IMG/VR virus record: IMGVR_UViG_3300037493_005685
Coordinates: 31,499 to 95,498 of that record
Direction: 5' to 3' (one strand)
Source of the DNA: a virus
Length of the DNA stretch: 64,000 nucleotides
The translations under genes and the position numbers were made by a program. This document shows, piece after piece, positions 1 through 64,000 of the stretch (position 1 is the first letter of the stretch; the number at the start of each line of letters is the position of its first letter). The notes beneath the pieces were generated by a model. That model did no database searches. It saw only the letters and a list, made by a program, of their open reading frames with translations, and was not told where the DNA came from.

Positions 1-45
1 GGCTGGAACGAGAAGCGTACCTGGAGGGTCTACTCGCAGCGAGGT

Positions 46-405
46 CTATTGGGCTAAACATTCTTCAACGGAAGGAGAAGGCGATTCAGTATTGCTCGGT
101 GTCTCCGTACTATCTGTGGATGTGGCCGTTTCCTCGGTCGGTGCGTCGATGGTTTGAGACGCAACTGGACATACGATCCCACAGTGCGCTTCGACCTTCT
201 CAAGACGCATAAAGATTTCGTTCAGGCAGCGCCCAATCTCATCCATCATAGCGTTCGTGTTCTTCTTCAAGCCCACGTTGATGTGCATGAGCTTATCGTT
301 CATCTCCTGCAGACCCTCAAGAGCCTCAGATAGCTTCTTCTCTTTGGCCTCTTTGGCGGCGTTGGTTTTGGGTTCGGACGTGCGGATAATTTTTCTTCTG
401 GTCAT
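46..405 (-). CDS. hypothetical coiled-coil protein
   Basis: 119-aa ORF, GGGAG SD, ATGA overlap with upstream gene. Confidence 0.65.
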   Translation of the reverse strand: MTRRKIIRTSEPKTNAAKEAKEKKLSEALEGLQEMNDKLMHINVGLKKNTNAMMDEIGRCLNEIFMRLEKVEAHCGIVCPVASQTIDAPTEETATSTDSTETPSNTESPSPSVEECLAQ

Positions 406-1615
406 AGCTCCCTCATTCTGTTTGCTAGTTGTCTGTACCTAAAACTGTACATACCGTGTTGGTTGTAGAACCTAACAAGAAATTCGGATTGTGTGAATGG
501 GTACACCTTGCAATAAAGTATGGACGTCAGCCAGAATAGAATACTTTTGTCGTCATTCATTCTGATCTCTGTGCCGTAGCTCTTTGTATAACAAGTCTGC
601 CTCGATGCCAACCAGCCCAAACAATCTTTTCAACTCGAGCTTATCTTTGGTTCTATAACGGTTGATATGATAACGCAGGTGGTGCCTAACATGGAAGACC
701 ATGTTGGTTTTTCTGTAGCTCAAAAGCCCCTCGCTTGTTCCTGGCATAGTTAACTCCGTCATACAGATAGTTATGTAAGTGGCGCCTGCACGCCTCCATA
801 TACTCTGGGGCTTCAAAGGGATGTTTGGAACACTGGCCGAATAGCACGCGCACACCCAAGTAGATGCGGCAGTGATTGACACACATGTTTTTATTTTGGT
901 CGTGCACCATAACGTAGCTAGTCATCATAGAGCACCTTCTTGAACCAGTCGTTGCGGGAGTTGCGCCAAGAAGCAAGCATGGGAAATTGGTGTTTGTTAC
1001 CCACGTAAACGTACCTAGCAATCTTAAGCAACTCCCAGAACATCATATTGTGGGAGTATCTGACGTAGAAGAGGTTGCTCATCTTAGTGATACGCCTCCA
1101 AGTTATCAAAGCGGTACAAAGACCGAAGGCTTACAACTGCGTCCCTTAACAGGTACTTATGTCGCACATACCATTTAGACTGACTTCGAGGATGGCACCA
1201 CAAGTTTAACTGGTCCACATAAAAGTCCCTGCAAGCCAAAGCGGCGTTGTGTTGTAGGTTAATGCGCACGCGTTCCGTGTTCATAGATGTACCTGTAGTT
1301 GTGTTCGCACAGATAGAAGTTACGCTCGAAGATTGAACGGGGGGATTCTGTGTTGCTAGCTATCAAGAATTCATCGGCTTTAACATTGTGCCTATACCCC
1401 ACCCACCATAAGAACTGCTTGAAGGTCTCCATACGCAAGCGGCTGGTTGTGTACAGGAGTGAGTCAACGGCTACGAGATTGGTGGGCATACTAGCTCTCC
1501 TAGCTCTCTGAGGGCCTTGGCTGCACTGTAGTTATGTAGACGTCTTACGTCGTAATTAGAGAATACTGTGCGGGGCCAGTTAAAGAACGCGTACCTACGT
1601 GAGTACTGAAGAGCG

Positions 1616-1921
1616 CTATATGCTGTGCATTTGTTCGTTAAGTCTTTTATTTTCTTGCCAGAGCTGCTGTGCAACATGGAAGAATACCCCGTAATTCCTT
1701 TCTGCCAGCCCAAAGTTTACAAGGGCGTTGGTGTAATCCTGCGCCTTATGGAATTTGAGGGCCATGCCACACTCGAGCTCAAGCTTGAACTTGAGGTCTT
1801 TGAGTACGGCCATGGCTGGTTCGTTGAGCTCTGCGATGGGAAGAATCTTCTCCCATCTCTCTTTGAAGAGCTCCTCGAGGTTGGTGATTTCTTGTTCGAA
1901 GGCTTGGGTGAAGCTGGTCAT
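1616..1921 (-). CDS. hypothetical helical protein
   Basis: 101 aa, GGAGG SD, ATGA overlap. Confidence 0.7.
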   Translation of the reverse strand: MTSFTQAFEQEITNLEELFKERWEKILPIAELNEPAMAVLKDLKFKLELECGMALKFHKAQDYTNALVNFGLAERNYGVFFHVAQQLWQENKRLNEQMHSI

Positions 1922-2160
1922 CGTAACCTCCCTGGGTTGTCGTTAAAACGCATAGCCAACGTAAAGAAGCACGTACGGCGCCAGATATAGGAGTTCTTAC
2001 CCCAGTAGCGCATAACGTTGCCTTTATACTTGTCAGCCTTTTCCCACATTATTTTATTGTACTCGAGCAAGAACTTAGCATCCTCATCAGCCGCCATTTG
2101 CGCGGCTACCTGGTTAAAGACGTGTGTGAGTATGTCCCCTGCATAGTCTAGTAATGACAA
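1918..2160 (-). CDS. small hypothetical protein, paralog family A[DN]x[YC]Kx[NS][AV]MR[YF]
   Basis: ADKYKGNVMRY motif shared with the two neighbours. Confidence 0.6.
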   Translation of the reverse strand: MSLLDYAGDILTHVFNQVAAQMAADEDAKFLLEYNKIMWEKADKYKGNVMRYWGKNSYIWRRTCFFTLAMRFNDNPGRLR

Positions 2161-2405
2161 GCTAGCCTCGTTCTTATGTCGGCTGTTAGGGCGTGTTTCT
2201 TTATCTCATGGAAGTTAATGAGCTTGTAACCTCGTAGCGTATACTCAGAGAAAGCAAAGCGCATAGCGTTGCTCTTACACTTGTCTGCTTGAGAGAATGC
2301 AAAGGTTCGCCACTCACTTAGTATTCTAGCGTCCTCTGTGTCTTGGATTTGCTGGGCTGCATACCGTGACCACTCTTTGTTATGGATGCGTGTCAGCATA
2401 GTCAT
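2148..2405 (-). CDS. small hypothetical protein, paralog of 1918-2160
   Basis: ADKCKSNAMRF motif; start uncertain. Confidence 0.6.
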   Translation of the reverse strand: MTMLTRIHNKEWSRYAAQQIQDTEDARILSEWRTFAFSQADKCKSNAMRFAFSEYTLRGYKLINFHEIKKHALTADIRTRLACHY

Positions 2406-2607
2406 ACCTCTGAGTGCCATCAGCATAGTAGCGCAGAAAGATAAACAAACCCTTCATGTCTTCATAGTTACGCCGATAGCGCATGGCGCTGGCCTTGTAA
2501 ACGTTTGCGGTAAACCACATGTGACGCAGAGACATGTTCTTTTTGGGCTCGTCAGGAAACAAGGTGGCGTAAAGAGTGTGCTCTATGGAGAATGTTAGCG
2601 GGTCCAT
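2380..2607 (-). CDS. small hypothetical protein, paralog of 1918-2160
   Basis: ANVYKASAMRY motif; GAGGA SD before ATG 2607. Confidence 0.55.
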   Translation of the reverse strand: MDPLTFSIEHTLYATLFPDEPKKNMSLRHMWFTANVYKASAMRYRRNYEDMKGLFIFLRYYADGTQRYDYADTHP

Positions 2608-2810
2608 CTCAATGTCCTCAGCGCCTCTAGCTTGTCCACAGGATAAGACAACGCCACCCAAGAGACAAGACCAACTCCAGCTATAAGAGCCAACGAGAAG
2701 ATTGGGTCATCAAACAAGGTGGCACTGATGAGAGTCACAATCGTGATTGGCGGAAGCCAGCGCTGTCGGCGTTGGTGGGCACGGTTATATTCGCGCTCTA
2801 TGGATGTCAT
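2595..2810 (-). CDS. small membrane protein (2 TM)
   Basis: AGGAGG SD before ATG 2810; two hydrophobic segments. Confidence 0.7.
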   Translation of the reverse strand: MTSIEREYNRAHQRRQRWLPPITIVTLISATLFDDPIFSLALIAGVGLVSWVALSYPVDKLEALRTLRWTR

Positions 2811-2862
2811 GAGTCCTCCTTTTTGTTGTTCGCTGACTGATACCAAAAAGAAGGAGAACGTT

Positions 2863-3045
2863 TTAGTCTTGGTCGATTGGGATGAGCTCGACGTAATTGA
2901 TGTGAGTAACGCGCACGGTGTGAGAGCCTATATCTGTATTGGTCACGCCAACGTCGATACGTCGCAGCTTCTTTGTCTTTACCTTGCCCGCGAGCTCTCT
3001 TAGATGCTTCAGCACCATCTTGATGCCAGCGTCACTCATGGCCAT
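2863..3045 (-). CDS. hypothetical protein
   Basis: GAGGA SD, overlaps stop of upstream ORF. Confidence 0.5.
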   Translation of the reverse strand: MAMSDAGIKMVLKHLRELAGKVKTKKLRRIDVGVTNTDIGSHTVRVTHINYVELIPIDQD

Positions 3046-3253
3046 CGTTGTCCTCGTAGCCTTCCATCTGGGTCTCCATATAATCAAACACGGCATTTAC
3101 GTAAGGATTCTCACCGTACCGTATCACAGGGAAGGACAGGGGTGGTGGGAGCATACACTCGCCCTGCCACAGCACGTGTCCGTTAAAGACCATGAGAGGA
3201 AAGATATATTGGCACTTTGTGTGGGCCAAGGGCTTGATTAAGAAACGCGGCAT
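3032..3253 (-). CDS. hypothetical protein (leaderless)
   Basis: 73 aa; TAAACT-N6-ATG. Confidence 0.6.
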   Translation of the reverse strand: MPRFLIKPLAHTKCQYIFPLMVFNGHVLWQGECMLPPPLSFPVIRYGENPYVNAVFDYMETQMEGYEDNDGHE

Positions 3254-3284
3254 AGAGGGAGTTTAACGGCTGGAAGCTCAGGCA

Positions 3285-3659
3285 TCAAGGAATAACTGCA
3301 GCAGTCTCTCCATCATCTTTACCGAGTAAAATACGTACAGCCTCTTCACAAGTATTCGAGACTTTGTGAGCTTCTTCGTACTGCATATGCAAGCGCTTCA
3401 TCATCTCACGCTCTGAGAGCTCATGGACGATGATAGCGGAGAGATCCTTGCCAGACAAGCCAGCCTCAATCCAAATCTCATCTTCGGGGATGAACGGATA
3501 GATGTAATGATGCCCGCCCACTGAGAAGCTTTGGTCGTGAGCTCTAGCTTGGGCACCATCGATGGCGAGAATGCTTACAGAATCGAGAGGGCCTGTTAAG
3601 CCCTTAAGACTGCTAACAGCGTCGTGGACTACTGCGAGGGATGCTTGTTTATTATCCAT
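3285..3659 (-). CDS. putative metal-binding HExxE (zincin-like) protein starting with KQA motif
   Basis: MDNKQAS start overlapping upstream stop; GGHHYIYPFIPEDEIWIE...HELSER...YEEAH. Confidence 0.6.
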   Translation of the reverse strand: MDNKQASLAVVHDAVSSLKGLTGPLDSVSILAIDGAQARAHDQSFSVGGHHYIYPFIPEDEIWIEAGLSGKDLSAIIVHELSEREMMKRLHMQYEEAHKVSNTCEEAVRILLGKDDGETAAVIP

Positions 3660-4110
3660 TGTAGGTAAAATTACCAATCAAACCACCCGTAAGAGCGCCA
3701 CCTGCTGCGCCAGCTAAGCCACCTGCGCCAGCTCCGCGAACACGCGACATACCAAGCGGCTTAGACAGTGCAAGACCACCAAGAACACCCGCACCAGCAC
3801 CAATAGGTAGTCCCCACGTAAGGCCCTTAAGCTGGCCTCTATAACCGCGAGCTATCTCAGCGTCAAACTCAGCCTTAGTCATGCCAGTCTGTTGCTTGAG
3901 ATACCTATCCTCGAACTCGGCGTCTGACATCGCTATCTTCTCGAGCACAGTGTCAGCAATCTCAGCAGCAGTTTTGTTCATTTTATGCTCCGGTAACACC
4001 TTGATGTCAGGCGTATGCTCAGCCCAACGCTCTGCTGTGCCTCTGGGCAGCTCACCTTTTGATTCAGCCGAGAACATAAAGCGCTGTTGGGCTTTGGATT
4101 TGAATGGCAT
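3652..4110 (-). CDS. putative internal virion protein with Gly-zipper segments
   Basis: Start reassigned to MPFKSKAQQRF (TATACT-N6-ATG); KTAAEIADTVLEKIA motif; GxxxG-rich C-terminus. Confidence 0.7.
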   Translation of the reverse strand: MPFKSKAQQRFMFSAESKGELPRGTAERWAEHTPDIKVLPEHKMNKTAAEIADTVLEKIAMSDAEFEDRYLKQQTGMTKAEFDAEIARGYRGQLKGLTWGLPIGAGAGVLGGLALSKPLGMSRVRGAGAGGLAGAAGGALTGGLIGNFTYNG

Positions 4111-4260
4111 GCAACAAGTATAGCAAAAAGAAAGACGGCCCCCTAAACCTAAAAACTTTGGTGGTGCTGCTGGTCTTGGCCTAGGGGGCCTGAGGTGTGA
4201 CAAGTACGAATATACGTATTCTGCGTCACAATGCAAGCAACTTATTTACGCCGGAAAGGT

Positions 4261-5445
4261 TCAGTCCATGTGATGGGCGAGGTAGGTGCCCACAGGTCTG
4301 CCGAGATAGGAGCCCATAACGTAGCCAGAGGGACCACCAAGCGTGAGCCCTGCAAGGCCACCAACGGCGTCACCGGCAAGACTACCTGCAAGAGTGCGCC
4401 CTAGCTGGTTTAGATGTTCACCAGGGTTAGCCGTAGCAGCTGAGCCTATTGAAGCACCAACAGGGTGAAGCATGGAAGCACCGTAGAGCAGCCCTTGGCG
4501 TACGTCGCTGTAGCCATCTGCAGCTGTCTCTGGGATATGCTCGTGGTGGGGGTAGTCCATGTAGCTGTACTCTTCGCTGGTCTTGGTTCCGTGGTAGGCA
4601 TCCACGATGGGCTGGGAGGCAAGCCACGCAGCAGAAGATGTAGCTAAAGGAACACCAGCGCGCACGCCTAAGTCCATGCCCTTGCTCGCTAAGCCCTTGA
4701 TACCCTTCTCAGCAGCCCAAGGCATCTTGAAGCGGTTGTGCAGCAATAGACCTGTACCGAGACCTACGCCGCCAGATAGCAAGCCAGGAATCAGTGTGGC
4801 GGTAGCTGGCTGACGACGAGCTAAGAAGTCACGAACGCCTTCTTCGCCGTCACGCTTATAAATCTCTTCCACAGCCGGACGAGATGTAACCGCTGATTGT
4901 CCGGCACCAAAAAGAGAGCCAGAAGCAGCTCCCATGTAAGCGCCTCCTGCACCAGCAAGCAAGCCTGCCTTAGGAGACTTCATTAGTATACCTAGAGGAA
5001 TGCCCGCAATACCACCACCTGTAACAGCTGAGCCCAAAGCATTCGAGAGTACTTTATAGCGCCTATCAGCAAGCACAGCTTCCTGCTGCAGGTCATGCTC
5101 AACAGGCACTTCAGCAGTCTTGGCACACAGCTCAGATAAGAACGTAGATATCTTGTCCAGGTCCATAGAAGCTAGCGCCTTATCCTCTGGTTTAGGAACG
5201 ACAGGCGCTCGCTTCAACTTCTCTTCTTGCTGCTGGCTCGTGTTGATGCCAGAGAGACAAGTAGGCCCAGAGATAGGAGGGAAGTTGGCGCCGCCAGCGG
5301 TCTTCTGCGCATCCTCAGCAGCCCACTGGGCCTCACGGTCTCGCTTAGTCTTCTCACGAAGCTTAGCCATGAAGAGCTGGTCTACGCCTTCTTCACCTAG
5401 TTCAGAGATGATGCGCCCGATTTGTCGTGAGGAGCTTGGGTCCAT
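4261..5445 (-). CDS. putative internal virion polyprotein, Gly-zipper modules separated by KTA/KTS
   Basis: 394 aa; leaderless TATACT-N6-ATG; several GxxxG hydrophobic hairpins. Confidence 0.7.
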   Translation of the reverse strand: MDPSSSRQIGRIISELGEEGVDQLFMAKLREKTKRDREAQWAAEDAQKTAGGANFPPISGPTCLSGINTSQQQEEKLKRAPVVPKPEDKALASMDLDKISTFLSELCAKTAEVPVEHDLQQEAVLADRRYKVLSNALGSAVTGGGIAGIPLGILMKSPKAGLLAGAGGAYMGAASGSLFGAGQSAVTSRPAVEEIYKRDGEEGVRDFLARRQPATATLIPGLLSGGVGLGTGLLLHNRFKMPWAAEKGIKGLASKGMDLGVRAGVPLATSSAAWLASQPIVDAYHGTKTSEEYSYMDYPHHEHIPETAADGYSDVRQGLLYGASMLHPVGASIGSAATANPGEHLNQLGRTLAGSLAGDAVGGLAGLTLGGPSGYVMGSYLGRPVGTYLAHHMD

Positions 5446-5459
5446 GAGGGAAGTATAGC

Positions 5460-5990
5460 CTAATGGCTATCAGAACGTAACCAACCAGGAAGACCAGCGA
5501 GGCCACCAAGCGCACCGCCAGCAGCCATACCCATACCGGCACCAACAAGGCCACCACCAACGCGACCATGCCAGGGTTTAATGCCGTGCTCAGCCGCCTG
5601 GGCCAACAGTTTAGGCTCTTGTTTACCGATGGCACTAATAGCGGAATTACTACCTAAAGCGCCAGCAACACCGCCCAGACCAGCACCAATACCTGCGCCA
5701 TAAGCTGTGCCGCGCCCAGTGCTCTCAGGCGTTGCAAGGGCACCGATACCACCGCCAAGAGCAGTAGCTCCTAGACCAGCAGCTAAAGCAGCGCGTCCAT
5801 GCCCTCTAGAGGCAAGAGGAGCAGCTGCTAAGCTGCCTACCAAGCCACCTGCCGCAGTACCGCCAATGGCACCAGAATAACGGTCACCCGCTGAAGGGTC
5901 ACGCTCAGCAGCTTGCTTGGTGAGGCCCAGCTCTTCAAGGGCAACTTTGCACCCGTATTCATACGCCTGCTTAATCATTTCGTCGTGCAT
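5460..5990 (-). CDS. putative internal virion Gly-zipper protein with N-terminal tag
   Basis: KQAYEYGCKVALEELGLTKQA followed by Gly/Ala-rich helices; GAGGA SD. Confidence 0.75.
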   Translation of the reverse strand: MHDEMIKQAYEYGCKVALEELGLTKQAAERDPSAGDRYSGAIGGTAAGGLVGSLAAAPLASRGHGRAALAAGLGATALGGGIGALATPESTGRGTAYGAGIGAGLGGVAGALGSNSAISAIGKQEPKLLAQAAEHGIKPWHGRVGGGLVGAGMGMAAGGALGGLAGLPGWLRSDSH

Positions 5991-6062
5991 CTTCTTCCTC
6001 GTAGATGGAGATGTGTAGTCTCTTTGACCACTGAGAAAGTTTAGGACGTGGGAGGGGGAGGG

Positions 6063-9000
6063 TCAATAGCGAGAGCGAGACGCGATAGCCTTGTTACCCA
6101 AGGATCTTTGTGAGGCAGCTAGACGAGCTTCTTCTAGCACACACTTAATTTGGACACTAACTCGTATTACAGGCAGCTTATCTAAGTCAGTTATTCCGTC
6201 TTCTTTTATCATCTTCATAGCTAATAAGTTAGCTCGGTTAGCAATAACAAACCAAGTGCGCCCAGGGCAGCATAACATAAGCTCGCGCCTATCATCCTCC
6301 GTTAGGTCCTTTCTATACAATCTAAGAATAGCCAAGTCTTCCTCGGTGCTGAAATGCAACCGCATTTTTTTGCCTTCAGAGTTACCGAGACGCTTGTTAA
6401 GCTCATAAGCAGCTTTATGGTCCTCTAATGCTTTTCTGCGACGAATAGCGGTGCTAGATTTAAAGGATAGTTTCTTAAATACAGAGAAGTCTAGATTTCG
6501 CCACTCGAGTAGAAAAGACTCAAAATCAGGTATGATGTCTTTAGGATTACCCTTACCTCCCCAATCCTGTGCCCCTAGAGTATCAAAGGCATCTAGGCTA
6601 AGAACAAAGCCTACACCTGAAAATAACCGCACAGCCTTGCAACTACCAATACGACGTCGTTCCTCTGTAAAGTCCTTCCCCCACCACTCAAGAAGGTCTT
6701 TCATGTCTGTGTACTTATCACGCTCTACCCAGTCATAAAAAGTCATGTAAAGCCAGCGGTTAGAAGTTTTTCTAGCGTCATCGGTGGCGAACTTAACTTT
6801 AAGTCTGTCTGATATTTTACGCGCGTAAACTACCGTAGGTTTGGGAGGTAGAATACCAAACCATTCATGTAGGTGCCGCCAAGGTAACGACACATAAGTC
6901 TGGTAACCTTTGTTTAGTACTTTAACAGGCATAACCAAACCATTACTACTCAAGGTGTGTTTGAGCTGGTAATGATTAAAACCAGAGCGAGTGTTAGGTT
7001 TTTTACCTGATTTAGGCACGGCGATAATTCTGTCTTTAACGGGCTGGAAAGTAGCTTTAGTACCGTTATGGCACTTACTGTATGCTCCCCTTACTAAAGA
7101 TAATACAGGCGAAATAGGCACACAGAAACATCTCTTCGTCTCTAATAGGTCAGACCCTCGTAAAATTGAGTTTTCATAATCAATCCAAATAGGGTGAAAC
7201 TTAGCCGCTAGTCCATCCGCCTCTAACTCCTCCAGCTCTGTGTAAAACATAGATTGCACCGGAATAGAACCGAACAGTAGGGGTACAATATTTCGGTTTA
7301 TTCTGTACAAGAACTCAGTGTAACGAAGCATAGAAACGCCGCTACCAGTAGCAGGATGCCACCCAAATAGCTCACACGCTTTTTCTGTTTTAAGTTTAAG
7401 TGCCCGTTTTACAGGGACCAAACCTTTAAGAAAAGTACCAAAATTACCGCAGTAAGAAAGAAAACGCATGTAGCGTGGAAGGTTAACGTACATATAAGGA
7501 CCCAGCTCAAAGATATCCTGGTACTTAGATTTCTTAACGACTTTAGTCTCTTTAGGTATGTTGTCATGCGCTACACCAATTTCTGCAGCTAATCTATACA
7601 AAGGAGTGGCGAAAAGAGACTCGTCATTCATACTGGTAGCACGAGGAACTCCTGGCCTAGATAGGTAGGAACCTAGCGCAGAAGCTAAGCTAGCAGTGTA
7701 AGCCATAAAGTATTCAGATGACTGCCTAGAACAACTGGGGGTGATGAGAGTTGAAGGCTCGTAGGCATCAGTACGCGCGTCATTTCCACTTAGTAACTTC
7801 CAAGTATTTGTAGCTAGGTAAGTAACAGCGGGTAATGTGCGTACAAAAGCACCTGAGGGCTCGCAGTGATTAGAAACACGACCAGTAAACTTATGGATAC
7901 TTACCGTAAAGTATAAACGATTAAAGGCATCCTCTAATGAGTCACTACCTACACAAGCCAAGTCACGTAAAACGTCAGCGGTCTCAGGAAACTCAACGAA
8001 ACTATCTTTCACTCTATTAAACAAGAAAGTGCGCGCGTCCTTTGACGAGCCTTGAGCATAACCAAAAATAGCCCCGAGGGATGTATAGATGTGACTCATG
8101 AATCTAACGTCACGTTTAAGTTTACGCAGAGCGGCGTATTCAGCTACGCCATACATTACGGCGTAACGTGTATGAGTAGTCACGTCTTCTGCGTACAAAC
8201 GGTCTACACCCTCACTCTCTATATGGACGTTGTTCCTACCAGGAAGAGCAGCTTTAGCACCGATAGAGGTAGCCCCTATATGGGATGGAATTTTTGCCTC
8301 TAAAGTACCCATAGAGTGGTCTAGGTAAGTACCAGCGTCGAACAGATAAGTACCAGACAAGAAGTCGTAACCATGGCGGGCAGAAGGAACAACACACATA
8401 AGTTGGTTCTTAATTAAGGAAGATAAACGAGACAGAGAAGTAGGGTCGTCTGATTTAAAGGTAAATCTCTCAGTGTGCAACCTGACCTTATTTAGATAGT
8501 CAGTTTGGGATGCCGAATAGTGAGAGACTAAACCAGGGTAATAAACATTGTATTTTTCAGCTTCAGATTGATAGACGCGGTAAAAGTTATGAGGAGTAAA
8601 GACACTGCGCTTATTGTGGTCGAACCACGCAGCAGAGTGTAGGTGCTTATTAGTAGCGAGGTAAGCGTATAACCGGGATAAGATACACTCATACGCAAAG
8701 GGATTGTAAGCCTTAACTAAAGGAAGCTGTAGCAGCAGTAGCCAACCCAGGGCAGAAGACGATGGGTAGGCGCAACTGACATCGGATTCCTCCGTAGCGT
8801 CAAACATCGCAGTTAGGTCCATCAGGGCATCTACAACAGAAAACGACATGGCAGGAGAACGGTCCACAGTGAAGAAGATACCTTCTGGGTGCAAGGAGCG
8901 CTTTACATATAGGGCGTTGTACCTATTCTTCGATCTCGCCCAATTCTGCAACGGATTCGTAGCAAAAACAGAGTCAAAGTAGGGGGCCTGCTCTCGGTAG

Positions 9001-9149
9001 GACCGTGTCAGGTAGGCTTCAAGTAACTGCAGAAGCTCTTCAGGATCGATGTTCGCTTGGATGTAGGCGTGCAGGGCCTCGGGGGACCGGCACGCCGCCT
9101 GGAGCAGTGAGGCCGCTTTGATATTCGAGATGAGTTCCACGTCGAACAA
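6063..9149 (-). CDS. large hypothetical protein with C-terminal Myb/SANT-like HTH; candidate origin-binding protein
   Basis: 1028-aa ORF; C-terminal FSTEEDLAILRLY...PGRTWFVIANRANLL resembles a Myb repeat; adjacent to long non-coding region. Confidence 0.6.
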   Translation of the reverse strand: MFDVELISNIKAASLLQAACRSPEALHAYIQANIDPEELLQLLEAYLTRSYREQAPYFDSVFATNPLQNWARSKNRYNALYVKRSLHPEGIFFTVDRSPAMSFSVVDALMDLTAMFDATEESDVSCAYPSSSALGWLLLLQLPLVKAYNPFAYECILSRLYAYLATNKHLHSAAWFDHNKRSVFTPHNFYRVYQSEAEKYNVYYPGLVSHYSASQTDYLNKVRLHTERFTFKSDDPTSLSRLSSLIKNQLMCVVPSARHGYDFLSGTYLFDAGTYLDHSMGTLEAKIPSHIGATSIGAKAALPGRNNVHIESEGVDRLYAEDVTTHTRYAVMYGVAEYAALRKLKRDVRFMSHIYTSLGAIFGYAQGSSKDARTFLFNRVKDSFVEFPETADVLRDLACVGSDSLEDAFNRLYFTVSIHKFTGRVSNHCEPSGAFVRTLPAVTYLATNTWKLLSGNDARTDAYEPSTLITPSCSRQSSEYFMAYTASLASALGSYLSRPGVPRATSMNDESLFATPLYRLAAEIGVAHDNIPKETKVVKKSKYQDIFELGPYMYVNLPRYMRFLSYCGNFGTFLKGLVPVKRALKLKTEKACELFGWHPATGSGVSMLRYTEFLYRINRNIVPLLFGSIPVQSMFYTELEELEADGLAAKFHPIWIDYENSILRGSDLLETKRCFCVPISPVLSLVRGAYSKCHNGTKATFQPVKDRIIAVPKSGKKPNTRSGFNHYQLKHTLSSNGLVMPVKVLNKGYQTYVSLPWRHLHEWFGILPPKPTVVYARKISDRLKVKFATDDARKTSNRWLYMTFYDWVERDKYTDMKDLLEWWGKDFTEERRRIGSCKAVRLFSGVGFVLSLDAFDTLGAQDWGGKGNPKDIIPDFESFLLEWRNLDFSVFKKLSFKSSTAIRRRKALEDHKAAYELNKRLGNSEGKKMRLHFSTEEDLAILRLYRKDLTEDDRRELMLCCPGRTWFVIANRANLLAMKMIKEDGITDLDKLPVIRVSVQIKCVLEEARLAASQRSLGNKAIASRSRY

Positions 9150-11170
9150 ACCTTTCTAGTATGTAGGCAGAAATACTACAGAACCATACTTGTAGGTACA
9201 CTGCCAAACCGGACCATTTTGTAGCTTGAAACTTGTACCAGATGCAACTAAATTTTTTAGGCTAAACAGGGGTAGAGGACATTAAGTTGTTTAGTACCCC
9301 TTAAAGAGTTAATAGATTTATGTCCATGTTATAGATTTAAAAGATACTCAAGTGTCACACGGTTATTAAAAAGTATGTGAGCTACAAGATACGATTAATA
9401 CAGGCTTAGCCAGTAAAAAAGAGGGCTTACAAACTTATTCTGTTAAAACGTGAAAAACAGACATCGGTACAAGCCGAATAAGTCGTTAAGGAGGCTAAAC
9501 AAGCAACAAAGAAAACGTAATGAAAACCAGAAAGGACAATGATTACGCTAAAGGGTAACGATTAATAAGGCGATACAAAAGGTACGATACAAACCGATTT
9601 AGTGGGTACGTTTGAGAAAGGGCCAGGTAGAAAAAAAAGAAGAACAAAAACAAGGCGAGAGGGAGCAAGCATCGTGTTTTGTAAGTATGAGACTAAGTAG
9701 TCAAGTAACAACAAAGCAACAACAAAATAACTAATAATTACAGTTAGTTAAAGGCCAAAAAGGGCGTACACGTCTTAGCAACGTAACCCCTTGTCTCTCG
9801 GTACATACATAAGGTCAACCAATAGAGGACGAACACGAACGCACCCCTCCGGACAGAATTCGCACCTACATGTAGGGACATGTCAGTACGATGTATGTAT
9901 GCAGAGCGTTTTTTTCGTGATTGGGGGGGCTTTGTTATGTAAAGAGGGAGTATTAAATAGATTGCCAAGATTTTTAGAGCAATTTCGCACCGTCTCCAAC
10001 CTTGAAAATAGGCCAAGGGAAGCCTTCCTTTTCCCAGGAAAACCCCAACAACCCAACGGCGCAACGGCTCTAGCGGCCCTTCAAAGAAGGGGGGCACCTG
10101 CTGAAGACTAACGAAGTACTCATAGCAAGATAAGGCCCGGAGAACCGACCCTACAAGAGTAGCCAACAGACTTATCCGAAGAAGCGTATCCAAGAGTACC
10201 TTTAAAAAGGGCCTAATAAGGGAAAACAGGGATACACAGTCAAATAGGAACAGTATGAGATACTAATGGATAACGAGAAATGAAAAACGAATTTATAGTG
10301 AACTAACCACTACTTACATACTATCTTATAGATTAAAAATAGTAGTAGTAGGGCTATCTGGCCTTTATCCCATCCACTCACGTTTCTCTTTGTTTCGCTG
10401 CATTTCCCTACCTTTTCTGTGGGCTGACAAGCCTTACCTACCATTCCAACACTGCTAACCTACAGCCCTCACTTATCTTCGACTACCTCTGTCTCTAGTT
10501 TTAGCTCTTCTTCGCCGGTTTTTTACCCTCACCCTCTACCTTCGTTATGCTCGTACTGTTCTAGGGCGACTTTGACCCTCGACAAACCTGGCAAATATCC
10601 CTTCGTATCCTCTTGACCCTTTCTCGTGCAATATCCTTGTCTTACCTTGCCTGTTTTTGTGCGGTACGAACTATTGTAGGTAAATAGGCAAAAGCTGCAT
10701 ACTTAAATTGAGGCTTACATTTTCGCTGAAACCTTTGTAATCCTGCACCTTTACGTGTTATGTACCTTTCATTTGTGCAATTTGTCTTATGCTCCTTCTG
10801 CATTTCGTGTGAGTGTCCTACTGCCTATATTCGAGTACACAGTTCTTTTAAGTCTTTATCTGCCGATACAGCGCCGTTATATAACTTTTTAGCCTCTGGC
10901 TCAGCTCCCTACTTTTCTTATAGCCTTGGTATGTTCGAGTAACATTTAGGTTGTTAGTCCCTACTTCGACTGGTCGGGCTCCATTACTTTCGTCCTACTT
11001 TTCGGTGTACCAATTATAACGGATAGCGCGTATGCATGGAATCCGGTTCCACTGTTCTTGCCTCTTTGGTTACTTGTTCGGTCCAATCCCCCTTGGCTCC
11101 CCCCTCTACCGTATATAATTTTTTGACTACCTATACTTACACGTAGGTTTATTCCCTCCCTTATCCTACT
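9150..11170. other. long non-coding region with purine/pyrimidine skew switch; candidate replication origin
   Basis: + strand A/G-rich from about 9400-10320, then C/T-rich from about 10360-11170; flanking large genes diverge. Confidence 0.5.
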
Positions 11171-11182
11171 GTGTTACTTAGG

Positions 11183-11542
11183 TTATTTACGGCAAGCCTT
11201 GCAGACATTACGAACGCGGCTATCATCCAGAAGTACTTCGAGTGTCTCTATATCGAGCAGACCGTCTTCCAGGCGCTGCTTCATCACGCAGCCACATACC
11301 GCACATACCCATTGTGTGTAGAAGCACTTGTGACGGACGGAGTATCTCAGACGTGGTATGAGGGAGATTTGCTGTCGCACATAGTGTTCAAAGAGCATAC
11401 CATGTACGCCAATGTACAACAGGGCCAGCACAGATACCCCAAGAGCCCAGTAATCCACGTATGTCGCCACGTCAGCATCCACATCTCCCCGGATAGCCCC
11501 TTGAACAAAGCATAGTTCACCTTTGTGACCCCCACAGCCCAA
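11183..11542 (-). CDS. possible small zinc-binding protein
   Basis: CAVCG...CKAC motifs; start uncertain. Confidence 0.35.
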   Translation of the reverse strand: MGCGGHKGELCFVQGAIRGDVDADVATYVDYWALGVSVLALLYIGVHGMLFEHYVRQQISLIPRLRYSVRHKCFYTQWVCAVCGCVMKQRLEDGLLDIETLEVLLDDSRVRNVCKACRK

Positions 11543-11598
11543 ACGGCCCTTACATCTCTTGTCTTCTACGTACGTCGTTTTCGACGTAGACTTTCTCT

Positions 11599-13683
11599 AT
11601 GCAAAGACATCAATCCCACAGAGACGACGAGCCGTTTGACCTCTTTACGAAGTTGGACCCTGAGAATCCTTTGCACGTGTGGAATGACGCTGCCAACGAC
11701 ACGACAGAGGGTCGTCAGCGTTTATTGATAGACGGCCCTTACGTTAAGCGCGCCTATGACTTTCAGGGAAACCTGCGTCGTTTCTTTAAGCCCAACCCTT
11801 ACAAGAAGATGCCCCTTGAGGCTCTGAGCGACATTAAGCCTTCCAGCTTCGAGGGCAAGCACCCTGACGACTTCTTGTTCTATAACAAGGCTCTTAACAA
11901 GAACATCGATGCTCTTAGTGAAGAGGACCTAGCTGCCTTCTATCACGGGCACAAGCAAAAGGTGCAGGCTGCCCAAGAAGCCGTTGACCAAGAGGCCGCT
12001 GAGCAAGCCGCAGCTGAAGAGGCAAGGGTACAGGCCCTCCTTCAAGAGCACATCACCAAGTCCAACAAGGCCACTCACAACGTTGGCACCGATGTGATGC
12101 TTGGCACAGGTGGTCTTGGTGCAGGTCTTTACGGCGGAAAGAAGGTCTATGACACTCTGAGAGAGAAGGGTGCGGCTGCTCCTCCCACTCCTACCGAGGC
12201 TGCTCTCTTCTTGAAAGACGCCATCAAGAAGCTGACGTTGTTTCATCCTGAGAAGTTAACAAGCCCAAGGGACCTAGATTCGCTTGGAGCCCATGTACGA
12301 GAGTACGTTGCAGCTCTTCCTCCTGAGGTTAAAGCTCAGATTAACCATCTTCACGGTGACTTTGAGGCTGGGCATGCTACTGCGCATGACATCTTAAAGG
12401 GCAACATTCCGGCTCCACCCATTAAGGCTGCTCCCCCACAACCCCAACAGCCCAAACAACATAACGACGCTAGCAGCTCATCCACCTCTAGCGACGCCGC
12501 CCCCTCCAAATCCAAGTGGCCCTTGTACACAGTTTTAGGTGTAGGCGGTGCTGGGCTTCTTGGGGGTGCGGGGGCTGTTGGGCATCACCTATACAAAGAA
12601 CGTGAGGCTGAGAATATGTTAAACAAAGAATCCGAGGAGCAACCCCTCAGCGAAGAGCAAATACAGACCCTACGCCTTATGTCTCTCACCCCAGAGCAGA
12701 GGGCTATGTACATGCAGGTTAACCCTGCTGGAGTACCAAAGATGGCAACCAATATGACGCCCGAGCATCTTAAGTCTCTTAGAGACGTGGATAAGAAGCA
12801 GGACAAGACCAAGTACCTACCCAAGAAGGTGCGGGGCATTCGGGAGGAATCCAAAGAAGCAGGCGTACGTGACTTCGTAAGCCGCCACCTAGGGCGCAAG
12901 AGCGAAGAGTTTATCCAAGGCCGCAAGGCTCTTGATGTGGCTGCCAAGGCTAAGAACGAAGAAGACCTCTTGGCCGCTTATGCCAAGAAGCGCGGTCTGC
13001 ATGTGGACGAGAAGGGTGTGATTGGTAACCCACCTGCCCCTAAGGAGCCAGGGTTCCTACAACGTAACAAATGGCCGCTAGGTATGGCGGCTGCTGGAGC
13101 TGGAGGTCTGTATATGCTCAACCAACAAGACAAGATGAGTTCCTACGACGAAACCCTATGCCGCCTGGGCCTAGCCAAGCTGGCTGCCAAGATGCCGCCG
13201 CCTATTCCATTGAAGGCAAAGGGGCCTGCCGCCTCGAAGGGCAAGCCCTTCTTCACTCCTTCTCAGTCCACCGCCGCTAAGAAGATGAGTGGTCCTGCTC
13301 CGGCTAAAGCTCCTTGGGAAGAAGCCCAAGATGTAAAGCTGTCCTTTGATAGGGGTTACGTTGACGCTCTTGCTTCTCTTAAGCTCGCTGGCGCTATGGC
13401 ACAGATGCTAAAGAAGGCGCCTATCCATAGTGGCGCAGCTCCCAAAGCGTATGCTGAAGGCTTTGGTGTGAGAGCTGCTAAGCCGGTGCAAGGGCCAGGA
13501 GCTGTGGATAAGGTTAAGGGTGCTGTGAGCGGTGCTGCTGATAAGGCTAAGAGCACCTGGGACAAGATGCCTACCTGGGGTAAGGGCATGGCTGCAGGTG
13601 GAGCGGGCCTAGGGCTGTTGGGAGCGGGTGCTGGCGTAGGCTCTGCTATGTCTTCTCCTGCTCCGGTTATCGTTAACCATTAA
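11599..13683 (+). CDS. putative internal virion polyprotein with several KxA/KxS-delimited modules
   Basis: 694 aa; TAGACT-N6-ATG; four Gly-rich hydrophobic segments; KMSSYDETLCRLGLAKLA and KLSFDRGYVDALASLKLA motifs. Confidence 0.75.
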   Translation: MQRHQSHRDDEPFDLFTKLDPENPLHVWNDAANDTTEGRQRLLIDGPYVKRAYDFQGNLRRFFKPNPYKKMPLEALSDIKPSSFEGKHPDDFLFYNKALNKNIDALSEEDLAAFYHGHKQKVQAAQEAVDQEAAEQAAAEEARVQALLQEHITKSNKATHNVGTDVMLGTGGLGAGLYGGKKVYDTLREKGAAAPPTPTEAALFLKDAIKKLTLFHPEKLTSPRDLDSLGAHVREYVAALPPEVKAQINHLHGDFEAGHATAHDILKGNIPAPPIKAAPPQPQQPKQHNDASSSSTSSDAAPSKSKWPLYTVLGVGGAGLLGGAGAVGHHLYKEREAENMLNKESEEQPLSEEQIQTLRLMSLTPEQRAMYMQVNPAGVPKMATNMTPEHLKSLRDVDKKQDKTKYLPKKVRGIREESKEAGVRDFVSRHLGRKSEEFIQGRKALDVAAKAKNEEDLLAAYAKKRGLHVDEKGVIGNPPAPKEPGFLQRNKWPLGMAAAGAGGLYMLNQQDKMSSYDETLCRLGLAKLAAKMPPPIPLKAKGPAASKGKPFFTPSQSTAAKKMSGPAPAKAPWEEAQDVKLSFDRGYVDALASLKLAGAMAQMLKKAPIHSGAAPKAYAEGFGVRAAKPVQGPGAVDKVKGAVSGAADKAKSTWDKMPTWGKGMAAGGAGLGLLGAGAGVGSAMSSPAPVIVNH

Positions 13684-13686
13684 AGG

Positions 13687-14196
13687 ATGACTACCATGAC
13701 ACCCAACAACGTAAAACAGGCATACGAGCTCGGTTACAACGACGTGCTCGAGTCGCTCCATCTCAAAGAAGCTGGCTTCTTCATGAACATGGCTGGTAAG
13801 GCCCGAGATCTAGGGTCTCGTGCAATGGGCGCTAGCCCTGGACATGTGGCAGCCCGTAGAACAGCTATTAACGAAGGCCGGGCAGCTGTCCAAGGGGCAA
13901 AAGAGACGAGTCAGCTTGCTGCCACCAAGGGCAAGTTCGAGCAGAAGGTACAGAAGATTCAGGGCGGTGCTCCCACTACTCCCCCAGCTGCTGGTGCAAC
14001 GCCTACCCCGGCTGCTGGCGCTGAAGGCGCTGCCACTGGTGCGGCAGACAAAGCCAAGGGTTGGTGGGCGCAGCGTTCTCCGTGGGCTAAGGCAGGTATT
14101 GGAGCTGCTGTGGGTCTGCCCATTGCTGGTGGCCTCTACGCCGCTGGTGGTATGAATCCTCCCCGGCCTCAGCAGTATCCTCCGCAGCAGCAGTAA
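13687..14196 (+). CDS. putative internal virion protein with N-terminal tag and C-terminal TM
   Basis: KQAYELGYNDVLESLHLKEA; C-terminal Gly-rich hydrophobic helix. Confidence 0.75.
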   Translation: MTTMTPNNVKQAYELGYNDVLESLHLKEAGFFMNMAGKARDLGSRAMGASPGHVAARRTAINEGRAAVQGAKETSQLAATKGKFEQKVQKIQGGAPTTPPAAGATPTPAAGAEGAATGAADKAKGWWAQRSPWAKAGIGAAVGLPIAGGLYAAGGMNPPRPQQYPPQQQ

Positions 14197-14275
14197 GCCT
14201 CAAAACAAAAAAAAGAAAGGGAACGCACACACCATTGTGTGGTTCCCCTTCTGCTAGGCAAGGAGGCGCGCGTTG

Positions 14276-14593
14276 TTACGCGGCCTTCTTCTCCTTGGCA
14301 GCCGCAGCCGCCGCCTTGTCGCGGGCTTCGGCTTCCTTCTCGAGGCGCTTGTTGAGGGCCTTGAGCTCGACCTTGTGGTTGGCGCTGTCCTCGATGTCCG
14401 CGAGTTCCAACTTCCTGATACGGGAGTTGGACTGCAGAATCTCTTCGAAGGCCAGTCTGTCCGCGAGGACTTCCTGCTTTGCCGACCTCTTGAAGATGCT
14501 GTTGCCTCCGATGAGGCCCAATTTCTTCGCGAGGTACATGGCGCCGACCGTGGACAGAGCGATTACGATAACCGTTGCGATTGTTTTGAACAT
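14276..14593 (-). CDS. membrane-anchored coiled-coil protein
   Basis: AAGGAG SD before ATG 14593; N-terminal TM; own GGTAAAAG motif at 14683-14690. Confidence 0.7.
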   Translation of the reverse strand: MFKTIATVIVIALSTVGAMYLAKKLGLIGGNSIFKRSAKQEVLADRLAFEEILQSNSRIRKLELADIEDSANHKVELKALNKRLEKEAEARDKAAAAAAKEKKAA

Positions 14594-14808
14594 GAGAGAC
14601 TCCTTGATGTCCCCCCTAACCACGGCCTTAACCGGGGGAGGGACTGCAGGGGGATGTCTAATCCCCATTGTTTCTACATTATCTTTTACCAAGGAATAGG
14701 GTCTGTTTCTGACGTTTAGGGGGGGAGGGGGGGGTACCCCCTCCCAGAGGCAAAAGCAGAGCCCTTTCGGGGTGCTTTAGGCTCTCTTACCTCCCGGTAA
14801 GAGAACCC

Positions 14809-15198
14809 CTAGATTCCGTGGGAGACGAGGGGATTAACCTCGATCTCCAAAGAGGCAGGTGCCGTGGCGGCGGCCTTTTTGGCGGCTTTGGCAGCTGCCA
14901 TTCGGGCACTGAATTCTGCGTCTCTGGCCTTCGCAACTGCCTCTTCCGCCTCATCCTCAGCTTCTTCCACCGCCTCGCAAACCGCCGAGGAGACGGACTT
15001 CCCTAGGTTGGAGAATCCTTTCTTTACCTCGGCCACGATGGCCGGGAGGCATGCCGAGAAGTCCGCGACCTCTTCGGCCAGGTCACAACCGGAGATATCG
15101 CTGCCGAAGCGCAGCATCGCGTTCATGGAGCAGGAGCCCGGCGCCGTCTTCGGCAGCTGGGCCAATACGAACAGGATGGGGTTCGGGTTGTAACGCAT
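14809..15198 (-). CDS. hypothetical Ala/Glu-rich protein
   Basis: GGAGG SD before ATG 15198; GGTAAAAG motif at 15263-15270. Confidence 0.7.
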   Translation of the reverse strand: MRYNPNPILFVLAQLPKTAPGSCSMNAMLRFGSDISGCDLAEEVADFSACLPAIVAEVKKGFSNLGKSVSSAVCEAVEEAEDEAEEAVAKARDAEFSARMAAAKAAKKAAATAPASLEIEVNPLVSHGI

Positions 15199-15314
15199 GG
15201 TTACACCTCCAAGTAGGGACGCAGCTTTCAAGCCCCTATAGCTCGAAATGGTCCTACATACTCTTTTACCAAAAAAGAGGCTCCTTTACGGTGTAAAGGA
15301 ACCCCTCCTAGGGC

Positions 15315-15476
15315 TTATAGCCCCATCCTGGTCATTGCGCGGTTTACATCATCGTTTACATCTTGGTTTACATCTGGTTGGGATAGTATCTCTGACGTTA
15401 CCTTGGACACAATAGTGCCAAGAGCTGCCATTGCTGCGGCCTTCAAGATACTCGTCACGAGTGCTTCCCAGTTCAT
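15315..15476 (-). CDS. 53-aa peptide with hydrophobic N-terminus (MNWEALVTSILKAAAMAALGTIVSKV...)
   Basis: Below ORF-track cutoff; AAAGGA SD; GGTATGAG motif at 15524-15531. Confidence 0.6.
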   Translation of the reverse strand: MNWEALVTSILKAAAMAALGTIVSKVTSEILSQPDVNQDVNDDVNRAMTRMGL

Positions 15477-15561
15477 TTGCGGTCCTTTCTGTTGAGAGAA
15501 ATGACCAGAGGGGTACGTACAACCTCATACCAAGTAAGAGTCTTATTTTTAAACGTGTAGC

Positions 15562-16020
15562 CTAAGTGATGTGTTTCCAGTCTTTACGGAGTTTTACTCG
15601 TGATATCTGTACCTGGCTAACACCGTATATAATCCCTAATTCGGCTTGAGTAAGTTTGCTTACCCTTATTGCTGTAATATCTTCTGCTCGTAGCTTAGCG
15701 CGCGCATTTTTACCGTAGTTAATCCTTCCTTTATTCAACATATCTTGTATATTTTCCGCTGGTGTAGCTACAAATAAGTGCTCGGGGTTAATACACTGCG
15801 GATTATCACACTTATGAGCTATAACCTTTCCTTTAGGTATACGCCCCACAAACACTTCATAGCTAGCTCTGTGTGCTTGTAGTGTGTGCCGCTTGTGGGT
15901 TCTAGGGTGTATGACTTCTGTTCGACCGTAACCATCCCGGTCTCTATACCCCGTCCATTCCCAACAACCGGACTCAGTATTTGTATTGTAGTGTTTTATT
16001 AGTTTTTCTTTTAAAGGCAT
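15562..16020 (-). CDS. HNH homing endonuclease (HNH_3 type)
   Basis: CWEWTG...GYG...AHRASYE...HKCDNPQCINPEHL...ENIQDM; C-terminal HTH. Confidence 0.9.
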   Translation of the reverse strand: MPLKEKLIKHYNTNTESGCWEWTGYRDRDGYGRTEVIHPRTHKRHTLQAHRASYEVFVGRIPKGKVIAHKCDNPQCINPEHLFVATPAENIQDMLNKGRINYGKNARAKLRAEDITAIRVSKLTQAELGIIYGVSQVQISRVKLRKDWKHIT

Positions 16021-16105
16021 GTAGCCAGACGCTCTACACATGTGTTGTGTCCTTTCGTCACAGTAAGTACTACGTATTTTTACCCAAGAAACCTACAATT
16101 TTCGC

Positions 16106-17251
16106 ATGCAAAAGACAGCCCAAGACCTAGCCCAAGTAGTCTTTGAGAAGCTAGCCGTCTCCCGTTGGCGGGAAGCTATATATAGTGGGGAGTTGAACAC
16201 GCCTGAAGCCGAGAAACTAAAGGCGTACATGGGTAAAGACCCAACACAGTACTCTGAAGGTCTTAGGCAGGGTACAATTAACCGCTTAGCTGACCGGCAT
16301 ATGAGCTATGATGAACATGAGCGCTTTACCCCGAGAGAACATCTACGAAATATAAAGAATAAATATATACCAAGTGGTGCTTTACCTAAGAATTATTCTT
16401 CGACTGAGCTGGTTACAGGTAATGTAAATGTCGCTCACCCCGAAGCTAAGAATCTAGGTTATATGGGAGGGCTTAAGGATAATCCAGAGCACCACAAGCA
16501 GCTTGCTAATCTAATTACAGGACATGAAGGACGAGAATCGGACTTCTCGTTTAAGAATTTAGATCACCGAGCCAACAAGTTATGGAATCGGTCACCTAGA
16601 AATGAACCCATCTTCACGGACACTGAAGCCAAGAACCGAATGTCACCTCGTGACTATGCTAAAACACAGTTACGTGAGGACATAGCTAGGCAAGAAGTAA
16701 TTAGTAAATTTAAGCGAAGGCATTTTAAGGAGACCTCTAGAGACTTTGCTCCAACGCCAAAGACATTACTGCCTAGAGAGGAGAGAGCTGCAACTTATAA
16801 AGCGTTGCAACACGCTTCAAACATGGAGTACGGTTACGGCGCTCCTAGAGCAGAAGTGATGAAGAACTTAGAGAACACCGTTGTAAAGCCTTTGATACGT
16901 AGAGGAGCTCATTTTGACCCTGCTGTTTTGATAGACGAGGCACGGAACGCACGTATGATGTCGCCAGAAGTAGCCAAAGCTATGGAGAATGTACGCAAGG
17001 GTACAGGAGAACAATCCTTAGTACGTAGTGTAACTAACACGCCCGTTGGAGCAGACACCTATTTACCAGGTAAAGATGCTAAGTCGATTGCAAATAAGGT
17101 GATGGACGAGAGTAGTAACAGGATGAAAGCTCATGCGAGCAAAATTACAGGTAAAGTCGAAGAAAATTTAACTAAGCTTGACCCGTGGGTACAGCGTGGA
17201 AGGTGGGCAGTCGACAAACTAAAGCGCGGAGTAGGACTACTCAAGAGGTAA
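16106..17251 (+). CDS. putative internal virion protein with N-terminal tag
   Basis: TACAAT-N6-ATG; MQKTAQDLAQVVFEKLA; 381 aa. Confidence 0.7.
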   Translation: MQKTAQDLAQVVFEKLAVSRWREAIYSGELNTPEAEKLKAYMGKDPTQYSEGLRQGTINRLADRHMSYDEHERFTPREHLRNIKNKYIPSGALPKNYSSTELVTGNVNVAHPEAKNLGYMGGLKDNPEHHKQLANLITGHEGRESDFSFKNLDHRANKLWNRSPRNEPIFTDTEAKNRMSPRDYAKTQLREDIARQEVISKFKRRHFKETSRDFAPTPKTLLPREERAATYKALQHASNMEYGYGAPRAEVMKNLENTVVKPLIRRGAHFDPAVLIDEARNARMMSPEVAKAMENVRKGTGEQSLVRSVTNTPVGADTYLPGKDAKSIANKVMDESSNRMKAHASKITGKVEENLTKLDPWVQRGRWAVDKLKRGVGLLKR

Positions 17252-17276
17252 AAAAGGGCCAGAGCCCTCTTTTCTT
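17251..17276. terminator. bidirectional intrinsic terminator
   Basis: AAAAAGGGC-CAGA-GCCCTCTTTT between convergent genes. Confidence 0.6.
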
Positions 17277-17277
17277 G

Positions 17278-17370
17278 TCAGTGCCCCTCCTTTTTCTTCT
17301 TCAGCCAACTTAAAATACTTCGAACAGTACCTACGAATAGCTTGGCCCATATAGATGGTTCCAGAATCAT
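17278..17370 (-). CDS. 30-aa cationic amphipathic peptide (MILEPSIWAKLFVGTVRSILSWLKKKKEGH)
   Basis: AAGGAGGT SD, GGTATAAG motif at 17391-17398, terminator after stop. Confidence 0.6.
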   Translation of the reverse strand: MILEPSIWAKLFVGTVRSILSWLKKKKEGH

Positions 17371-17435
17371 GTGCTTTACCTCCTTGTTTACTTATACCTC
17401 AATACTACCCTTGGTATTATTCCTACAATTTTCGC

Positions 17436-18083
17436 ATGCTAACACCCTACGAACAAGGCTACCAAGACCAGCTAGAGAAGCTAGGCTTCAGCTTTAACCC
17501 TATCAAGGGCTTAAAGAACATGTTTGGAGGGGCTAAACCAGCCGTAACCCCAACAGCCCAAGCCACCCAACTCCCCTTTGCGAAGACAAGAGTGAGTCTT
17601 AACCCAGGCCAACCATCTCCAAGTTCAGGTATGGGGCTACCTAGGCTAGCTGAACCAGGAAAAAGGACGCCTGGGTTGTTGGCCGAGGGTAAGCAGCTAC
17701 ACAAAGAACAACGCATCTACAATAAATCAGACGCTGCTATGCAGGGCTTCTACGCCCGGCACAACCCTGCCATGGTTGGGAAGCGTACAAACTGGAATCT
17801 CGATGCTGCGGAAGCTACCATACCTTACCCCGGTGATGCTGCGCACATCCAAAACCTCCAAGAAACCGACCGGCTTAACAAGGGTATCGAAGCTATTAAG
17901 GTAAAGAAGGCTCCGCAAGCAGGTGAAGTGGCCCTTAACACCCGTATGGTACGCCAGGGTAACCAGCTAGGCAGGGAAGCTGGTAATGAAATGCCTACCG
18001 CCATGAAGGTTGGCAGCTCTAACCAAAAAGAAGAACGCTTTGCAGCGTCCTTCTACGCGGGCCTCTACTCTTCAGTCGGCTGA
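17436..18083 (+). CDS. putative internal virion protein with N-terminal tag
   Basis: Start reassigned to ATG 17436 (TACAAT-N6-ATG); MLTPYEQGYQDQLEKLG. Confidence 0.7.
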   Translation: MLTPYEQGYQDQLEKLGFSFNPIKGLKNMFGGAKPAVTPTAQATQLPFAKTRVSLNPGQPSPSSGMGLPRLAEPGKRTPGLLAEGKQLHKEQRIYNKSDAAMQGFYARHNPAMVGKRTNWNLDAAEATIPYPGDAAHIQNLQETDRLNKGIEAIKVKKAPQAGEVALNTRMVRQGNQLGREAGNEMPTAMKVGSSNQKEERFAASFYAGLYSSVG

Positions 18084-18250
18084 GAAAGCAAGCCCACAAC
18101 GCGCTCTATCTCGATGGGGTGGATGTCCATCGATTTGAGGGCAGCGCGTAGGCCCTCTTCACGGTTTGTGTACCTCTGACGAGCGGCCTCAATCCGCTTC
18201 TTGAGGAGTTCGTACTCCTCTTTCGTCAAGTCACTGATGCGCCTCCTCAT
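18065..18250 (-). CDS. small hypothetical protein
   Basis: 61 aa with SD, follows lipoprotein gene. Confidence 0.55.
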   Translation of the reverse strand: MRRRISDLTKEEYELLKKRIEAARQRYTNREEGLRAALKSMDIHPIEIERVVGLLSQPTEE

Positions 18251-18265
18251 CCTCTGCCTTCCTTT

Positions 18266-19081
18266 CTACGGTGCGATACTTCCCTCACAACACGTCTGCC
18301 CATCCGGGCAGGCACCAGGAAGTATGACAGCCATCCAACCGAGACAACTATTTACACAACCCCATGCTCTTTTGGGGTCCAGGAGTATAGGCCGCATATC
18401 CTCCCCACAATCCAAGTCCGTCTCCCACCCCGTATCAGATGACCACAAGGGTGGGTCGAGACACTGACCGAATGCGTCCCACGACGACCCGTCGTTACAG
18501 GTGTCAGGGCCGGTGTCTGTGTCCGCCGTATCCGTGCCGGGGTCGCTGCCCGTATCGACTGTGTCGGTGCCGGGGTCGCTGCCCGTATCGATGGCAGGTC
18601 CGGTGTCTAAGCCAGTGTCCGTTTCGATGGCAGGTCCGGTGTCCGTGCTGGAACCGGTGTCTGTTTCTACGGCAGGTCCGGTGTCTAAGCCAGTGTCAGT
18701 CTCTATGGCAGGGCCGGTATCCATGCTGGAACCGGTGTCAGTTTCGATGGCAGGGCCGGTATCCATGCTGGAACCGGTGTCAGTTTCGATGGCAGGGCCG
18801 GTGTCCATGTTGGAACCGGTGTCTGTTTCGATAGCAGGGCCGGTGTCCATGTTGGAACCGGTGTCAGTTTCGATGGCAGGGCCGGTGTCCATGTTGGAAC
18901 CGGTGTCTGTTTCGATAGCAGGGCCGGTGTCAGCTGCCGTGTAAGAGGGGTAGTACGGGCTCTTCTTGCCCGTGTCGGTGGCAGGGATAGTGTCCACACT
19001 AGTGTCAGAGCCCGAGGGCTCGTCTACCAGCAAGGAACAGCCCATAAAGAACGCACAAAACACGATTGCTAGAGTTTTCAT
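18266..19081 (-). CDS. lipoprotein with Asp-Thr-Gly tandem repeats and Cys-rich C-terminal domain
   Basis: MKTLAIVFCAFFMG-C lipobox-like signal; AGGAGG SD; DTGPAIETDTGSxM repeats. Confidence 0.8.
   Translation of the reverse strand: MKTLAIVFCAFFMGCSLLVDEPSGSDTSVDTIPATDTGKKSPYYPSYTAADTGPAIETDTGSNMDTGPAIETDTGSNMDTGPAIETDTGSNMDTGPAIETDTGSSMDTGPAIETDTGSSMDTGPAIETDTGLDTGPAVETDTGSSTDTGPAIETDTGLDTGPAIDTGSDPGTDTVDTGSDPGTDTADTDTGPDTCNDGSSWDAFGQCLDPPLWSSDTGWETDLDCGEDMRPILLDPKRAWGCVNSCLGWMAVILPGACPDGQTCCEGSIAP
18502..18932 (-). repeat. coding tandem repeat, 42-nt (14-aa) unit with 36-nt variants
   Basis: About 9 copies of DTGPA(I/V)(E)TDTG. Confidence 0.9.
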
Positions 19082-19183
19082 GACTTGGCCTCCTTAAAGG
19101 CTGGGTTGGTTGTACTACTAGCTTATACCCAATAAGCTCCTCTAAACCTCAAAAGCAAAAGGGGAAGACCCCCTTTATACCCC

Positions 19184-19240
19184 TCATGCCAGCTTATCCA
19201 GCTGGAGCATGAGGAGTACTAGCGCACATGCTGTCAGCAT
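19184..19240 (-). CDS. 18-aa hydrophobic peptide (MLTACALVLLMLQLDKLA)
   Basis: AAGGAGG SD; GGTATAAG motif at 19276-19283; downstream terminator-like hairpin. Confidence 0.45.
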   Translation of the reverse strand: MLTACALVLLMLQLDKLA

Positions 19241-19268
19241 GGGTGCCTCCTTGATGTTAAAGAGTTGT

Positions 19269-22200
19269 CTACTTTCTTATACCCTTAATAACCAGCGGTT
19301 CTCGAGCAAACCCCAACAGCGCATGAAACGCCACGTCGTTTTTATGTACCCAACCGCCTATTAGGCAGTCAAGTCGTAATCCTGGCTTTGCTAGGTTTTT
19401 GGGCAGAAGGAAGATATCCATAAAGATGTCACGCTTTTCCCACCTCAGGTACATGTTTCCTGTTCCTTAGCTAGGTCCCACAGCTTCAGGTACGCGTAGA
19501 AACGACAGTGATACAGCGCATCTACAGGTAGAACTCTTTCTTTACCCCAATCAGTAACCATCTCGAATATGCGGCGGTTTATTCGCAAGGTACCTCCTCT
19601 GTGCGTTTAGCAGTATCCTGAATGTCTGGGTCTTGAATATGTACAGGTCTTGCATGAAGGGCCTGGAGCCTGATGTATGCAGGTGCTTTATGTAAGTGCA
19701 GATGAGCCGAAACGAGCCTTTATCCAGCATCTTATCTTGAGTCCTTTTACATACAGCCTAGAGAATTCGTCACGCTTTAGGCCGTACATGTTGAGCTCCA
19801 CATTGGTAGCCATGCCCCGATGGGCGTAGCCGCTTATAACGGCAAAGATGTAGGGGCTAATTAGCATGTTGAAGCGAGAATGAAGCGTGCTGGTGTAATA
19901 GACGTAGAAAGGAGTTTACTATTACTCCATTAATGTTTATCCCTACCGACCTCCTGTGAATGTACCTTCTATCAGCCCTGTCGGCTATTAGCCAAAACGT
20001 TCCTTGTGAGATTTTCATTATATCACCACCTTAAGGCGTCGCAGTATCCAGAGAAAGGGCCAGGTTCTAGCTGCGTAGGTGGACCTTTGGATTCCTTTGT
20101 CTGGATAGTGCCGCTGGAATGAGCCTTTATTAACGTACATCTTGCACACCCACACTGCTCAACCTGGAGCCAATAGCGTAATTGTTCATATGGAAACACC
20201 CTGCGCTTGAAGTTCTCCTCAATATTCACGCCCTCCCCGGCCAGCTTAAAGCTGAATTTGTTTATGAGCATCTACCACTCCAACATCAAAGGCCACGCCC
20301 ACGGCTCTAGCCCGTCTCTGTCCGCGTAGTGGTCCATTAAGATGATTATGTTGATTGTCTTGAAGAACCAGACATCCTGCCTGTTCCTTCTAGGGTTGTG
20401 TAAATACTTGTGAACTACGTGGAAGGCGTCTTCTTTGGGGGACATCAGTACCTCCTGAGGTCAATCCCAGGCAACCACTCGAGGTGTTCTGGCGTTTGCT
20501 CCATTAACCACAAACCCAAACAACCCCACGGCCCTTGTATCTCCAGCCCCCTCTGCCTCTCAAGCAGCATTACGGCGTATTCCAGCCATGCCTCCCTCCT
20601 TGTCTCAGCGCCTTCGCCGGTTAAGGATGTAATCAATACTTGCAATTCCCCCAAGTTCTCTTTTACGTAGTAGCTCATTGTACAATAATTCTAACCTAGT
20701 TGAGCAGCGGTCGAAGTAGGCGAGCATAGCCCACCTATTCTCACCCATCTGAGAGCCATCTTTAACGCCGTAGAGCATGCCCCACATCATGGGGCTTGGT
20801 TTTTCCCACATATTTCACCTTAAGCGCTCTCGTATGTGTCTTGTTTCCAGCCGCATATACTTAAGCTTCAAAGCTTTTATTACGTCTTCCCAGTGGAAGA
20901 CCATGCCTATACTCACATGCGCGCTAGGTGAGAAGTAGTTACGCTTGTAGAGCAAGCGCATATTATATACAGCCTCATCTGTGAAGTACATGGCTTACCT
21001 CCCAAACCAAATTGGATGTGGGTGAACGTACATTTTCGCTAGCTCTCTGGCTGCTTCTCGGGTGTTGTAGGGGATTACCCCCACAAAGTAATCAAACACT
21101 TCTGTACTTTGTCTTTTAAATACCTCGCGCCTGTTCAGTCGCATGGCCCGGACGTGCAGGACTGGGCGGATGTTGCTTATTCGCATATTGCTCCCTCATC
21201 AGCGAAGCCCCCTCTAGTATGAACCAACGTTCAAACATACCGTGGTGGCTGAGGTCCCAATAAGACGCAGAGATTAGTCCTATCCGCGCCTTAGCGTAGT
21301 AGTCTACATCGAGCATGCCCCTTCATTGCCTCCTTAAATGTCATTCTTATGTAAAAGCGGCTACACGCAGTCTGCATCCACTCATGGTCCTGTATTACAT
21401 GCTGCTGAACTGCGACCCTAAACATCCGCATAGTTTCTGAGTACATCATAAATCTCCCAGAAGTCCTTGCGCTTTTGGCGGTACATCCATGAGTGGCCAG
21501 CGTAACTAGGGTTAAAGACTACTTGGCGCTTAAAGAACGTTCCGTAGAACTTAAAGATGTTCCGGCGAAAGTCTTTGTTACATATCACGGCAGCGCTCCG
21601 GGTAGGAGACCCCATACCTAGCCCAGCTATAGAGGCTCCTTATGTTAATAACGCGTCTTTCAAATTGAAAGTTTAGTTCCCATATGTACTCTGCAGGTGT
21701 TATAGGCATAGGCGCATTGCGAATTGTTTCTGCTAACAGGTGATGCACGGATATTTCTCCTTCAGGATTCTAATCCAGGTAGTAAAGTACTGCCGCCTGT
21801 CTACCTTGGCTACGTCTAGGTGGTGGCGGGCGTACACGAAGGCGGGTATGGAGGCGCATATGATTCTAAGACGGTGTTTCTTTCCGATGGTGCCATACAT
21901 GCAGGTTACTCCATACCGCTCTTTTTGTGGGGTATATGCGGGCTAACGGTATGTCTAGGTACACGGTACCCATGTACTTGACGTAATACCTAAACAGGCT
22001 AGACGTAGCGGTTAACATTTTTGTATCTGTTTCTGCCTTAGGCGCATGCTTTCTCGGAAGTAGTAGCCGATGTGCCAGTCGAAGCCACTTAGGTTTTCGC
22101 TGAACACCCAGGGGCCAAACTCAATCCGCGCATAGTCGAGGTATAGCGCATCCTCCACACACCCAAAGCAGTATTTATGGTTGAATTGCCGTAAGTAGAA

Positions 22201-23332
22201 GCTCATGGAAGTCGCGCTCCTTTACGCGTAGGTATTCTTCTAGGTAGAAAAACGGGTCAAAGTTCCAGAACGACCTGTGGTTACCTAGGCACATATTGAT
22301 TACTTGGATGATTTGGCGTAGGTCTGACTTGTTCATAGCCGTATAAACTCTGCAAACATAAGCCGGTTGTACTCGACTAGTTTGTTCATTATGTGCCTCC
22401 TCGTAGTAAAGGTATGCCAGTCGTCGTTAACGTCGCTGATTAGGTTTGTTATCAAGGTGAACTTTCCCATACATTTCCCTGTAAGTTTGAGCATCTCCAC
22501 ACTCCTGCGTGAAATTTTAGGAACCCAATGTTGCGAAAGTAGGCTGTGCGGTCATGAGCCCAGCGGAGGTCATTAGCGCGGACGTATGATATAACCATCA
22601 TCCAGCCATATTGATGGACTTTTAACATAGAGTTGGTGCCACCTCTGTATTTTTAGAGTGCGCAGGTCGTTCATACCGCGCACAGCCCATATACGAGCAT
22701 TATCGCGTACGTCGTCTAAAACAGACGCCCATATTTGTTTGTAGTTAATCATGCTTGAAATGTAGCCTCATGACCTCTCTTTCGTACTTCATTCTTTTTA
22801 TTGCGAGATCATTGTTGCCGTAACTCAAATGCTTAATAACCCACCATAGAGCTATACGTATTTCCCTTAATCGAGTCATGTAGAATGTGCCACCTTTCTG
22901 CGCGATTTATCCTAAGGCAACGTGCGCCATGCACGGCCCAGTTTTGTCCGAAGCTAAACTGGGTTCTGACATCATCTATTACGGACTCCCAGGTAGGTAT
23001 GTACCTAGTCATGGCACGCGTTGTCCCATATCAACTTCTTTCGCGAGTAGAGGTCCCGCATGTAGAATTCGGGGGGCACAATCTGCGCCCATACGCTGCT
23101 CCGCAAACTCCACCAAAGGGGCAGGGAATTTACCGTGGCCCTAAAATGGATGTGCAGGTGCTCGTGCATATAAACTCCGCAAGTTACTTATTCCTTGGTT
23201 AATAAGCCTTCGCCGTACATCTATAAGCACAAAGAAGTCACGAATAGCTATATGTCTGTACTCAGGCTTAAAGAAGATACTGCTCACCATTCCCGCTGTG
23301 CTGGCTATCCCACACTGTAAGGTCAGAAACAT
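19269..23332 (-). other. tandem array of about 27 overlapping micro-ORFs (40-82 aa)
   Basis: Manual translation gives near gap-free overlapping ORFs (starts incl. 23332, 23169, 23012, 22879, 22752, 22628, 22206, 21748, 21615, 21316, 21186, 20991, 20811, 20678, 20445, 20271, 20140, 20018, 19867, 19730, 19588, 19454). Confidence 0.7.
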
Positions 23333-23622
23333 CCCAGTCTACCAGCCAGAAAGTAAGCCATAGCCATAATACACACCATGTTGATTACTAACATAACGGT
23401 GTCGAAGATGGCATAACGGCGATGCTTCATCAGACCGTGTATGCGGCGCAGTAGCTCTTCACGCTGGTCGTCATCCAACAAGGCGCCTTCTTCGTGGTAA
23501 ATACGGCAGCCCTCCTCGAAAAGTTCAATACCGCGCGTGTTGTGCTTGAGATGCTTGATTCCTATCTTCAAGAAATAAGCATTAAAGACGATAACAAGAA
23601 CGTTACCTATGATGGGCCACAT
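23323..23622 (-). CDS. small membrane protein (2 TM), first gene of micro-ORF operon
   Basis: AAGGAG SD; GGTAAAAG motif at 23654-23661. Confidence 0.75.
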   Translation of the reverse strand: MWPIIGNVLVIVFNAYFLKIGIKHLKHNTRGIELFEEGCRIYHEEGALLDDDQREELLRRIHGLMKHRRYAIFDTVMLVINMVCIMAMAYFLAGRLGCF

Positions 23623-23772
23623 TGTTTTCTCCTTTGTTTGGGTTTGTTACCCACTTTTACCAAGTAAATAACTCAGATTGTAAGAGGTACTTGACTCCCC
23701 AATCCCCCTTAAGCTATGCTCCCCTTGCTGTTCGGTTTACACAACCACTACAACGAAAGGAGCCAAACAGCC

Positions 23773-24258
23773 ATGCGTCACTACCATATCGATTGGGATG
23801 AAATCACCGGTAATTTTGACCAGGAACAAGCAGCGAGCGGCCTCTGGGCAATCTGCGATGCCCTCCAAAAGATTGAGACGGTCTATAACTCCGACACCGA
23901 GTTAAAGGGCCTCAATCTCCCACTGTATTCGTTTGTGAATACCTCCTACAGCTTAGACACTGAAAAAGGTGCAGCCCGCATTTGCTGTGGCTGGAAGACA
24001 GCTGTACTTCCTCTCAAAAAGATAGGGGTGCTTCAAGAAGTCATACCTTGTCACCGAGCACACGCGGTTACTACAGCGGTCTTAAAGGCAGAGAACGCAA
24101 AGCTCGATAACTCAGAGGCGAGCTCCACAGACAAATACAATCTTCAGCTGCGCCACATCTCTATCTCGCTGGAACATGGACTCGGTAATTACGAGGTAAT
24201 CACCACCTACGTCAGTTACCGAAGCCTCGAAGCCGCCTGGCTCCTCGCTATCCGCTAA
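23773..24258 (+). CDS. hypothetical protein
   Basis: AAGGAG SD before ATG 23773. Confidence 0.7.
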   Translation: MRHYHIDWDEITGNFDQEQAASGLWAICDALQKIETVYNSDTELKGLNLPLYSFVNTSYSLDTEKGAARICCGWKTAVLPLKKIGVLQEVIPCHRAHAVTTAVLKAENAKLDNSEASSTDKYNLQLRHISISLEHGLGNYEVITTYVSYRSLEAAWLLAIR

Positions 24259-24322
24259 CCAAAAGAAAACCCCAACAGCATTAGTGCCATTGGGGCCTTC
24301 TAGGCTACATACGAGAGGCCAA

Positions 24323-24406
24323 TACGAGGAGCGGGGGTCGAACCCGCACGCCTTTACAGGCAAGAGATCTTAAATCTCCTGAGACTTCCAATTCCTCCAT
24401 CCTCGC
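24323..24406 (-). tRNA. tRNA-Leu (anticodon TAA)
   Basis: GCGAGGA/TCCTCGT acceptor, GGAGA-TTTAAGA-TCTCT anticodon arm, long variable arm, GCGGG-TTCGACC-CCCGC T arm; CCA not encoded. Confidence 0.9.
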
Positions 24407-24505
24407 AAAAACCCCAACAACCCCCGCACCGCTCAAAGTAAAGGGGCCATTGGAGCAAGCAGTTTAGTGCGTCATACTCAGGACGCTTGACCAGCTGCCA
24501 ACTGG

Positions 24506-24982
24506 TTACTCACGAATGGTGACGTTCCCATCCAACATGTAGATATGCGCGCGAGGGATGAAGGTCAGCGCCTCGGCGACTTCATTACCCTGCTGGGTGC
24601 TCACCTGGACAAGGACGCCGAGCCCTTCGATGTTCATGGCCTTGGTGCTCTTCATCCAGCCTTGCTCTTTGGAGCTGGCTTTGCACACGCACACCCAGGC
24701 ACCGGGGTCGCCGTGGAGTTGAACGTCCGAGACGTTGGCTTTGAGCTGGTCCATATTGGTGTTGTCGAGGGTCTTTTCGGTCATCTGGTTCTCCTTGTAA
24801 TGCCCCGACGCCCGGAAGAAGGCGACGAAGGCGTTGTACAACTCTTTGTCTTCTGTGACTTCGCGACCGTGGACAAAGAACTTCCCGTCATAGCTCAGCT
24901 TGATGGCGGGTTCGCCGGGTTCGCTATTAACCCTAAAGGTGATAGCGTTGTCGCGATTGGTTTCTGTTTTGAGTTCTTCCAT
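24506..24982 (-). CDS. phage hypothetical protein (KASS..GWMKSTKAM motif), possible internal start at 24784
   Basis: AAGGAG SD at both 24982 and 24784 ATGs. Confidence 0.75.
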   Translation of the reverse strand: MEELKTETNRDNAITFRVNSEPGEPAIKLSYDGKFFVHGREVTEDKELYNAFVAFFRASGHYKENQMTEKTLDNTNMDQLKANVSDVQLHGDPGAWVCVCKASSKEQGWMKSTKAMNIEGLGVLVQVSTQQGNEVAEALTFIPRAHIYMLDGNVTIRE

Positions 24983-25012
24983 GGTGTCTCCTTTGATTGT
25001 CCATTACTTTAG

Positions 25013-25354
25013 TGGAGCTGCCGGTAATCGAAACCGGGTCCGATACATCGTCTTCTACACCCTCGTCCACACGCTTGGTGGCATCTCTCTTGGTACGCTA
25101 CCTGCCACGATAGCGTATCAGTTTTCTCTCGTATCTTAGCCAACCATACTGAGAGCCTTTGGTTGAAGCGCCCTGGTTAATTACGCCACGTCAGCCCCTA
25201 CAGGGGGAAGAGACTGGGTGACGGAGAACGGCTCACGCCGCTTTCAGGTACTCTTGCGGTTCGGCATTTGTACGTTGACACTTCTTTACCCAGTAAGCGT
25301 CATCTGGGGCGTGCGAGCATAACTTCAGTTGTACCGTCAAAACCTTTCAGCCCC
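25013..25354 (-). ncRNA. ssrA: tmRNA, tag peptide (A)AEPQEYLKAA*
   Basis: 5' GGGGCTGA, 3' GACCCGGTTTCGATTACCGGCAGCTCCA, G3:U pair; tag ORF 25233-25265 after AAAT resume context. Confidence 0.92.
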
Positions 25355-25362
25355 ATAAAAAC

Positions 25363-25433
25363 TGGTCCCTGCTGTGTGATTCGAACACACATATTAACCT
25401 GCAGGTCTTTGCCTTCCAATCGGCCAAGCAGGG
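25363..25433 (-). ncRNA. tRNA-like RNA with shortened anticodon arm (possibly degenerate tRNA-Cys)
   Basis: CCCTGCT/AGCAGGG acceptor + ACCA, D arm GCC..GGC, T arm GTGTG-TTCGAAT-CACAC; central arm only GACC-TGCA-GGTT. Confidence 0.65.
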
Positions 25434-25445
25434 ACCTCGAAAACC

Positions 25446-25631
25446 TTAACCGTTATTCTTAAGCGCGTCAATAAGCCCGTCGTAGAACTTAACCCGTTCT
25501 TCCCGGACCTCTGCCAGCCCACGCCATAAGCAGCCCAGGCTGCGAGCCTCGTCAGCCTTCGCCTTAGCAATAGCGCGCTGTTCTTGTAGGCTATACAGGA
25601 TTAAAGACACGCCTTTTGCGTACTGTGACAC
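25446..25631 (-). CDS. hypothetical protein
   Basis: GTG start with GGGAG SD. Confidence 0.5.
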   Translation of the reverse strand: MSQYAKGVSLILYSLQEQRAIAKAKADEARSLGCLWRGLAEVREERVKFYDGLIDALKNNG

Positions 25632-25654
25632 TGTCTTACTCCCTTCAGCCGGTA

Positions 25655-25849
25655 CTAGGCCCTTATGAAACCCTGTACCCGGCTCAGCTTGGTGATGGCC
25701 GCTTTGCAGCTGCGGCAGGTTACTTCGTCGAACTTTAACGTCAGAGTATACTTGATGTTCTCGGCGTTGAGTCTCTGGCTGTCGCACACACATAACGGGA
25801 GTCCTCCCTTACTTAAGTGTATACGCGTAGACCTACTCCTCTCTTTCAT
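25655..25849 (-). CDS. small Cys/His-containing protein
   Basis: H..C..CxxC; overlaps upstream stop. Confidence 0.55.
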   Translation of the reverse strand: MKERSRSTRIHLSKGGLPLCVCDSQRLNAENIKYTLTLKFDEVTCRSCKAAITKLSRVQGFIRA

Positions 25850-26153
25850 CTTTAGCCGTCTCCTCTGCTTCTTTTATGGACAGCAGGAACTCTTTATCCA
25901 CCCGTACGCCCTTCGCTGTCTTGGCTACTTCCGAGGCCCCTTTTGTGAAGTATACCTCGGGTATGTAGTCTGACTGTGGCTCGATTCTGTTCGCGAGCTT
26001 GGCCTGCCTGAGCCCCAGGTTCGCCAGCTGAATCTGGCAGCGCATAAGCGCAACGGCGCTACGTATGTCGTCTTTCTTAACTTCCCCACTTAGCAGCTGG
26101 GTCATGTACTTATCTTGCAGGGTCATCAATTGACTGAGTCTGTTGCGTTTCAT
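25833..26153 (-). CDS. hypothetical protein
   Basis: 106 aa; AAGGA SD. Confidence 0.65.
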   Translation of the reverse strand: MKRNRLSQLMTLQDKYMTQLLSGEVKKDDIRSAVALMRCQIQLANLGLRQAKLANRIEPQSDYIPEVYFTKGASEVAKTAKGVRVDKEFLLSIKEAEETAKDEREE

Positions 26154-27117
26154 TTGTCATTCCTTCCTTTTTTCGGTAGCGCAATTTTAAACTTCTGATG
26201 TGAGATTCTGAAATATCATAACGACGACTGAGTTCCCTTGTGCTATCTTTTAAAAGCTCCGTTACCTTCTCTTCCCATCTTATAGTTTTTATAAGCGTGC
26301 TTAAACGCTGGTTTAGGCTTATGAACATCTTAAATATTTCAGCGTTAACCTCCTCATTTTTGTCTGAACACTTAAGTCGCAACAACTCTTTATACGCCCT
26401 ACTACATTCTTCACTGCAATATTTCTGGTGTTTTATGGCCGTTTTATACCTCTTTCCGCACAAACACGTGCGCTCTTCTTTGTACCAAAGTAAACCTTGT
26501 TCTTGCCTTTTACAGACCATAGCTCTAATTTGCGCACCGTACTTTTTATCTAACTTTGTATTACTGTTAGCTACAGACTCAGCATGTTGTTTTCGGGCAT
26601 AACGTACTTGGTGTCTCGGTACACCAAATTCTCTTTCTATCTCTACGTCACTTTTTTCGAGCGATATTAAGCCACCGTCAAATATATTGGGAGACTTATA
26701 CTCGGGTATACCTAATCTCGTTCTAGCTCTGAGTACGGACTGTTTACTGCACCCCCATTTTTTTGCTACTTCAACATCATACATTTTTCCTAAGTCCGTA
26801 ACCGAATCCCAGTCTACTCTTCTATGTCTAGTGAGACCCTTACGCGACCCAGGTATATGTCTACTTCGGGCATCTTTTACGGTCAGGGGGGAACATCCGA
26901 GTCTTTCTGCTATTATTGAGATATCTCCAGTTAAGAAGTCAGGTACACTATCCCAATCAATATGTGTAAATTGGGACGCATGTGACGGAATACCTCTAGC
27001 TTTCCTTACTTTATGTATCCATTTTGGATTACATCCTAAGCGCGCCGCTATTACCTTATCCGGAACCTTTCCTAGATCCTCAATGCTATTGGGATCTATG
27101 TCTAATTTCTTAGACAT
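26110..27117 (-). CDS. multi-HTH-repeat DNA-binding protein with zinc finger
   Basis: 3-4 repeats of DWDSV.DLGK..D..IA.RLGCS...V..AR.R.GIP; CLCG...YCSEEC. Confidence 0.7.
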   Translation of the reverse strand: MSKKLDIDPNSIEDLGKVPDKVIAARLGCNPKWIHKVRKARGIPSHASQFTHIDWDSVPDFLTGDISIIAERLGCSPLTVKDARSRHIPGSRKGLTRHRRVDWDSVTDLGKMYDVEVAKKWGCSKQSVLRARTRLGIPEYKSPNIFDGGLISLEKSDVEIEREFGVPRHQVRYARKQHAESVANSNTKLDKKYGAQIRAMVCKRQEQGLLWYKEERTCLCGKRYKTAIKHQKYCSEECSRAYKELLRLKCSDKNEEVNAEIFKMFISLNQRLSTLIKTIRWEEKVTELLKDSTRELSRRYDISESHIRSLKLRYRKKEGMTNETQQTQSIDDPAR

Positions 27118-27446
27118 TACGCCCCCCTTTCTTTTGTCCTCCTCATGATGGTGTACAGCGACACCAACAAGTGCACCTGCTGCTCAAACACCCTATTTCT
27201 GTTTGGTTCTTTTTCCTCCCAAACCCGGACAGAAGAGTCCTCTATTACCTTCGATATATCGAACGTTGTATCCATTGAATTACGCCGTAACATCTCCATA
27301 GCGACACCCTTAGGCAACACTATCGACTTGTTTACGTCTGAGGACCGACAACAGCTACAGACGTCTGCCTTACCGATGAAGGTGTCCTCAGTTACCCAAA
27401 CGTTGTCACAGCGATTACAGCGGTAGAGGCGGTAGTCCCTGGCCAT
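27117..27446 (-). CDS. zinc-ribbon protein
   Basis: CNRC...CSCC. Confidence 0.65.
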   Translation of the reverse strand: MARDYRLYRCNRCDNVWVTEDTFIGKADVCSCCRSSDVNKSIVLPKGVAMEMLRRNSMDTTFDISKVIEDSSVRVWEEKEPNRNRVFEQQVHLLVSLYTIMRRTKERGA

Positions 27447-27843
27447 CGACCTTGGTTTCCTCCTCTGTCTGAGTTGCTTGTTCGACCGCGATAGCTCTCA
27501 GCCACCGCGCGATTTCTTTCAAAGGCGCGGTATCATCAGCTAGCTCCGCTGCAGCCACCGAGGCGCTGCAGAGGTCTAACCCCCTCTTTATGAGCTCGAT
27601 AACCTTTAGCTTGTTCTTGAGGGCTCCGTGCATGAGTCGGAACTCCCGGCGCAGCGGAAGCTCCGAAAGCTTTCTGGCGTTGGCGTGGTACACGGTCTTG
27701 TACGCCACGAGCTCTTTGCTGCCGCAGGTACAACCATCCTTTTCGTACCGCGCCATGGTGTCTTCTACGGAACGGTACACGCTTTCTTTTAGTACGCGCT
27801 TGCCACAGTCTAGACAGGTAATGACGATGTGGATGTACCTCAT
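27415..27843 (-). CDS. zinc-ribbon protein
   Basis: CLDC...CTCGS; ATGA overlap. Confidence 0.65.
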   Translation of the reverse strand: MRYIHIVITCLDCGKRVLKESVYRSVEDTMARYEKDGCTCGSKELVAYKTVYHANARKLSELPLRREFRLMHGALKNKLKVIELIKRGLDLCSASVAAAELADDTAPLKEIARWLRAIAVEQATQTEEETKVDGQGLPPLPL

Positions 27844-28955
27844 CTCTTAACCTTCTTCACGACCTTTACGTCGTAACCGAGGCTGAGCTCCTCTATCTCG
27901 ATAGGAGCTGTTGATGCTAGACGGAACATTTTGCACGCAGACATGTTGTGTGTCCCCAAGATACGCAGAGCGTCTTCCTGTGACCTAAACTCTTGCATAT
28001 ACGTAGTTGTCCATGAGCCACAGCTGCGCCCCTCAACGACAAGGAAGCGCTCGTGGATGGGGGTTTCGGTGACAACCTCTCCTAGTGGCTTTATGTATGT
28101 AAGCTTCCCATTCACTAGAATAAAGGAGACGCGGCAACTGGTACAGCGCCGTGGGGCGTCGGGGAAATTTCTGATTTTGTTCGACTCCTCAGTAGAGAAT
28201 TTGAGATGACAACCAGGGCACTCAAGACGATTATCCTCTTTCATGTCGCGCACGCACGTCTCACACAGGTAAAACTCCTTACCTGGAACGCGGTAGCGAT
28301 GTCCCTGCTGGGATTTAAAGCACACGCCACACGTGAATTTTGCGGGTTCAACCCTGGCAAAGGACATCACGGTGGGCCTGTCTTTCTTCAGGCTCTCTAG
28401 GCACCGATAACACACAAAGCCCTCTATGCCAGGGACTTTGTACGCGGTGACGTGGTCGCTCTCGCCACACTCAGAGCACGTGAAGTTGGCTGGCGCAGGC
28501 TTCTCCTCCTTCTTCCTGCAGCTAAAACACACCGGCTCAGCCCCACCCTTAACAGCCAGGGTGGTTTTGAACTTGCGGCCGCAGTTGACGCAGACCACGC
28601 GTTTGGGTACCTCGGCAACTGGTGACTTCGGCTGCCCTACCTGCAGCTCGTGGCAGCGGGGAATCTTGAGGCTTTCATAGAAGCGACAGCCCTTTACAAA
28701 GCTAGCTTCCCCTACGTTCATTTTCGTCTTTGCACATGTCTTACCTGACTTAGCCTTGGGTAAGAAGTGCAGGCACTTACCACACTCGTGTGCCACTTTC
28801 TTTTCCTTCCTTTTGCGCGCATAGAACATGCACGCATCCGAAGTCGGCATGGTGTTGTACCCAGGTGGCCTGGTGCACCTACCATCTCCTCCAGCTCCGG
28901 GTGTTGTTTGTTTGTGGGATTCGAAGAAGGTGCAGGAGCTGCAGCGTGCTGTCAT
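27840..28955 (-). CDS. multi zinc-finger protein
   Basis: Ten or more CxxC pairs in 371 aa. Confidence 0.75.
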   Translation of the reverse strand: MTARCSSCTFFESHKQTTPGAGGDGRCTRPPGYNTMPTSDACMFYARKRKEKKVAHECGKCLHFLPKAKSGKTCAKTKMNVGEASFVKGCRFYESLKIPRCHELQVGQPKSPVAEVPKRVVCVNCGRKFKTTLAVKGGAEPVCFSCRKKEEKPAPANFTCSECGESDHVTAYKVPGIEGFVCYRCLESLKKDRPTVMSFARVEPAKFTCGVCFKSQQGHRYRVPGKEFYLCETCVRDMKEDNRLECPGCHLKFSTEESNKIRNFPDAPRRCTSCRVSFILVNGKLTYIKPLGEVVTETPIHERFLVVEGRSCGSWTTTYMQEFRSQEDALRILGTHNMSACKMFRLASTAPIEIEELSLGYDVKVVKKVKR

Positions 28956-29542
28956 GGCTTCTCCGCTGGCTTCTTAACCCCAGTGTTAATAACCCGGCAC
29001 TTCCATTCTCCAAACGAGAACGGCCGAATGCACTCGGATGTCTCACCCGTCACAGGGTTGGAGATGAGCTTGACGTCCTTGTCCTGTGTCATGGCGAAGG
29101 CGATGTCGTCGTTGGCGCAGCCCTTAAAGCTCATGAACACGCCTCCTATCACTACCGCCGCAATTGCTACGATGATCATGAGCTCGATGAGGGTGAAACC
29201 TCTCTCACCTTCCACACAGCGCTGTACTTCCGCCTGCCTCTTTCCCTTCTCAGTCAATTTCCACACCGTTATCTCCACGCCGTGGGACCCCTTCCTTGAC
29301 CCGCACTCACAAATCAAACCTTGGTCTATGAGTTCTGCCACGCGTGGTCGGATAGAGTGTTCCTGTATGCGCGGATTATCGTTGTACAGGTCTTCATTCG
29401 TCGCGCCTTTATCTCCTGCGCGGACGAACGTGTTAAACGCAATTTGCCTTAACCTCGGCCGGTGGGTCTGTATTGCCGCTGCCCCCGAGTGGCTAGCGGT
29501 GTTGTCTGTATTTCTCACTGGAACTTTTGTTTCGTCTCTCAT
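28952..29542 (-). CDS. winged-HTH-like domain fused to type IV prepilin-like segment
   Basis: RPRVAELIDQGLI...VWKLT then RG/FTLIELMIIVAIAAVVIGG; GGAGG SD. Confidence 0.7.
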   Translation of the reverse strand: MRDETKVPVRNTDNTASHSGAAAIQTHRPRLRQIAFNTFVRAGDKGATNEDLYNDNPRIQEHSIRPRVAELIDQGLICECGSRKGSHGVEITVWKLTEKGKRQAEVQRCVEGERGFTLIELMIIVAIAAVVIGGVFMSFKGCANDDIAFAMTQDKDVKLISNPVTGETSECIRPFSFGEWKCRVINTGVKKPAEKP

Positions 29543-29766
29543 GTTGCCTCCTCCACATCGTTTTCGATGTTCTGCACGCTCTCATTGAAGCGCTTTACTG
29601 CCTCGTCAGCATCCTCTTCATCGACATCAATGTATCTGGCGCTGAGCAGCTGCGAGGATGCCTTGCGGTATCCCCGTAGCGCGTTAATAACTTGTACGAC
29701 CGCGAAGCGATTACCCGTCAGGGCACGGCGCTCGAGGTCCTGGAGGGGTGTACGTTCTTCAGGCAT
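29539..29766 (-). CDS. hypothetical protein
   Basis: 75 aa; AAGGAG SD. Confidence 0.65.
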   Translation of the reverse strand: MPEERTPLQDLERRALTGNRFAVVQVINALRGYRKASSQLLSARYIDVDEEDADEAVKRFNESVQNIENDVEEAT

Positions 29767-29769
29767 TCT

Positions 29770-30078
29770 TTACTCCTTGCAGTCAGCGGCGACCTCGCGC
29801 CAATTGTGGATGTCGTCTCTTTCGTCAGTAAGCACCTCTAGGTGCCTGCTTACTTCCTCCATATGTGACCCGTTTACACTCTCGTCCTTTATGCGCTTCC
29901 AGATGATGTGACACCGGGAGTTCACCACGCCCTCGTAGTGGCTGTCGTTGAACTGCACCACAAACCACGTGTACACCGTAATGGCGGCGGCTAGAGCGCA
30001 CAGCCAACCAATAATGACGACGGGGGAGAGTGACGGGCGGACGTAGAGAGGGAGGAACACCTTCTCGTCTTCTGTCAT
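29770..30078 (-). CDS. membrane-anchored hypothetical protein
   Basis: One TM; ATGA overlap. Confidence 0.65.
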   Translation of the reverse strand: MTEDEKVFLPLYVRPSLSPVVIIGWLCALAAAITVYTWFVVQFNDSHYEGVVNSRCHIIWKRIKDESVNGSHMEEVSRHLEVLTDERDDIHNWREVAADCKE

Positions 30079-30293
30079 GGCTTTTCTTTCTTCCTTATGA
30101 GTTTTTCGAGACGCGCAATCTCCATTTTTATTAGGCGAGCTCGATTAAGATATCCGGTTTGAGATAGTTTCAAAGAATCGATGTCTCGTTGTACCCGGTT
30201 AACCTCTCCCTCAGCCACGGCTAAACGCCTTCTCTCAGCGATTAGGGCGCGCTCGGGGTCCTCGTCGTTGGAGTGTACTTTGGGCTCCTTCAT
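30075..30293 (-). CDS. coiled-coil hypothetical protein
   Basis: TAATG overlap, GGAG SD. Confidence 0.6.
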   Translation of the reverse strand: MKEPKVHSNDEDPERALIAERRRLAVAEGEVNRVQRDIDSLKLSQTGYLNRARLIKMEIARLEKLIRKKEKP

Positions 30294-30679
30294 TACTTCT
30301 CCTTCGCCATCGCCGAAAGCTCGTTTACACCCTTCACGCACTTGTTGGCGAGCTCTACGTAAATGGCACACCTAATCCCGCATGCTTCCTGTACCCAGTT
30401 GTTTTGCTTCTCTTCGCACTCCTTGAGGCGCTTATCCCAAACGCCCCTGGAGACCTTAGAGAGGACTAAGCAGTCTTGCTTATCCCGCGTCTGCGTCTTT
30501 ACTAGCGCGTTCAGGCTGTCGTTGCTCTTTTGCATCTCGGCTACGCGCGCCTGCAGTGCGATGTTCTCTTCTTTAATGCGTCCGTAGTCAGCATTCTTAG
30601 CTAGCATCAAGATTCCTATTACTAATAACGTAACAATCTCGACGGTGAGAAGTGCCACCATTGGTGTGGTCTTGTTCAC
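30293..30679 (-). CDS. membrane-anchored coiled-coil protein
   Basis: N-terminal TM followed by coiled coil. Confidence 0.65.
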   Translation of the reverse strand: MNKTTPMVALLTVEIVTLLVIGILMLAKNADYGRIKEENIALQARVAEMQKSNDSLNALVKTQTRDKQDCLVLSKVSRGVWDKRLKECEEKQNNWVQEACGIRCAIYVELANKCVKGVNELSAMAKEK

Positions 30680-31120
30680 GGATTCTCCTTTGCTCTATGC
30701 AGCAGCATCGCCCGCATGGCTTGCCACTCGTAGTTTCTATAGCCGCTGTCCACGTAGATGCGCGTCTCATTCATCCTGTGGCTATTGGCTGTGATATAGG
30801 CTTCTGCTGCGGCCTCAGTGAAGAACGGCTGAACGAACTCCCACTGGTCCACGTAGCCGGTGCGGTGGTACTTCGAGGGGACCGTAAAGGTTTCCTGATA
30901 CATCTCCTCGAGCCGGGCGCGCTCCTCGGCCTCTACTTCCTGGCAGTCATTCTCCTCATCCAACCAGACGACCTCGCTGTCGTCCACGATGTCGGGGGTC
31001 CACGCCGTATAAGCGCTTTTTCTGCTGAACCAGATAAATGGGCTCAGCGGTGCAGCGGTTGTCCTGGCCCACTATGTCTTTGGCGGACTGGGCGAGGACT
31101 TCTCTGTAGTCGGTTATCAC
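30676..31120 (-). pseudogene. Ead/Ea22-like phage protein split by a +1 frameshift at C5 run (30994-30998)
   Basis: QDNRCTAEPIYLVQQKKRLYGVDP continues in +1 frame as DIVDDSEVVW...QWEFVQPFFTE...RIYVDSGYRNYEW. Confidence 0.6.
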
Positions 31121-31347
31121 TTGAGCTCCTTTAGGTTGTACGTCTCCACCCCCGCGTCTTCCTTGGTGCGGTACTGCATGGACCACCTCGAACCGAAGCG
31201 GTTAAACATCTCTTCACGGGCCGCATCAAAGGTCCCGTGGATTACGCAGTAACGTCCTGCGTACGCCTGGCCGCACCCGAAGGTGAATATCCAGTCCTGG
31301 GCTTCTTCTGTTTCGGGTACGAGCTCGACCTGTGTGTTACTTGACAT
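31117..31347 (-). CDS. hypothetical phage protein (WIFTFGCGQ motif)
   Basis: 76 aa; AGGAG SD. Confidence 0.7.
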   Translation of the reverse strand: MSSNTQVELVPETEEAQDWIFTFGCGQAYAGRYCVIHGTFDAAREEMFNRFGSRWSMQYRTKEDAGVETYNLKELK

Positions 31348-31711
31348 TCATGTCTCCTATTTCGGTTGTGGTCTTTCCGTACTTACGGATGAGACCGTCT
31401 GTTGTGGCAATTTCGATACGTAGCTTCAGCTCAAGCTCTTGTACCTTATACGCCATGCGTTTGTGCTCGGCCTTACGCGAGACCCTAGCAGCCCAAGCCA
31501 GCATCTCGTGCGTCGCGTTTTCTTGGGTGCTTGTGCGGCCACGCATGTTGGCGAATGCCCGCTGGCACCGCTTGCACATTAGGGGCTGTTCTACCTTTCC
31601 TTTGATGTCGTACTCCTTGAGTATCCAGTGGTCCCACACGGGCATGAACCCTGCGGCATCTTTGCAGATGCAGCACTTGTGACAATCTCTGAGGGGTTTA
31701 TCTGTGTTCAT
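31337..31711 (-). CDS. zinc-binding hypothetical protein
   Basis: CCIC...CKRC; ATGA overlap. Confidence 0.6.
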   Translation of the reverse strand: MNTDKPLRDCHKCCICKDAAGFMPVWDHWILKEYDIKGKVEQPLMCKRCQRAFANMRGRTSTQENATHEMLAWAARVSRKAEHKRMAYKVQELELKLRIEIATTDGLIRKYGKTTTEIGDMNVK

Positions 31712-32022
31712 TTTGTTTCTTCCCACACCCAATCACCTTGTCGCGCTATGTTCCTGGCGTACCTGTGTTTAGTGGGATATTTAACATATTCAAGTCTGTA
31801 CGTGCCCCGTGCGCAGCTCCACCTCTCCCATACAACACACACGACGTCGTCTTCGTGACACACCTTTTCTGGCTTAACGCGAACGTCCGCTGCAACAAAA
31901 CCTCCAGCAGCGTTCATCGTGACTGTAATACTTTTTGTGTTTATCTTTTTTACGGTCCCACGCTCTAGGTTGTAGTCACGTAGCATGCAAACTCTGTCTC
32001 CTATTTGAAGCTGTTTCTTCAT
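31708..32022 (-). CDS. hypothetical protein (SH3/KOW-like N-terminus)
   Basis: LQIGDRV...GTVKKI; ATGA overlap. Confidence 0.6.
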   Translation of the reverse strand: MKKQLQIGDRVCMLRDYNLERGTVKKINTKSITVTMNAAGGFVAADVRVKPEKVCHEDDVVCVVWERWSCARGTYRLEYVKYPTKHRYARNIARQGDWVWEETK

Positions 32023-32300
32023 CTCTTCACCTTCAAGATGTTATTGACGTCCTCCACCGACATCGACTCATCCGGTGGAATACTGAGCTGGCACTCCCGC
32101 AGCCAGTCGTACACCTGACAGAATTCAGCGTAGAGGTCTGTGTTTCGTCTCTCGAGCTCATTGACCCTCTCCTGCAGCAGCCCGGCCTCAGCGCGTGTCT
32201 CGTTGATTCGATAGAGCATGAGGGCGTAAATGCCGAGCAGCGCGGCCCAGCAGACGACCATCCATGCCCAGCTGATAATGCGTTCTTTGCGGGTTCTCAT
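32019..32300 (-). CDS. membrane-anchored coiled-coil protein
   Basis: N-terminal TM; ATGA overlap. Confidence 0.65.
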   Translation of the reverse strand: MRTRKERIISWAWMVVCWAALLGIYALMLYRINETRAEAGLLQERVNELERRNTDLYAEFCQVYDWLRECQLSIPPDESMSVEDVNNILKVKR

Positions 32301-33004
32301 CCCAGCTCCTTCGCGCGGTTAGCAATATCTAGGTGCGTGTCCTCACGGTATAGACGCTTTGCTGTGGCTCGGGCTTCCCATCCTTGCTCATTTGCGCGCA
32401 TCATGAATACGCGTTTCCACTTAGGTGCGTATAAAAAGCACCACTCCCAAGGGTGGTATTCTCTCGGTTGGTAAAGCGTGAAGTGTGCGCACTTATCCAA
32501 CTGATTAGGGTAGTGTTGCCCTTTGTTGTTGTACGTGGTCGTACATGAAAATACGGCGGGTATTTTTTCACGGTGCGTATTTGTATAAACGAAGCAGTCA
32601 CAGAATTTAAGCTTACGCGGATTAACCAACTCAAGGTATACGCCGTTAGCCAACATAATGTCGCCCAACTCCTCTATGGCTTTTGCACGTTCTCTTCCAT
32701 CCATCATTCTCTTTTTTGGCGGAACAACGGTGTTATGTGTTCGTACTGGCGTTGTATCAAAGGTACTTTTAGCTGGTGGGACTATGAGTATAGGGACAGG
32801 AGCAGGGTTCTGGATAAGCACAGGCGGTGGAATATGGATAGGGGTAGGTGTGTTTGACTCAGGCTTATTCAAAGATATGACAAGACTTCTCTCGTCGAAT
32901 TCACCTGCTTTAAGGTCCATTGGGACCTTTAGTTCGTGTAGCTCGATTACCATCTCGAGCTCACTCTTGTCCATGAAGGCTGCGAACTCTGCTATCTTTT
33001 TCAT
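32297..33004 (-). CDS. hypothetical protein
   Basis: 235 aa; Pro-rich linker; ATGA overlap. Confidence 0.65.
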   Translation of the reverse strand: MKKIAEFAAFMDKSELEMVIELHELKVPMDLKAGEFDERSLVISLNKPESNTPTPIHIPPPVLIQNPAPVPILIVPPAKSTFDTTPVRTHNTVVPPKKRMMDGRERAKAIEELGDIMLANGVYLELVNPRKLKFCDCFVYTNTHREKIPAVFSCTTTYNNKGQHYPNQLDKCAHFTLYQPREYHPWEWCFLYAPKWKRVFMMRANEQGWEARATAKRLYREDTHLDIANRAKELG

Positions 33005-34341
33005 TTCACAATTGCTCTTTTCTCTGTGAGAGGCGCAGCCTCAGGGCCGCGCCAGAATGGTTCAATCCAAATGGTCTTGTGCTCGAGCCTGCCTGTGCCA
33101 CACACCTGGTTGCGCCAGTGGCCGGACACCAGTGTCCGCACGGTGATGTGGCGTCCTTCCCCTGGCGACTGTGCCGCTGTTTTGTCGTCCCAGCGTTTGA
33201 TGGTGTAGTTCTTACCGAGAAGAACACGTACACCCGAGTTCATACCGCGCATACGTAGCTTCAACTCTTCTCGCTTCTTACCTTGGGCCTTTAGCATGCG
33301 CTCTTTGTAGCTTTCATACTCAGGGGACACATGTACGAATGAAGCGTCTGCGTCGCTACGTGTTACGTAAAGCACAACGTTCATTAAGAATTTGAATAGC
33401 TCTTTGGAGCTATCAATGATACACTTATCCCAACACACGTTCCCTGGATTACCCGCACCAATTGTGCTTTCACCTGCGCCATACGGTAGGGTAATCACGC
33501 ACGTCTCTTCTCCCCGCATCATCTTTTCAGCTGAGTTAATGCACTGATTAATTGATTCGTTTTGACGCAGAGGAATATAAAAATGCGTGATATGCGCGTT
33601 AGGTAATGCCTTATTAGCGTTTGTACAAACAACTACAACGCGCCAAAGTCTGAGCCCCACAGGGCTTGTATCTTCTAGAATATACGCGCCTTCTACAGGC
33701 AATGTCATATGTCCAGTACTAGCAGGAATGATGCTGTCCGAATACGTGGTAAACGTAAACTTCTCTGGGGGAAATTCCACGTAAATAGCCGGTGCAGGTG
33801 AGCGTAAGTTATCTGCAGGATACTGGCTGAGCTTTGTAGCTTTAAGGGCCTCAGCTAGTTTAGGTGTAACCGTGTACGTTTTCTTTCCGGCTTTTTCCCA
33901 TGTTATAGCTGAAAAAGACGCTATGAACTGCGTGTGCAGCGCGTTCATGAGTAAACTGTCTGTGTTGGCCTTATCAAATGCTTGTAGTATAACGTACGCC
34001 ATATCTGTGAATTCTTTAGTACGCGTTAACATGTTGTAGGAGTATGGATGCGCAAACGCGTTAACCATTGTTTTAAACGGCGGGATAAATGACGCGGACA
34101 AGTGTGCAATCATAGCCTCTTGCGTCATTTTTTGTTTTGCTACAAAGTTTTTCATCCAACCAAAGAACATGGCAAGTTGCCCTAGCCACACCTTATCTGG
34201 GTCTTGGTCTCCTGTCTTAATACCTACTTTAGTACCGTAAATCTCCAACAATTCACCCGCGCACACTTTTTCCCAGGTACGGGCTACATCACTTGTGACG
34301 CAACCTAACTTAATCAAAACTTCAGGATGAATGTCCCTCAT
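33001..34341 (-). CDS. hypothetical protein with C-terminal VxGHWRxQ...IWIxPFWRG motif
   Basis: AAGGAGG SD before ATG 34341; the motif recurs in phage proteins of unknown function. Confidence 0.75.
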   Translation of the reverse strand: MRDIHPEVLIKLGCVTSDVARTWEKVCAGELLEIYGTKVGIKTGDQDPDKVWLGQLAMFFGWMKNFVAKQKMTQEAMIAHLSASFIPPFKTMVNAFAHPYSYNMLTRTKEFTDMAYVILQAFDKANTDSLLMNALHTQFIASFSAITWEKAGKKTYTVTPKLAEALKATKLSQYPADNLRSPAPAIYVEFPPEKFTFTTYSDSIIPASTGHMTLPVEGAYILEDTSPVGLRLWRVVVVCTNANKALPNAHITHFYIPLRQNESINQCINSAEKMMRGEETCVITLPYGAGESTIGAGNPGNVCWDKCIIDSSKELFKFLMNVVLYVTRSDADASFVHVSPEYESYKERMLKAQGKKREELKLRMRGMNSGVRVLLGKNYTIKRWDDKTAAQSPGEGRHITVRTLVSGHWRNQVCGTGRLEHKTIWIEPFWRGPEAAPLTEKRAIVK

Positions 34342-34445
34342 AACCAAAGCCTCCTTGTTTGTTGTTGCCTTCAGACACTTATAACAAAAAAAGAGGCCAA
34401 CTTCGAAGAGCAAGTTGACCTCTTATGCGGACATATTTCTATTTT

Positions 34446-34889
34446 TTACAGCTGCACGTTCTCACCGAACATACGCTTATACTGCGCAATGAGGTCGTTA
34501 CGACTATTCTCGAAGGCTTCCAACTTATCGCTCTTTACCTTTTTGGACAGGGCCTTCTCGAAGCGCTCATGCGCCAGCTTGATGCGCGCCAGCATGACCT
34601 TCTTAACGTGCGCAACTTTGTCGGCATCAACGGAGTTGCCAACTGGTTTTACCTCTGTGGTGATCAGCATCACCGGCTCGTCGATGGGATCGAGGTGCGC
34701 GATAACGTCACTGGGCGTGTTAAGCACCGCCTCATCCGCCTCCACCTTCAGTTGGTACTCGTACTGTTTGAGAGCCAGCTCGATAACCCACTCAGTATTC
34801 TCACCGCTGAGAATCTGAGCCAGGCCCTCGAGGACTTCCGGGCGGTGCGCGTGTTCACGGATGAAATTCGCTACGATTTTGCTTTGCAT
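34446..34889 (-). CDS. hypothetical protein
   Basis: 147 aa; GGAG SD. Confidence 0.7.
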   Translation of the reverse strand: MQSKIVANFIREHAHRPEVLEGLAQILSGENTEWVIELALKQYEYQLKVEADEAVLNTPSDVIAHLDPIDEPVMLITTEVKPVGNSVDADKVAHVKKVMLARIKLAHERFEKALSKKVKSDKLEAFENSRNDLIAQYKRMFGENVQL

Positions 34890-34892
34890 TTC

Positions 34893-35240
34893 TTACTCCC
34901 AAATTCTGTAGGCGGACGGGTCGTCTAAAAGCCACTCTTGCTTACCGAGAATCATTCCCCGGATAAACTCTTTCAGGTCCACGTATACGGATACTTGCTT
35001 CTTTTCTTTGCTATCATACAAGGTCAATCCAAGGCGCTCATCCGTCGTAATCTCTGCACGTATCCGCCAGTTAAGTCGTATCTTAGCGGACTCACCTACC
35101 ATGACAGATGCTCCTGCTCCTTCACCTTCTAGTAGATTCTTTCCCTTACACACGTGCATGAACGCCTCGTGGTTAGGGAAACAAAACACTGTGTACTTTG
35201 GTACCTTGTTGATTGCGAACCGGGGTTTCTTAGCTGACAT
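34893..35240 (-). CDS. hypothetical protein
   Basis: 115 aa; AAGGAGG SD. Confidence 0.7.
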   Translation of the reverse strand: MSAKKPRFAINKVPKYTVFCFPNHEAFMHVCKGKNLLEGEGAGASVMVGESAKIRLNWRIRAEITTDERLGLTLYDSKEKKQVSVYVDLKEFIRGMILGKQEWLLDDPSAYRIWE

Positions 35241-35262
35241 TTATCCTCCTTTGTTTCAGATA

Positions 35263-35430
35263 CCAAAAAAGACGTTCACCTTTTGCATAGCAATAGGTGA
35301 CGGTCTTTTTCGCGATGCACACGGTGTAAGGACCTGGCGGAAGTGTTGGAGTCCCACTATCACCTGGCTGATTCTCCACGTGCATGGCTAAAGAGAAGAA
35401 CGCAGAATCCGACTTTCGACTCTCTGTAAA
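35263..35430 (-). ncRNA. candidate small RNA between GGTATAAG motif and terminator hairpin
   Basis: Motif at 35431-35438; ATGCAC/GTGCAT stem; terminator AAAAAGAC..TCACCT..AGGTGA..GTCTTTTTT. Confidence 0.35.
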
Positions 35431-35456
35431 CTTATACCTTTATACTGAGGTTTTTC

Positions 35457-35951
35457 TTAATGAATGTGAGAGTTCTGTTCGTCTATCATCTTCTTGAAAG
35501 TTTCCTCTGAGAGGTCATCGAAAGTCTCAACTAGCACCTGACGGATTTCATCTTTGGTTTTTCCTCCAGCAATACCCATCTGCATAGCCAGAGCACACAG
35601 CGTCATCATGATTTCCCCAGCGGGAATCTCTCCAATCCTATCCATGTAGAAGGCCATGGTCTTATCGTTGTCATCTGAGACGTACTTGATAATTAGCGCG
35701 CGACTCACCTTCATTTTTTCCTCCTGATGGTTGAGCAAAACAGCATAACAATGTTTGCAACCTTGTGCTACTCTCTTATGCATGTGGAATAAACCAAACG
35801 CCAACAAGCCCCACATCGTAAACCAGCTAAGTAAGATCACGTACTTAACTACGAAGCTTGTACGCTTGTTACTCCAGGAACGTTTGACCCGTATGGATTC
35901 CCAGCTCAAAGCGCAGGGCATACCATCCTCTAACGTTTCACATGAGTACAA
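35457..35951 (-). CDS. hypothetical protein (strong internal start at 35714)
   Basis: AGGAGG SD before MKVSRAL; upstream part has a TM. Confidence 0.55.
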   Translation of the reverse strand: MYSCETLEDGMPCALSWESIRVKRSWSNKRTSFVVKYVILLSWFTMWGLLAFGLFHMHKRVAQGCKHCYAVLLNHQEEKMKVSRALIIKYVSDDNDKTMAFYMDRIGEIPAGEIMMTLCALAMQMGIAGGKTKDEIRQVLVETFDDLSEETFKKMIDEQNSHIH

Positions 35952-36064
35952 TCTTTACGCTGTAAAAGCGGACAAAGAATATGCGAGCGCCTTAGGGGTG
36001 AAAACTCCTCCGCTGGTGGTGCATGAGGACAAAGGCGATTTCTAACCTCTCCTATATTTGAACC

Positions 36065-36751
36065 ATGGCACACACGATAGCTACCGGCCTCTCTGCAGCC
36101 AAGGCCCTTGTCACCCACAACGGCGCTCGCTACGCCATGGCGCGTAGGCGCTATATTGGCTTGGCTGGGCAGTACTGTAACGACATACCGCAGTCCCTTC
36201 TGTTCGCGCATATCACAAGGGTGAACCCCTCGTTTGATGTAGCCCCAACAGCGCCAACGGCGCAAGAAAACCCCCTCATAGCGAACACTGCTGGGCTACT
36301 CCGAGTACCCATCACCTATCTGAAAGACGCGGGAATCACGCCACGTTTAGCCAACGATGTGGAGATGTGTACTTGGGTATGGTGCAAGTCCTTCAACGAA
36401 GACGCCAAGTACCTGTACCGGACGTACCCTGGGTTGTTTCCGGAAGCCAACGAAGACTTCTGGCGCTGTGCCTATGCCCGGACATCTCTGGGTGATGTGT
36501 ATTTTGATTACCTGTGGACAGAGAGCCGCTTAACGTCTCTGCACACAGGAAAGGTATGGAGTCACATACAGGCTCTACTAGAACTGCGTAACAAAGCTCT
36601 CGGTAACATGACCGCATCGCAGTTAAAAAACTACGTGTTCTATGAGTTCGAGTATGTGTTCCAGTTGGCTAAGACCAAAGGGCACGTGCACTCAACGGGC
36701 TTTGGCTCCGAGCCTGCGCTATCCCAACGACTCACTGCGTTCTTTAAATAG
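36065..36751 (+). CDS. hypothetical late protein (leaderless)
   Basis: TATATT-N6-ATG; 228 aa. Confidence 0.7.
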   Translation: MAHTIATGLSAAKALVTHNGARYAMARRRYIGLAGQYCNDIPQSLLFAHITRVNPSFDVAPTAPTAQENPLIANTAGLLRVPITYLKDAGITPRLANDVEMCTWVWCKSFNEDAKYLYRTYPGLFPEANEDFWRCAYARTSLGDVYFDYLWTESRLTSLHTGKVWSHIQALLELRNKALGNMTASQLKNYVFYEFEYVFQLAKTKGHVHSTGFGSEPALSQRLTAFFK

Positions 36752-36759
36752 AGGTCAGC

Positions 36760-38601
36760 ATGGCAACAGACGCACTAATAGAGACTCAAGGTGACGGCCG
36801 AACGCCATGGCGCAGCCTCTCCATTCCTGTCCCTAACTTAGAACCTATCCTGACCAAGATTAAGGACTTCGTAGACAAGCTGAAGGCTGTCATCTCTTTG
36901 GTGGTGGGGCTCGTTGATATGATTCTGTCTTTCATATCAGCGCTCGCAGACCCCTTGGCAGCTTTGATACGTGCGCTCCTAGACCAAATACGCGCCCTGC
37001 TAAACCAATACCTGGAAGATGCGGGGTTGTATGCGCTGTTTGTGCCGTTTGGTAAACGCATGATGTACAACACCTTTACCCCTATCTCCAGCCAGACGAG
37101 AGACGCTACACCTGACGCTACAGCTGAGATGCGTAAGCCAATGTTAGGCAGCTCGGAAGGTACCTCCGTCTCTCTGTTCACATCAACCAACGACCCCAAC
37201 AAGCCAAGCCTCACGGCGCAGCAGCGCAAGTTCATGGCTAACGCCAACCAGTTCTCCGGGGGCAACGCGGGGTTTTATCGCACAGTATGCGAGTCACTCG
37301 CTGACTCCAGAGACCATTGCAGGCCCCAGTTTCTAAGCCCGGACGACTACGTTGCTGGCGGCGTTATGCTGTTTGGCTCTGACTTCGACCCGTTTGGATT
37401 CTTGAACAGCTTCTTTAAGTTCTCTGGCATGTTCGGTGACATCTTTGCGGCCTCTTCTGGTATCCCGGACTTGCCCAAGCCCAGGAATTTACGCGGTGAA
37501 GTTGTGCTAGGCCCGCACTCACGCCCACACGGAGAAGAGGGCAAGTTCATGGCTCTCTTGCAGTGGGACAGCATGAACCTCCCCGTGCACAGCCTTCCAG
37601 ACCTAGGTGGCGTTATTGTCATGCCCATACGCATGGCTGTGATTGCCGTCAGGAATAACCTAGCCTCTTCCGCAGCCAGCAACGTTATGGACTTGTTCGG
37701 TACCAAAGCTCTGACCAAGGGCATGCACGTAGGCGACGCTTGGGTGATTGAAGAGAAGATATTTGTGCCTGGCGAGACCATGTACCTCACAGAAGAGCTC
37801 CAGTCTTATCGCTCAGATGTGTGGACCTTCTTTGTGGCGTGGTCTCTTTATGGCTTCAACAAAAAAGACAACCCGGCTAAAGCTAAGCCCAGCGACATTG
37901 GCTACTGGTATCTATCCAACGCCGTGCGCCTCACGCCCATGCAGACAGCATCAGCGGGTACGCCTCCTGATTGGATTCGTACGCCTTCAGTGTCTGAGCT
38001 ACTTCCTCCGTTGGCTTGGTTCATGCGCAGGCTGGTTATCGTAATCGAGACCTTAGCTAGTTATGTACCCAGCGCCATTGAGCACCTAAGAAAGTACGTG
38101 GACTTCATGAGGCGAGAGATTCTTCGCTATGAATCCATAATACAGAACATCCTGACTGAGTTTAAGAAGCTACTGGATTTGCTCAACATACAAACATTGG
38201 GCGGCATATACACGAAGATGTTTAGCGGTAAGGGAGGAAACGCTTTCTTTACCTCTAGCTTGGCTGAGTCTCTGGCAGAGGGATACCCAAACGCTCCGCC
38301 TTTCCACAATGGAGACGAGTATGTGACGGGGTTGATTTTGTTGGCGGGCGGTGCGCAGCCCAAGGTAGCTGCAGCGCAACCTTTGCTCGAGCTCATGTTT
38401 GGAGATGCGACTACGGGTGAAGGCGGCATTGCCAACGACACGGCTGACCTCATGGATAGCCTGGGTGCGCAGGTAGATTTGATTCAAGAGACCTGGAGTC
38501 CCACACCAAAAGAAGAGAGCTTAGAAGGGCTGGTCTTATGTAACCGCCCAGAACCTAAAGTTGTGCCGTTTGGCGCAGACTTAAACCCCATTGTACCTTA
38601 A
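36760..38601 (+). CDS. putative virion structural protein with internal duplication
   Basis: 613 aa; two copies of amphipathic helices + GGNAxF...ESLA...P.F...D[DE]YV.G..L. Confidence 0.7.
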   Translation: MATDALIETQGDGRTPWRSLSIPVPNLEPILTKIKDFVDKLKAVISLVVGLVDMILSFISALADPLAALIRALLDQIRALLNQYLEDAGLYALFVPFGKRMMYNTFTPISSQTRDATPDATAEMRKPMLGSSEGTSVSLFTSTNDPNKPSLTAQQRKFMANANQFSGGNAGFYRTVCESLADSRDHCRPQFLSPDDYVAGGVMLFGSDFDPFGFLNSFFKFSGMFGDIFAASSGIPDLPKPRNLRGEVVLGPHSRPHGEEGKFMALLQWDSMNLPVHSLPDLGGVIVMPIRMAVIAVRNNLASSAASNVMDLFGTKALTKGMHVGDAWVIEEKIFVPGETMYLTEELQSYRSDVWTFFVAWSLYGFNKKDNPAKAKPSDIGYWYLSNAVRLTPMQTASAGTPPDWIRTPSVSELLPPLAWFMRRLVIVIETLASYVPSAIEHLRKYVDFMRREILRYESIIQNILTEFKKLLDLLNIQTLGGIYTKMFSGKGGNAFFTSSLAESLAEGYPNAPPFHNGDEYVTGLILLAGGAQPKVAAAQPLLELMFGDATTGEGGIANDTADLMDSLGAQVDLIQETWSPTPKEESLEGLVLCNRPEPKVVPFGADLNPIVP

Positions 38602-38795
38602 CGAGCAAAACATCTCCTCCTCCCTTACGGGAAGAGGATGACCCAGGTTGCTTTTTTTCTTCAAGGCATAAGTCCCAAACGGTAGTCTCAGAGTCCATAA
38701 TTTACCTCCTTCAAGGTGTAAAGGTTCTCTACCCTCTTTTACCAAATAACATTTTGAGTTATGCTTAATGCCGAAAACACATGAAAGGAATCGCC

Positions 38796-39074
38796 ATGGT
38801 GATGTATGACTTCTTCTGCACAAGCTGCGAAAAAAACTTCGAGGACCTCGTCGAAAATGGAACAGCGAACCTCCAATGTCCGGTCTGTGGAGAGCTCTCC
38901 GAGCGCGTATGGCTCAAAACTGCAACAACCTTTAGCACCATTGTTCCAAACTATCCTGGAAGCAGCGCTCGCACAGCCGGGGGATGCGAAGAAGCCCACA
39001 GGCCCGCGACGAAAATTATGTCAGGACCAGCAGGCTGCACCACGCCTAAGCCAAAAACAATCTTCTCTCCCTGA
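38796..39074 (+). CDS. FmdB-family zinc-ribbon protein
   Basis: MVMYDFFCTSCEKNFEDLV...CPVCG...ERV; AAGGA SD. Confidence 0.75.
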   Translation: MVMYDFFCTSCEKNFEDLVENGTANLQCPVCGELSERVWLKTATTFSTIVPNYPGSSARTAGGCEEAHRPATKIMSGPAGCTTPKPKTIFSP

Positions 39075-39300
39075 TGCCGAGTGGCAGTGTTTGGACTGCG
39101 GAGAAAAAGAAAAGCTTTTTATTATTATAGAGAAGACTCGTTCTACTTGTAAGCGTCTTCTCCAGGCGGATTTGGTTGTGTGCGAGACCTGCGGCTTTCG
39201 TATGTACGGCAAAACTATGGCTGCTTGGTACGCAGGAAAAAACATACCAAGAAAAAAAAGAGGCGGTAAAGCTAGAGCTCTAACTCTACCGCCTCGATGA
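39070..39300 (+). CDS. second zinc-ribbon domain lacking a nearby in-frame start (possible +1 extension of FmdB gene)
   Basis: WQCLDCG...CETCG in +1 frame after CCC-TGA. Confidence 0.5.
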   Translation, partial: PDAEWQCLDCGEKEKLFIIIEKTRSTCKRLLQADLVVCETCGFRMYGKTMAAWYAGKNIPRKKRGGKARALTLPPR

Positions 39301-39301
39301 G

Positions 39302-39673
39302 TCACACGTTGTCTTCTACGATTACACCTGTTCCGAGTTTTGCGATAACCACCCCGATAATGTCTGGAAGAGACCAGTAATACTTCATTATTGGGTTGTA
39401 CTCTTCTAAGTACGCCTGTGCTTTTTTCTTGGTTGGGGGGTTCCAGTACCAAGGCATAGCGTACAGCATTTTGTAAGACTTATAGGAATTTCCGCTATCA
39501 TCTATCAGGTCCATGCGGCCTTCGGACCTCATCCAGTCTGCTGCAATGTCTATGTTAAAGAAACGATTTACCGTGGTCTGTGGTGCGTCATACTTAGTAA
39601 ACTTCTCAATTCCGTACCACATGGACTTTATTTTTTGAACTTTATAGGTGAGAGGGCTCTTCTTGGTTTGCAT
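39302..39673 (-). CDS. hypothetical protein
   Basis: 123-aa ORF. Confidence 0.6.
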   Translation of the reverse strand: MQTKKSPLTYKVQKIKSMWYGIEKFTKYDAPQTTVNRFFNIDIAADWMRSEGRMDLIDDSGNSYKSYKMLYAMPWYWNPPTKKKAQAYLEEYNPIMKYYWSLPDIIGVVIAKLGTGVIVEDNV

Positions 39674-39908
39674 CTTGTTTTAGTTTTTCTAGAAGCGCTG
39701 CATACACAGCAGCGGCTTCATGCTTTAGGAGACAAGCTCCTTGGTTGTTCTCAAAAGCTTTTCGTAGCTTTGCGAGAGCTTTCTCTAAGTCACGCGAAGA
39801 TTGTCTTGGAACTGGCATGTATCCCCAAAAAGACAGAAGGGAGAACCGTTGCGTCGGTCCTCCCTTCCGGATGAGGGTGATGAGGTAGGTGCCTGAAGTT
39901 TACGCCGT

Positions 39909-40727
39909 TTATTTTTTCTTGGCGTTGGCTTCGGACAACATCGTGCAGATTTGCACGTGTAGGTCGATGCTGCCCGTACGCAGGGAATCCTTCACCACGC
40001 AGGTGGCGTACTCGCCGTTCGACAGGATGAACTCCTTGACGTGCGGGAGCAGGTACCGAGCTACCTCACGAGCGTGGCCTTCAAGCGCCATGCGGAACCA
40101 CGTGGGCAGGCACTGGTCCGTGTACTCCTGCCAGCGGTCAGGAAGGTTCACAGCGCGGTCCATGATGTCCACGTTGTCGTGGAAGACAGCACCCGTTACG
40201 TACGCCGGGATGAACTCCTTGTCCTTCCCCGTATGAGTCTTGGTCTTCTCGTCATACTGGGTTGGTATGGGAAACAGCTCTCGCATGGCCCACATCGTGT
40301 TGGCGAACTGCCAGTTCTCATGGATGGCAGCTTCCTGTACAAACTCACGCATGCAGCGAGCCGAGAAAGTGTCAGCGTCCTTGCGCGTCTTGAAGAACTC
40401 TGTTGTGAGGTCGAGCAGCAGCTTTCCCATTTCAGGTCTGTCGCTTTGCTCGATGACGCTCTGAGCACACGGGAAGAAAACGTCATCCACCTTCGGGTGC
40501 TTGAAGATGACCTCTTTGAACAGGAAGGAGAGGATGTCCCCGCTGCGCTTGAACGCTGCCATGTAGCACATGGCTTTGTACGGGCTGTTATCCCCGGACT
40601 CTTCATTGTTACCCTCTTTACCAAACATACCAGCGGTAAAGGTAAACTTAACGGAGTCCAGTGACCCGGCTTCGATGCCCTGCAATACGGTGATAAGATT
40701 CTGGTCAAATTCTACTGACGGCGCCAT
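39909..40727 (-). CDS. hypothetical helical protein
   Basis: 272 aa, GC3-rich codons, followed by terminator hairpin at about 39825-39868. Confidence 0.75.
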   Translation of the reverse strand: MAPSVEFDQNLITVLQGIEAGSLDSVKFTFTAGMFGKEGNNEESGDNSPYKAMCYMAAFKRSGDILSFLFKEVIFKHPKVDDVFFPCAQSVIEQSDRPEMGKLLLDLTTEFFKTRKDADTFSARCMREFVQEAAIHENWQFANTMWAMRELFPIPTQYDEKTKTHTGKDKEFIPAYVTGAVFHDNVDIMDRAVNLPDRWQEYTDQCLPTWFRMALEGHAREVARYLLPHVKEFILSNGEYATCVVKDSLRTGSIDLHVQICTMLSEANAKKK

Positions 40728-40941
40728 TTTCTTTCTTCTCCTTGATTTTAGCTTCGAAGGTGTCTGCGCACCCTACACATAGCGGGTTTGCTAGAATGCG
40801 TTCAATCTTTTTGAACCTGTCTTCTGACTTTATGTGGCGTTCCCAGTGAGACCAGCAGTCTGTCTGGCACACAGGACAACGCCACATTAGGAACTTTCCC
40901 CAGATATGCAGCAAGGCCGAGCGCTGTACTTTAGCGCCCAT
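40705..40941 (-). CDS. small zinc-binding protein
   Basis: CPVC...CVGC. Confidence 0.6.
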   Translation of the reverse strand: MGAKVQRSALLHIWGKFLMWRCPVCQTDCWSHWERHIKSEDRFKKIERILANPLCVGCADTFEAKIKEKKENGAVSRI

Positions 40942-41266
40942 CGGATACCTCGAACGTGTTGATGACTTTTACCTTAAACGGATGGTCATGAAAACATCCA
41001 AACGAACTCGTCTCCTCTTCCGTGTCTGTTGAAATTAGGAATACGTACTCGGTGCACTCAAGTGGCTCTACTTTTTTACAGAGACTATTCAGTTGTTTTT
41101 CCTGGTGGCCGTTGCAAGGTCTCCCTTTCCACCAGAAAGCTTGTGCGCCTTTCTCATGGTTGTTTAGCACCATGTTGCAAGAGAGCAGCTCCTGATGCCC
41201 GCCCTTCGTACGCTTCAGCGCCTTAAACGCCGCGTCGGTCAAAATGAGAACAGCTTCGTGTATCAC
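40931..41266 (-). CDS. hypothetical protein
   Basis: GTG start, AAGGAG SD, GGTATGAG motif at 41310-41317. Confidence 0.65.
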   Translation of the reverse strand: MIHEAVLILTDAAFKALKRTKGGHQELLSCNMVLNNHEKGAQAFWWKGRPCNGHQEKQLNSLCKKVEPLECTEYVFLISTDTEEETSSFGCFHDHPFKVKVINTFEVSDGR

Positions 41267-41340
41267 GGGTCACTCCTTGGTCTGTAAAACGATGTATCTG
41301 CGACGTAGACTCATACCACGTGAAAGCCTATATTTTTGAC

Positions 41341-41997
41341 ATGGAAAAGCAGCGTGAAGGTCTCCTCAAGAATGCGTTCTTCCCCATCTGGACTAGGGTC
41401 CCTGGCACACCGTTCAGCCTGCCTGGAAACATGGACCCCGAAGAGCGCTTGCCCGGCATGGATACATGGGCTCCTAGAGAGCGCATGGAGCGTGTCTCTG
41501 CGGGCATGCATGCGGGCGTTCCCGTCGATGTGATGATGAAGGCCGAGGGCGAGAGTGACAAGGCACGCAACGTGCTCACGAGTGCTGGCGCTGGCGCTCT
41601 CGGTGGAGGTCTTGTTGGGCGTGGCCTCCTAGGCGAGAAAGCCACGGCTCCTTTTCACAACATCATCCGTGAAGGTGGGCATGATGTGCTCAAGCATCTC
41701 GCTGGAATCCCCTCAGGTATGAAGGCCCTCATCGGCGCTGGAGCTCTTGGCGGTGCGTATTACGGCGCAGACCGTTGGGCCGAACGCAAGCCTATCCGGG
41801 AACACCAAGCATATGAGACGGCGCGTGCTATGCGTAATGAGCAGCTCTTAAACGACGTTAAGCTTATGCAAGGTAATGACTACCTACAGTCCAAAGCGCG
41901 ACAGCAGCCATCCCTGCTTAACGTGCATCCACACAGAACCAAAAGCCCAACGGCGTCAGAGCCCATCCCCCACGTGGTCTCTTCCGGGGAGGAATGA
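41341..41997 (+). CDS. putative internal virion Gly-zipper protein (leaderless)
   Basis: TATATT-N6-ATG 41341; LLKNA; GAGAGALGGGLVG and GAGALGGAYYG segments. Confidence 0.7.
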   Translation: MEKQREGLLKNAFFPIWTRVPGTPFSLPGNMDPEERLPGMDTWAPRERMERVSAGMHAGVPVDVMMKAEGESDKARNVLTSAGAGALGGGLVGRGLLGEKATAPFHNIIREGGHDVLKHLAGIPSGMKALIGAGALGGAYYGADRWAERKPIREHQAYETARAMRNEQLLNDVKLMQGNDYLQSKARQQPSLLNVHPHRTKSPTASEPIPHVVSSGEE

Positions 41998-42000
41998 AAT

Positions 42001-42546
42001 ATGATTACAACTTTTGATATCCTCGTGAAGATGGCAGGTGTTCCTGTTGCGGCAAAGGCTCCAGCCTCGCCCATGGGTGTAAATGCCCCTAACGCCACTA
42101 CAACCCCCGCACCGGCAGCCCAACCGAGTATGCCACCTACGGCCGCGCTTAAACCGCCAAATCCAGCTAAGCCCATGAAACCGCTTAGCCCAACACCTAA
42201 GTTAGCCTTTGATGCCCAAGCAGCGTTACTGGGTATGGGCGGTGGCTTAGGTGGCTTCGCTCTTGGTAAGGCTTTCTTGGAGCCTTCGATGCAGTCAGCG
42301 GCCAAAGCTTCTCCTTGGATTCTCGGAGCACTCACCGCTCTCGTTGTTGGGTCGCTTGCTGCGAAGTCCGCACGTAAAGACGAGAACCAAAAAGTACACC
42401 TAGAGCACGCTCTCTCTAACCTGTCTCCCGCCGAGAGACAGATTTTGCTTGAGCAAGGAAACCAAACAGACCTACGCGACGTTGGGTTCCATGGCGGGCC
42501 AGCTATGCACCCGGCTGACAACATGTCTGGAAGGCGGTTCTTCTAA
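42001..42546 (+). CDS. putative internal virion protein with KMA/KLA sites and 2 hydrophobic helices
   Basis: FDILVKMA, Pro-rich linker, PKLA then Gly-rich hydrophobic pair. Confidence 0.7.
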   Translation: MITTFDILVKMAGVPVAAKAPASPMGVNAPNATTTPAPAAQPSMPPTAALKPPNPAKPMKPLSPTPKLAFDAQAALLGMGGGLGGFALGKAFLEPSMQSAAKASPWILGALTALVVGSLAAKSARKDENQKVHLEHALSNLSPAERQILLEQGNQTDLRDVGFHGGPAMHPADNMSGRRFF

Positions 42547-42693
42547 TGGGCAAGCCTTCTGTCTATGGTGTGCCGGGGACTGCCCTCCCTCCTGTAAAGG
42601 GGCAGCCCCGCGACGAAGAGCGCTATAAGCGCGTACACAAAGCTCCTCCCAAGTCTCCCACTAAAAAAACCAAGTAGCCCTTGGTATAACTAC

Positions 42694-42891
42694 ATGTCCA
42701 TAAAATCTGTCTCTCCGAGACTCATGCTCGCTGTTCTTGATAGCGCTAAGCACAAGGACACCTTTCAAAAGACCATGCTTAAAACTATGCGCCGAAGAAT
42801 GGAGAATGGACGCTTAACCGACGCAGACCTTTTGTGGATACACTCGTCATACGTGCTAGAGCTTCAGGCTGTACCTAGAAAAACGAAGTAA
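42694..42891 (+). CDS. small hypothetical protein
   Basis: 65 aa; TTGGTATAAC just upstream. Confidence 0.55.
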   Translation: MSIKSVSPRLMLAVLDSAKHKDTFQKTMLKTMRRRMENGRLTDADLLWIHSSYVLELQAVPRKTK

Positions 42892-42908
42892 CTTCGTTAT
42901 CAAACAAC

Positions 42909-43162
42909 GCTTCACCCATTGAGGACATCTGGTTACCGCTGGTCTAACCAGCTGCCCGATCACAGTGAAGCTCTAGCACTCTTTAAAAGTCTCACACGTA
43001 TTTCCTCAACGACCAGAGGGCGACGCAGTAACTGCGTTGTTTCTGAATGAAGGAACTGGAATGAGCAGATTTGCTGAAGCCACGGCTCTTCGGCAAAGCC
43101 TGTCATAGGTGTGAGTGCAGAGGTTGGGGTACGGGGAAAAAAGACTTCCCCGTGCTCTGACC
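42909..43162 (+). ncRNA. candidate highly structured non-coding RNA with pseudoknots
   Basis: At least 7 complementary segment pairs, with G-U pairs favouring the + strand; intergenic. Confidence 0.55.
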
Positions 43163-43207
43163 GATGCTTATACTCCTCTTCTGGCATCTACTACAGAAAG
43201 AGGACAC

Positions 43208-43588
43208 ATGACTGAGACAATGTTGGACACCTGGTATATCCGCCTAACCACGTGGTACCTCGCAAAGCCTTGGTACATTCGCCTTGCGTGCATCGGATTG
43301 GTCGTTGTAATCGTTATCCTTTTTTTGCTGCGCTTTGTTGCTAAAGGGGTACCAGAAGAGTACGCGCAAACTGCGAACGTATCTCCTGTACTAGCAGACC
43401 CCACAAGCGCAAACGAGGAAGAAGAGGCTACCAACGCCGAGACGACCATCGCTATGAAAAAGAAGATGATTGAACAGCTTAAGGAACGTAAAGAGGAACA
43501 GGATAAGTTTGCACAACAGGCATCAGAAATCACAAACGCAGAACATATGGGAGACTTGCATGAACTTCGTAAGAAATTTAATCTTTAG
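43208..43588 (+). CDS. membrane-anchored coiled-coil protein (i-spanin-like architecture)
   Basis: GAGGA SD; N-terminal TM plus helical C-terminus. Confidence 0.65.
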   Translation: MTETMLDTWYIRLTTWYLAKPWYIRLACIGLVVVIVILFLLRFVAKGVPEEYAQTANVSPVLADPTSANEEEEATNAETTIAMKKKMIEQLKERKEEQDKFAQQASEITNAEHMGDLHELRKKFNL

Positions 43589-44063
43589 TCTAGGTGTAAC
43601 ACTGGTATGTTCTTCGGCATATTCTCAGGAGATGCCGTTGGAAGAGTGGTCGGATTACCCGAGTCAGATTCCTATTGGACCCATGCAGAATCTGCCCGAG
43701 GGTACGGTACAGACTATCAACAAGGTGGAGTACACCTGTTACAACATCCAAGAGTACAAGGACATCTTACTCTTGGCCAATGACTACCAGTCTTTGTACG
43801 ACTGGCGCGTAAAGACGGATGCGCTTGTTCTCTCATGGCAGAACCTAGACAAGGTATACCTAGAGAGACTAGCAAACAGGAAAGAACAAATTGACACGTT
43901 TAAGGTGGATAGAATCTACATCCTTAAGCAGCTTGATGACAACCGTAAGTACATTCTGGACCTCCAGAGTCGTAAAGAAACCACAGTACTCGGTTGGAAA
44001 ATAGTGTCAGCGATAGAGTTGGTGGGGATAGTCGCTCTGTCTATAACTGCGGCAGTTAAATGA
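43560..44063 (+). CDS. exported coiled-coil protein with C-terminal hydrophobic anchor (spanin partner-like)
   Basis: Signal peptide ...SSAYS-QE; overlaps preceding gene. Confidence 0.65.
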   Translation: MNFVRNLIFSLGVTLVCSSAYSQEMPLEEWSDYPSQIPIGPMQNLPEGTVQTINKVEYTCYNIQEYKDILLLANDYQSLYDWRVKTDALVLSWQNLDKVYLERLANRKEQIDTFKVDRIYILKQLDDNRKYILDLQSRKETTVLGWKIVSAIELVGIVALSITAAVK

Positions 44064-44187
44064 CGCGGCCGTGCTATTCAAACACCGAGGGCCATACAAC
44101 AGAAATAAATTGCGCGGAATATACTGGGAGGCTATCCCCACGTTTCCTCCCGAAATGCGCTTCGTTAAGGGTCAAGGAATAATCACC

Positions 44188-45030
44188 ATGCCAGAGATTA
44201 AATACGCCGTAACCCACCCAGGGCCAGCGCACAGGGACGATACCCTGGCCATTGCGCTTGCCTTGAGTCTAGAGGGAGACATCCCGGTGTTCAGACGACT
44301 GCCCACAGAGGAAGAGCTGTCCTCTCCCTGTGTGCTCGTACTAGACACCGGAGAGAGGTATGAACCGGAGCTCAATAACTTTGACCACCACCAATTTGAC
44401 GAGGACGCCGAAGAACCCAACTGCGCCATGTCCCTGTACTTGAAGTCGCGTGGCTTAGAAGAAATCTTTGACCTGCAGCGTTGGTACCTACCGACTATTC
44501 TTCTGGATGACCGGGGACCATATGCGACAGCCAAGATTCTGAACATCAACCGTTTTCCCTACGAGCTTGTTGACCCCATTGGTACAGCCATCGTTAACTT
44601 GTTCGGCTCTTACTTCGGACAAGTTCTTCCCGAGACACTCTTGATACTCAGAACAATTGGTGAACAGATTCTATCCGCTACAAAGAAGTTTGCCGACCAA
44701 ATCTTCCATCTTGAACGTGTCTGCGAAGTCATCCAGATTGACGGGTATAAGGTTCTAGTTCTACGTACTTCGGATATTACAGCCTCACAAGAGTTTAGGA
44801 ACCGTAGTCATCCGGATGCTATCGCCTCCATCTCTTGGGACAACCGTGGTTCAGGCTGGTCTATGTACCGGTTCAGCCAACACTGTCCCGTCAATTTTGG
44901 AAAGCTTACGGGTAATCCAGAAGTACTGTTCACCCACCGGGATGGCTCTCTCGCCAAAACCCAACGGCGCCTGCCTATTGAAGAAGTTCTCGACCTCGTA
45001 TCTCAGAGCCTTGAAAGACCCGCAGCATAA
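44188..45030 (+). CDS. MYG1/UPF0160-like DHH-superfamily hydrolase
   Basis: VTHPGPAHRDD, VLDTG, FDHHQF motifs. Confidence 0.8.
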   Translation: MPEIKYAVTHPGPAHRDDTLAIALALSLEGDIPVFRRLPTEEELSSPCVLVLDTGERYEPELNNFDHHQFDEDAEEPNCAMSLYLKSRGLEEIFDLQRWYLPTILLDDRGPYATAKILNINRFPYELVDPIGTAIVNLFGSYFGQVLPETLLILRTIGEQILSATKKFADQIFHLERVCEVIQIDGYKVLVLRTSDITASQEFRNRSHPDAIASISWDNRGSGWSMYRFSQHCPVNFGKLTGNPEVLFTHRDGSLAKTQRRLPIEEVLDLVSQSLERPAA

Positions 45031-45094
45031 AAGATTTTGACTTTAGTGTAAAAGTCTGCTAGGGCTGGAATACACCATTGAAGGAGGGAATTCC

Positions 45095-45811
45095 ATGGAG
45101 TTGTGTTTGGTTCCGCTGACACTGGACAAGTTCGAGGTTTGCTGCGTACCTACAGAAAAGTCACATCACGCATGTTGGCGTGACGCCTCTGAGGAAGTCG
45201 TAGCGGAGTTCAAAGACGGCAGCGCCTACTATCTGCCGGTCTGCAACGACCCCGAGCATGTCCGCCTCGCACAAGAAGCCAAAAAGAAACTGTTGAAAGG
45301 AGTGAGTCTAGCCGAGCTCGAGAAATACGTCGTAAAGATGCAGGTGTTCGTGAAGCCCACCGAGATGCAGACCACAAAGGTGAAAGTCATCCAGTGGGAA
45401 AACTTCAAGAAGATGCGAATGACCCTGCCCACAATCCCAACAACCCCACAGCCCAAACAGCCCAAGTATGCTAAGCAAGAACTACAGCCAGAAGTAAAAG
45501 AACCGACCGTAATTCATACTGCGTGTAAGAAGTGGCAATGGATTAACGATATTGGACAGTGGATGGACATGAAGGGTAACACCGTGTCTTTCTCCAAGCT
45601 GTCCGATAAAGAGCTCAAGCATACTGCTATCGCTATCCGTGACGCGAACTTCCAAAACCTCACCGCAAAGACCAAGTGGACTAAAGCTCTCGTGTTGGAT
45701 AGCACCGAGAGTTTTAAGTTCTCGGAAGAAGCGCTTAAAGTGGGCGCTAAGATTGCAGCTGAGAAGCTGGAAGATTTTCGCATTGAGTGCAAGCGTCGCG
45801 GCTACATCTGA
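45095..45811 (+). CDS. hypothetical protein
   Basis: 238 aa; AAGGAGG SD. Confidence 0.7.
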   Translation: MELCLVPLTLDKFEVCCVPTEKSHHACWRDASEEVVAEFKDGSAYYLPVCNDPEHVRLAQEAKKKLLKGVSLAELEKYVVKMQVFVKPTEMQTTKVKVIQWENFKKMRMTLPTIPTTPQPKQPKYAKQELQPEVKEPTVIHTACKKWQWINDIGQWMDMKGNTVSFSKLSDKELKHTAIAIRDANFQNLTAKTKWTKALVLDSTESFKFSEEALKVGAKIAAEKLEDFRIECKRRGYI

Positions 45812-45824
45812 CCGTACGGTACGT

Positions 45825-45892
45825 AGACCCCTTCCACCAATCCTCAGGAGGTGAGGGAACCATCTAACGATTGGTGGTTGGGGTCTTTTTTT
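45825..45892 (+). terminator. long hairpin terminator between convergent genes
   Basis: AGACCCC..CCACCAATC / GATTGGTGG..GGGGTCT followed by a T run. Confidence 0.6.
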
Positions 45893-45909
45893 GCCCTGAG
45901 GGCGAATCT

Positions 45910-47355
45910 TTAGAACATGTTGCCAACGAGGCGAAGGGCGACCGTCATCACGGTAGCTACGGCCTCAGGCGTCTGTACGTTGAAGTATACCAGCGCGTTT
46001 CCGGCGATGTTGAGCGTAGCCGCCGACAGAGGAATCTGCCGGGTGTCACCCACAACCAGAAGTCCCGTCAGTGCAATGGCTGAAGCAATCTGCGCACCAT
46101 CAGTAGCAGTACCAACATTGATTGTCGCAGGAGTACCAGGAGTACCCGTGACAGTCAGCACCTTGGCGATGAGGTGTGTGGGAGCGAAGCGCTTACCGAC
46201 ATCACCTGTGAGCTGGACGGATAACTCCGTTTCTCCCACGATGGTGTTGAGGCCACTGACCTCGGCCGTCATCGTCGAGTCGTTTACGCGAGCAATGGTG
46301 GTAGCCTGCGTAGCCGTAAGGAAGCCCGAGCTAACGCCAGCGACGGCATCAGCGTGGAGCGTCCCGCCGAGCTGATTGCCGTGCGCGTGGGCGTGGTCGT
46401 CGTTCGACGGACGGTCACTCGTACCAGCCGCCGCAGTGCCAATGGCCGCTGGGGTAGCCGCAGAAGGAGCGTGATGGATGATGTACCAGGCGCTCGAATA
46501 CCAAACGATGATGTCACCGGTCAGGAAGACCTGCGCTGTATTGGTGCGCGTGGCGTTGTTGTCCGTGCAGCCGGTAGTCACGCGGTAGACATGACCCGTC
46601 TTAACGAGACCGACGAGCGGGAAGTCCGTAGCCGCCGCAATGTTTCCACGGAACTGGTACGCCATCTGCGGAGCAAGAATGGTCCAGCCAGTACCGTTCC
46701 ACTGAATGGTGTCACCGTTCGTGTAGATGCCGCTCGTGTTGGTCTTCGTAGCATCGTTGTCGATAACTGCTGCCGTCACGAGATAGCAGTGCCCGCTCTT
46801 AACGCCCGTCGAACCCGTGGGAGCCGGGAAGTCTGCAGCGACTGCGATGGTGCCCTTGTACTGCAGAGGATTCGTGAGGGTGTTGCCCGTCTTAATCCAC
46901 GCCGCACCATCCCACACAACCTCGTCCCCGGCTAAGAAGGAGACGCCCGTATTGGTGTAGGTAGCCCCCGCGTTGTCCGTCACATCGGCAGTGATGTGAT
47001 ACATCCAGCCAGCGGTAACAAGAGCAACCAAAGGAAAGCTGGTGTTAACCGCAATCGCGCCCTTGTACTGAAGCGGTGAGGTCAGACCAGGCACGCCCGA
47101 GATGGTCGTGCTGAGCGCGGCTACTAATGGGTCAGCCACGGTCGTGACGACAGTGTAAGAACAGGCACCAGATGCGACAAGTGCGGCTAGGTCCGTCTGG
47201 ATACGTCCAAACTGATTGTCGGTGATAACAACCGTACCCGTGGCGCCAGAAGCCACCGTTAAGATAAACGGCCCTTCGGCCGGAAAGTTATCCTGAAGAA
47301 TCAACGTCCCTTTATTGCTGGGGACAGTAACAGCGAGCGTAAACATCGTAGACAT
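45910..47355 (-). CDS. virion structural/fibre-like protein with three internal repeats
   Basis: 3x (L/Y)Q(Y/F)(K/R)GxIA...FP...G..Y.(I/V)T...DN...TNT...GD...W....W; AAGGAGG SD. Confidence 0.75.
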   Translation of the reverse strand: MSTMFTLAVTVPSNKGTLILQDNFPAEGPFILTVASGATGTVVITDNQFGRIQTDLAALVASGACSYTVVTTVADPLVAALSTTISGVPGLTSPLQYKGAIAVNTSFPLVALVTAGWMYHITADVTDNAGATYTNTGVSFLAGDEVVWDGAAWIKTGNTLTNPLQYKGTIAVAADFPAPTGSTGVKSGHCYLVTAAVIDNDATKTNTSGIYTNGDTIQWNGTGWTILAPQMAYQFRGNIAAATDFPLVGLVKTGHVYRVTTGCTDNNATRTNTAQVFLTGDIIVWYSSAWYIIHHAPSAATPAAIGTAAAGTSDRPSNDDHAHAHGNQLGGTLHADAVAGVSSGFLTATQATTIARVNDSTMTAEVSGLNTIVGETELSVQLTGDVGKRFAPTHLIAKVLTVTGTPGTPATINVGTATDGAQIASAIALTGLLVVGDTRQIPLSAATLNIAGNALVYFNVQTPEAVATVMTVALRLVGNMF

Positions 47356-47423
47356 GCAGCCTCCTTAGGAGTTTGTTTTTCTACACGAATTGTAGGGTAG
47401 GTTTACTGCGTAAGGAAGGAGAA

Positions 47424-48275
47424 TTAGGCGGAGGTCGTCACGACGGTGATATCAGAGGTCTTCTCGCCTGACCGAAGCTTAATCTTCGCGTAGCCGTTGT
47501 TGGCAGCGAGAGTACCGAGGTCCGGGGTGGTGATGGTCAGCTTGTCAATCGGGCTCGCGGAGATATCAAGCGCCGTGACGGTGCAGGCGATGCCACAGCA
47601 AGAGACCGACAGACCCGAGCCGGTGCCGCCAGCGAGCTGCGTCTCAGCCTGGACAGCGACGTTACCCGCGCCGCTGCCGCCAGCCGTAGCGATGAACACC
47701 GGGCTGGCCGTAACGCTGCCGTTGATGGCCGCAGCGACAAGAGTCGCCGTGTGGGCAGCCCCACCGAAGTCAACGACGAGGTCACTGCCCGTGAGGACAG
47801 CAGAGAGACCACCCGAGGTGGTATCAACGGCCGTAACGGTGTAGGCGTTTCCGTCCTGGCCGGGGAGAATCGAGCGAACCACAACACCCGTGTTCGCAGC
47901 AGCGCCCGTGACAAAGAGGTCAGCGTGGGCACACACCTGGCCAGCGACGAGGTTGTAGCCGTAGAGAACGGTACCAGTCTCGCCCCCGATAGTGATGGAC
48001 TCACTTGCGGAGTAGATATCAGGAAGGCCAGCGAGGTCCGACTCCTGAATCCAAGTCTGATTGCCGCTGATAGCAGTCAGCGTGAAGGTAATATTGCCAG
48101 CCTCCAAGAGGCTCTGAATCTGAGCAGCGATACGGCCGAGCTGCGTGAAGGACAAGTTTACCGTAGCGGTGGAGTTCGTAGCGACTTCCAGAATGAGCAG
48201 ACCCTCAGTGGGGAATGCATCTTGGATGACAACGGGGGCACCACCAGACGGGACAGTAACGGAAAGCTTCAACAT
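47424..48275 (-). CDS. virion structural protein, N-terminal domain paralogous to 45910-47355
   Basis: L.VTVPS....IQD.FP.EG..IL.VA...T.TV.....Q.GRI shared. Confidence 0.75.
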   Translation of the reverse strand: MLKLSVTVPSGGAPVVIQDAFPTEGLLILEVATNSTATVNLSFTQLGRIAAQIQSLLEAGNITFTLTAISGNQTWIQESDLAGLPDIYSASESITIGGETGTVLYGYNLVAGQVCAHADLFVTGAAANTGVVVRSILPGQDGNAYTVTAVDTTSGGLSAVLTGSDLVVDFGGAAHTATLVAAAINGSVTASPVFIATAGGSGAGNVAVQAETQLAGGTGSGLSVSCCGIACTVTALDISASPIDKLTITTPDLGTLAANNGYAKIKLRSGEKTSDITVVTTSA

Positions 48276-48394
48276 TGTTTTACCTCTTCATTTTGCTATC
48301 GGGAACACACTGTCCCGAGATGTACACATGTGTCGAAGAAATTATAGGTTGCCTAGGAGCAAAAAGAAAGGCACCTCACGGTGCCTCTCCTAAC

Positions 48395-48604
48395 CTACGA
48401 AGCGTCCTCTACGAGGCGCTTGTAGGTTTCTTCCGCCTCGATCAGGACTTCGAGTGTGATGACGCATGGCGCATTACGCTCAAGGAAATCCTCCACAATC
48501 CGGAAGGCGTTGGCAGCCTTCATTGCGGCGTCTCGGTCTTCTTTAGACATAGTCTCCAGCCGAGAAGACTGGAGCAATGAGGCTGCCATTACGGCGTACT
48601 TCAT
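48395..48604 (-). CDS. small hypothetical protein inserted in the structural module
   Basis: GGTATAAG motif 48624-48631, AAGGAGG SD. Confidence 0.65.
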   Translation of the reverse strand: MKYAVMAASLLQSSRLETMSKEDRDAAMKAANAFRIVEDFLERNAPCVITLEVLIEAEETYKRLVEDAS

Positions 48605-48635
48605 GGTGTATCCTCCTTGTAGTCTTATACCAAGA

Positions 48636-50171
48636 TTAAGCGCCAATACAGACCCGGAGACTCTTCGCTGTCACGAGGGTACCAGCTATCGCGGTGTTGA
48701 ATCCACCTACAGCTGGCGCCATTGCAGGACCAGAAGGACCCCACGCCGTTGAGTGCGTATGGGAATCAAGGAGCGTGATGAGGCTCTGCATAATAGCCAG
48801 CCACTTTGTGTACAGCATGGCGTAGTCCGTAGGCGGATTAGTAGGAGTCCCAGCAGCCCAAGGTCCGGGAACAGTGCAGCCAAGCCCAATAGAGTTCGGG
48901 AGCAGCGTGTTCAAAGAGATGGCACACTGCGTTGCTGGCATCATGGGGTTGGAGCCCAGCGTTATCATCCCGTTGTAGGCGTAGATGTTAAACCCAGGAA
49001 GCGCTGTGGGCACCGAGCCATCTCGAGGGTCTCCAACATGGAAGCTAGCACTCCCATTAACCATGTGCATCTCGTAAGAAACATTCGTAGGTAGCGCCGT
49101 TAAGGGAGAGCCACCGGAAATAATTTGCTTAAAGACACCGCCAATATTTACAATCTTGTCTCGGTTAATGAGCTCTACCGAGTCTACTCCAACAGTCTTT
49201 GAGCTAGTCCCTGACACCTCAGAAGTTTCGCTACCCTCTACCGTGTTGTAAGTGTTACTGGCAACAAACTGTTCCACGTCGCCTTCGTACCGGTAAATCT
49301 GGTTACCGCCTACAGCGTGCATAGAGCTACCACATGTGATGGTACTAAAGCCCTTAAGCCCGAAGAACTCTATGTTGCCATCACTTGTGAACTTGGCCTG
49401 AGACATAAGCTTGTTATCTATGGACGACACCCGCATGTCGAACATGTTACCCACATCGCCTATGTCCACACTGAAGGTATAGTTCTTAAGGGGTCCACCA
49501 TTCTGAGTCAGCTGGTCCGACGCCCCCTTAAAGGACATGAAATTTCTACCGTTGTTGTTCCCTACCTTAAGAACCCCAAAGGCGTTTAGGTTCTCGTAGT
49601 TCTCAGACACAATGCGCACCAAGTTGTGGTTTCCTGATGCGAGTATCTGCGCGCATTCTGAGCCGTAAATCTGGGCCAGTTTACCGCGTAACACACCAAC
49701 GTAAGAACCGTCAGGACACACCATGGCCATGTCCCCAGGTTGCATGCCCTTTGGGGTTGTTGGCGTTGTGGCGTCTGCTCCAGTGTCTGAACGAGAAGTA
49801 GTTCTTCCTGTATCCAGGGTAGAAAACACAGGCGCATTAGGCGTAGGTACGCCTGCGGTGCCAAGAGCATGAACCCCAGTAATGCAAGGATGCCCAAGGC
49901 TAAAGTCTAGCTCAACTTTTACAGAGCCATCGATGACAGCATGGAAACCACCCATCATTCTAGCCGGTACACCGCTGTAGTACCTGGGGCCTTTGGTGTT
50001 ACCCACCGCCTGGCCTTCTGCGGCTACCATATAAGTGTTCGTCTTGGCGTCGTAGCGGATAACACGCCCGTATGCCTTGCCCGTAGTGTACAAGGGCATG
50101 GACGGTCCTGAGCCGTTAAGAAGGGCCTGCTGTCTGGGGGATACTATTGGGAAAGGGAATCTACGTGGCAT
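48636..50171 (-). CDS. baseplate central spike (gpV/gp5/VgrG-like)
   Basis: N-terminal OB-like region, beta-helix-type VGG/VEG repeats, C-terminal LDSHTH apex motif; TATGCT-N6-ATG. Confidence 0.75.
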   Translation of the reverse strand: MPRRFPFPIVSPRQQALLNGSGPSMPLYTTGKAYGRVIRYDAKTNTYMVAAEGQAVGNTKGPRYYSGVPARMMGGFHAVIDGSVKVELDFSLGHPCITGVHALGTAGVPTPNAPVFSTLDTGRTTSRSDTGADATTPTTPKGMQPGDMAMVCPDGSYVGVLRGKLAQIYGSECAQILASGNHNLVRIVSENYENLNAFGVLKVGNNNGRNFMSFKGASDQLTQNGGPLKNYTFSVDIGDVGNMFDMRVSSIDNKLMSQAKFTSDGNIEFFGLKGFSTITCGSSMHAVGGNQIYRYEGDVEQFVASNTYNTVEGSETSEVSGTSSKTVGVDSVELINRDKIVNIGGVFKQIISGGSPLTALPTNVSYEMHMVNGSASFHVGDPRDGSVPTALPGFNIYAYNGMITLGSNPMMPATQCAISLNTLLPNSIGLGCTVPGPWAAGTPTNPPTDYAMLYTKWLAIMQSLITLLDSHTHSTAWGPSGPAMAPAVGGFNTAIAGTLVTAKSLRVCIGA

Positions 50172-50193
50172 GCACTAAGCATAGCGCGTAATC

Positions 50194-50973
50194 TCAGTCA
50201 CCGAAACCGGTATTCCAGTCGTCGTCGTCTCCAGAGAGAACGCCTGTGTCGGTTACGCCGCCCGTAAAGCCGATGACCAGGTCCATGGAGGAGCGCGGAA
50301 CGTGCACGCCACCACCGGTAACCATCGTGGAGGTGTAGAAAGGAACCAAACGGTCGCACATACCGCCGACATCCTCAAGGACCATATTCTGGCCAGAGGT
50401 GAAGCCGATGGTGTACGTGCTAATCATCGCGAGCTCCACATAGAACGAGCCGAGAGCCTGGCTGGTCTTGTCCTTGAACAAGACGCCCAGGCCGAAGGGC
50501 ACGTAGAAGAGTTCGGAGTCCAAGTTACAGAAGAACAAGGTGCTCGAGCTACCCGGAGAGTTTTGCGGGACTACCGGGTCATCAAAGTTCTCTACCTGTA
50601 CGCCACCGGCAACGGCATTGTGGTAGAGAACGCGCAGCAGGTTTCGGCCGTTCGTGAGCAGACGCCCGATACGCCACGTGGTCATGCTCTTGCCCGAGAC
50701 AAAGAACGCACGACCGGAGCCAATGGCCTGCATGGGCTGTGTGGGCTTTTGGCTGGAGATTTGGAACGTCTGCAGCATGCCGATAGCGAGCATGGTTCTC
50801 CAGGCGCTCGTAGTCGCGTTCTCCGAGAGGTCCACGTTGTTGAAGCGCGGAGGCCCCGCGAGAACGAGAGTGTCGTCTGGATGCGCAGAGGTATACGCCG
50901 AGTTGTCCATAAGACGCTCGACGTTGTTGTTCTGCGTATTCCAGGTGCTAATTCCTTTAGTAACTCCGAGCAT
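50194..50973 (-). CDS. tail tube protein
   Basis: Downstream of sheath; AIGMLQTFQISSQKPTQPMQAIGS tube-like pattern. Confidence 0.7.
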   Translation of the reverse strand: MLGVTKGISTWNTQNNNVERLMDNSAYTSAHPDDTLVLAGPPRFNNVDLSENATTSAWRTMLAIGMLQTFQISSQKPTQPMQAIGSGRAFFVSGKSMTTWRIGRLLTNGRNLLRVLYHNAVAGGVQVENFDDPVVPQNSPGSSSTLFFCNLDSELFYVPFGLGVLFKDKTSQALGSFYVELAMISTYTIGFTSGQNMVLEDVGGMCDRLVPFYTSTMVTGGGVHVPRSSMDLVIGFTGGVTDTGVLSGDDDDWNTGFGD

Positions 50974-51008
50974 CTTTTAAACTCCTCTACTCACTACAGA
51001 GGTGACAG

Positions 51009-51284
51009 TTAGGCTGTTGCGCCAGTAACGGCTTTGTTTACACCAGCATCTAATGCGCCCGCACCGAGTTGCGCTGGCACGCCGCCTGCGACATCCATCG
51101 TTTTACCGGCTACGCCAGTGAATTTACGCTGGCCTGCTTTGGCTATTTGCTGCCCACCCCAGCGGACACCCTTCATAGCGAGCTGGCCAGCAGCGCCTAC
51201 GAAAGCCCGTTTCTCAAGACCGAGAGCTACGAGAACACTCTCGTAGCCCTGGTCGTAAGAAAGCTTTATAAGCTGCTGACTCAT
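51009..51284 (-). CDS. small tagged putative internal virion protein between sheath and tube genes
   Basis: KLSYDQGYESVLVALGLEKRA; TGATG coupling to sheath stop. Confidence 0.7.
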   Translation of the reverse strand: MSQQLIKLSYDQGYESVLVALGLEKRAFVGAAGQLAMKGVRWGGQQIAKAGQRKFTGVAGKTMDVAGGVPAQLGAGALDAGVNKAVTGATA

Positions 51285-53995
51285 CAGGCCACCAAGTGCA
51301 GACCGATAACGTTGAGGGTCATCGGCTGAACCACGCTGATGTACGCTTCGATACGGTCATCGCTAATGTCGCTCTGCTCAACAGAGTCAACAGAAGACGA
51401 GATGAGAGGCGAACCAATCTTCGGAACGTACCTGGACCTCAGGTTTGTGCCGACAGAGTCACAGGCAGACTTGATAGTCCGGATGGTGTTGTCGTTGATG
51501 TTCCACGTACCAATGAACGGCCGCAGCGTATCGAGATACGTCATCGAGATGAAGTCGAGATTCTTCACGGCCATGTACTCGCCCGTCTCCAGTGAAACCA
51601 CATCAGTAGTGACCTCATGGATAGTATAGGGGAGGCCGGAAGGGGTATCCTGTACGAACACGTAGATACCGCCATTGGACAGGTCAGTGAGCTGCTCCTC
51701 GGTGAAGTAGTCACTCGAGCCATATACACGAGAGATTCCGTTAATCGGGAAGTTCGTGAAGCCCTGCTGAGAAGGCTGACCCGCAGTCTGGCCACCGACG
51801 CAGCAGCTCAGGTAGTAACCGGGCTGGTGACCCGCAGCAGTCGGCACGGTAGAAACAGCGCGAACCAAGCTACCATCGGTCAGACCATCCACGTCTACCG
51901 AGGACGGGTAGGCAAGGAGCAAGCGCTTTGAAGCGAAGCCCTGCGCAACCGACAGCATGTTGGTAACCTGCTCCGACTTCGTCATGCTGCGCACGACGCG
52001 CATGAACACCTGACCGCCGGTAACGGCGCGGTCAGTCGCGGCAGTGCGCTTAGTGAGATGCGGAAGCTCGTTCGCGACAGTCGAAGAGTCCGTACCCTCG
52101 TTCACAACGCGGAGACGCGTGGTGCTCTCCACGAGCGAAACAACCCAAGAGTCGTAGGTGGTCCAGAGGTTGGTCTCTGGGTCCGAGGGAATCTGGATGA
52201 CATCACCGGGGATGACATCACTGAAGTCCGCAGTCGGCACCGAGATGATGTTGTAGAGGTCGTCGAGCGCACTGTTCGCCAGAGAGAACGTGGTGCCCGT
52301 ACCAGGATTGGTGATGGGGCTCGTAACAAGCCGGGACACACCAGCCGGGCTCTTGACGTCGAAAGTGCTGGACGCATTCAGCGTGGTGTAAGCCGACGTA
52401 AGAAGCTCGTCCACTTCCAAGACTAAAGCACTGTTAACGTGGGCCACAGTCAGGGTAGCGGTACCCGTGGTGTGCACGATTGTCACGATATCGCCAGGAA
52501 GAACTGAGGTGGTGAAGTCCGCAGTCTGCCCCGCGTCTTTCGTGAGGGTCAGCGTATGCAGCGTTCCCGGAGAGCTGCTAACCTGCACGCTGGTGGTACC
52601 GCCACCAATCACAGGCACAACGTCCATACTCGTCACGAGCTCAACCGCGCCAGCGACGTGCCGGAACTTCTGCTTGATGCCGTGGTCCAGAACGTAGTTC
52701 GGGTCGGAGTAGCTGGTTGTCATAACGTTCAACACACCCAGGATGGTCGTGTTGTAGGTCAGAGGAACCAGCGAGTAGAAGTCTTTGTCCGTGCTCACCG
52801 TATCCAGGAAGTCCTGGTAGCCAGCGAGGTCATCGGACGCCAGGCCGTAAGCGCGGACTTTCGTCGTGGTGTTGGCCTTCGCCAGAGACACACCGACATG
52901 CAGAGGGTTACGGGCATCGTACTTACCGAGGTAGGTAGTCAGGTCCGTCTGCGTCTCGATGTCCACAATGCGCTGCAGGTCCTGGCGCAGGGCCAAGTAC
53001 TGCATGTAAACCTTGGCGTAGCTGATGCGCTTCGACACCGGGGCACCAGCGATTGTCACAGGCGCCGTCAGCGCGCCAGCAACCGTAGTCGCCTTGGTCT
53101 CGGAGTCCACGGTGACAGAACCGGCAGGCACTTCGTAGTCGTTGAGCTGCCGCTCGACGCGCCAGAGACGGTTACCTACACTGGAGCTATTCGCAGCAGT
53201 GAAGTCAGCCGTCGTGCGCAGGTAGCACTCATCAGCCAGGCCCGTAACGCTTGTCGGGCCATCAATCACCGTGCCGTTGGCACTAGTAATCGTGACCGTG
53301 GCATCGTTAACGGCGCCAACCCAGGCAGAAGTACCGGTGGATTCCACTTCGATACGCTGCGCCACGGAGGAGCCGTTCTCGACGTACTTCTTCTTGACCG
53401 TGTACGTGCCGTTACGCGGGACAGCTGCGGCGTCACCTGTGATGGTGATGATGTCGCCTGCCTGCACACCGAGCGTGTTGAAGTTCGGCCCGGCAGCAGA
53501 GTACAACACGAACACGAGCTCTTTGACCGTCATCACATAGTCAGAAGCACCATCGTTCTTTACGATGAGCGTGTCGCCAGCTTGGACACCGCGCTCTTGC
53601 ATCGTATCCACACCAGCGCCTGGCGTAGCAGGACGGAAGATGTTGTCATTCGCCCAGTACGTTGCGAGGTTAGCGGAATCACTACCGGCGATGACTTCAC
53701 TCAAGATGACGCGGTAATCGTCGAAGAAGATTTTCGCGCTTGCGTCTTCAAGAATCGCACCGGCCTCAAGATTCGGCGGAGTAACGATACTCAAAGCGGT
53801 GACAGTAGCCACTGGATTGGCGGCGTTAACCGCGCTACCGTACGTCGTGGAATAGCAGTCTGTCTTGTCGTCCAGGTAGTCGAGAATTTGCTTACACGGA
53901 CCAACCACGAGGACATTCAAGTCAGCGATATCAGGTGAAACGGTGAACTCCCGGTACTCCTGAAAAACGATCACATTGGGTCGAGTGAGGGCCAT
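51284..53995 (-). CDS. tail sheath protein
   Basis: 903 aa; N-terminal RPNVIVFQEY; sheath-like C-terminal domain (GFTNFPI...FIGTWNIN...PMTLNVIGLHLV). Confidence 0.85.
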   Translation of the reverse strand: MALTRPNVIVFQEYREFTVSPDIADLNVLVVGPCKQILDYLDDKTDCYSTTYGSAVNAANPVATVTALSIVTPPNLEAGAILEDASAKIFFDDYRVILSEVIAGSDSANLATYWANDNIFRPATPGAGVDTMQERGVQAGDTLIVKNDGASDYVMTVKELVFVLYSAAGPNFNTLGVQAGDIITITGDAAAVPRNGTYTVKKKYVENGSSVAQRIEVESTGTSAWVGAVNDATVTITSANGTVIDGPTSVTGLADECYLRTTADFTAANSSSVGNRLWRVERQLNDYEVPAGSVTVDSETKATTVAGALTAPVTIAGAPVSKRISYAKVYMQYLALRQDLQRIVDIETQTDLTTYLGKYDARNPLHVGVSLAKANTTTKVRAYGLASDDLAGYQDFLDTVSTDKDFYSLVPLTYNTTILGVLNVMTTSYSDPNYVLDHGIKQKFRHVAGAVELVTSMDVVPVIGGGTTSVQVSSSPGTLHTLTLTKDAGQTADFTTSVLPGDIVTIVHTTGTATLTVAHVNSALVLEVDELLTSAYTTLNASSTFDVKSPAGVSRLVTSPITNPGTGTTFSLANSALDDLYNIISVPTADFSDVIPGDVIQIPSDPETNLWTTYDSWVVSLVESTTRLRVVNEGTDSSTVANELPHLTKRTAATDRAVTGGQVFMRVVRSMTKSEQVTNMLSVAQGFASKRLLLAYPSSVDVDGLTDGSLVRAVSTVPTAAGHQPGYYLSCCVGGQTAGQPSQQGFTNFPINGISRVYGSSDYFTEEQLTDLSNGGIYVFVQDTPSGLPYTIHEVTTDVVSLETGEYMAVKNLDFISMTYLDTLRPFIGTWNINDNTIRTIKSACDSVGTNLRSRYVPKIGSPLISSSVDSVEQSDISDDRIEAYISVVQPMTLNVIGLHLVA

Positions 53996-54047
53996 TTGCA
54001 GCTCCTTTATAGGTCACACATCGGTTCAGAAGAAGTGTACGTTTTTT

Positions 54048-54863
54048 CTAATCCCGTACACTTCGGCGTAACACTAGTCGTTGGTAGTAAGCGTCAGGCG
54101 TTACCCCTTCTTTTCGAATAGCTAACGCGATGTCGTTGACTAGAGGCGCTATGGGACGCACTGCCCAGCGCATCTCGGTAGTGACCGAGAAGTGTATCTG
54201 CGTTTTCCAGATATCCTTCTCCTCCTCATCAACCACTGTTTTTCCTAAGATAGGCTCGGTGATGTCATAGATACCGAAGTCGTGTCGGAAGATATCTCGA
54301 GTGGCTAGGAGAAAAAAGAAAACCGTGTCGCCTAAGATAGATGACTCTCCAGGCGTCTCAGAAGAACACGAAATCATCATGTCCGTTTGCGCGAGGCAGT
54401 AGTATGCCTTGAGGCCACTTGGAAGACGCTCTCCCGCCCGGTTATCCACCACTACCTTTTGCGCTACTGTGTTCCCGTGGTCCACGTAAATAGCTGGGCG
54501 GTAGTTGTGTGTTCCACGGTGTACGTTGAACGCAGAGTCTATGAGTATCTTCGTTCGAATCTCATCTGGGTTCTCTGGCTCTGGGCATTCTGCTTGGGGA
54601 CGAAGACTGTTGTCCCATACCCAAGGAAGGTCCTCACGTGCTTCAGGAGCTCCTTCTGAGTAGGCATGTTCATCTTCAGAATCCATGGCCCCACCACCAA
54701 AAACACTGCCGCCGATGGCGTTGTATCCAAACCTCTCGCGTATGGCGAGCATGAATAACCCCACCAACGCTAACGGCGTTCCCGGCGCAACACGTCTGGA
54801 CTCGTCCACAGACCTAGGAAGATGGCTGCCTTCGTATATCTGATTTGTAAGTATGATGCTCAT
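54048..54863 (-). CDS. putative tail terminator/completion protein
   Basis: Between neck genes and sheath; RPAIYV motif; TAATG overlap. Confidence 0.6.
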   Translation of the reverse strand: MSIILTNQIYEGSHLPRSVDESRRVAPGTPLALVGLFMLAIRERFGYNAIGGSVFGGGAMDSEDEHAYSEGAPEAREDLPWVWDNSLRPQAECPEPENPDEIRTKILIDSAFNVHRGTHNYRPAIYVDHGNTVAQKVVVDNRAGERLPSGLKAYYCLAQTDMMISCSSETPGESSILGDTVFFFLLATRDIFRHDFGIYDITEPILGKTVVDEEEKDIWKTQIHFSVTTEMRWAVRPIAPLVNDIALAIRKEGVTPDAYYQRLVLRRSVRD

Positions 54864-55804
54864 TACGGCGTAACCCACCAGCATGGCTCACGCCACGGCT
54901 CTACGTTTATCTCGTACTCAACCGACCCAGGAGTGAGCTCACTAACTACGAGCTCTTGGTGAACGTCCGTGTCCTGAATAGTTGTCGGAAGAACACTCTT
55001 CACAATAAACCGTTTTCCACTGCGAAGAAAAACGACGATGTCGTCTACGTCCATGTGAGGGACGTTAGCCATAATAATTTGTCGCTGACGAATGTCTGTT
55101 TGACCTTCTAGACGCGTACTGACATTCGTTGCATTGGATGAGATCGTACAGTACCCATACACAGGGTTCATGTATCCCCCTGTGATAGTGGTTCCGTAAC
55201 AAGTTGGGCACGTAGTCCTAGTGCTCTTGTTGGACACAGATACGCACAGAGGACAGCGAACGCCCCAGGTCTTCTTCTTAAGAATGGCGGTCTCAGTGCC
55301 TATCCGCTTCAAAGCTATCAGGGCATCTCGGATAAGCTTCCTGGAGATGCCGGTACGCCTGTTATCCAACCACGGGTCAAGATGCTCCATAGCTGTTGCC
55401 AGCAATATTGGAGGGTCAGGCGGCGTAGGAGGAATCGTTACCGGCGGAGGTGGTGCCTCTATGAGAGCTTCAATTTTGTAGTTCAACGACACGTGCATGT
55501 TTAGTAACGTGCCCTGCGTGTTGTCTACTGTCGCTCCCCAGCTCTCATCTACGTAGTGGTAGACGTTATCCAATCCTGTAGCCAAGGTAGTCCAGGGGCC
55601 AGTTGGACTCTCTGACTTGTAGATGTTGAACAAGTAGTCCGGTGTACCCTGAGGTACATTGCGCAGTACCCACTGGATGAACACGCGTCTCGGCCAGATA
55701 GGATAGACGCGCGTGACCTCAATCTTAAGGTCGTTCGACGTCCTCATAGGAGGACGCTGAACTCCTTGTCGTTCTGAAAGAGGTACCGTGTTGTTGCTTG
55801 TCAT
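54863..55804 (-). CDS. putative neck/head-closure protein with FN3-like N-terminus and Zn finger
   Basis: ILKKKTWGVRCPLC...CPTCYGT..TGGY; position in head-tail cluster. Confidence 0.65.
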   Translation of the reverse strand: MTSNNTVPLSERQGVQRPPMRTSNDLKIEVTRVYPIWPRRVFIQWVLRNVPQGTPDYLFNIYKSESPTGPWTTLATGLDNVYHYVDESWGATVDNTQGTLLNMHVSLNYKIEALIEAPPPPVTIPPTPPDPPILLATAMEHLDPWLDNRRTGISRKLIRDALIALKRIGTETAILKKKTWGVRCPLCVSVSNKSTRTTCPTCYGTTITGGYMNPVYGYCTISSNATNVSTRLEGQTDIRQRQIIMANVPHMDVDDIVVFLRSGKRFIVKSVLPTTIQDTDVHQELVVSELTPGSVEYEINVEPWREPCWWVTP

Positions 55805-56268
55805 ATGGTGTAGCGCCCAATGTAGCGATAGCCAGACGAAATCTTACCGTACATTGACTCCATGTTTTGCTGCGTCTTGATGTTGCGCGCATGGAAGTCA
55901 AATTCTTGCTGCATACGGTCGGCCCAGTTCGCATACTGGGCTTGCTTCTCGTCGAGATTAACCGGCGCAATGTTCCCGTCTTGTGCACGGAGCTCGTTGC
56001 GATTTTGGCGGATACCTTCTGAGCGCAACAAGATGGCACACACTCCACAGAGGAGCATGTACTCGTTAAGAGAGGATGATGGGTCCACAGAGACAGGTGT
56101 TAACGCGTTGTACTTAGACGTAGCAAAACGTACCGCCCGTTGAATGTCGTCGTCAGAGAACTCAACTCCGTCAGGAAGAAGGATGTTGTGTTGCGGGGTA
56201 TCCCGCAAGAACCAACGGATATCTTCAGTGGAAAGCGGGAGTCTATTTGCCTGTACGACAACAGTCAT
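55801..56268 (-). CDS. putative head-tail adaptor
   Basis: IRWFLRDTPQHNILL..VEFSDDDI; helical; position. Confidence 0.6.
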   Translation of the reverse strand: MTVVVQANRLPLSTEDIRWFLRDTPQHNILLPDGVEFSDDDIQRAVRFATSKYNALTPVSVDPSSSLNEYMLLCGVCAILLRSEGIRQNRNELRAQDGNIAPVNLDEKQAQYANWADRMQQEFDFHARNIKTQQNMESMYGKISSGYRYIGRYTI

Positions 56269-56277
56269 AGTAACCTC

Positions 56278-56754
56278 TCAGACGAAAGAGCTAGCGGCAG
56301 CCCTGGTAAGAATCAGCGTGATGGCCCCAGCGGCGCTAGTGACGATTTTCAACTGCTGGAAAGGCATGACGATAAGGGGCGTCGAGAGACACTTTCGGGT
56401 AAGGTTTCCCGCCTCAGTAGTCAGAACAGCAACATCCCTAGTCCCGTCTGTAGCAGTCATGTCATGGAGCGTAATCGTGTACGTTCCACCAGAACCCACA
56501 GCAGCTTGAATCTCTCGGACAATAACCGGGTCCGTGTCCGACAATTGAATCAGCCCGCCGTCCGTAAGAACTTCTTCAGTGGTGGGAGTAGCTGCGAGAG
56601 CGTAGCCCTGAAGACCACCAAAGTAGTACGTGGGGTAGCAGAGAGTCGGGGTAGCGATAACAGTCTTAGTCGCGGCAACGCCTGTCATAGCGCCCACGCT
56701 GCGCATACGAAGAGCAGTGGGAACCGGGCCTGTACAGATAGTATTGATACTCAT
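56278..56754 (-). CDS. putative virion structural protein
   Basis: 158 aa, beta-rich, Thr-rich. Confidence 0.6.
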   Translation of the reverse strand: MSINTICTGPVPTALRMRSVGAMTGVAATKTVIATPTLCYPTYYFGGLQGYALAATPTTEEVLTDGGLIQLSDTDPVIVREIQAAVGSGGTYTITLHDMTATDGTRDVAVLTTEAGNLTRKCLSTPLIVMPFQQLKIVTSAAGAITLILTRAAASSFV

Positions 56755-57479
56755 TGGTGCACCTTTGTGAGAGACTTTATCTCGTCTTTTATGCCAGCGA
56801 TTTCATCTGCAGGAACTTTAGACCATGAGCCATATTGCTTAATGAGCTGTTGTTTACGCTCTTGATAATAGGCGTCAGGCGAGGGTTGGTCTAACTTCTG
56901 TCCTTGGGACATGCTAGACACTGCGGACAAAATTCTAAACTCAATCTGGCCGAAGCGCGCATCTAGTTCTTTTTGCTGGGTCAGCGCATTCTCAAGAGAC
57001 GCTTCCTTATGTGTCTGTATTTCTACGCGGACACTTCTAACATCAGAGGACAGCTCCTTAACGGCACTACTCGTGTCCGACACTGTCTCGGTTAACGTGT
57101 AGTACTGCCAAAGCCACCCACCTATGACCATCAAGCCACTGAGGGCACCTATGGCCACTGTGTTACGGAAAAAATTCCGCCAACCGTCAATTGAACGTTT
57201 CATGTCCTCGAACTCCTCGTGACGGCTACAGCCCTTTAGGCTGTCTACCTTGTCCTCGATGATTCGAAATTTTGCTGTGTTCGACGCTTCACGTTCTTCG
57301 AAAATGGCATGGTCGAGTTTCTTCTCTTCTATCTTTCGAAGGTCCTCACGCAGCCATTCACTCCTTGACACATTTGCAGGGTAAGTCCCTGAATCAAGCA
57401 ACTGTTGTGGTTTATGCGTCACCCCGTAAGGTGGCATCAAAGAGTCAATTACTTTAGGCTGACTCGCGTCCTTAGGCAT
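56751..57479 (-). CDS. single-TM coiled-coil protein (holin-like architecture)
   Basis: Central TM VAIGALSGLMVIGGWLW. Confidence 0.6.
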   Translation of the reverse strand: MPKDASQPKVIDSLMPPYGVTHKPQQLLDSGTYPANVSRSEWLREDLRKIEEKKLDHAIFEEREASNTAKFRIIEDKVDSLKGCSRHEEFEDMKRSIDGWRNFFRNTVAIGALSGLMVIGGWLWQYYTLTETVSDTSSAVKELSSDVRSVRVEIQTHKEASLENALTQQKELDARFGQIEFRILSAVSSMSQGQKLDQPSPDAYYQERKQQLIKQYGSWSKVPADEIAGIKDEIKSLTKVHQ

Positions 57480-57493
57480 CCCTCACCTCTTAT

Positions 57494-57763
57494 TTACGTC
57501 GTAACTTCAACCGTCGTAGGTCCGTACTCCGAGATTTTCTCAAAATGAATAACGTAGGTAGATGCCTCATCAAGGTCGATGGGTTCATTCCAACGTCCGT
57601 TTACATCTGTGTCGGTCTGCCCCACCCAAGTATCCACAATACCTGCCGCATAATTAGCGAGAGTGAACACGGTGATAACTACGCCTTCAACCGGCTCATT
57701 TGCGATATCCAACACCTGGAGGTCATCGGTGTCCGGATAATTATGGTTCACCATCACAGCCAT
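57494..57763 (-). CDS. small Ig/prealbumin-like structural protein
   Basis: PVEGVVITVF...TDVNGRW...L..ASTY.I.F.K. Confidence 0.6.
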   Translation of the reverse strand: MAVMVNHNYPDTDDLQVLDIANEPVEGVVITVFTLANYAAGIVDTWVGQTDTDVNGRWNEPIDLDEASTYVIHFEKISEYGPTTVEVTT

Positions 57764-57830
57764 GAGAAACGTCCTTCCTCACGAGAACAATCCAACTACT
57801 TAAATAGTAGGCTAGTTGGGTAAGGCGAGA

Positions 57831-58226
57831 TTAACGGCGGCCCTTGCGGGGCTTGAAGACATTCGACGAAGAGGGGGGCGGGGTAACTGAAGGGGCTGAG
57901 ACAGTCACAGGAGTCGGCTCGTCATCGTACACCTCTTCACTGTTGACCAGCTCTTCCCCTGCATCAATCATCGGCTCTTCCATGATAACCACTGGAGGAG
58001 CGGCAGGCGCAGGCTGAACGGGCTTAGGCGCTACCTGGATTTCTTGGCCGGTTACGATAATCACTTTGGTGCCGATCATCGCACGTAAAGAAGGCTGGGT
58101 AGCCACGGACGGGTACACGTCCTTCTCTTCACCGGCTTCAAGAGTAAGCGGCATGTCGCCCGCCTCACGAACAGCAGAAAACACCAGCTTACTCTGACTG
58201 ATGTTTTTGATTCTTACGAGTGACAT
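57831..58226 (-). CDS. hypothetical protein downstream of capsid gene
   Basis: AAGGAG SD; Pro-rich, basic tail. Confidence 0.65.
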   Translation of the reverse strand: MSLVRIKNISQSKLVFSAVREAGDMPLTLEAGEEKDVYPSVATQPSLRAMIGTKVIIVTGQEIQVAPKPVQPAPAAPPVVIMEEPMIDAGEELVNSEEVYDDEPTPVTVSAPSVTPPPSSSNVFKPRKGRR

Positions 58227-58318
58227 CTGCAGCTCCTTTAGGGGGAAGAGAGAAAGCCTACCGAATAGGGGAGCAAAAGAGAGAGACTACTCGGCAGGCT
58301 TCTCAGGTCCTCAGTTCA

Positions 58319-59239
58319 TCACGGGAAGATGATCTGCTGGATGGACAGCGAGTTGCCGATGCCCAGACCCAGGGCTTCATACGTCCAGAACATGATGACG
58401 TCTGCCTTCTGCTCGATGTACAGAGTCGCATCTTGCAGCAGGTAGAAGTTGCCGAGGAAGTTGTTCGGGCTCTGGGGCGCGAAGATGAACGCGTGGTTGA
58501 TCGGATAGACCTGGGGTTTCACAGTCGTCACGACCGGGAGGCCCCACAGCTTCTGCGAGGATTCGATACCCTCGTCGAAGTGGCGCTTGGCGATCTCATG
58601 ACCAACGGACGTCGCCGGGAGGTCCAGGGCGTCAAGATACTTGGCCTTCGCCATGAGCATCTTGCCGACCGGCCTACGACGCTCGAGCAGGGCGCGCATG
58701 CCCAGCTTGAAGGTGCCGCTCTGGAAGCCGCCGTTAGTCTGCTGAACGCTCGGGTTCGCAGTCGTGATGGCGAGGATGGTCTCGTAGAATTTGCGGTCTT
58801 CTTCGTCCGCCATGTCCTTCACGGAGTTGTCCGACAGAATCTGCCGGATGTCGCTCGTGTAGGTCATGAGCTCGAACTTCGACTTCGTGAACCGCTGGCT
58901 CTCGATTTTGCCGAACTTCACGGCATAGCGCTTGCCACGGAACCACGTGCGCTGACCGGTGCCCTGGAAGTTCACGAAGGTCGCCACCGAGTCGGGCTCC
59001 TTGTCGATGATCTTCACCGGCTGGTCGCTGTCGAGCGTGCGGTCGATCTGGTCTTCGGTGATGCCCTGAGGAACGATGATCTCACGGACAGCCGCTTCCT
59101 GGCGGAGTTTCTCGCGGATAAACGCGGAACCTTCGACCTGGGCTTCCTTTGACATCCCGTTCTCGATTTTGCGGATGAAGTTGCTATTGAGGAACTGCGC
59201 AGTGATTTGCGGGTTCTCAATCTGGTAGGTGCTGCTCAT
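58319..59239 (-). CDS. major capsid protein (HK97-fold, putative)
   Basis: 306 aa, strong codon bias, position after protease/scaffold/decoration genes. Confidence 0.8.
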   Translation of the reverse strand: MSSTYQIENPQITAQFLNSNFIRKIENGMSKEAQVEGSAFIREKLRQEAAVREIIVPQGITEDQIDRTLDSDQPVKIIDKEPDSVATFVNFQGTGQRTWFRGKRYAVKFGKIESQRFTKSKFELMTYTSDIRQILSDNSVKDMADEEDRKFYETILAITTANPSVQQTNGGFQSGTFKLGMRALLERRRPVGKMLMAKAKYLDALDLPATSVGHEIAKRHFDEGIESSQKLWGLPVVTTVKPQVYPINHAFIFAPQSPNNFLGNFYLLQDATLYIEQKADVIMFWTYEALGLGIGNSLSIQQIIFP

Positions 59240-59279
59240 CGTATTTCCTCTTTCCTAGTGAAAAGGTTACTTACCCGGT

Positions 59280-59789
59280 TTACGGGTGGCCCATAGAGAT
59301 GCCCTGCGGAATGATGACGTCCAACACGAGGTTGGTGGCATCGAGACCGTTGGGACCAACAACTCCGTAACAGGATTCGCCCTGAGCCGCAGCGCGGAAG
59401 GAGCCGCCCGTGGTGTTATCACAGGTGAGGATGTCACCGATGGTGTACGACGTGGAGACGTAGTACGGGGCTTTGATACGAACGCCGCCCTGGATGAACG
59501 TGCACTTGCCGGTGAGGCTACCGTCGTAGTCGGCGTTGCCGTCCACGGCGATGAACATCAGGCAAGGAGCATTCGTGAGGGAGTCGTCGTTGTCGGCGAC
59601 GATGGCTTTGCCCGTGTGAGCAGCGTCCATCACGCAAATCATGCCCGCCTGGATGGAGCCAGCACGCGGCGTACCCTCGGAATCCGGACCCAGAGCGCCG
59701 TAGACATCGAGGGTCAGGCCCAGCGAAGCCAGCGCCGCAGGATGCGGGTCACAAGTGACGATGTCGAATTTCGAAGCAAGAAGAGTCAT
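59280..59789 (-). CDS. head decoration/capsid cement protein (putative)
   Basis: 169 aa just upstream of capsid gene; YTIGDILT beta-tulip-like motif. Confidence 0.7.
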   Translation of the reverse strand: MTLLASKFDIVTCDPHPAALASLGLTLDVYGALGPDSEGTPRAGSIQAGMICVMDAAHTGKAIVADNDDSLTNAPCLMFIAVDGNADYDGSLTGKCTFIQGGVRIKAPYYVSTSYTIGDILTCDNTTGGSFRAAAQGESCYGVVGPNGLDATNLVLDVIIPQGISMGHP

Positions 59790-59824
59790 CGTTTTGTCCT
59801 TTCAACCTACCTGCCCGCTTTGGG

Positions 59825-60160
59825 TCAGGACATTAGCCAGTTTGTGAACCGTTCGTCAGCTCTGCCCTCATTGGACGAAGCCGTCTTCACGGTGTCATTT
59901 CCTGCGGGGCCACCCATGTTATCCACACGAGTTGAACCGGCAATCTTTTCGATCAGGCTCGCAACCTCGGGGCCAGCAGACGCGAGTTTATGAAGAACAG
60001 ACGCGTCAATGTTCTCCCCCAAGAAGGACGACAGCTTCTCTTGAAGATGTGCTGCGTCCTTTTCGTGAGCTTCTTTGACCCGGCTCTCTTGCTCACGGCT
60101 GACCTCGTCGAAGTACGACGCCGCCTTTTCGAGAACATCTGCTACGAGGTGCTTATCCAT
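59825..60160 (-). CDS. small scaffold-like protein rich in KxA/KxS
   Basis: EKAA, EKLS, HKLA, EKIA, VKTA. Confidence 0.7.
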   Translation of the reverse strand: MDKHLVADVLEKAASYFDEVSREQESRVKEAHEKDAAHLQEKLSSFLGENIDASVLHKLASAGPEVASLIEKIAGSTRVDNMGGPAGNDTVKTASSNEGRADERFTNWLMS

Positions 60161-60171
60161 ATTTCAGTCCT

Positions 60172-60345
60172 TTACTCTCCAACCGTCTCACTGGAAAGTA
60201 TACGCTTGAGTTCGGAAAGTCCGCGAGCAGCAACTAAAATTTTTGCGATTTTTTCTGTCTTCGCTTTTTCAGTTGTCGCTGCTCTGCCGCGTAAATCAGC
60301 GGCCACTTTCCGGAGCTCATCTGCAAGCTGCTTCGGGTTCATCAT
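60172..60345 (-). CDS. 57-aa scaffold-like protein (MMNPKQLADELRKVAADL...)
   Basis: Below ORF cutoff; fills the gap; RKVA, EKIA. Confidence 0.6.
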   Translation of the reverse strand: MMNPKQLADELRKVAADLRGRAATTEKAKTEKIAKILVAARGLSELKRILSSETVGE

Positions 60346-60347
60346 TG

Positions 60348-60575
60348 TTAACCCCTTCCGAAGCGGCTCGTGAAGTCGAGCACGTCATCGAGAGTTACAC
60401 GCTCATCGTCCGAGTTACGGAGCTCCTCAGCTAATTTGCGAAGGAGACGACCGGTGTCGGTCATTGAGCTCTCGACAGCTGCGCGCTTCTCCATCGCAAC
60501 CTTCTGCTGTTCAGCAGAAGCTTGACGGTGGATGTTCGCTACCAGCGTGTCAATGTTTGGTAGACTTGGCCGCAT
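60348..60575 (-). CDS. small scaffold-like protein
   Basis: QKVAMEKRA, RKLA. Confidence 0.65.
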   Translation of the reverse strand: MRPSLPNIDTLVANIHRQASAEQQKVAMEKRAAVESSMTDTGRLLRKLAEELRNSDDERVTLDDVLDFTSRFGRG

Positions 60576-60714
60576 CTTTGTCGTCCTTCTTCATCGGCTT
60601 CTCACAACATCTGAACTCTTCGGGTTTCTTTACGCCGTAAGAGCTACTCAGTGTGCTAGCCGCTTGCTTGAAGAGCATCTCGTATTCTGTCCGCGTATTG
60701 GCGTCAAAGAACAT
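60550..60714 (-). CDS. small protein with KQA motif
   Basis: GAGGAAGG SD before MFFDAN; LFKQAA. Confidence 0.5.
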   Translation of the reverse strand: MFFDANTRTEYEMLFKQAASTLSSSYGVKKPEEFRCCEKPMKKDDKDAAKSTKH

Positions 60715-60733
60715 TGTCACACCTTCCTCGACG

Positions 60734-61336
60734 TTACTGCGCGTTGTTTTGAGAGATGAGGACTTCCACTTCCTGGGCACCCTTCATGAACTCTTGGGCG
60801 GCGGCGTTACGAACGTCTTCGAGAGCGGACGCCTGACCGGCGTTGTATTGCTCGGCAGCGACCTTCTGCATCGTGTCGGCATAGCCCTGCTCGGCAGCGA
60901 CCTTCTGCATCACATCGATGTAGCCCTGCTCGGCAGCGACCTTCTGCATCGTATCGATGTAGCCTTGCTCTGCGGCTTGCTTCTGCATCAGGTCCTCGTT
61001 GCTGGTATTCTGCTGCGACGCAACCTTCTGGTTCTGTGAAGCCCAAGCTTCGCCAGCGGCGTCAGCAAACGCGCGGCCACAGTTACGAGCATGGATGACT
61101 TCGGCTGTCTTCTCGTCTTCAGCCAGTCTCTGGGCTTCTTTGATGAGGGCTTCGACCGGGTCCGCCCCGTGAACGGAAGCGGTCTTCTCGTTCTGGACAG
61201 CCTGCTTCAGAGTGGCTTCAAGGGACTCCTTAGCGGTCTCGGCAGCGGACTTAACCGGAGCCTGGTTAGTGTTGTCACTGGCGGTCTTCTCCGAATCAGA
61301 GGAGATGATACCTTGGAGCAATTGGCTGTAATTCAT
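60734..61336 (-). CDS. scaffolding protein (putative)
   Basis: 200 aa, Ala/Glu/Gln helical; EKTA x3; 13-aa repeats; follows protease. Confidence 0.75.
   Translation of the reverse strand: MNYSQLLQGIISSDSEKTASDNTNQAPVKSAAETAKESLEATLKQAVQNEKTASVHGADPVEALIKEAQRLAEDEKTAEVIHARNCGRAFADAAGEAWASQNQKVASQQNTSNEDLMQKQAAEQGYIDTMQKVAAEQGYIDVMQKVAAEQGYADTMQKVAAEQYNAGQASALEDVRNAAAQEFMKGAQEVEVLISQNNAQ
60849..60988 (-). repeat. 39-nt coding tandem repeat (MQKVAAEQGYxDx), about 3.5 copies
   Basis: Direct repeats visible in DNA and protein. Confidence 0.9.
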
Positions 61337-61403
61337 GATTACCTCTTGTGTGTTTCTGATGCCAAACCAATATTAGGTCGGCATTCGGTTACTATCAAGG
61401 AGC

Positions 61404-64000
61404 TCAGCCCTCGACGATTAGTTGCCCAATCTTTTCCGCAATTTTGTCGATATCCAGTCTGGGAAGTACAACAGTATCTGACGCTTGTGGCAAGAGGTCT
61501 TCCAGCACAGAGGAAAGTTTTGCTGTACCTTCAGCCATTCGCTTAAGCCAACCTTGAGACGTTTGAAGCCCTTTACCTAGTCCGGATATACCGGGCTCTA
61601 AAAGCTGCTTATGCAACGCTCTACCTGCTAGGCTATTACCTACGGCACTTAGGCCCAAAGTACCGATACCCGCTGATAACAACGGATGCTCATTGGTAAA
61701 CTGCCCAGCTTGGTCCAGTAAGCGCCTACCCATAGGAAGCCCAGGGTGTCCAACTGGCTCTCCGCGCGCTAAGCGAGAGTTATAGTCACTGCTTAGCATC
61801 GTCATAAGACCCAGAGTCCCAAACAACGGAAGGGCCAAAGAAGAGACCTTAGCCATCTCGGTGTAAGTAGGGATAGGTACTCCCTGGTCAGTCATGTAGT
61901 GGGGACCCATATCAGGCAGGTGTGTGGCACCGGCAACAGCAAGGGTACCGCCCACAACAGGCTTAAGCGCTCCCAGCCCACGCCGGGTAAGAGCCGAGCC
62001 CATCATCTTGTACGCGCCCCCAAGAAGAGCAGCACCACCAAGAGTTTTGTACACGTTCTTCTTTGCGATTTCGTCATGGGCACGGATAGCCGCACCGCGC
62101 GTTGTCGCATACTGCTGACCTGTGGCAGGGTCCGTAACAGATAATGGCGTACCGAACGCACTCTCATCTCTGTATTTTTCAGGGACGATATTGCGCTTTA
62201 GGTACTCGCCCATTCCGGCGGTCTTACTAGCATAGGGACGCAGTAGCTCTGCAATCTTGGGGTCCACAGCATCTCTGTGAATGTTGAAGACATCGGAGCC
62301 TTCAAGGTCATCGAGAATCTGTGGGTTCTCAGAGATAAGGTCCATGATTGGACCCTGCAACCCAACGGCCCTATCAACCCAAGCTTCGTCCATGCCCTGG
62401 CCGGGATGAGACTTAAAGAATATCAGCTTCGTGAATTCTGGCGTCTTCAGCATCATCCCGCCAGAGAACGCCGTGGACAGCGTTTTGTTTAGCGGGAACT
62501 TTGAAAGCTGCTGCAGTGTGCCATCATCAATAGTCGGGATACTCTTGCTGCCCTCAAGAACTGTTGGGCGCATATTCTGGATGTTGCGTAGCTCTGTAGG
62601 GTCAACGTTCTCGGTCTTGGCGTCGAGCGGCACGCCTTGGATGACTTTGTCGATGACGGCAATCTTGTGCGCGGCGAGCTTGCGCTCGTCCATGAGGTCA
62701 AGATACTCACCAGCCTCAGCACCAGAGATTACGTAGGGCTGCTCGTAAGCAACCTTCTTCATCATGTACGCTGTGGGGTCTGCTGGCCTGATAACCCAAG
62801 AGATGTCGAAGAACTTAGGACTTGGGTTGAGCGCAGCAACCTTTACGCCGTTAATCACGTCGCGCATCTGGAAGCGCAGGTGGTCGCAGTACTGGGCGCG
62901 GGTGGGAGCGCGGTTACCGCAGATGGTGCAGTTGTGGCTGCAGATACCCTCAGCCAAGTAACTCTCATCATCCTCTACAGCCAGGTTGTGTACTATGTTC
63001 GTGGTGTCGGAGGAGTTCTCTATTTTTTTGACCGGTGTACACCAGTAGGAGCTCCAGAAGAAACTTTGGGGGCTTCCGTGCTGAGGTACTTTTTGAGTCC
63101 AGGATGCCTTCACTGAATACGTCTTTAGTTTTTGGAGGTCATGTGCTGTTATGTGCGCAAAGTAGCTAGGTATACACGTAAGCCTATCGAAGCTCATAGG
63201 ATGTCCTGCATTTCCCACAGATACGCATAACCCTGCAGACAAACCAAGGCGCTGTGTGTCGATGAGTAACGCGGGGTTAGTAGACAAAATTCTGCCTACA
63301 CCCTTAGTAGCGTCTACAGAACCGTCAGTGTCTAAATACCCACCAAGAACGCTTAGCTTCTCGTTGACGCTCCAGCTAAAAACGCTCTCGTGTATCTTCT
63401 TCTCCTTTGATTTAGACCCACCTAGCTCCAAAATAGTAGCCGCTAACTCAGGGCTATTTACGTGAATAGCCGCTTCTGTTTTGTCTGGGTTATCGTACCT
63501 GTTCCAACCATTAGGAAGCGCAAGTTCGTCAAGAGCGTCACAAAGGTGTTTAATACAATCCTCTTGAGTCAAGTTCATACTGAACTGAACCCCACGAGGA
63601 AACTTAATCCTGGGTGTGCTGGTGTCGTACGCTATTTCGTGCCTTTCGCTCCAGATAACGGAACCGTTACCCAGGTAGAAACCAAATACCGTAGCTAAAG
63701 CAGTACCCACAGTGTCTTTAGGATTGCAGGTATCTACAGGAATAAGAGCGTAGTCACCCACTCGAATGTCTTCAGCGGGAGTCCACTCAGGTGTTAATTC
63801 GACAGCACGATTACAACGAGGGCACGTAGGCTCTGCGTCTTTTTGGAACTTGTGGCGAAGACGTTCACCGTTCGCTGACCCCGTACAGGTTCGTACATCT
63901 TCCTTCTTCAGGATTAAGAAGGGATGTTTTCCTGTGGCCGTAATAGGGTGAGCTACGCCACTCGCTGTTACGGTGTAAAGGTCTTCGTCTGTCTCGTGAA
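61404..64000 (-). CDS. prohead protease-like protein (5' truncated by window) with intein and C-terminal Gly-rich extension
   Basis: Frame open to window end; C-extein CTICGNRAPTRAQYCDHL...FFDISWVIRPADPTA; position before scaffold/capsid genes. Confidence 0.75.
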   Translation of the reverse strand, partial: HETDEDLYTVTASGVAHPITATGKHPFLILKKEDVRTCTGSANGERLRHKFQKDAEPTCPRCNRAVELTPEWTPAEDIRVGDYALIPVDTCNPKDTVGTALATVFGFYLGNGSVIWSERHEIAYDTSTPRIKFPRGVQFSMNLTQEDCIKHLCDALDELALPNGWNRYDNPDKTEAAIHVNSPELAATILELGGSKSKEKKIHESVFSWSVNEKLSVLGGYLDTDGSVDATKGVGRILSTNPALLIDTQRLGLSAGLCVSVGNAGHPMSFDRLTCIPSYFAHITAHDLQKLKTYSVKASWTQKVPQHGSPQSFFWSSYWCTPVKKIENSSDTTNIVHNLAVEDDESYLAEGICSHNCTICGNRAPTRAQYCDHLRFQMRDVINGVKVAALNPSPKFFDISWVIRPADPTAYMMKKVAYEQPYVISGAEAGEYLDLMDERKLAAHKIAVIDKVIQGVPLDAKTENVDPTELRNIQNMRPTVLEGSKSIPTIDDGTLQQLSKFPLNKTLSTAFSGGMMLKTPEFTKLIFFKSHPGQGMDEAWVDRAVGLQGPIMDLISENPQILDDLEGSDVFNIHRDAVDPKIAELLRPYASKTAGMGEYLKRNIVPEKYRDESAFGTPLSVTDPATGQQYATTRGAAIRAHDEIAKKNVYKTLGGAALLGGAYKMMGSALTRRGLGALKPVVGGTLAVAGATHLPDMGPHYMTDQGVPIPTYTEMAKVSSLALPLFGTLGLMTMLSSDYNSRLARGEPVGHPGLPMGRRLLDQAGQFTNEHPLLSAGIGTLGLSAVGNSLAGRALHKQLLEPGISGLGKGLQTSQGWLKRMAEGTAKLSSVLEDLLPQASDTVVLPRLDIDKIAEKIGQLIVEG
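62931..64000 (-). mobile_element. intein with LAGLIDADG homing endonuclease (N-terminus outside window)
   Basis: Block B TATGKHPF; FGFYLGNGS and LGGYLDTDGS; C-terminal VHNLAVEDDESYLAEGICSHN/C. Confidence 0.9.

Follow-up and report, generated by a model that had tools for sequence, protein, structure and literature searches.

A candidate capsid-loading tag resembling the scaffold repeat in an uncultured phage distantly related to Arash

The 64,000-nucleotide stretch of DNA analyzed here (the window) comes from an uncultured phage, of which it forms the right-hand 64 kb of a 95.5-kb fragment. Relatives of the phage measure 144-179 kb, and Salmonella phage Arash is a distant relation of the clade. 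Why should peptides that resemble the repeat unit of a scaffolding protein recur on otherwise unrelated proteins of this phage? The original prediction took them to be a portable tag that loads cargo into the prohead and is then cut off, and all of the peptides it quoted were found in the sequence at the positions it gave.

The prohead protease and K-x-A sites of the head block

Judged by its modeled fold, the ORF at 61404-63998 (minus strand), beside the scaffold gene, is the prohead protease, of the T4 gp21/herpesvirus-assemblin fold and split by an intein. In family alignments, a Zn-ribbon (C-x-x-C-G-N...Y-C-D-H) and a middle domain make up the C-extein (61404-62930, minus strand) together with a C-terminal extension whose hydrophobic helices are rich in Gly. 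The intein and its LAGLIDADG endonuclease (62931-63998, minus strand) sit between the protease sequences ...Y-D-V and C-x-I-C-G-N and end in S-H-N|C; the Pfam matches to Intein_splicing and LAGLIDADG_3 are both under the gathering score, and BLAST aligns the split ORF to an intein-free orthologue over residues 357-864 only. The start of the intein and the protease N-extein fall past the contig end. The fold search used the N-domain of the orthologue from the related genome G3 (AF2 model, pLDDT 71), which was compared by VIA-align with ~48,000 PDB representative chains. T4 gp21 (5jbl) came first, with a Z score of 8.7 and an rmsd of 3.0 over 124 residues; the proteases of VZV and HCMV scored 7.6 and 5.1, and the next unrelated chain 4.8. 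The Foldseek top list likewise consisted of herpesvirus proteases and gp21. The family conserves the motifs N-R-N-G-D-x-F, H-H-x-N-K-D-P, and S-M-G, with His115 and Ser166 invariant, as well as an E-K-x-[AS]-G site that reads Y-A-S-K-T-A-G here.

The 200-amino-acid scaffolding protein (60734-61336, minus strand) is encoded between the protease and the major capsid protein, and 23 orthologues have the same architecture. It is almost wholly alpha-helical (AF2 helices 31-52, 60-137, 140-150, and 152-199; mean pLDDT 74), and most of its invariant or near-invariant columns belong to K-x-A pairs (K17/A19, K66/A68, K119/A121, and K158/A160). It contains 3.5 tandem 13-residue repeats, M-Q-K-V-A-A-E-Q-G-Y-x-D-x (60849-60988, minus strand), each made of a hydrophobic-Q-K-x-A site and then a tag-like half, and the scaffold alignment defines a conserved C-terminal block, K-V-A-A-E-Q-Y-x-x-G-x-x-x-A-L-E-D-V...E-F-x-K-G-A (60776-60871, minus strand).

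Such sites recur in the head block. Among conserved i/i+2 pairs there, K-x-A leads by a wide margin, at 39/469 (8.3%) against 19/3097 (0.6%) elsewhere, an over-representation of ~13-fold that is partly post hoc, as the block boundaries were set after the K-x-A-rich families had been seen. Neither the reverse pair A-x-K (three in the head block) nor E-x-A or K-x-L is over-represented. Arash, a cultured phage whose gp222 is a homologue of the protease (E 1.4e-72), serves as an independent check; its head block holds 1.16 hydrophobic-x-K-x-A sites per 100 amino acids and the comparison set 0.11, a ~10-fold difference. Because K-x-S was not enriched among the conserved head-block pairs, the rule is K-x-A and not K-x-A/S as had been proposed. 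The head-block site logo is hydrophobic (-2), E/T/Q (-1), K, x, A, S/A, with Ser following Ala in 26%.

The 306-amino-acid, HK97-fold major capsid protein (58319-59239, minus strand; profile match to 6wkk, the Gp27 major capsid protein, E 2e-10) has a candidate maturation site near its N-terminus, K31-E-A33, of which K31 and A33 are invariant and which is also present in Arash gp226. The 111-amino-acid protein at 59825-60160 (minus strand) contains six K-x-A (1.0 expected), five of them conserved across genomes, and is a candidate core or scaffold-like protein that would be cut into short peptides. A 75-amino-acid protein of the head block (60348-60575, minus strand) has two hydrophobic-x-K-x-A sites.

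Two variants of the tag and their likeness to the scaffold

Variant 1 of the tag spans ~23 residues, K-[QL]-[AS]-[YF]-[ED]-x-G-Y-x-D-x-L-x-x-L-G-L-[TE]-K-x-A, and is carried by five otherwise unrelated window proteins. In leave-one-out HMM searches of 161 proteins, each of the five was the top non-training protein, and three of five scored at least as high as the best of 20 shuffled proteomes. After the tags were masked, these proteins had no significant similarity to each other, with the single exception of 13687-14196, which matched the last module of the 694-amino-acid protein (E 0.002).

Two instances lie on the minus strand. The tag at 5910-5978 forms residues 5-27 of a 176-amino-acid protein (5460-5990), is followed by L-T-K-Q-A-A-E, and precedes three Gly/Ala-rich hydrophobic segments; that at 51204-51272 forms residues 5-27 of a 91-amino-acid protein (51009-51284) and is followed by L-E-K-R-A. 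The start of the latter gene overlaps the stop of a 903-amino-acid tail-module gene, distant from the head genes; its orthologues in the related genomes L003-L005, G1, and G2 keep the tag, and tag instances in relatives are at the extreme N-terminus. On the plus strand, 13708-13776 encodes residues 8-30 of a 169-amino-acid protein (13687-14196) with a single Gly-rich hydrophobic segment close to its C-terminus, and 13330-13398 encodes an internal tag, residues 578-600, that opens the last module of the 694-amino-acid protein (11599-13683). The fifth tag (17436-17504, plus strand) is the N-terminus of a 215-amino-acid protein that lacks any hydrophobic segment; within ORF 17355-18083, the ATG at 17436 is likely to be the true start, and the 14 bases 5' of it are identical to those 5' of the ATG at 16106. 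The 694-amino-acid protein also contains KMSSYDETLCRLGLAKLA (13132-13185, plus strand), a half-tag Y-D-E-T-L-x-R-L-G-L-A-K-L-A that fits only the C-terminal half of the tag and the K-x-A site; it was not reported by the tag HMM and is not a full member.

Variant 2, M-x-K-T-[AS]-x-[EDQ]-x-[AG]-x-x-V-[LF]-[EQ]-K-x-A, is rare, with five strict matches in 1.6 million six-frame residues, all exactly two residues past a Met. Two are in the window. One (16106-16156, plus strand) is the N-terminus of a 381-amino-acid protein and amounts to two hydrophobic-x-K-x-A sites 12 residues apart (M-Q-K-T-A ... F-E-K-L-A); the other (3931-3981, minus strand; M-N-K-T-A ... L-E-K-I-A) is inside the protein 3652-4236, past a conserved K-S-K-A-Q-Q-R-F domain and ahead of a Gly-rich hydrophobic helix. 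The second variant thus held for these two only: KISTFLSELCAKTA (4261-5445) fits neither motif, and neither does FDILVKMA (42001), which is just one hydrophobic-x-K-x-A site. The window therefore contains seven tagged genes plus the scaffold, and not the more than 10 originally counted. Hydrophobic-x-K-x-A occurs 0.51 times per 100 amino acids in variant-1 and 0.70 times in variant-2 proteins; the head block has 0.85, and the remaining proteins of this genome have 0.10.

The bracketing of the tag by K-x-A was borne out in position: K-x-A is at -6 from the central Gly in 10/18 tags, and K-x-[AS] is at +10 to +14 in 11/18, where ~1 is expected, but several of the tags examined have no downstream K-x-A (17436; G3 14778). 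The head-block enrichment also agrees with K-x-A being a head-protease motif, but the K-x-A at the tag start has its hydrophobic residue at -1, whereas conserved head-block sites have it at -2 with E/T/Q at -1.

The similarity between tag and scaffold is weak in absolute terms, yet consistent. The tag HMM gives the scaffold only ~4 bits (range 2-8), yet 22/23 scaffold orthologues fall within the top 5% of their own shuffles. When the tag profile was compared with 66 families by hhalign, the scaffold ranked second (score 24.2, E 5.9e-5; next unrelated family 14.2), the match covering 17 aligned columns at scaffold residues 117-133; with the leave-one-out result, this upholds the claim of a scaffold-like peptide on unrelated proteins. 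The C-terminal block, which in relatives includes A-Y-E-Q-G-Y-N-D-Q-L, has Y(-3), G(0), A(+4), L(+5), and [LV](+8) in common with the tag. The tag is also portable, as had been claimed, for in relatives it occurs on a LigD-like primase-polymerase/phosphoesterase, where E-K-V-A-S directly precedes a C-terminal tag. Major capsid proteins of the tag-bearing genomes are only 55-75% identical, and their N-terminal tags are kept while the remaining protein diverges past recognition.

A load-then-cut signal and its alternatives

On the sequence evidence, we lean towards the tag being a capsid signal of the T4 load-then-cut type, in which both the tag and the cut-site rule would be new. The core of the head module would be the gp21/assemblin-fold protease, an elongated helical scaffold partly built of 13-residue repeats, and the HK97-fold capsid protein. 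The protease would cut at [hydrophobic]-[E/T/Q]-K-x-A, probably after Ala and often before Ser or Ala. Its substrates would be the scaffold and several small core proteins, as well as the protease's own chain and the N-terminus of the capsid protein. The ~23-residue helical tag, kin to the scaffold repeat and C-terminal block, would draw other proteins into the assembling prohead, either through co-assembly with the scaffold or by attaching to the scaffold's own binding partner, and the adjoining K-x-A would let the protease release the tag such that mature cargo stays in the head, perhaps to be ejected. Candidate cargo would be mostly small Gly-zipper proteins of membrane-active appearance, and in relatives also the LigD-like enzyme.

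It is possible, though rather unlikely, that the tag is instead a docking or oligomerization helix of another assembly, its scaffold likeness being convergent helical composition and K-x-A perhaps remaining a protease site in true head proteins. Gly/Ala-rich hydrophobic segments on four of the seven tagged window proteins would suit the insertion or clustering of Gly-zipper proteins in membranes (holin-, spanin-, or exclusion-like), and the translational coupling of one tagged gene to the 903-amino-acid tail-module gene would suit tape-measure or tail-lumen association. Four tagged genes, moreover, lie a long way from the head genes in a cluster of their own (5-18 kb), with their own promoter-like TAnnnT elements 5' of the ATG and no Shine-Dalgarno sites. 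The low HMM scores of the scaffold fit such a helix too, but the scaffold is the sole unrelated family of the 66 to stand out against the tag profile. Soluble proteins, namely the LigD-like enzyme and the 215-amino-acid protein, are also tagged, most tags adjoin a K-x-A site of the head-block type, and the gene for the Gly-zipper protein gp224 of Arash lies in the head block, its product having been detected in the virion preparation. The AF2 scaffold model does count against the tag reading, in that a continuous helix, and not a coat-binding helix-turn-helix, runs through the conserved Gly.

Less probable still is that the tag is chiefly a recognition or exosite element for the protease, marking proteins for activation or destruction anywhere without driving encapsidation. 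K-x-A does bracket the tag, variant 2 is simply a pair of sites, and each scaffold repeat opens with one, but the conserved core Y-[ED]-x-G-Y-x-D-x-L-x-x-L-G-L is absent from the head-block site logo and the majority of head-block sites lack it; furthermore, the known prohead proteases of T4 and SPN3US act within the prohead, where substrates must arrive first (PMC3012670, PMC10052503). That the peptides were left behind by duplication among small, fast-evolving paralogues and share no present function, and that K-x-A is a product of Lys/Ala-rich helices, seems very improbable. The paralogy that links 13687-14196, outside the tag, to the last module of the 694-amino-acid protein would be so explained, and Ala is indeed higher in head-block proteins (11.3% versus 8.2%), but composition alone would not favor K-x-A over the other three pairs, nor repeat that enrichment in Arash, and the tag persists in diverged genomes and on an enzyme family.

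Comparison with known systems

In T4, a capsid-targeting sequence carries a variety of internal proteins into the scaffolding core (PMC3012670); it is described on IPI-III and Alt, from which the prohead protease gp21 removes it (Mullaney & Black 1996, as cited in PMC10052503; PMC3012670). Here, too, a short conserved peptide is present on diverse proteins and adjoins a scaffold-type site, the gene for a gp21-fold protease adjoins that for the scaffold, and the scaffold is densely set with such sites, as are small core proteins. The differences are that the tag is ~23 residues long rather than ~10, is detectably similar to its own scaffold repeat, and can occupy the C-terminal side of an enzyme; that the candidate site is hydrophobic-x-K-x-A rather than L/I-x-E; and that the candidate cargo is mostly Gly-zipper hydrophobic proteins. 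SPN3US gp245, which removes 20-24-residue propeptides at A-x-E (PMC10052503), and phiKZ gp175 offer a parallel from the head maturation of giant phages: they act on many head and ejection proteins, cut 20-24-residue or long N-terminal propeptides at a three-residue motif (PMC10052503, PMC7411985), and have a self-cleaved C-terminal part. However, they cut after Glu in A-x-E, in contrast to the candidate K-x-A here, and a shared scaffold-like targeting tag is undescribed for those phages.

The likeness to herpesvirus assemblin is one of fold and of a conserved motif that ends in Ala, with Ser often next; identity is only 11-15%, and the phage enzyme differs by a Zn-ribbon insertion and by its long, hydrophobic C-terminal extension. 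Assemblin, the maturational protease, cleaves at (V/L/I)-x-A|S, and Lys at P3, the place it would take if the phage enzyme cuts after Ala, is not known as a herpesvirus feature. In the C-terminal coat-binding domain of the P22 scaffold, the C-terminal tail of the HK97 protease, and encapsulin cargo-loading peptides, a short portable peptide attaches to the inner side of an HK97-fold shell, or to the scaffold of that shell, and carries a passenger in. The likeness to the tag lies in the mode of loading proposed for it; the P22 and encapsulin peptides are not known to be removed at a dedicated adjoining site, and the HK97 tail is a single-protein solution.

A scan of 75 kb of Arash found no tag. 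The 116 proteins listed in its virion proteome, many of them covered at or near 100%, neither reveal nor rule out processing. A further likeness to the giant phages is in RNA polymerase subunits, which members of the clade encode themselves and which the Arash virion preparation contained (PMC10585845).

A shared peptide and its carriers

The core of the variant-1 tag spans 23 columns, K-[QL]-[AS]-[YF]-[ED]-x-G-[Y]-x-[D]-x-L-x-x-L-G-L-[TE]-K-x-A, and, as in the T4 type of tag, it is a short conserved peptide borne by otherwise unrelated proteins, usually at the N-terminus. Five copies are present in the window. Four are N-terminal, in the proteins encoded at 5460-5990(-), 13687-14196(+), and 51009-51284(-), and in the one whose most likely start is the ATG at 17436; the fifth is internal, at residues 578-600 of the 694 amino acid protein encoded at 11599-13683. 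The genome's opening 31 kb contain no copy. In leave-one-out profile tests, every variant-1 instance was the best non-training protein among 161. The candidate cargo is unusual, mostly small proteins with Gly/Ala-rich hydrophobic helices. In five related genomes the same tag opens small proteins at their very N-terminus. In G1-G4 (G1 to G5 are uncultured relatives from IMG/VR), a LigD-like primase-polymerase/phosphoesterase carries it in its C-terminal tail, with E-K-V-A-S immediately before it. Weaker tag-like matches (1-4 bits) in G5, on a pyrophosphatase, an ATP-grasp protein, and a second phosphoesterase, are leads only. Note that assembling the tag set included a subjective step: an iterative HMM with strict inclusion stalled at 7 sequences, and the set was widened by choosing N-terminal instances off the ranked list. 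When the tag region was searched by words against 5.8 billion proteins, only the query protein itself came back. Pfam DUF6127 matched only the 176 amino acid protein, at 18.8 bits (below the gathering cut-off of 27), and none of the other 22 tag proteins; because this sub-threshold lead was not reproduced, it was dropped as an identity for the tagged proteins.

The second variant is rare, always starts two residues after a Met, and consists of two hydrophobic-x-K-x-A sites spaced 12 residues apart; its copies in the window are at 16106 and 3931-3981. Every peptide quoted in the original prediction was found in the sequence, and the shared tag that it proposed is real. Its figure of more than 10 cargo genes, by contrast, comes down to seven genes plus the scaffold, because the peptides cited in 4261-5445 and at 42001 fit neither tag model, and the one at 13132-13185 is a half-tag rather than a full one. 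Residues 43-85 of the protein encoded at 3652-4236(-) form a conserved N-terminal domain beginning P-F-K-S-K-A-Q-Q-R-F, which is 62-65% identical in G1 and G3 and is resembled by S-P-A-Q-R-A-A-V-W at the start of the LigD-like protein of G3. G3 as a genome also yields a Pfam DUF5661 match.

The K-x-A motif and the prohead protease

Clustering the ORFs of six genomes gave 66 families with members in four or more of them, and conserved residue pairs at positions i and i+2 were counted. Within the contiguous head block, which runs from the gene for a 111 amino acid protein through the scaffold and protease to the genes upstream of the protease, 39 of 469 conserved pairs are K-x-A (8.3%), against 19 of 3097 (0.6%) in all other families. 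No other pair in the block exceeds 9, and A-x-K, the reverse, is seen 3 times. Neither A-x-E (8) nor L-x-E (9) is enriched among these head-block pairs, and no site rule of the after-Glu kind (L/I-x-E in T4; A/S/G-x-E in phiKZ and SPN3US) was found. The site had been predicted as K-x-A/S; the Ala form is dominant among conserved head-block pairs, but K-x-S is not enriched among them. In the site logo, a hydrophobic residue (-2) and E, T, or Q (-1) precede the Lys, which is followed by V/T/L/I, the Ala, and then S (26%) or A. The invariant columns of the scaffold are chiefly four K-x-A pairs, the 111 amino acid protein (59825-60160(-)) has six, and K31-E-A33 is invariant in the major capsid protein (MCP, 58319-59239(-)), whose HK97 fold was confirmed (6wkk, E 2e-10).

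Plain K-T-A tripeptides are slightly more frequent than expected across the genome and less frequent than expected in G3; the signal emerges only once conservation and a hydrophobic residue at -2 are taken into account. Per 100 amino acids of this genome, hydrophobic-x-K-x-A occurs 0.85 times in the head block, 0.70 times in variant-2 proteins, and 0.51 times in variant-1 proteins, with 0.14 in other claimed cargo and 0.10 in the rest of the genome. Of 18 tags, 11 have a K-x-[AS] between +10 and +14 counted from the central Gly, where about one would be expected by chance, and the sites after the tags have the head-block context (L-T-K-Q-A, L-E-K-R-A, F-T-K-E-A, and similar). The match between the K-x-A adjoining the tags and the sites of the scaffold, core proteins, and MCP thus holds at the sequence level, and all are candidate cut sites. 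The protein encoded at 42001-42546(+) has a head-block-type site without a tag near its N-terminus (L-V-K-M-A-G, residues 8-12), as well as two Gly-rich hydrophobic helices, and may have a short propeptide.

Because the block boundaries were set after the first K-x-A list had been seen, a replicate was sought in Salmonella phage Arash (OQ632216.1), the only cultured relative found (MCP identity 42%) and an orphan myovirus of 181 kb (PMC10585845). In Arash, hydrophobic-x-K-x-A reaches 1.16 per 100 amino acids across gp218-gp226 and 0.11 over the 19,245 remaining scanned residues, and the K-x-A site of the MCP is kept, as K-E-A near residue 28 of gp226. Arash gp222 (146737-148212), annotated only as "structural protein", is a homologue of the prohead protease, with E 1.4e-72 to the N-domain profile of the clade. 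With many hydrophobic-x-K-x-A sites packed into them, Arash gp220, gp223, and gp225 resemble scaffold or core proteins; no homologue of the tag or scaffold was found in the 75 kb scanned of the 181-kb genome. The Gly-zipper protein gp224, from a head-block gene, was detected in the Arash virion preparation, but this preparation is so inclusive (116 proteins, many covered completely or nearly so; PMC10585845) that it does not discriminate processed from unprocessed proteins.

The ORF at 61404-63761 had been guessed from its size and position to be the portal; this was rejected because the alignment shows protease motifs and the fold search gives gp21/assemblin. The family alignment contains the motifs N-R-N-G-D-x-F, R-H-H-x-N-K-D-P, and S-M-G-T, an invariant His and an invariant Ser, and a Cys-rich insert. 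An AF2 model (pLDDT 71) of the N-domain of the intein-free G3 orthologue served as the query for fold searches. Among about 48,000 PDB representative chains, the best VIA-align match was T4 gp21 (5jbl; Z 8.7, rmsd 3.0, 124 aligned residues), with the VZV and HCMV proteases at Z 7.6 and 5.1, respectively, and the next unrelated chain at Z 4.8; the Foldseek list was mostly herpesvirus proteases, gp21 among them. Searched against PDB sequences, the protease profile returned nothing relevant. On the N-domain model of the orthologue, then, the head module encodes a protease of the gp21/assemblin fold. The window itself holds only the C-extein and part of an intein, the N-extein being off the contig. 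The intein (62931-63998(-)), which has a LAGLIDADG homing-endonuclease domain, splits the protease between Y-D-V and C-x-I-C-G-N, about ten residues past the catalytic S-M-G motif, and ends in S-H-N directly before the first Cys of C-x-I-C-G-N. Longer orthologues of the protease in relatives (L005, 1060 amino acids; L020, 921 amino acids) may carry inteins too. The C-terminal 250 residues of the protease (61404-62930(-)) lie beyond a conserved E-K-x-[AS]-G (Y-A-S-K-T-A-G in the window) and make up a long extension whose hydrophobic helices are rich in Gly; this extension may be a self-released, membrane-active part. The 169 amino acid ORF immediately upstream of the MCP (59280-59789(-)) was rejected as the protease, its PDB profile matches being weak and only to an antifreeze-protein repeat and TRIM proteins; it is 92% identical to its G1 counterpart, a conservation equal to that of the MCP, and more likely may be a head decoration protein.

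The predicted scaffold and the reading of the tag

The gene order is protease, a 200 amino acid ORF (60734-61336(-)), three small ORFs, and MCP. The 200 amino acid ORF fits the general profile of a scaffolding protein (a gene lying between protease/portal and capsid, and an elongated, alpha-helical, acidic product with no enzymatic domain), and its sequence and model make it the predicted scaffold; it has no Pfam or PHROG family above threshold. Its AF2 model (pTM 0.31) is nearly all helix and compatible with an elongated shape. The 23 orthologues follow one common plan: E-K-T-A-S at the N-terminus, then a conserved helix in the centre, K-x-A-A-x-x-G-Y-x-D repeats in varying number, and a C-terminal block that is again conserved. 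The tag profile scores scaffolds at 2-8 bits only, and 22 of the 23 are in the top 5% of their own shuffles. When the tag was compared profile to profile with the 66 conserved families, the scaffold ranked second (score 24.2, E 5.9e-5), behind the LigD-like family, a genuine tag carrier, and ahead of a family scoring 14.2. The resemblance between tag and scaffold sequences is modest but real.

The most economical account of the tag and K-x-A together would be a T4-like scheme of loading and then cutting. Tags related to the scaffold unit would carry passengers into the prohead, where the protease would cut at hydrophobic-x-K-x-A: scaffold and core proteins would be broken down, the MCP would be trimmed, and the cargo would be released. 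In T4, a capsid-targeting sequence loads diverse internal proteins into the scaffolding core (PMC3012670); the scheme here, predicted from sequence, would work alike, but with candidate K-x-A in place of L/I-x-E. The 20-24-residue propeptides of SPN3US gp245 are removed at A-x-E (PMC10052503), and the SPN3US/phiKZ rule, A/S/G-x-E, likewise differs from the candidate here. The proposed scaffold mimicry and the candidate K-x-A rule would set the window's system apart from analogous tag-plus-site systems. Herpesvirus maturation proteases cleave between Ala and Ser, sites that a K-x-A rule would recall if the cut falls after Ala.

In its full form, the tag would be a portable copy of the scaffold's assembly unit, whose carriers co-polymerise with the scaffold and are freed in the head by an assemblin-like protease cutting after Ala in hydrophobic-x-K-x-A. 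We hold this reading as possible but tentative. The scheme of loading and cutting as a whole is limited by the weak similarity of tag to scaffold, by some tags having no downstream K-x-A site, by one tagged gene being coupled to a tail-module gene, and by four tagged genes forming a separate cluster, with TAnnnT a few bases before the ATG and no Shine-Dalgarno sites. The tail-module coupling would suit a docking helix for membrane or tail assembly, as would the hydrophobic helices of the cargo; set beside the head-block context of the sites that follow the tags, such a role is doubtful. Those same sites are what a pure protease-recognition element would supply, but the conserved core of the tag is absent from the head-block site logo, and this role is unlikely. 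That the shared peptides are remnants of paralogy is very improbable, since the tag also sits on the LigD-like enzyme family and the K-x-A enrichment recurs in Arash. With their tags masked, the tagged proteins are mutually unrelated, one pair excepted.

Were the scaffold-copy reading true, the tag and site would form a readable, transferable protein-packaging code that packs proteins destined for injection, both DNA enzymes and Gly-zipper proteins active on membranes. The injected cargo of a large phage clade that is almost without annotation, including its Gly-zipper proteins and LigD-like primase-polymerase, could in that case be read from sequence alone. Mimicry of the scaffold repeat would then be a clue to how capsid-targeting peptides work. 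K-x-A would stand beside L/I-x-E and A/S/G-x-E as a third cleavage rule for phage head proteases of the gp21/assemblin fold; it ends in Ala like the herpesvirus rule, and a P1-Ala rule would give the maturation proteases of phages and herpesviruses a shared specificity in addition to their shared fold. Because Arash is cultured and has the same protease and the same motif enrichment, the cleavage rule is directly testable.

The candidate cargo cluster and the wider genome

A -10-like TAnnnT (TACAAT, TATACT, TAGACT, TATGCT) ends about 7 nt before the ATGs at 16106, 17436, 4110, 5445, 11599, 41320, and 50171, with no Shine-Dalgarno sequence; those at 16106 and 17436 share 14 identical upstream bases. 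Genes of the head and tail operons are Shine-Dalgarno-led, unlike the cargo cluster, and the arrangement suggests that the transcripts of the cluster are leaderless.

The IMG/VR relatives of this phage are 144-179 kb, and similar contigs of ~90 kb are rated ~50% complete by CheckV. The 95,498-bp contig, of which the window is positions 31,499-95,498, is a fragment; relative to G1 and G3, a stretch of ~80 kb that separates the protease gene from the tail-fibre region is missing. In the relatives this stretch encodes a terminase (GpA type), pieces of RNA polymerase beta-prime, a sigma factor, ribonucleotide reductase, reverse transcriptase, and further tagged genes. PHROGs and Pfam matched almost nothing: they gave no structural or protease family for the cited proteins, for any of the 96 window ORFs, or for 150 ORFs of G3, a complete relative. 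The 903 amino acid ORF at 51284-53995(-) is a candidate tape measure or sheath, and the 511 amino acid ORF at 48636-50171(-) has weak matches to the T4 gp5 C-terminus/baseplate hub (PHROG 430, E 0.003; Pfam Gp5_trimer_C, E 0.009).

Follow-up and report, generated by a model that had tools for sequence, protein, structure and literature searches.

A predicted accessory phage operon of about 28 small, overlapping genes, partly built by local duplication

On the minus strand of the window (the whole 64,000-nt stretch of viral DNA that was analysed), a gene for a 99-aa protein with two predicted transmembrane (TM) segments is followed, at 19269–23332, by 26 ORFs of 44–82 aa that start with ATG, GTG or TTG. 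We interpret this locus, with moderate confidence, as an accessory phage operon in which about 27–28 small-protein genes follow the two-TM gene, have arisen in part by local duplication, and encode host-directed small binders. The phage contig that carries the operon is 95 kb long and 53% complete.

A dense chain of small ORFs on the minus strand

Within 19100–23700, the minus strand contains 27 ATG-started ORFs of at least 40 aa that together cover 92% of the stretch, whereas shuffled sequences (n = 300) yield 6–10 such ORFs and 22–36% coverage, and none of the 300 shuffles attains the observed minus-strand values. The plus strand of the same stretch has eight such ORFs, which is the chance level. 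The coordinates and translations agree with the original prediction of a near gap-free series of micro-ORFs. ORF length has a standard deviation of 8.3 aa, compared with 17.6 aa for chance ORFs (P = 0.005), and the mean unit size is 59 aa. The start-to-start spacing has a mean of 152 nt, matching the predicted periodicity of about 150 nt, a median of 137 nt and a CV of 0.20.

Thirteen of the 26 junctions overlap by at least 20 nt; the out-of-frame overlaps at this half of the junctions span 20–74 nt, and 645 nt (16%) of the array is read in two frames. Such overlap geometry permits the translational coupling that had been proposed, and TATG or CATG is present at 17 of 28 starts, as expected from the earlier remark that the next ATG often lies in TAT-G or CAT-G. 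An alternative genetic code was ruled out, since the units make use of all three stop codons and switch frame from one to the next.

Nearly all start-to-start spacings (24 of 27) are not multiples of three, and 15 are of the form 3n+1. These spacings, the 16% of dual-frame DNA, the nested ORF m21b and the mosaic conservation among strains described below also fit a rather unlikely second reading, namely a gene nursery based on overprinting, in which a tandem unit of ~130–165 nt, not a multiple of three, contains an ORF that runs into the next unit. Each copy's tail would be read from its neighbor's head in another frame, and duplication together with small indels would let one stretch of DNA go on yielding new small binder proteins. 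Under the selection imposed by the host–phage arms race, some units would be retained and others exchanged between strains.

Coding signals and translation initiation

Judged by their sequence signals, the array ORFs look real and behave as individually initiated predicted genes. ATG is the start codon in 25 of the 27 ORFs. At the 27 starts, the mean Shine-Dalgarno (SD) duplex energy is −6.7 kcal/mol, compared with −6.1 kcal/mol at the first ATGs of long genes and −3.3 kcal/mol at other ATGs within the array (p = 7e-6). In most units the best SD belongs to the first start codon, and each gene has its own SD, usually located inside the 3′ end of the preceding gene. The GC content by codon position is coding-like in the units (0.47/0.38/0.55), as opposed to 0.47/0.55/0.55 in spurious ORFs. 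Furthermore, 11 of 21 units that were looked up are already called as genes in public collections. It is the combination of SDs as strong as those of long genes, coding-like GC and public gene calls that makes the units look real.

The codon-usage score of the units is higher than that of spurious ORFs (p = 5e-4), and the phage's long genes score well above the units (p = 3e-12). This intermediate score would suit an unlikely alternative, in which the array is a young, near-neutral stretch that is translated but mostly meaningless, with only a few functional units (m5, m8 and m9) among what would be proto-genes or filler that keeps ribosomes on a long early transcript. The strong SDs at almost all starts, the uniform ORF length and the coding-like GC by codon position argue against it.

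Stop codons are avoided in the used frames only, and the total number of stop trinucleotides is at expectation. Both observations count against a non-coding reading in which structured RNAs or regulatory repeats form the array and the ORFs are incidental. This explanation, to which the gene-poor appearance of the stretch at usual ORF thresholds lends itself, is scarcely tenable: no Rfam family and no DNA repeats were found in the stretch, and twenty tiles of 150 nt show no folding beyond that of shuffled sequence (z between −2.9 and +1.8, averaging about −0.3).

Same-strand ORFs with alternating frames and variable overlaps also resemble a frameshifted gene, and the ORFs might be fragments of one or a few longer genes wrecked by many frameshifts. 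We find this very improbable, given the 25 of 27 ATG starts with SDs as strong as those of real genes and the uniform lengths. In addition, no fragment matches any family, the long genes in the rest of the contig are intact, and the homologues of m5, retrieved by a search without length limit, are only 59–62 aa long and have an aligned Met1.

Organization of the predicted operon

The leader gene is preceded by a divergent intergenic region (23623–23715) in which the presumed promoter of the operon would be located. A sigma-70 scan revealed no minus-strand site in this region, so the promoter-like motif previously placed at 23654 was not confirmed, and no minus-strand promoter consensus was found inside the array. 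The leader gene m0 (23323–23622, 99 aa; SD −8.7 kcal/mol) has two hydrophobic windows, at residues ~2–22 and ~69–97, consistent with its earlier description as a two-TM leader. A homologue of m0 is present in the related phage G002 at 84035–84322 (E 1e-6), with no array after it, and a search of viral contigs with m0 gave no match.

The downstream units, all on the minus strand, are predicted from ORF translation and an SD, except where other evidence is given (SD energies in kcal/mol). Unit m1 (23141–23332, 63 aa) has a hydrophobic N-terminus and the sequence LRSLY, and m2 (23005–23169, 54 aa) contains MRDLY. They are followed by m3 (22833–23012, 59 aa), m4 (22745–22879, 44 aa), which overlaps m3 by 47 nt, m5 (22573–22752, 59 aa) and m6 (22452–22628, 58 aa; SD −10.3), which overlaps m5 by 56 nt. 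Unit m7 (22333–22500), predicted from ORF translation, is 53–55 aa long, with the better SD (−9.7) ahead of the ATG at 22494. Next are m8 (22175–22336, 53 aa) and m9 (22012–22206, 64 aa), both with an outside homologue, m10 (21866–22018, 50 aa), m11 (21733–21900, 55 aa), and m12 (21578–21748, 56 aa; SD −8.8), which has a GTG start and contains IRSLY. The middle of the array comprises m13 (21418–21615, 65 aa; from ORF translation), m14 (21291–21449, 52 aa), m15 (21116–21316, 66 aa; SD −11.9), which has a gene call in the public collection, and m16 (20995–21186, 63 aa), which overlaps m15 by 71 nt. Unit m17 (20815–20991, 58 aa; SD −11.6) contains MRLLY and precedes m18 (20605–20811, 68 aa), m19 (20445–20678, 77 aa; from ORF translation), the sole clearly acidic unit (pI 4.7), and m20 (20272–20445, 57 aa; SD −11.7). 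The remaining units are m21 (20023–20271, 82 aa), m22 (19857–20018, 53 aa; SD −12.0), m23 (19688–19867, 59 aa), m24 (19551–19730, 59 aa), m25 (19445–19588, 47 aa; TTG start, SD −12.9) and m26 (19269–19454, 61 aa), with which the originally predicted chain ends.

Two ORFs lie beyond that chain as first listed. One, m21b (20018–20140, 40 aa), starts from 20140 in another frame within the 3′ half of the 82-aa m21 and was found in the sequence and by the motif scan; the other, read directly from the sequence, is an 18-aa hydrophobic ORF (19184–19240) that has AAGGAGG as its SD and separates m26 from the terminator.

An intrinsic-terminator-like hairpin with an 8-bp stem and a T-rich tail (19158–19176, from a terminator scan) ends the predicted operon, and inside the array we found no strong terminator, the internal hairpins being weak, 5-bp ones. 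The array and its leader may be transcribed as one mRNA, on which ribosomes would initiate at each SD and could re-initiate past an upstream stop, yielding all products together.

Local tandem duplication followed by divergence

Sub-blocks m3–m6 and m21–m25 arose by local tandem duplication and then diverged strongly. The paralogue pair recognized at the outset, m3 and m5, was upheld, with 42% identity and a blastp E of 2e-9. It is the only significant pairwise match among the units; m4 and m6 form a weaker pair, with a conserved SD (AGGTGG). The m3 and m5 genes have 22, 24 and 36 differences at codon positions 1, 2 and 3, and pN is 0.43 versus a pS of 0.80, a codon-position test that, resting on a protein-level alignment, is no more than suggestive. 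With profile A4, m6 scores E 0.004 among 56 array ORFs and ranks second of 1375 real and decoy sequences, its N-terminal half being m5-family-like. An m5 profile places m6, m23 and m24 among the six best of 1375, the C-terminal half of m23 and the middle of m24 being in register with the m5-family profile, and the profile iteration then stalls.

In the second sub-block, an N-terminal motif, M-x-[IV]-[NS]-x3-F, is found from m21, the first of six units with it, through m21b, m22 and m23 to m25, with m24 having the motif minus one residue. The motif occurs at 6 of 6812 possible starts of the 95-kb contig, and five of the six are consecutive array starts, in line with the series of similar N-termini noticed earlier; the motif is confined to 5–6 consecutive units (m21–m25). 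The codons of the motif vary synonymously and non-adjacently (ATA/ATC/ATT; TCA/AGC), and there is no DNA similarity upstream. That the motif is kept across such codon changes without upstream DNA similarity points to selection on the peptide, and its conservation at the amino-acid level across six units is difficult to reconcile with mostly meaningless ORFs.

The T4 internal proteins IPI–IPIII are small basic proteins, each bearing a conserved N-terminal capsid-targeting sequence of about 10 residues, encoded at a plastic locus near tRNA genes. The array resembles them in having a short N-terminal motif, of ~8 conserved residues, on divergent small basic bodies and in adjoining tRNA genes, like the ip genes of T4. 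The products might accordingly be virion-packaged, injected cargo with the m21–m25 motif as a capsid-targeting tag. We judge this improbable: the motif is present on just 6 of 28 units, no protease cleavage consensus of the L/I-x-E type is visible after it, and the 95 kb yielded no prohead protease or capsid gene.

A further motif from the original prediction, (L/I/M)R(S/L)LY, also stands; in the form [LIM]R[SLD]LY it is present in four real ORFs versus 1 of 1350 shuffled decoys. The start-anchored alignment score of the units has a z of 2.3. Across all units, a Gibbs motif search performed no better than on shuffles (z = −0.05 and −1.0) and no common motif was found, an absence that fits mostly meaningless ORFs. 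By-eye similarities among many units were dropped, being no better than shuffled controls. A DNA tandem repeat as the basis of the array was rejected, as neither a DNA-level tandem repeat nor repeated inter-unit DNA was found in the array. Similarly, descent of all units from one amplified family was rejected, on account of the profile iteration stalling after m6, m23 and m24 and of the Gibbs z of 0 to −1. Of the amplified library that had been envisaged, local duplication therefore holds, for m3–m6 and m21–m25, but a single amplified unit is not supported.

Homologues outside the array

Outside relatives were sought for five units (m3, m5, m6, m8 and m9). An exhaustive search of 1.84 billion representatives, with no length limit, identified three homologues of m5 (E 3.5e-7 to 6.3e-5); they are 59–62 aa long, with the start Met aligned and similar ends. 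m5 is the founder of one rare 59–62-aa protein family that the array defines, and these homologues weigh against meaningless ORFs. Unit m8 differs from its homologue P0008 at 2 of 53 residues and m9 from P0010 at 3 of 64, each homologue being from a contig of 31,518 nt. To judge from equal size and sources, P0002, P0008 and P0010 probably lie on the same contig, on which the m8 and m9 counterparts are ~95% identical and the m5 relative is only 50% identical.

For m3 and m6 no outside relatives were found, and a cluster look-up of eight further units returned no member at 90% identity or above. No matches were obtained in viral contigs with m3, P0002, P0006, P0003 or m9, in metagenome contigs with A2 (the m3/m5 alignment) or P0002, in genome contigs with P0006 or m9, in 50,697 phage records by tblastn of m5 and P0002, or in word-index searches with m5 and m6. 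None of 26 units has a match below E 0.03 in Pfam, PHROGs, NCBIfam or PADLOC, and on the strength of these four libraries the units were rejected as members of described anti-defence or defence families; the best E in a PDB profile search was 0.27. That most units are without found homologues, and none is in the family libraries, is what mostly meaningless ORFs would lead one to expect.

A variable region next to a conserved tmRNA/tRNA-Leu locus

The array lies inside a ~20-kb variable region that adjoins a conserved tmRNA/tRNA-Leu locus. Specifically, 3.7–23.7 kb of the window has no counterpart in the related phages G001 and G002, both of which share 24–45 kb. Array DNA was sought in five related phage records and is absent, and relatives without the array still share the flanking tmRNA, a 158-aa gene, tRNA-Leu and window 24–45 kb. 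Complete absence from close relatives is compatible with a near-neutral stretch. Fast turnover of the locus is supported by these sequence comparisons, and the rapid diversification claimed originally is in keeping with the absence of the array from the closest relatives and with the mosaic conservation relative to the 31.5-kb contig. A diversity-generating retroelement was rejected, as there is no reverse transcriptase in 95 kb of contig.

Composition and predicted structure of the products

The units contain 3.4% W, 5.3% Y, 5.1% F, 4.0% H and 9.9% R, compared with 1.2, 3.3, 3.6, 1.9 and 4.9% in the phage's long genes, so that all five residues by which the micro-ORFs had been characterized are enriched. 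The products have a median pI of 9.9, and W, Y, F and H together make up 12–27% of residues. By our own estimate, the aromatic enrichment is well over the expectation for random sequence of such base composition, which again argues against meaningless ORFs.

AF2 predicts m5 as one long helix (residues 4–42, mean pLDDT 64) and gives no fold for m9 (pLDDT 40), the latter as expected if the ORFs were mostly meaningless. The predicted m5 product is a long amphipathic helix, and m5 is the only unit that yields a usable model. ESM Atlas neighbors of m5 score 0.90, which is inside the range of shuffled proteins. Assignment to WXG100 (ESAT-6-like) hairpins, which are ~100 aa long with W-x-G, was rejected: the m5 family is 59–62 aa long with W-A-x-x-G, and there is no Pfam hit.

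Trp, Tyr and Arg are classic hot-spot residues at protein interfaces. As an accessory operon, the array would supply dispensable, fast-turnover small binders of host or phage macromolecules, and context and composition suggest that these may serve in host takeover, anti-defence or exclusion. Among phage anti-defence proteins, many are acidic and mimic DNA, a precedent that counts against an anti-defence role because the array units are mostly basic.

Discussion

In T4-type phages, hyperplastic regions hold clustered small ORFan genes that are non-essential (Arbiol et al. 2010, PMC2839356). The array is similar in its small genes without known homologues, in lying near tRNA genes within a region that varies between close relatives, and in a content that shifts via insertion, deletion and replacement. 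It differs in having no promoter-early stem-loop (PeSL) cassettes, which pair a sigma-70-like promoter with a terminator hairpin, between genes and in being a single predicted operon whose genes are smaller (mean 59 aa) and overlap out of frame by as much as 74 nt. In the 95 kb of this 53%-complete contig, no T4-type hallmark gene is recognizable and the gp5 C-terminal match is weak (E 0.009); for most of the large proteins, neither Pfam nor PHROGs gave a match.

Phage small proteins of <100 aa modulate host or defence functions (review PMC11323111). The array units resemble these in size class, phage origin, orphan status and accessory location, and differ from them in that ~28 would be encoded in one operon, mostly basic and aromatic-rich, with no characterized match.

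Real genes are probably densely packed in about 4 kb that would pass for empty at normal ORF thresholds, and such regions are under-annotated, given that 10 of the 21 looked-up units are missing as exact sequences from the public protein collection. If the units are translated, out-of-frame gene overlap in this DNA phage would be extreme. The array offers ~28 small proteins as candidates for action on the host, among which the mosaic conservation (~95% versus 50% identity) marks units for first attention.

An ORF chain far in excess of chance

On the minus strand of window 19100-23700, 27 ATG-started ORFs of at least 40 aa cover 92% of the DNA, while shuffled controls (mononucleotide, first-order and second-order Markov models) yield 6-10 such ORFs at 22-36% coverage, reaching the observed values in 0 of 300 cases, confirming the near gap-free micro-ORF array of the original prediction. 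The plus strand carries 8 ORFs of this size, which is the chance level. Because stop trinucleotide totals are at expectation on both strands, stops are avoided in the used frames only. The predicted two-TM leader (m0, 99 aa, 23323-23622) indeed heads the chain, and the 26 ORFs behind it, 44-82 aa long, extend to 19269. An additional 40-aa unit starting at 20140 lies in another frame inside the 82-aa ORF; the degree of out-of-frame overlap is unusually high. An 18-aa hydrophobic ORF (19184-19240), preceded by a perfect AAGGAGG, and a terminator-like hairpin closing the block (19176-19158) lie on the same strand. A consensus promoter scan of the minus strand detected nothing inside the block or at 23654, where an upstream promoter-like motif had been proposed. 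ACAAACCCAAACAA and its complement form an exact 14-nt inverted repeat (about 0.04 pairs expected by chance in the array stretch), with one copy in the leader 5′ untranslated region (23634-23647) and the other in unit m19, 3.1 kb downstream (20510-20523).

Several independent signals indicate that the array ORFs are genes. The predicted Shine-Dalgarno (SD)/anti-SD duplex energy averages -6.7 kcal/mol at the 27 array starts, compared with -6.1 at the first ATG of the long ORFs of the phage and -3.3 at the other 94 array ATGs; the array starts thus equal the former and far exceed the latter (p = 7e-6). In most units the best SD lies at the first start codon, even where the ORF overlaps the previous one by 26-71 nt. 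GC at the three codon positions is 0.47/0.38/0.55 in array ORFs, 0.56/0.45/0.55 in long genes and 0.47/0.55/0.55 in spurious off-frame ORFs, the low second-position value being like that of long genes and unlike that of spurious ORFs. The codon-usage score is intermediate: it differs from that of spurious ORFs (p = 5e-4) and from that of real genes (p = 3e-12). Array ORFs are also more uniform in length than chance ORFs (standard deviation 8.3 versus 17.6 aa, P = 0.005), and 11 of the 21 units tested are genes already called in public collections. The array gives no sign of structured RNA: Rfam yielded no match, and the folding of 20 tiles of 150 nt had an average z of about -0.3.

Paralogy among the units and outside homologues

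Pairwise comparison of the units gave one significant pair, m3 (22833-23012) and m5 (22573-22752; E 2e-9), the same pair singled out in the original prediction; a search for DNA-level repeats in the array found none. When a five-member m5 profile was searched against the real units and 1350 shuffled decoys, m6, m23 and m24 ranked within the top six non-members, the latter two aligning in register, and the profile enlarged by these three raised no other real unit above the decoys. The motif M-x-[IV]-[NS]-x3-F is common to six consecutive units (starts 20271, 20140, 20018, 19867, 19730 and 19588), with a single-residue deletion in one; exact matches occur at 6 of the 6812 start positions of the contig, five of them in the array; of the 1350 decoys, 2 contain one. 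The motif is retained despite synonymous and non-adjacent codon changes, and the upstream DNA has no similarity. The motif [LIM]R[SLD]LY is found in four units and 1 of 1350 decoys. Both the shared N-termini and the (L/I/M)R(S/L)LY motif noticed earlier are therefore substantiated. A start-anchored ungapped comparison gave z = 2.3, and a Gibbs search for a motif common to all units did not outscore shuffles (z = -0.05 and -1.0). From the pairwise, profile and motif results, at least two sub-blocks arose through local duplication. The proposed amplified library is thus one family only in part, common descent of all 27 units not being supported by the profile and motif tests.

When the m3/m5 profile was run exhaustively with HMMER against 1.84 billion representatives, without length limit, three more m5-family proteins emerged. 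They have lengths of 59, 62 and 61 aa and E values of 3.5e-7, 6.9e-6 and 6.3e-5, and their identity to m5 is 44-49% in the multiple alignment, or 45-52% by BLASTP. Because no length limit was set, m5 is taken as a stand-alone small protein, not as part of a longer one. Met1 is aligned throughout, and the conserved residues (W8, D14, V15, W22, A23, G26, L30, W38, L41 and K44) are spaced i, i+4, i+7; an AF2 model of m5 is a single helix (residues 4-42) of modest confidence (pLDDT 64). These proteins are a rare family, newly defined here. One member, P0002, is encoded on a contig of 31,518 nt. By cluster look-up, homologues of m8 (22175-22336) and m9 (22012-22206) differ at 2 of 53 and 3 of 64 residues, and their contig is also 31,518 nt, with the same sources. 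We infer that all three lie on one and the same contig; if so, a close relative would keep some units almost unchanged and an m5-family member only 50% identical. Scans of three contig collections found no contig encoding the outside homologues.

Genome setting and relatives

The window comprises bases 31499-95498 of a 95.5-kb IMG/VR record (CheckV completeness 53%). Most large proteins of the contig have no Pfam or PHROG match; recognisable are HNH and LAGLIDADG nucleases, HTH proteins, a DinG-type helicase, a DHH protein and tail-fibre-like repeats. Just upstream of the array, on its strand, lie a tmRNA (25010-25354) and a tRNA-Leu (24322-24407). Directly 3′ of the latter, a strong 17-bp terminator-like hairpin (24264-24301, minus) divides the tmRNA/tRNA unit from the array operon; a 180-aa gene on the opposite strand (23716-24258) is matched in G001, a related contig, by a homologue of 42% identity. 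Directly after the array terminator, a minus-strand gene (18266-19081), in which a 42-nt repeat coding for a DTGPAIETDTGS-like unit recurs about 7.7 times, encodes a 271-aa protein with a lipoprotein-type signal (Cys behind a hydrophobic N-terminus); Pfam gave no match to the protein, and a similar repeat protein occurs in another sequence, L004 (about 18.8-19.3 kb).

A neighbouring 158-aa protein is encoded by 26 viral contigs, the closest two of which, G001 and G002, share the tmRNA, the 158-aa gene, the tRNA-Leu and window 24-45 kb. Comparison with these phages, a check proposed with the original prediction, found the array missing and nothing in common at 3.7-23.7 kb. The roughly 20 kb of window 3677-23716, in which the array lies, is without protein-level counterpart in either phage, both being syntenic with window 24-45 kb, and is therefore a large strain-specific accessory region. 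Since these relatives share the flanking loci yet lack the array region, the array is situated at a hot spot where accessory genes turn over. G002 carries a homologue of the leader (E 1e-6), and two ordinary small genes come after it. Over about 800 kb of related sequence, a micro-ORF tiling detector picked out two blocks only: the array and, in G001, a block of 55-120-aa genes whose composition is ordinary. The G001 block (27438-32314, minus) holds about 25 small same-strand genes of acidic or neutral composition with SDs and several long overlaps, at another genome position and unrelated in sequence. In G002, a 128-aa HNH-type zinc-finger ORF (L003 9630-10016) between the tmRNA and a shortened 158-aa gene copy looks like a homing-endonuclease insertion, absent from the window.

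DISCUSSION

Judged from its sequence, the array is a real microgene operon with a high coding density. Among described systems, the nearest are the hyperplastic regions of T4-type phages, whose small, non-essential ORFan genes differ among near-identical phages (PMC2839356). The array behaves similarly but is no member, because it lacks the promoter/stem-loop cassettes that define those regions and is, in contrast to them, a single overlapping operon. Phage small proteins are very numerous, most without assigned function (PMC11323111).

The ORFs are SD-led, overlapping and in one orientation, with a hairpin at the end. One polycistronic transcript would span the array, and SD-driven initiation together with re-initiation across overlaps would allow about 28 small proteins to be produced at the same time. 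These proteins are basic, with a median pI of 9.9, and their richness in Trp, Tyr, Phe, His and Arg, part of the original prediction, is borne out by the measured composition. Of these residues, Trp, Tyr and Arg typically form the hot spots of protein interfaces. Family-library and PDB profile searches gave no homology of array units to any specific target. Because the products are basic and rich in interface residues, the position is accessory and the mosaic is at strain level, the array most likely supplies dispensable small proteins that would bind or inhibit components of the host or of competing phages.

Follow-up and report, generated by a model that had tools for sequence, protein, structure and literature searches.

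A conserved structured RNA with UAA-triloop hairpin modules in a large uncultivated phage

The gap between two genes of an uncultivated phage contains a genuine, evolutionarily conserved non-coding structured RNA, which is a new family in that Rfam holds no match for it. The gap lies in a window of 64,000 nt, the whole stretch of DNA that we analysed (bases 31499-95498 of the 95.5-kb IMG/VR virus record IMGVR_UViG_3300037493_005685; the record is estimated to be ~53% complete). The conserved unit spans about 190 nt of the plus strand, from ~42985 to 43175. The initial annotation of this DNA had described an unassigned, multi-helix, probably pseudoknotted RNA of about 255 nt. All eight of the pairings that it listed can be read in the sequence, and the RNA is indeed unassigned, with no Rfam match at the gathering score and chance-level matches only at E ≤ 10. 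The size is revised, with about 190 nt (42985-43175) conserved and a variable accessory module before them, and the pseudoknot is not borne out by the relatives, as described below.

A conserved RNA on the plus strand of an intergenic gap

The ORF-free gap that holds the element (42892-43207, plus strand) is bounded on the left by a 65-aa ORF (42694-42891) and on the right by a gene for a 126-aa protein with one N-terminal membrane helix (43208-43588; ATG at 43208). Overlapping the latter is a gene (43560-44063) whose 167-aa product has a signal peptide and, at its C terminus, a membrane helix. A gene for a MYG1-family protein comes next (44071-45030; PF03690, E 1.2e-6), in line with the initial annotation, which had called it MYG1-like. 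All of the genes that flank the element are on the plus strand. The 126-aa/167-aa pair (43208-44063) had been called spanin-like. This likeness is limited to the overlapping gene arrangement: neither protein matches a PHROG or Pfam lysis family, the 167-aa protein has no canonical lipobox, and its homolog in the relative L089 (pair at L089:2100-2943) has a signal peptide without any cysteine.

The 65-aa protein was modelled by AlphaFold as a three-helix bundle (pLDDT 82). The model has no PDB match better than E = 1, and the protein has no Pfam or PHROG match. The idea that this neighbour is an RNA-binding protein was rejected on the same grounds, as the three-helix model found no informative structural match and neither domain collection recognised it. 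Few of the ~25 phage proteins scanned had a Pfam or PHROG match, and a blastn search for cultured-phage relatives in 50,697 deposited phage records gave no match.

The gap folds far better than shuffled sequence. On the plus strand, the 317 nt of 42892-43208 reached -120 kcal/mol, compared to -90.2 ± 5.3 kcal/mol in 100 shuffles (z -5.64), with 0/100 shuffles as good. The minus-strand fold of the same gap had a z of -2.25. At the gathering threshold, Rfam 15 matched no family in the whole window except a full-length tmRNA elsewhere (25010-25354, minus strand; 103 bits; tag peptide AEPQEYLKAA by ARAGORN). Relaxing the search to E ≤ 10 over 42600-43400 produced only chance-level matches, to HIV_FS2 (16.4 bits vs 44) and FsrA (13.8 bits vs 80). 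Over the window, ARAGORN detected nothing beyond this tmRNA and a tRNA-Leu with anticodon UAA (24322-24407, minus strand), both of which lie elsewhere. Known RNA families (tmRNA, RNase P, SRP, 6S, known ribozymes and riboswitches, GOLLD, ROOL and HEARO) were rejected as none of them scored at the Rfam gathering threshold. A retron non-coding RNA was also rejected: it requires an adjacent reverse transcriptase, and no RVT_1 match was found in the 95-kb record, which is ~53% complete.

At the protein level, a search with the MYG1-like gene found relatives of graded similarity, P0003-P0010 among them with 59-74% identity. Scanning metagenome and viral contigs with the alignment of these relatives yielded 87 loci. 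BLAST, nhmmer and our own covariance model found the element in L002 (the same locus as L003, L005 and L086), L006, L008/L009, L015 and L089 only; the other 77 loci have just the MYG1-like gene in common. Gene order is identical in all six loci that carry it, window included: the genes for the 225-aa, 181-aa, 43-aa and 65-aa proteins come first, then the RNA, and after it the genes for the membrane protein, the secreted protein and MYG1. Judged by protein identity, L006 is the nearest of the five relatives. Wider searches added little. In IMG/VR, three scans for the exact motif gave only the two contigs already known and a chance match (L004), scans anchored on the 181-aa, SLT and 225-aa proteins gave no additional contig, and two scans of 185,579 species genomes gave either nothing or 15 scattered single-hairpin matches that the covariance model did not extend. 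The carriers are a small, little-known clade of large uncultivated environmental phages. With six sequences known, every one of them from an uncultivated phage, the distribution is narrow, and this limits the immediate reach of the finding.

The alignment comprises six distinct sequences, the window and five relatives, from three sub-lineages. In this alignment, 91.6% of cells are paired. Compensatory changes occur at 14 pairs, compared to 7.7 ± 1.8 in column shuffles (0/500 reach 14) and to 1-5 in slid controls, in which partners were shifted by 1-3 columns.

Wobble pairs indicate which strand carries the structure. Among paired alignment cells, G.U outnumbers A.C by 41 to 10, and in the hairpin at 43122-62 all four non-Watson-Crick positions are G.U on the plus strand, where the minus strand would have A.C. 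Because of the covariation and this 41:10 excess, the element is best read as a plus-strand RNA, and single-stranded DNA is far less plausible. A coding region was rejected: no open reading frame across the core is common to all six sequences on either strand, and the indels among homologs are not multiples of three.

The conserved core and the variable 5' domain

The core is closed by P1, a 7-bp helix (42991-97 / 43109-15, plus strand) that is paired in 100% of cells. Three of its seven pairs have changed on both sides: P1 reads CTCACAC/GTGTGAG in four sequences and TTTGCAC/GTGCAAA in L015 and L089, and it is never broken. Within the core, a near-invariant block of 43 nt (43008-43050) is 93-95% identical to L015 and L089, while the proteins that flank the element in these two relatives are 39-61% identical to those of the window. 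The 40-nt bin at 43003-42 has a mean identity of 0.93, equal to the best of 101 coding bins in the 3.7-kb block.

This block contains an extended UAA-triloop hairpin of 11 bp with three G.U pairs (43018-43042), detected in a hairpin scan of the record. It is followed by a variable hairpin (43070-79 / 43088-97) that differs in sequence in every lineage and in which 7/8 pairs have changed on both sides. A conserved single-stranded GTCAYAG then leads into the 3' arm of P1 (43102-43115), as seen in the alignment; the accessory modules repeat a related TCACAG motif. The last hairpin of the core (43122-43162) has 17 bp, four of them G.U, and an A-rich loop. It shows compensatory changes in L002, L015 and L089, which comprise two compensatory pairs together with several changes from G-C or A-U to G.U. 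Covariation, which the initial annotation had put forward as a check, therefore supports P1, the UAA hairpin, the 43070-97 hairpin and the 43122-62 hairpin, but not the helix 42909-15 / 42965-71 or either of the two crossing pairings.

The inner core (43000-43075; alignment columns 22-75) can adopt two mutually exclusive folds, each of which is paired in 83-95% of cells. In one, two small hairpins flank the UAA hairpin; in the other, the UAA hairpin is extended and an outer helix is added. Six sequences are insufficient to choose between the two, which appear to be kept about equally. The pair of folds would be compatible with a switch as well as with a static scaffold, and the purine and pyrimidine runs of this region would also be expected to give both.

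The existence of two such folds is one reason to consider a sensing or catalytic RNA, that is, a riboswitch-like aptamer with a 3' hairpin platform or a new self-cleaving ribozyme that cuts a polycistronic message. Tandem occurrence of the modules (below) would suit such a role, as would stems that covary around invariant junction and loop nucleotides across relatives whose proteins are ~55% identical. The element resembles riboswitch aptamers in that a helix closes it, its stems covary, its junction nucleotides are invariant and a hairpin follows. Nevertheless, we regard this reading as quite unlikely. No known class was matched even at E ≤ 10; the promoter-like box described below is on the downstream side of the element, which is the wrong side for a riboswitch; no U-tract follows the 3' hairpin; and none of the downstream genes is metabolic, so that no linked gene points to a ligand. 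The ribosome-binding site is not covered in all relatives either, its sequestering being seen only in the window's own fold.

Upstream of the core, the window has a lineage-specific 5' domain (42909-42971, plus strand), in which a first helix encloses an inner hairpin (42929-51). The first helix, 42909-15 / 42965-71, had been proposed as part of the RNA and is not conserved as such: its 3' arm and the next bases are kept in L002 and L008, but the 5' arms differ there and the domain folds differently, the local hairpin alone being retained. That local hairpin (42929-35 / 42945-51) persists as a hairpin in both relatives, although its sequence is different. In L006 the 5' domain is wholly absent, and the 65-aa ORF stops a few bases before the closing helix. 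In L015 and L089, two larger modules upstream of the core replace it. The 5' domain is a dispensable extra module with the same general build as the core.

The crossing pairs from which the pseudoknot was proposed fare no better. Two of the seven positions of 42919-25 / 43003-09 are mismatched in L002, and 42939-44 / 43011-16 is down to 4 bp there; neither pairing has a counterpart in L008, and both are impossible in L006. Since the crossing pairs join the core to a variable 5' domain that is absent in one relative, the pseudoknot is unsupported.

UAA-hairpin modules at two loci

The hairpin NACGNAG-UAA-CUNCGUN recurs beyond the core. Its 16 instances, 10 of them distinct, are paired in 100% of cells. 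Compensatory change affects 4/7 pairs; the loop and the two pairs below it are the same in every instance. Because the loop and top two pairs are invariant while the other pairs covary, the pattern is what would be expected of a sequence-specific recognition site presented on a structural scaffold. A search of the window with this pattern found two sites on the plus strand, at 42882-98 and in the core, compared to 0.05 expected by chance. There are two or three copies in each relative, L006 excepted. Two loci account for the five UAA hairpins that the hairpin scan found in the 95-kb record, and all five loops read TAA, not TTA, on the same strand as the neighbouring genes.

The second locus (G000:C1:19357-19870, equivalent to L095:1144-1656) is in the same phage record, outside the window. 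It is a 510-nt ORF-free gap with a fold z of -9.2, situated between a gene for a signal-peptide SLT transglycosylase and a dNMP-kinase gene cluster. It consists of three tandem modules of ~150 nt, each closed by a helix of 17-20 bp, and these closing helices are unrelated in sequence. Every module has a UAA hairpin, a U-rich stretch, further hairpins and the shared motif CCCUCAAAGCAA, and a canonical U-run comes after the last closing helix. The locus has no match in Rfam, and no homologs of it were retrieved in our contig scans.

Two kinds of repeat were considered for these modules and rejected. In a CRISPR array or a solitary CRISPR repeat, repeats of 24-48 nt alternate with spacers of similar length; here, the conserved unit is a hairpin of 13-17 nt, spaced by 131-166 nt. 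REP- or MITE-type repeats are inconsistent with the presence of only five UAA hairpins, at two loci, in 95 kb, and with module closing helices that share no sequence; the 185,579 species genomes likewise held no copies, apart from hairpin matches at chance level.

The two larger modules that stand in place of the 5' domain in two relatives (L015:1587-1880 and L089:1586-1878) each have a long closing helix, a UAA hairpin and TCACAG. Against the core model, the first of these larger modules scores 29 bits (E about 3e-6), a match that is weak yet significant and suggests an origin of the modules by tandem duplication.

The symmetry of these hairpins raises the question of whether the DNA itself is the functional site. 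It could consist of palindromic operators to which a dimeric regulator of the adjacent promoter binds, or it could be an origin or a packaging signal. With two or three copies per locus, the UAA hairpin forms a palindrome of 15 bp that is nearly perfect, and the centre of the 3' inverted repeat is about 40 bp upstream of the predicted start, the distance at which class II activators bind. However, the mismatches are G.U on the plus strand only, without exception in the window's 3' hairpin and for the most part in the alignment. The asymmetric loop is in the sense orientation in 5/5 of the UAA hairpins of the record, and the closing and variable helices change their sequence completely with complementarity kept, unlike a protein-binding palindrome. 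A DNA-level role is therefore highly improbable. A palindromic operator, with equal symmetry on both strands, was specifically rejected from the 41 G.U to 10 A.C cells and from loops that all read TAA in sense. On this comparative evidence, the element appears to be neither a protein-coding stretch nor a double-stranded operator.

Both loci are at operon boundaries next to genes for proteins that act on the envelope, with the SLT transglycosylase upstream of the second locus and the membrane pair downstream of the element described here. It is conceivable, though we give it little weight, that this placement is meaningful and that the UAA-hairpin modules form a new functional class of RNA, either a sensing switch or a self-processing ribozyme, which times or coordinates late and lysis genes; as a whole, this proposal is doubtful.

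Transcriptional context and a tentative role

Directly after the 3' hairpin comes an extended -10-like box, TGnTATACT (43165-43174, plus strand), which is a candidate promoter by consensus match only and lies 33 nt before the ATG at 43208. The box is invariant in all six sequences, in an otherwise variable spacer, and is perfect in L002 (TGTTATAAT). It precedes the next gene's ribosome-binding site by 12-35 nt across the six sequences. It has no recognisable -35, and as a repeated phage-wide promoter motif it was rejected because it is not enriched. No promoter-like site was found in 42600-43207 by a simple consensus scan in which both hexamers were required.

A scan of 42892-43207 likewise found no terminator-like site. 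G+C-rich stem-loops are present (43122-62 and 43018-42), but a U run 0-2 nt after the stem is absent, and the tail after 43162 is not U-rich. Elsewhere in the window, a long branched hairpin with seven U (45826-45893) lies between convergent genes that end at 45811 (plus) and 45910 (minus). By its sequence this is probably a canonical intrinsic terminator that would work in both directions, and the host's terminators would therefore be of the usual kind.

What, then, might the element do? Our leading proposal, which we hold tentatively and with less than even confidence, is that the upstream transcript carries the element as an RNA module in its tail, at the boundary between two operons, and that the invariant hairpin of this module docks a trans-acting factor. 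As the element has no recognisable promoter of its own, and in L006 starts a few bases after the upstream stop codon, we infer that it is transcribed as the tail of the upstream unit (the 225-, 181-, 43- and 65-aa genes). The covarying helices would then present the invariant AG-UAA-CU hairpin tip as a docking site for a phage or host protein, and the docked factor would set the 3' end, the stability or the read-through of the upstream message. The downstream cassette, comprising two membrane or secreted proteins and the MYG1-like exonuclease, would start from its own extended -10-like box. Two observations weigh against a 3' module of this kind. The hairpin at 43122-62 is without a U-tract although the phage appears to use canonical terminators elsewhere, and the modelled 65-aa protein has no informative structural match, so that no binding partner can be named.

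The same promoter and terminator scans bear on another reading, in which the element is a trans-acting small RNA of ~180 nt. Such an RNA could be stand-alone, with a promoter of its own that went unrecognised, or be processed out of the long transcript. The 3' hairpin would stabilise it, and it would reach its targets in the phage or the host through base pairing or through the sequestering of a protein. The fold is compact, stable and conserved, flanked by A-rich sequence on the 5' side and with a strong hairpin on the 3' side; its invariant single-stranded stretches could be seed or binding sites, and the 17-20-bp closing helices at the second locus look like processing stalks. We nonetheless consider a small RNA rather unlikely, as the scans found neither an upstream promoter-like site nor a downstream U-tract terminator, the upstream ORF of L006 reaches up to the core, and the most conserved part of the element is a hairpin and not a single strand.

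Returning to the module at the tail of the upstream transcript, several known systems offer partial parallels. T7 RNase III sites and REP/BIME elements also lie in the sense orientation between transcription units and form stable hairpins, one of which has 17 bp here. However, they are simple hairpins, without the branched junction and the invariant recognition hairpin that the phage element has. REP elements are also numerous and alike in sequence; the phage record has only five hairpins, located at two loci, and the closing helices differ in sequence. An RNase III site is about two turns of mostly regular double-stranded RNA, compared to 17 bp with four G.U pairs at 43122-62 and 17-20 bp at the second locus.

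By analogy, the element may also be likened to the antitermination RNAs of lambdoid phages (nut boxB and HK022 put), which are short, conserved, sense-strand operon hairpins found at two places per genome. These are recognised by a protein or by RNA polymerase, and are situated just downstream of early promoters and upstream of terminators. The element differs in that it has no evident upstream promoter or downstream terminator, and its fold is much larger. GOLLD and ROOL are similarly orphan structured phage RNAs, but both are in Rfam and neither matches the element.

Around 8,500 candidate structured RNAs have been mined from IMG/VR, with a mean length of 67 nt and none longer than 151 nt (PMC10690425). 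Those candidates share with our element the occurrence in uncultivated phage contigs only and the covariation, and it is in the published sizes that the element differs from them.

Conserved RNA elements are easily overlooked in metagenomic phage genomes, because annotation there mostly proceeds one protein at a time. In this case, the 43-nt block is better conserved than most of the surrounding coding sequence, covariation is clear, and the modular build recurs at a second locus. The element is therefore a concrete candidate, with defined boundaries, for a new RNA of the factor-binding, the sensing or the self-processing kind. Should it control the transition from the virion genes to the downstream cassette of envelope and nuclease genes, it would add a new case of late phage genes being controlled at the RNA level.

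The position of the first UAA hairpin is a separate observation. This 7-bp UAA-triloop hairpin (42882-42898, plus strand) has as its loop the stop codon of the 65-aa ORF (42889-42891), and the protein in the window ends in K-T-K. The stop codon of this ORF forms the loop of the first UAA hairpin in 5/6 loci (the window, L002, L008, L015 and L089, not L006), and in L015 and L089 the ORF reaches about 40 nt into the first RNA module. In a phage with its own tmRNA, the termination of translation within a hairpin loop may be more than coincidence.
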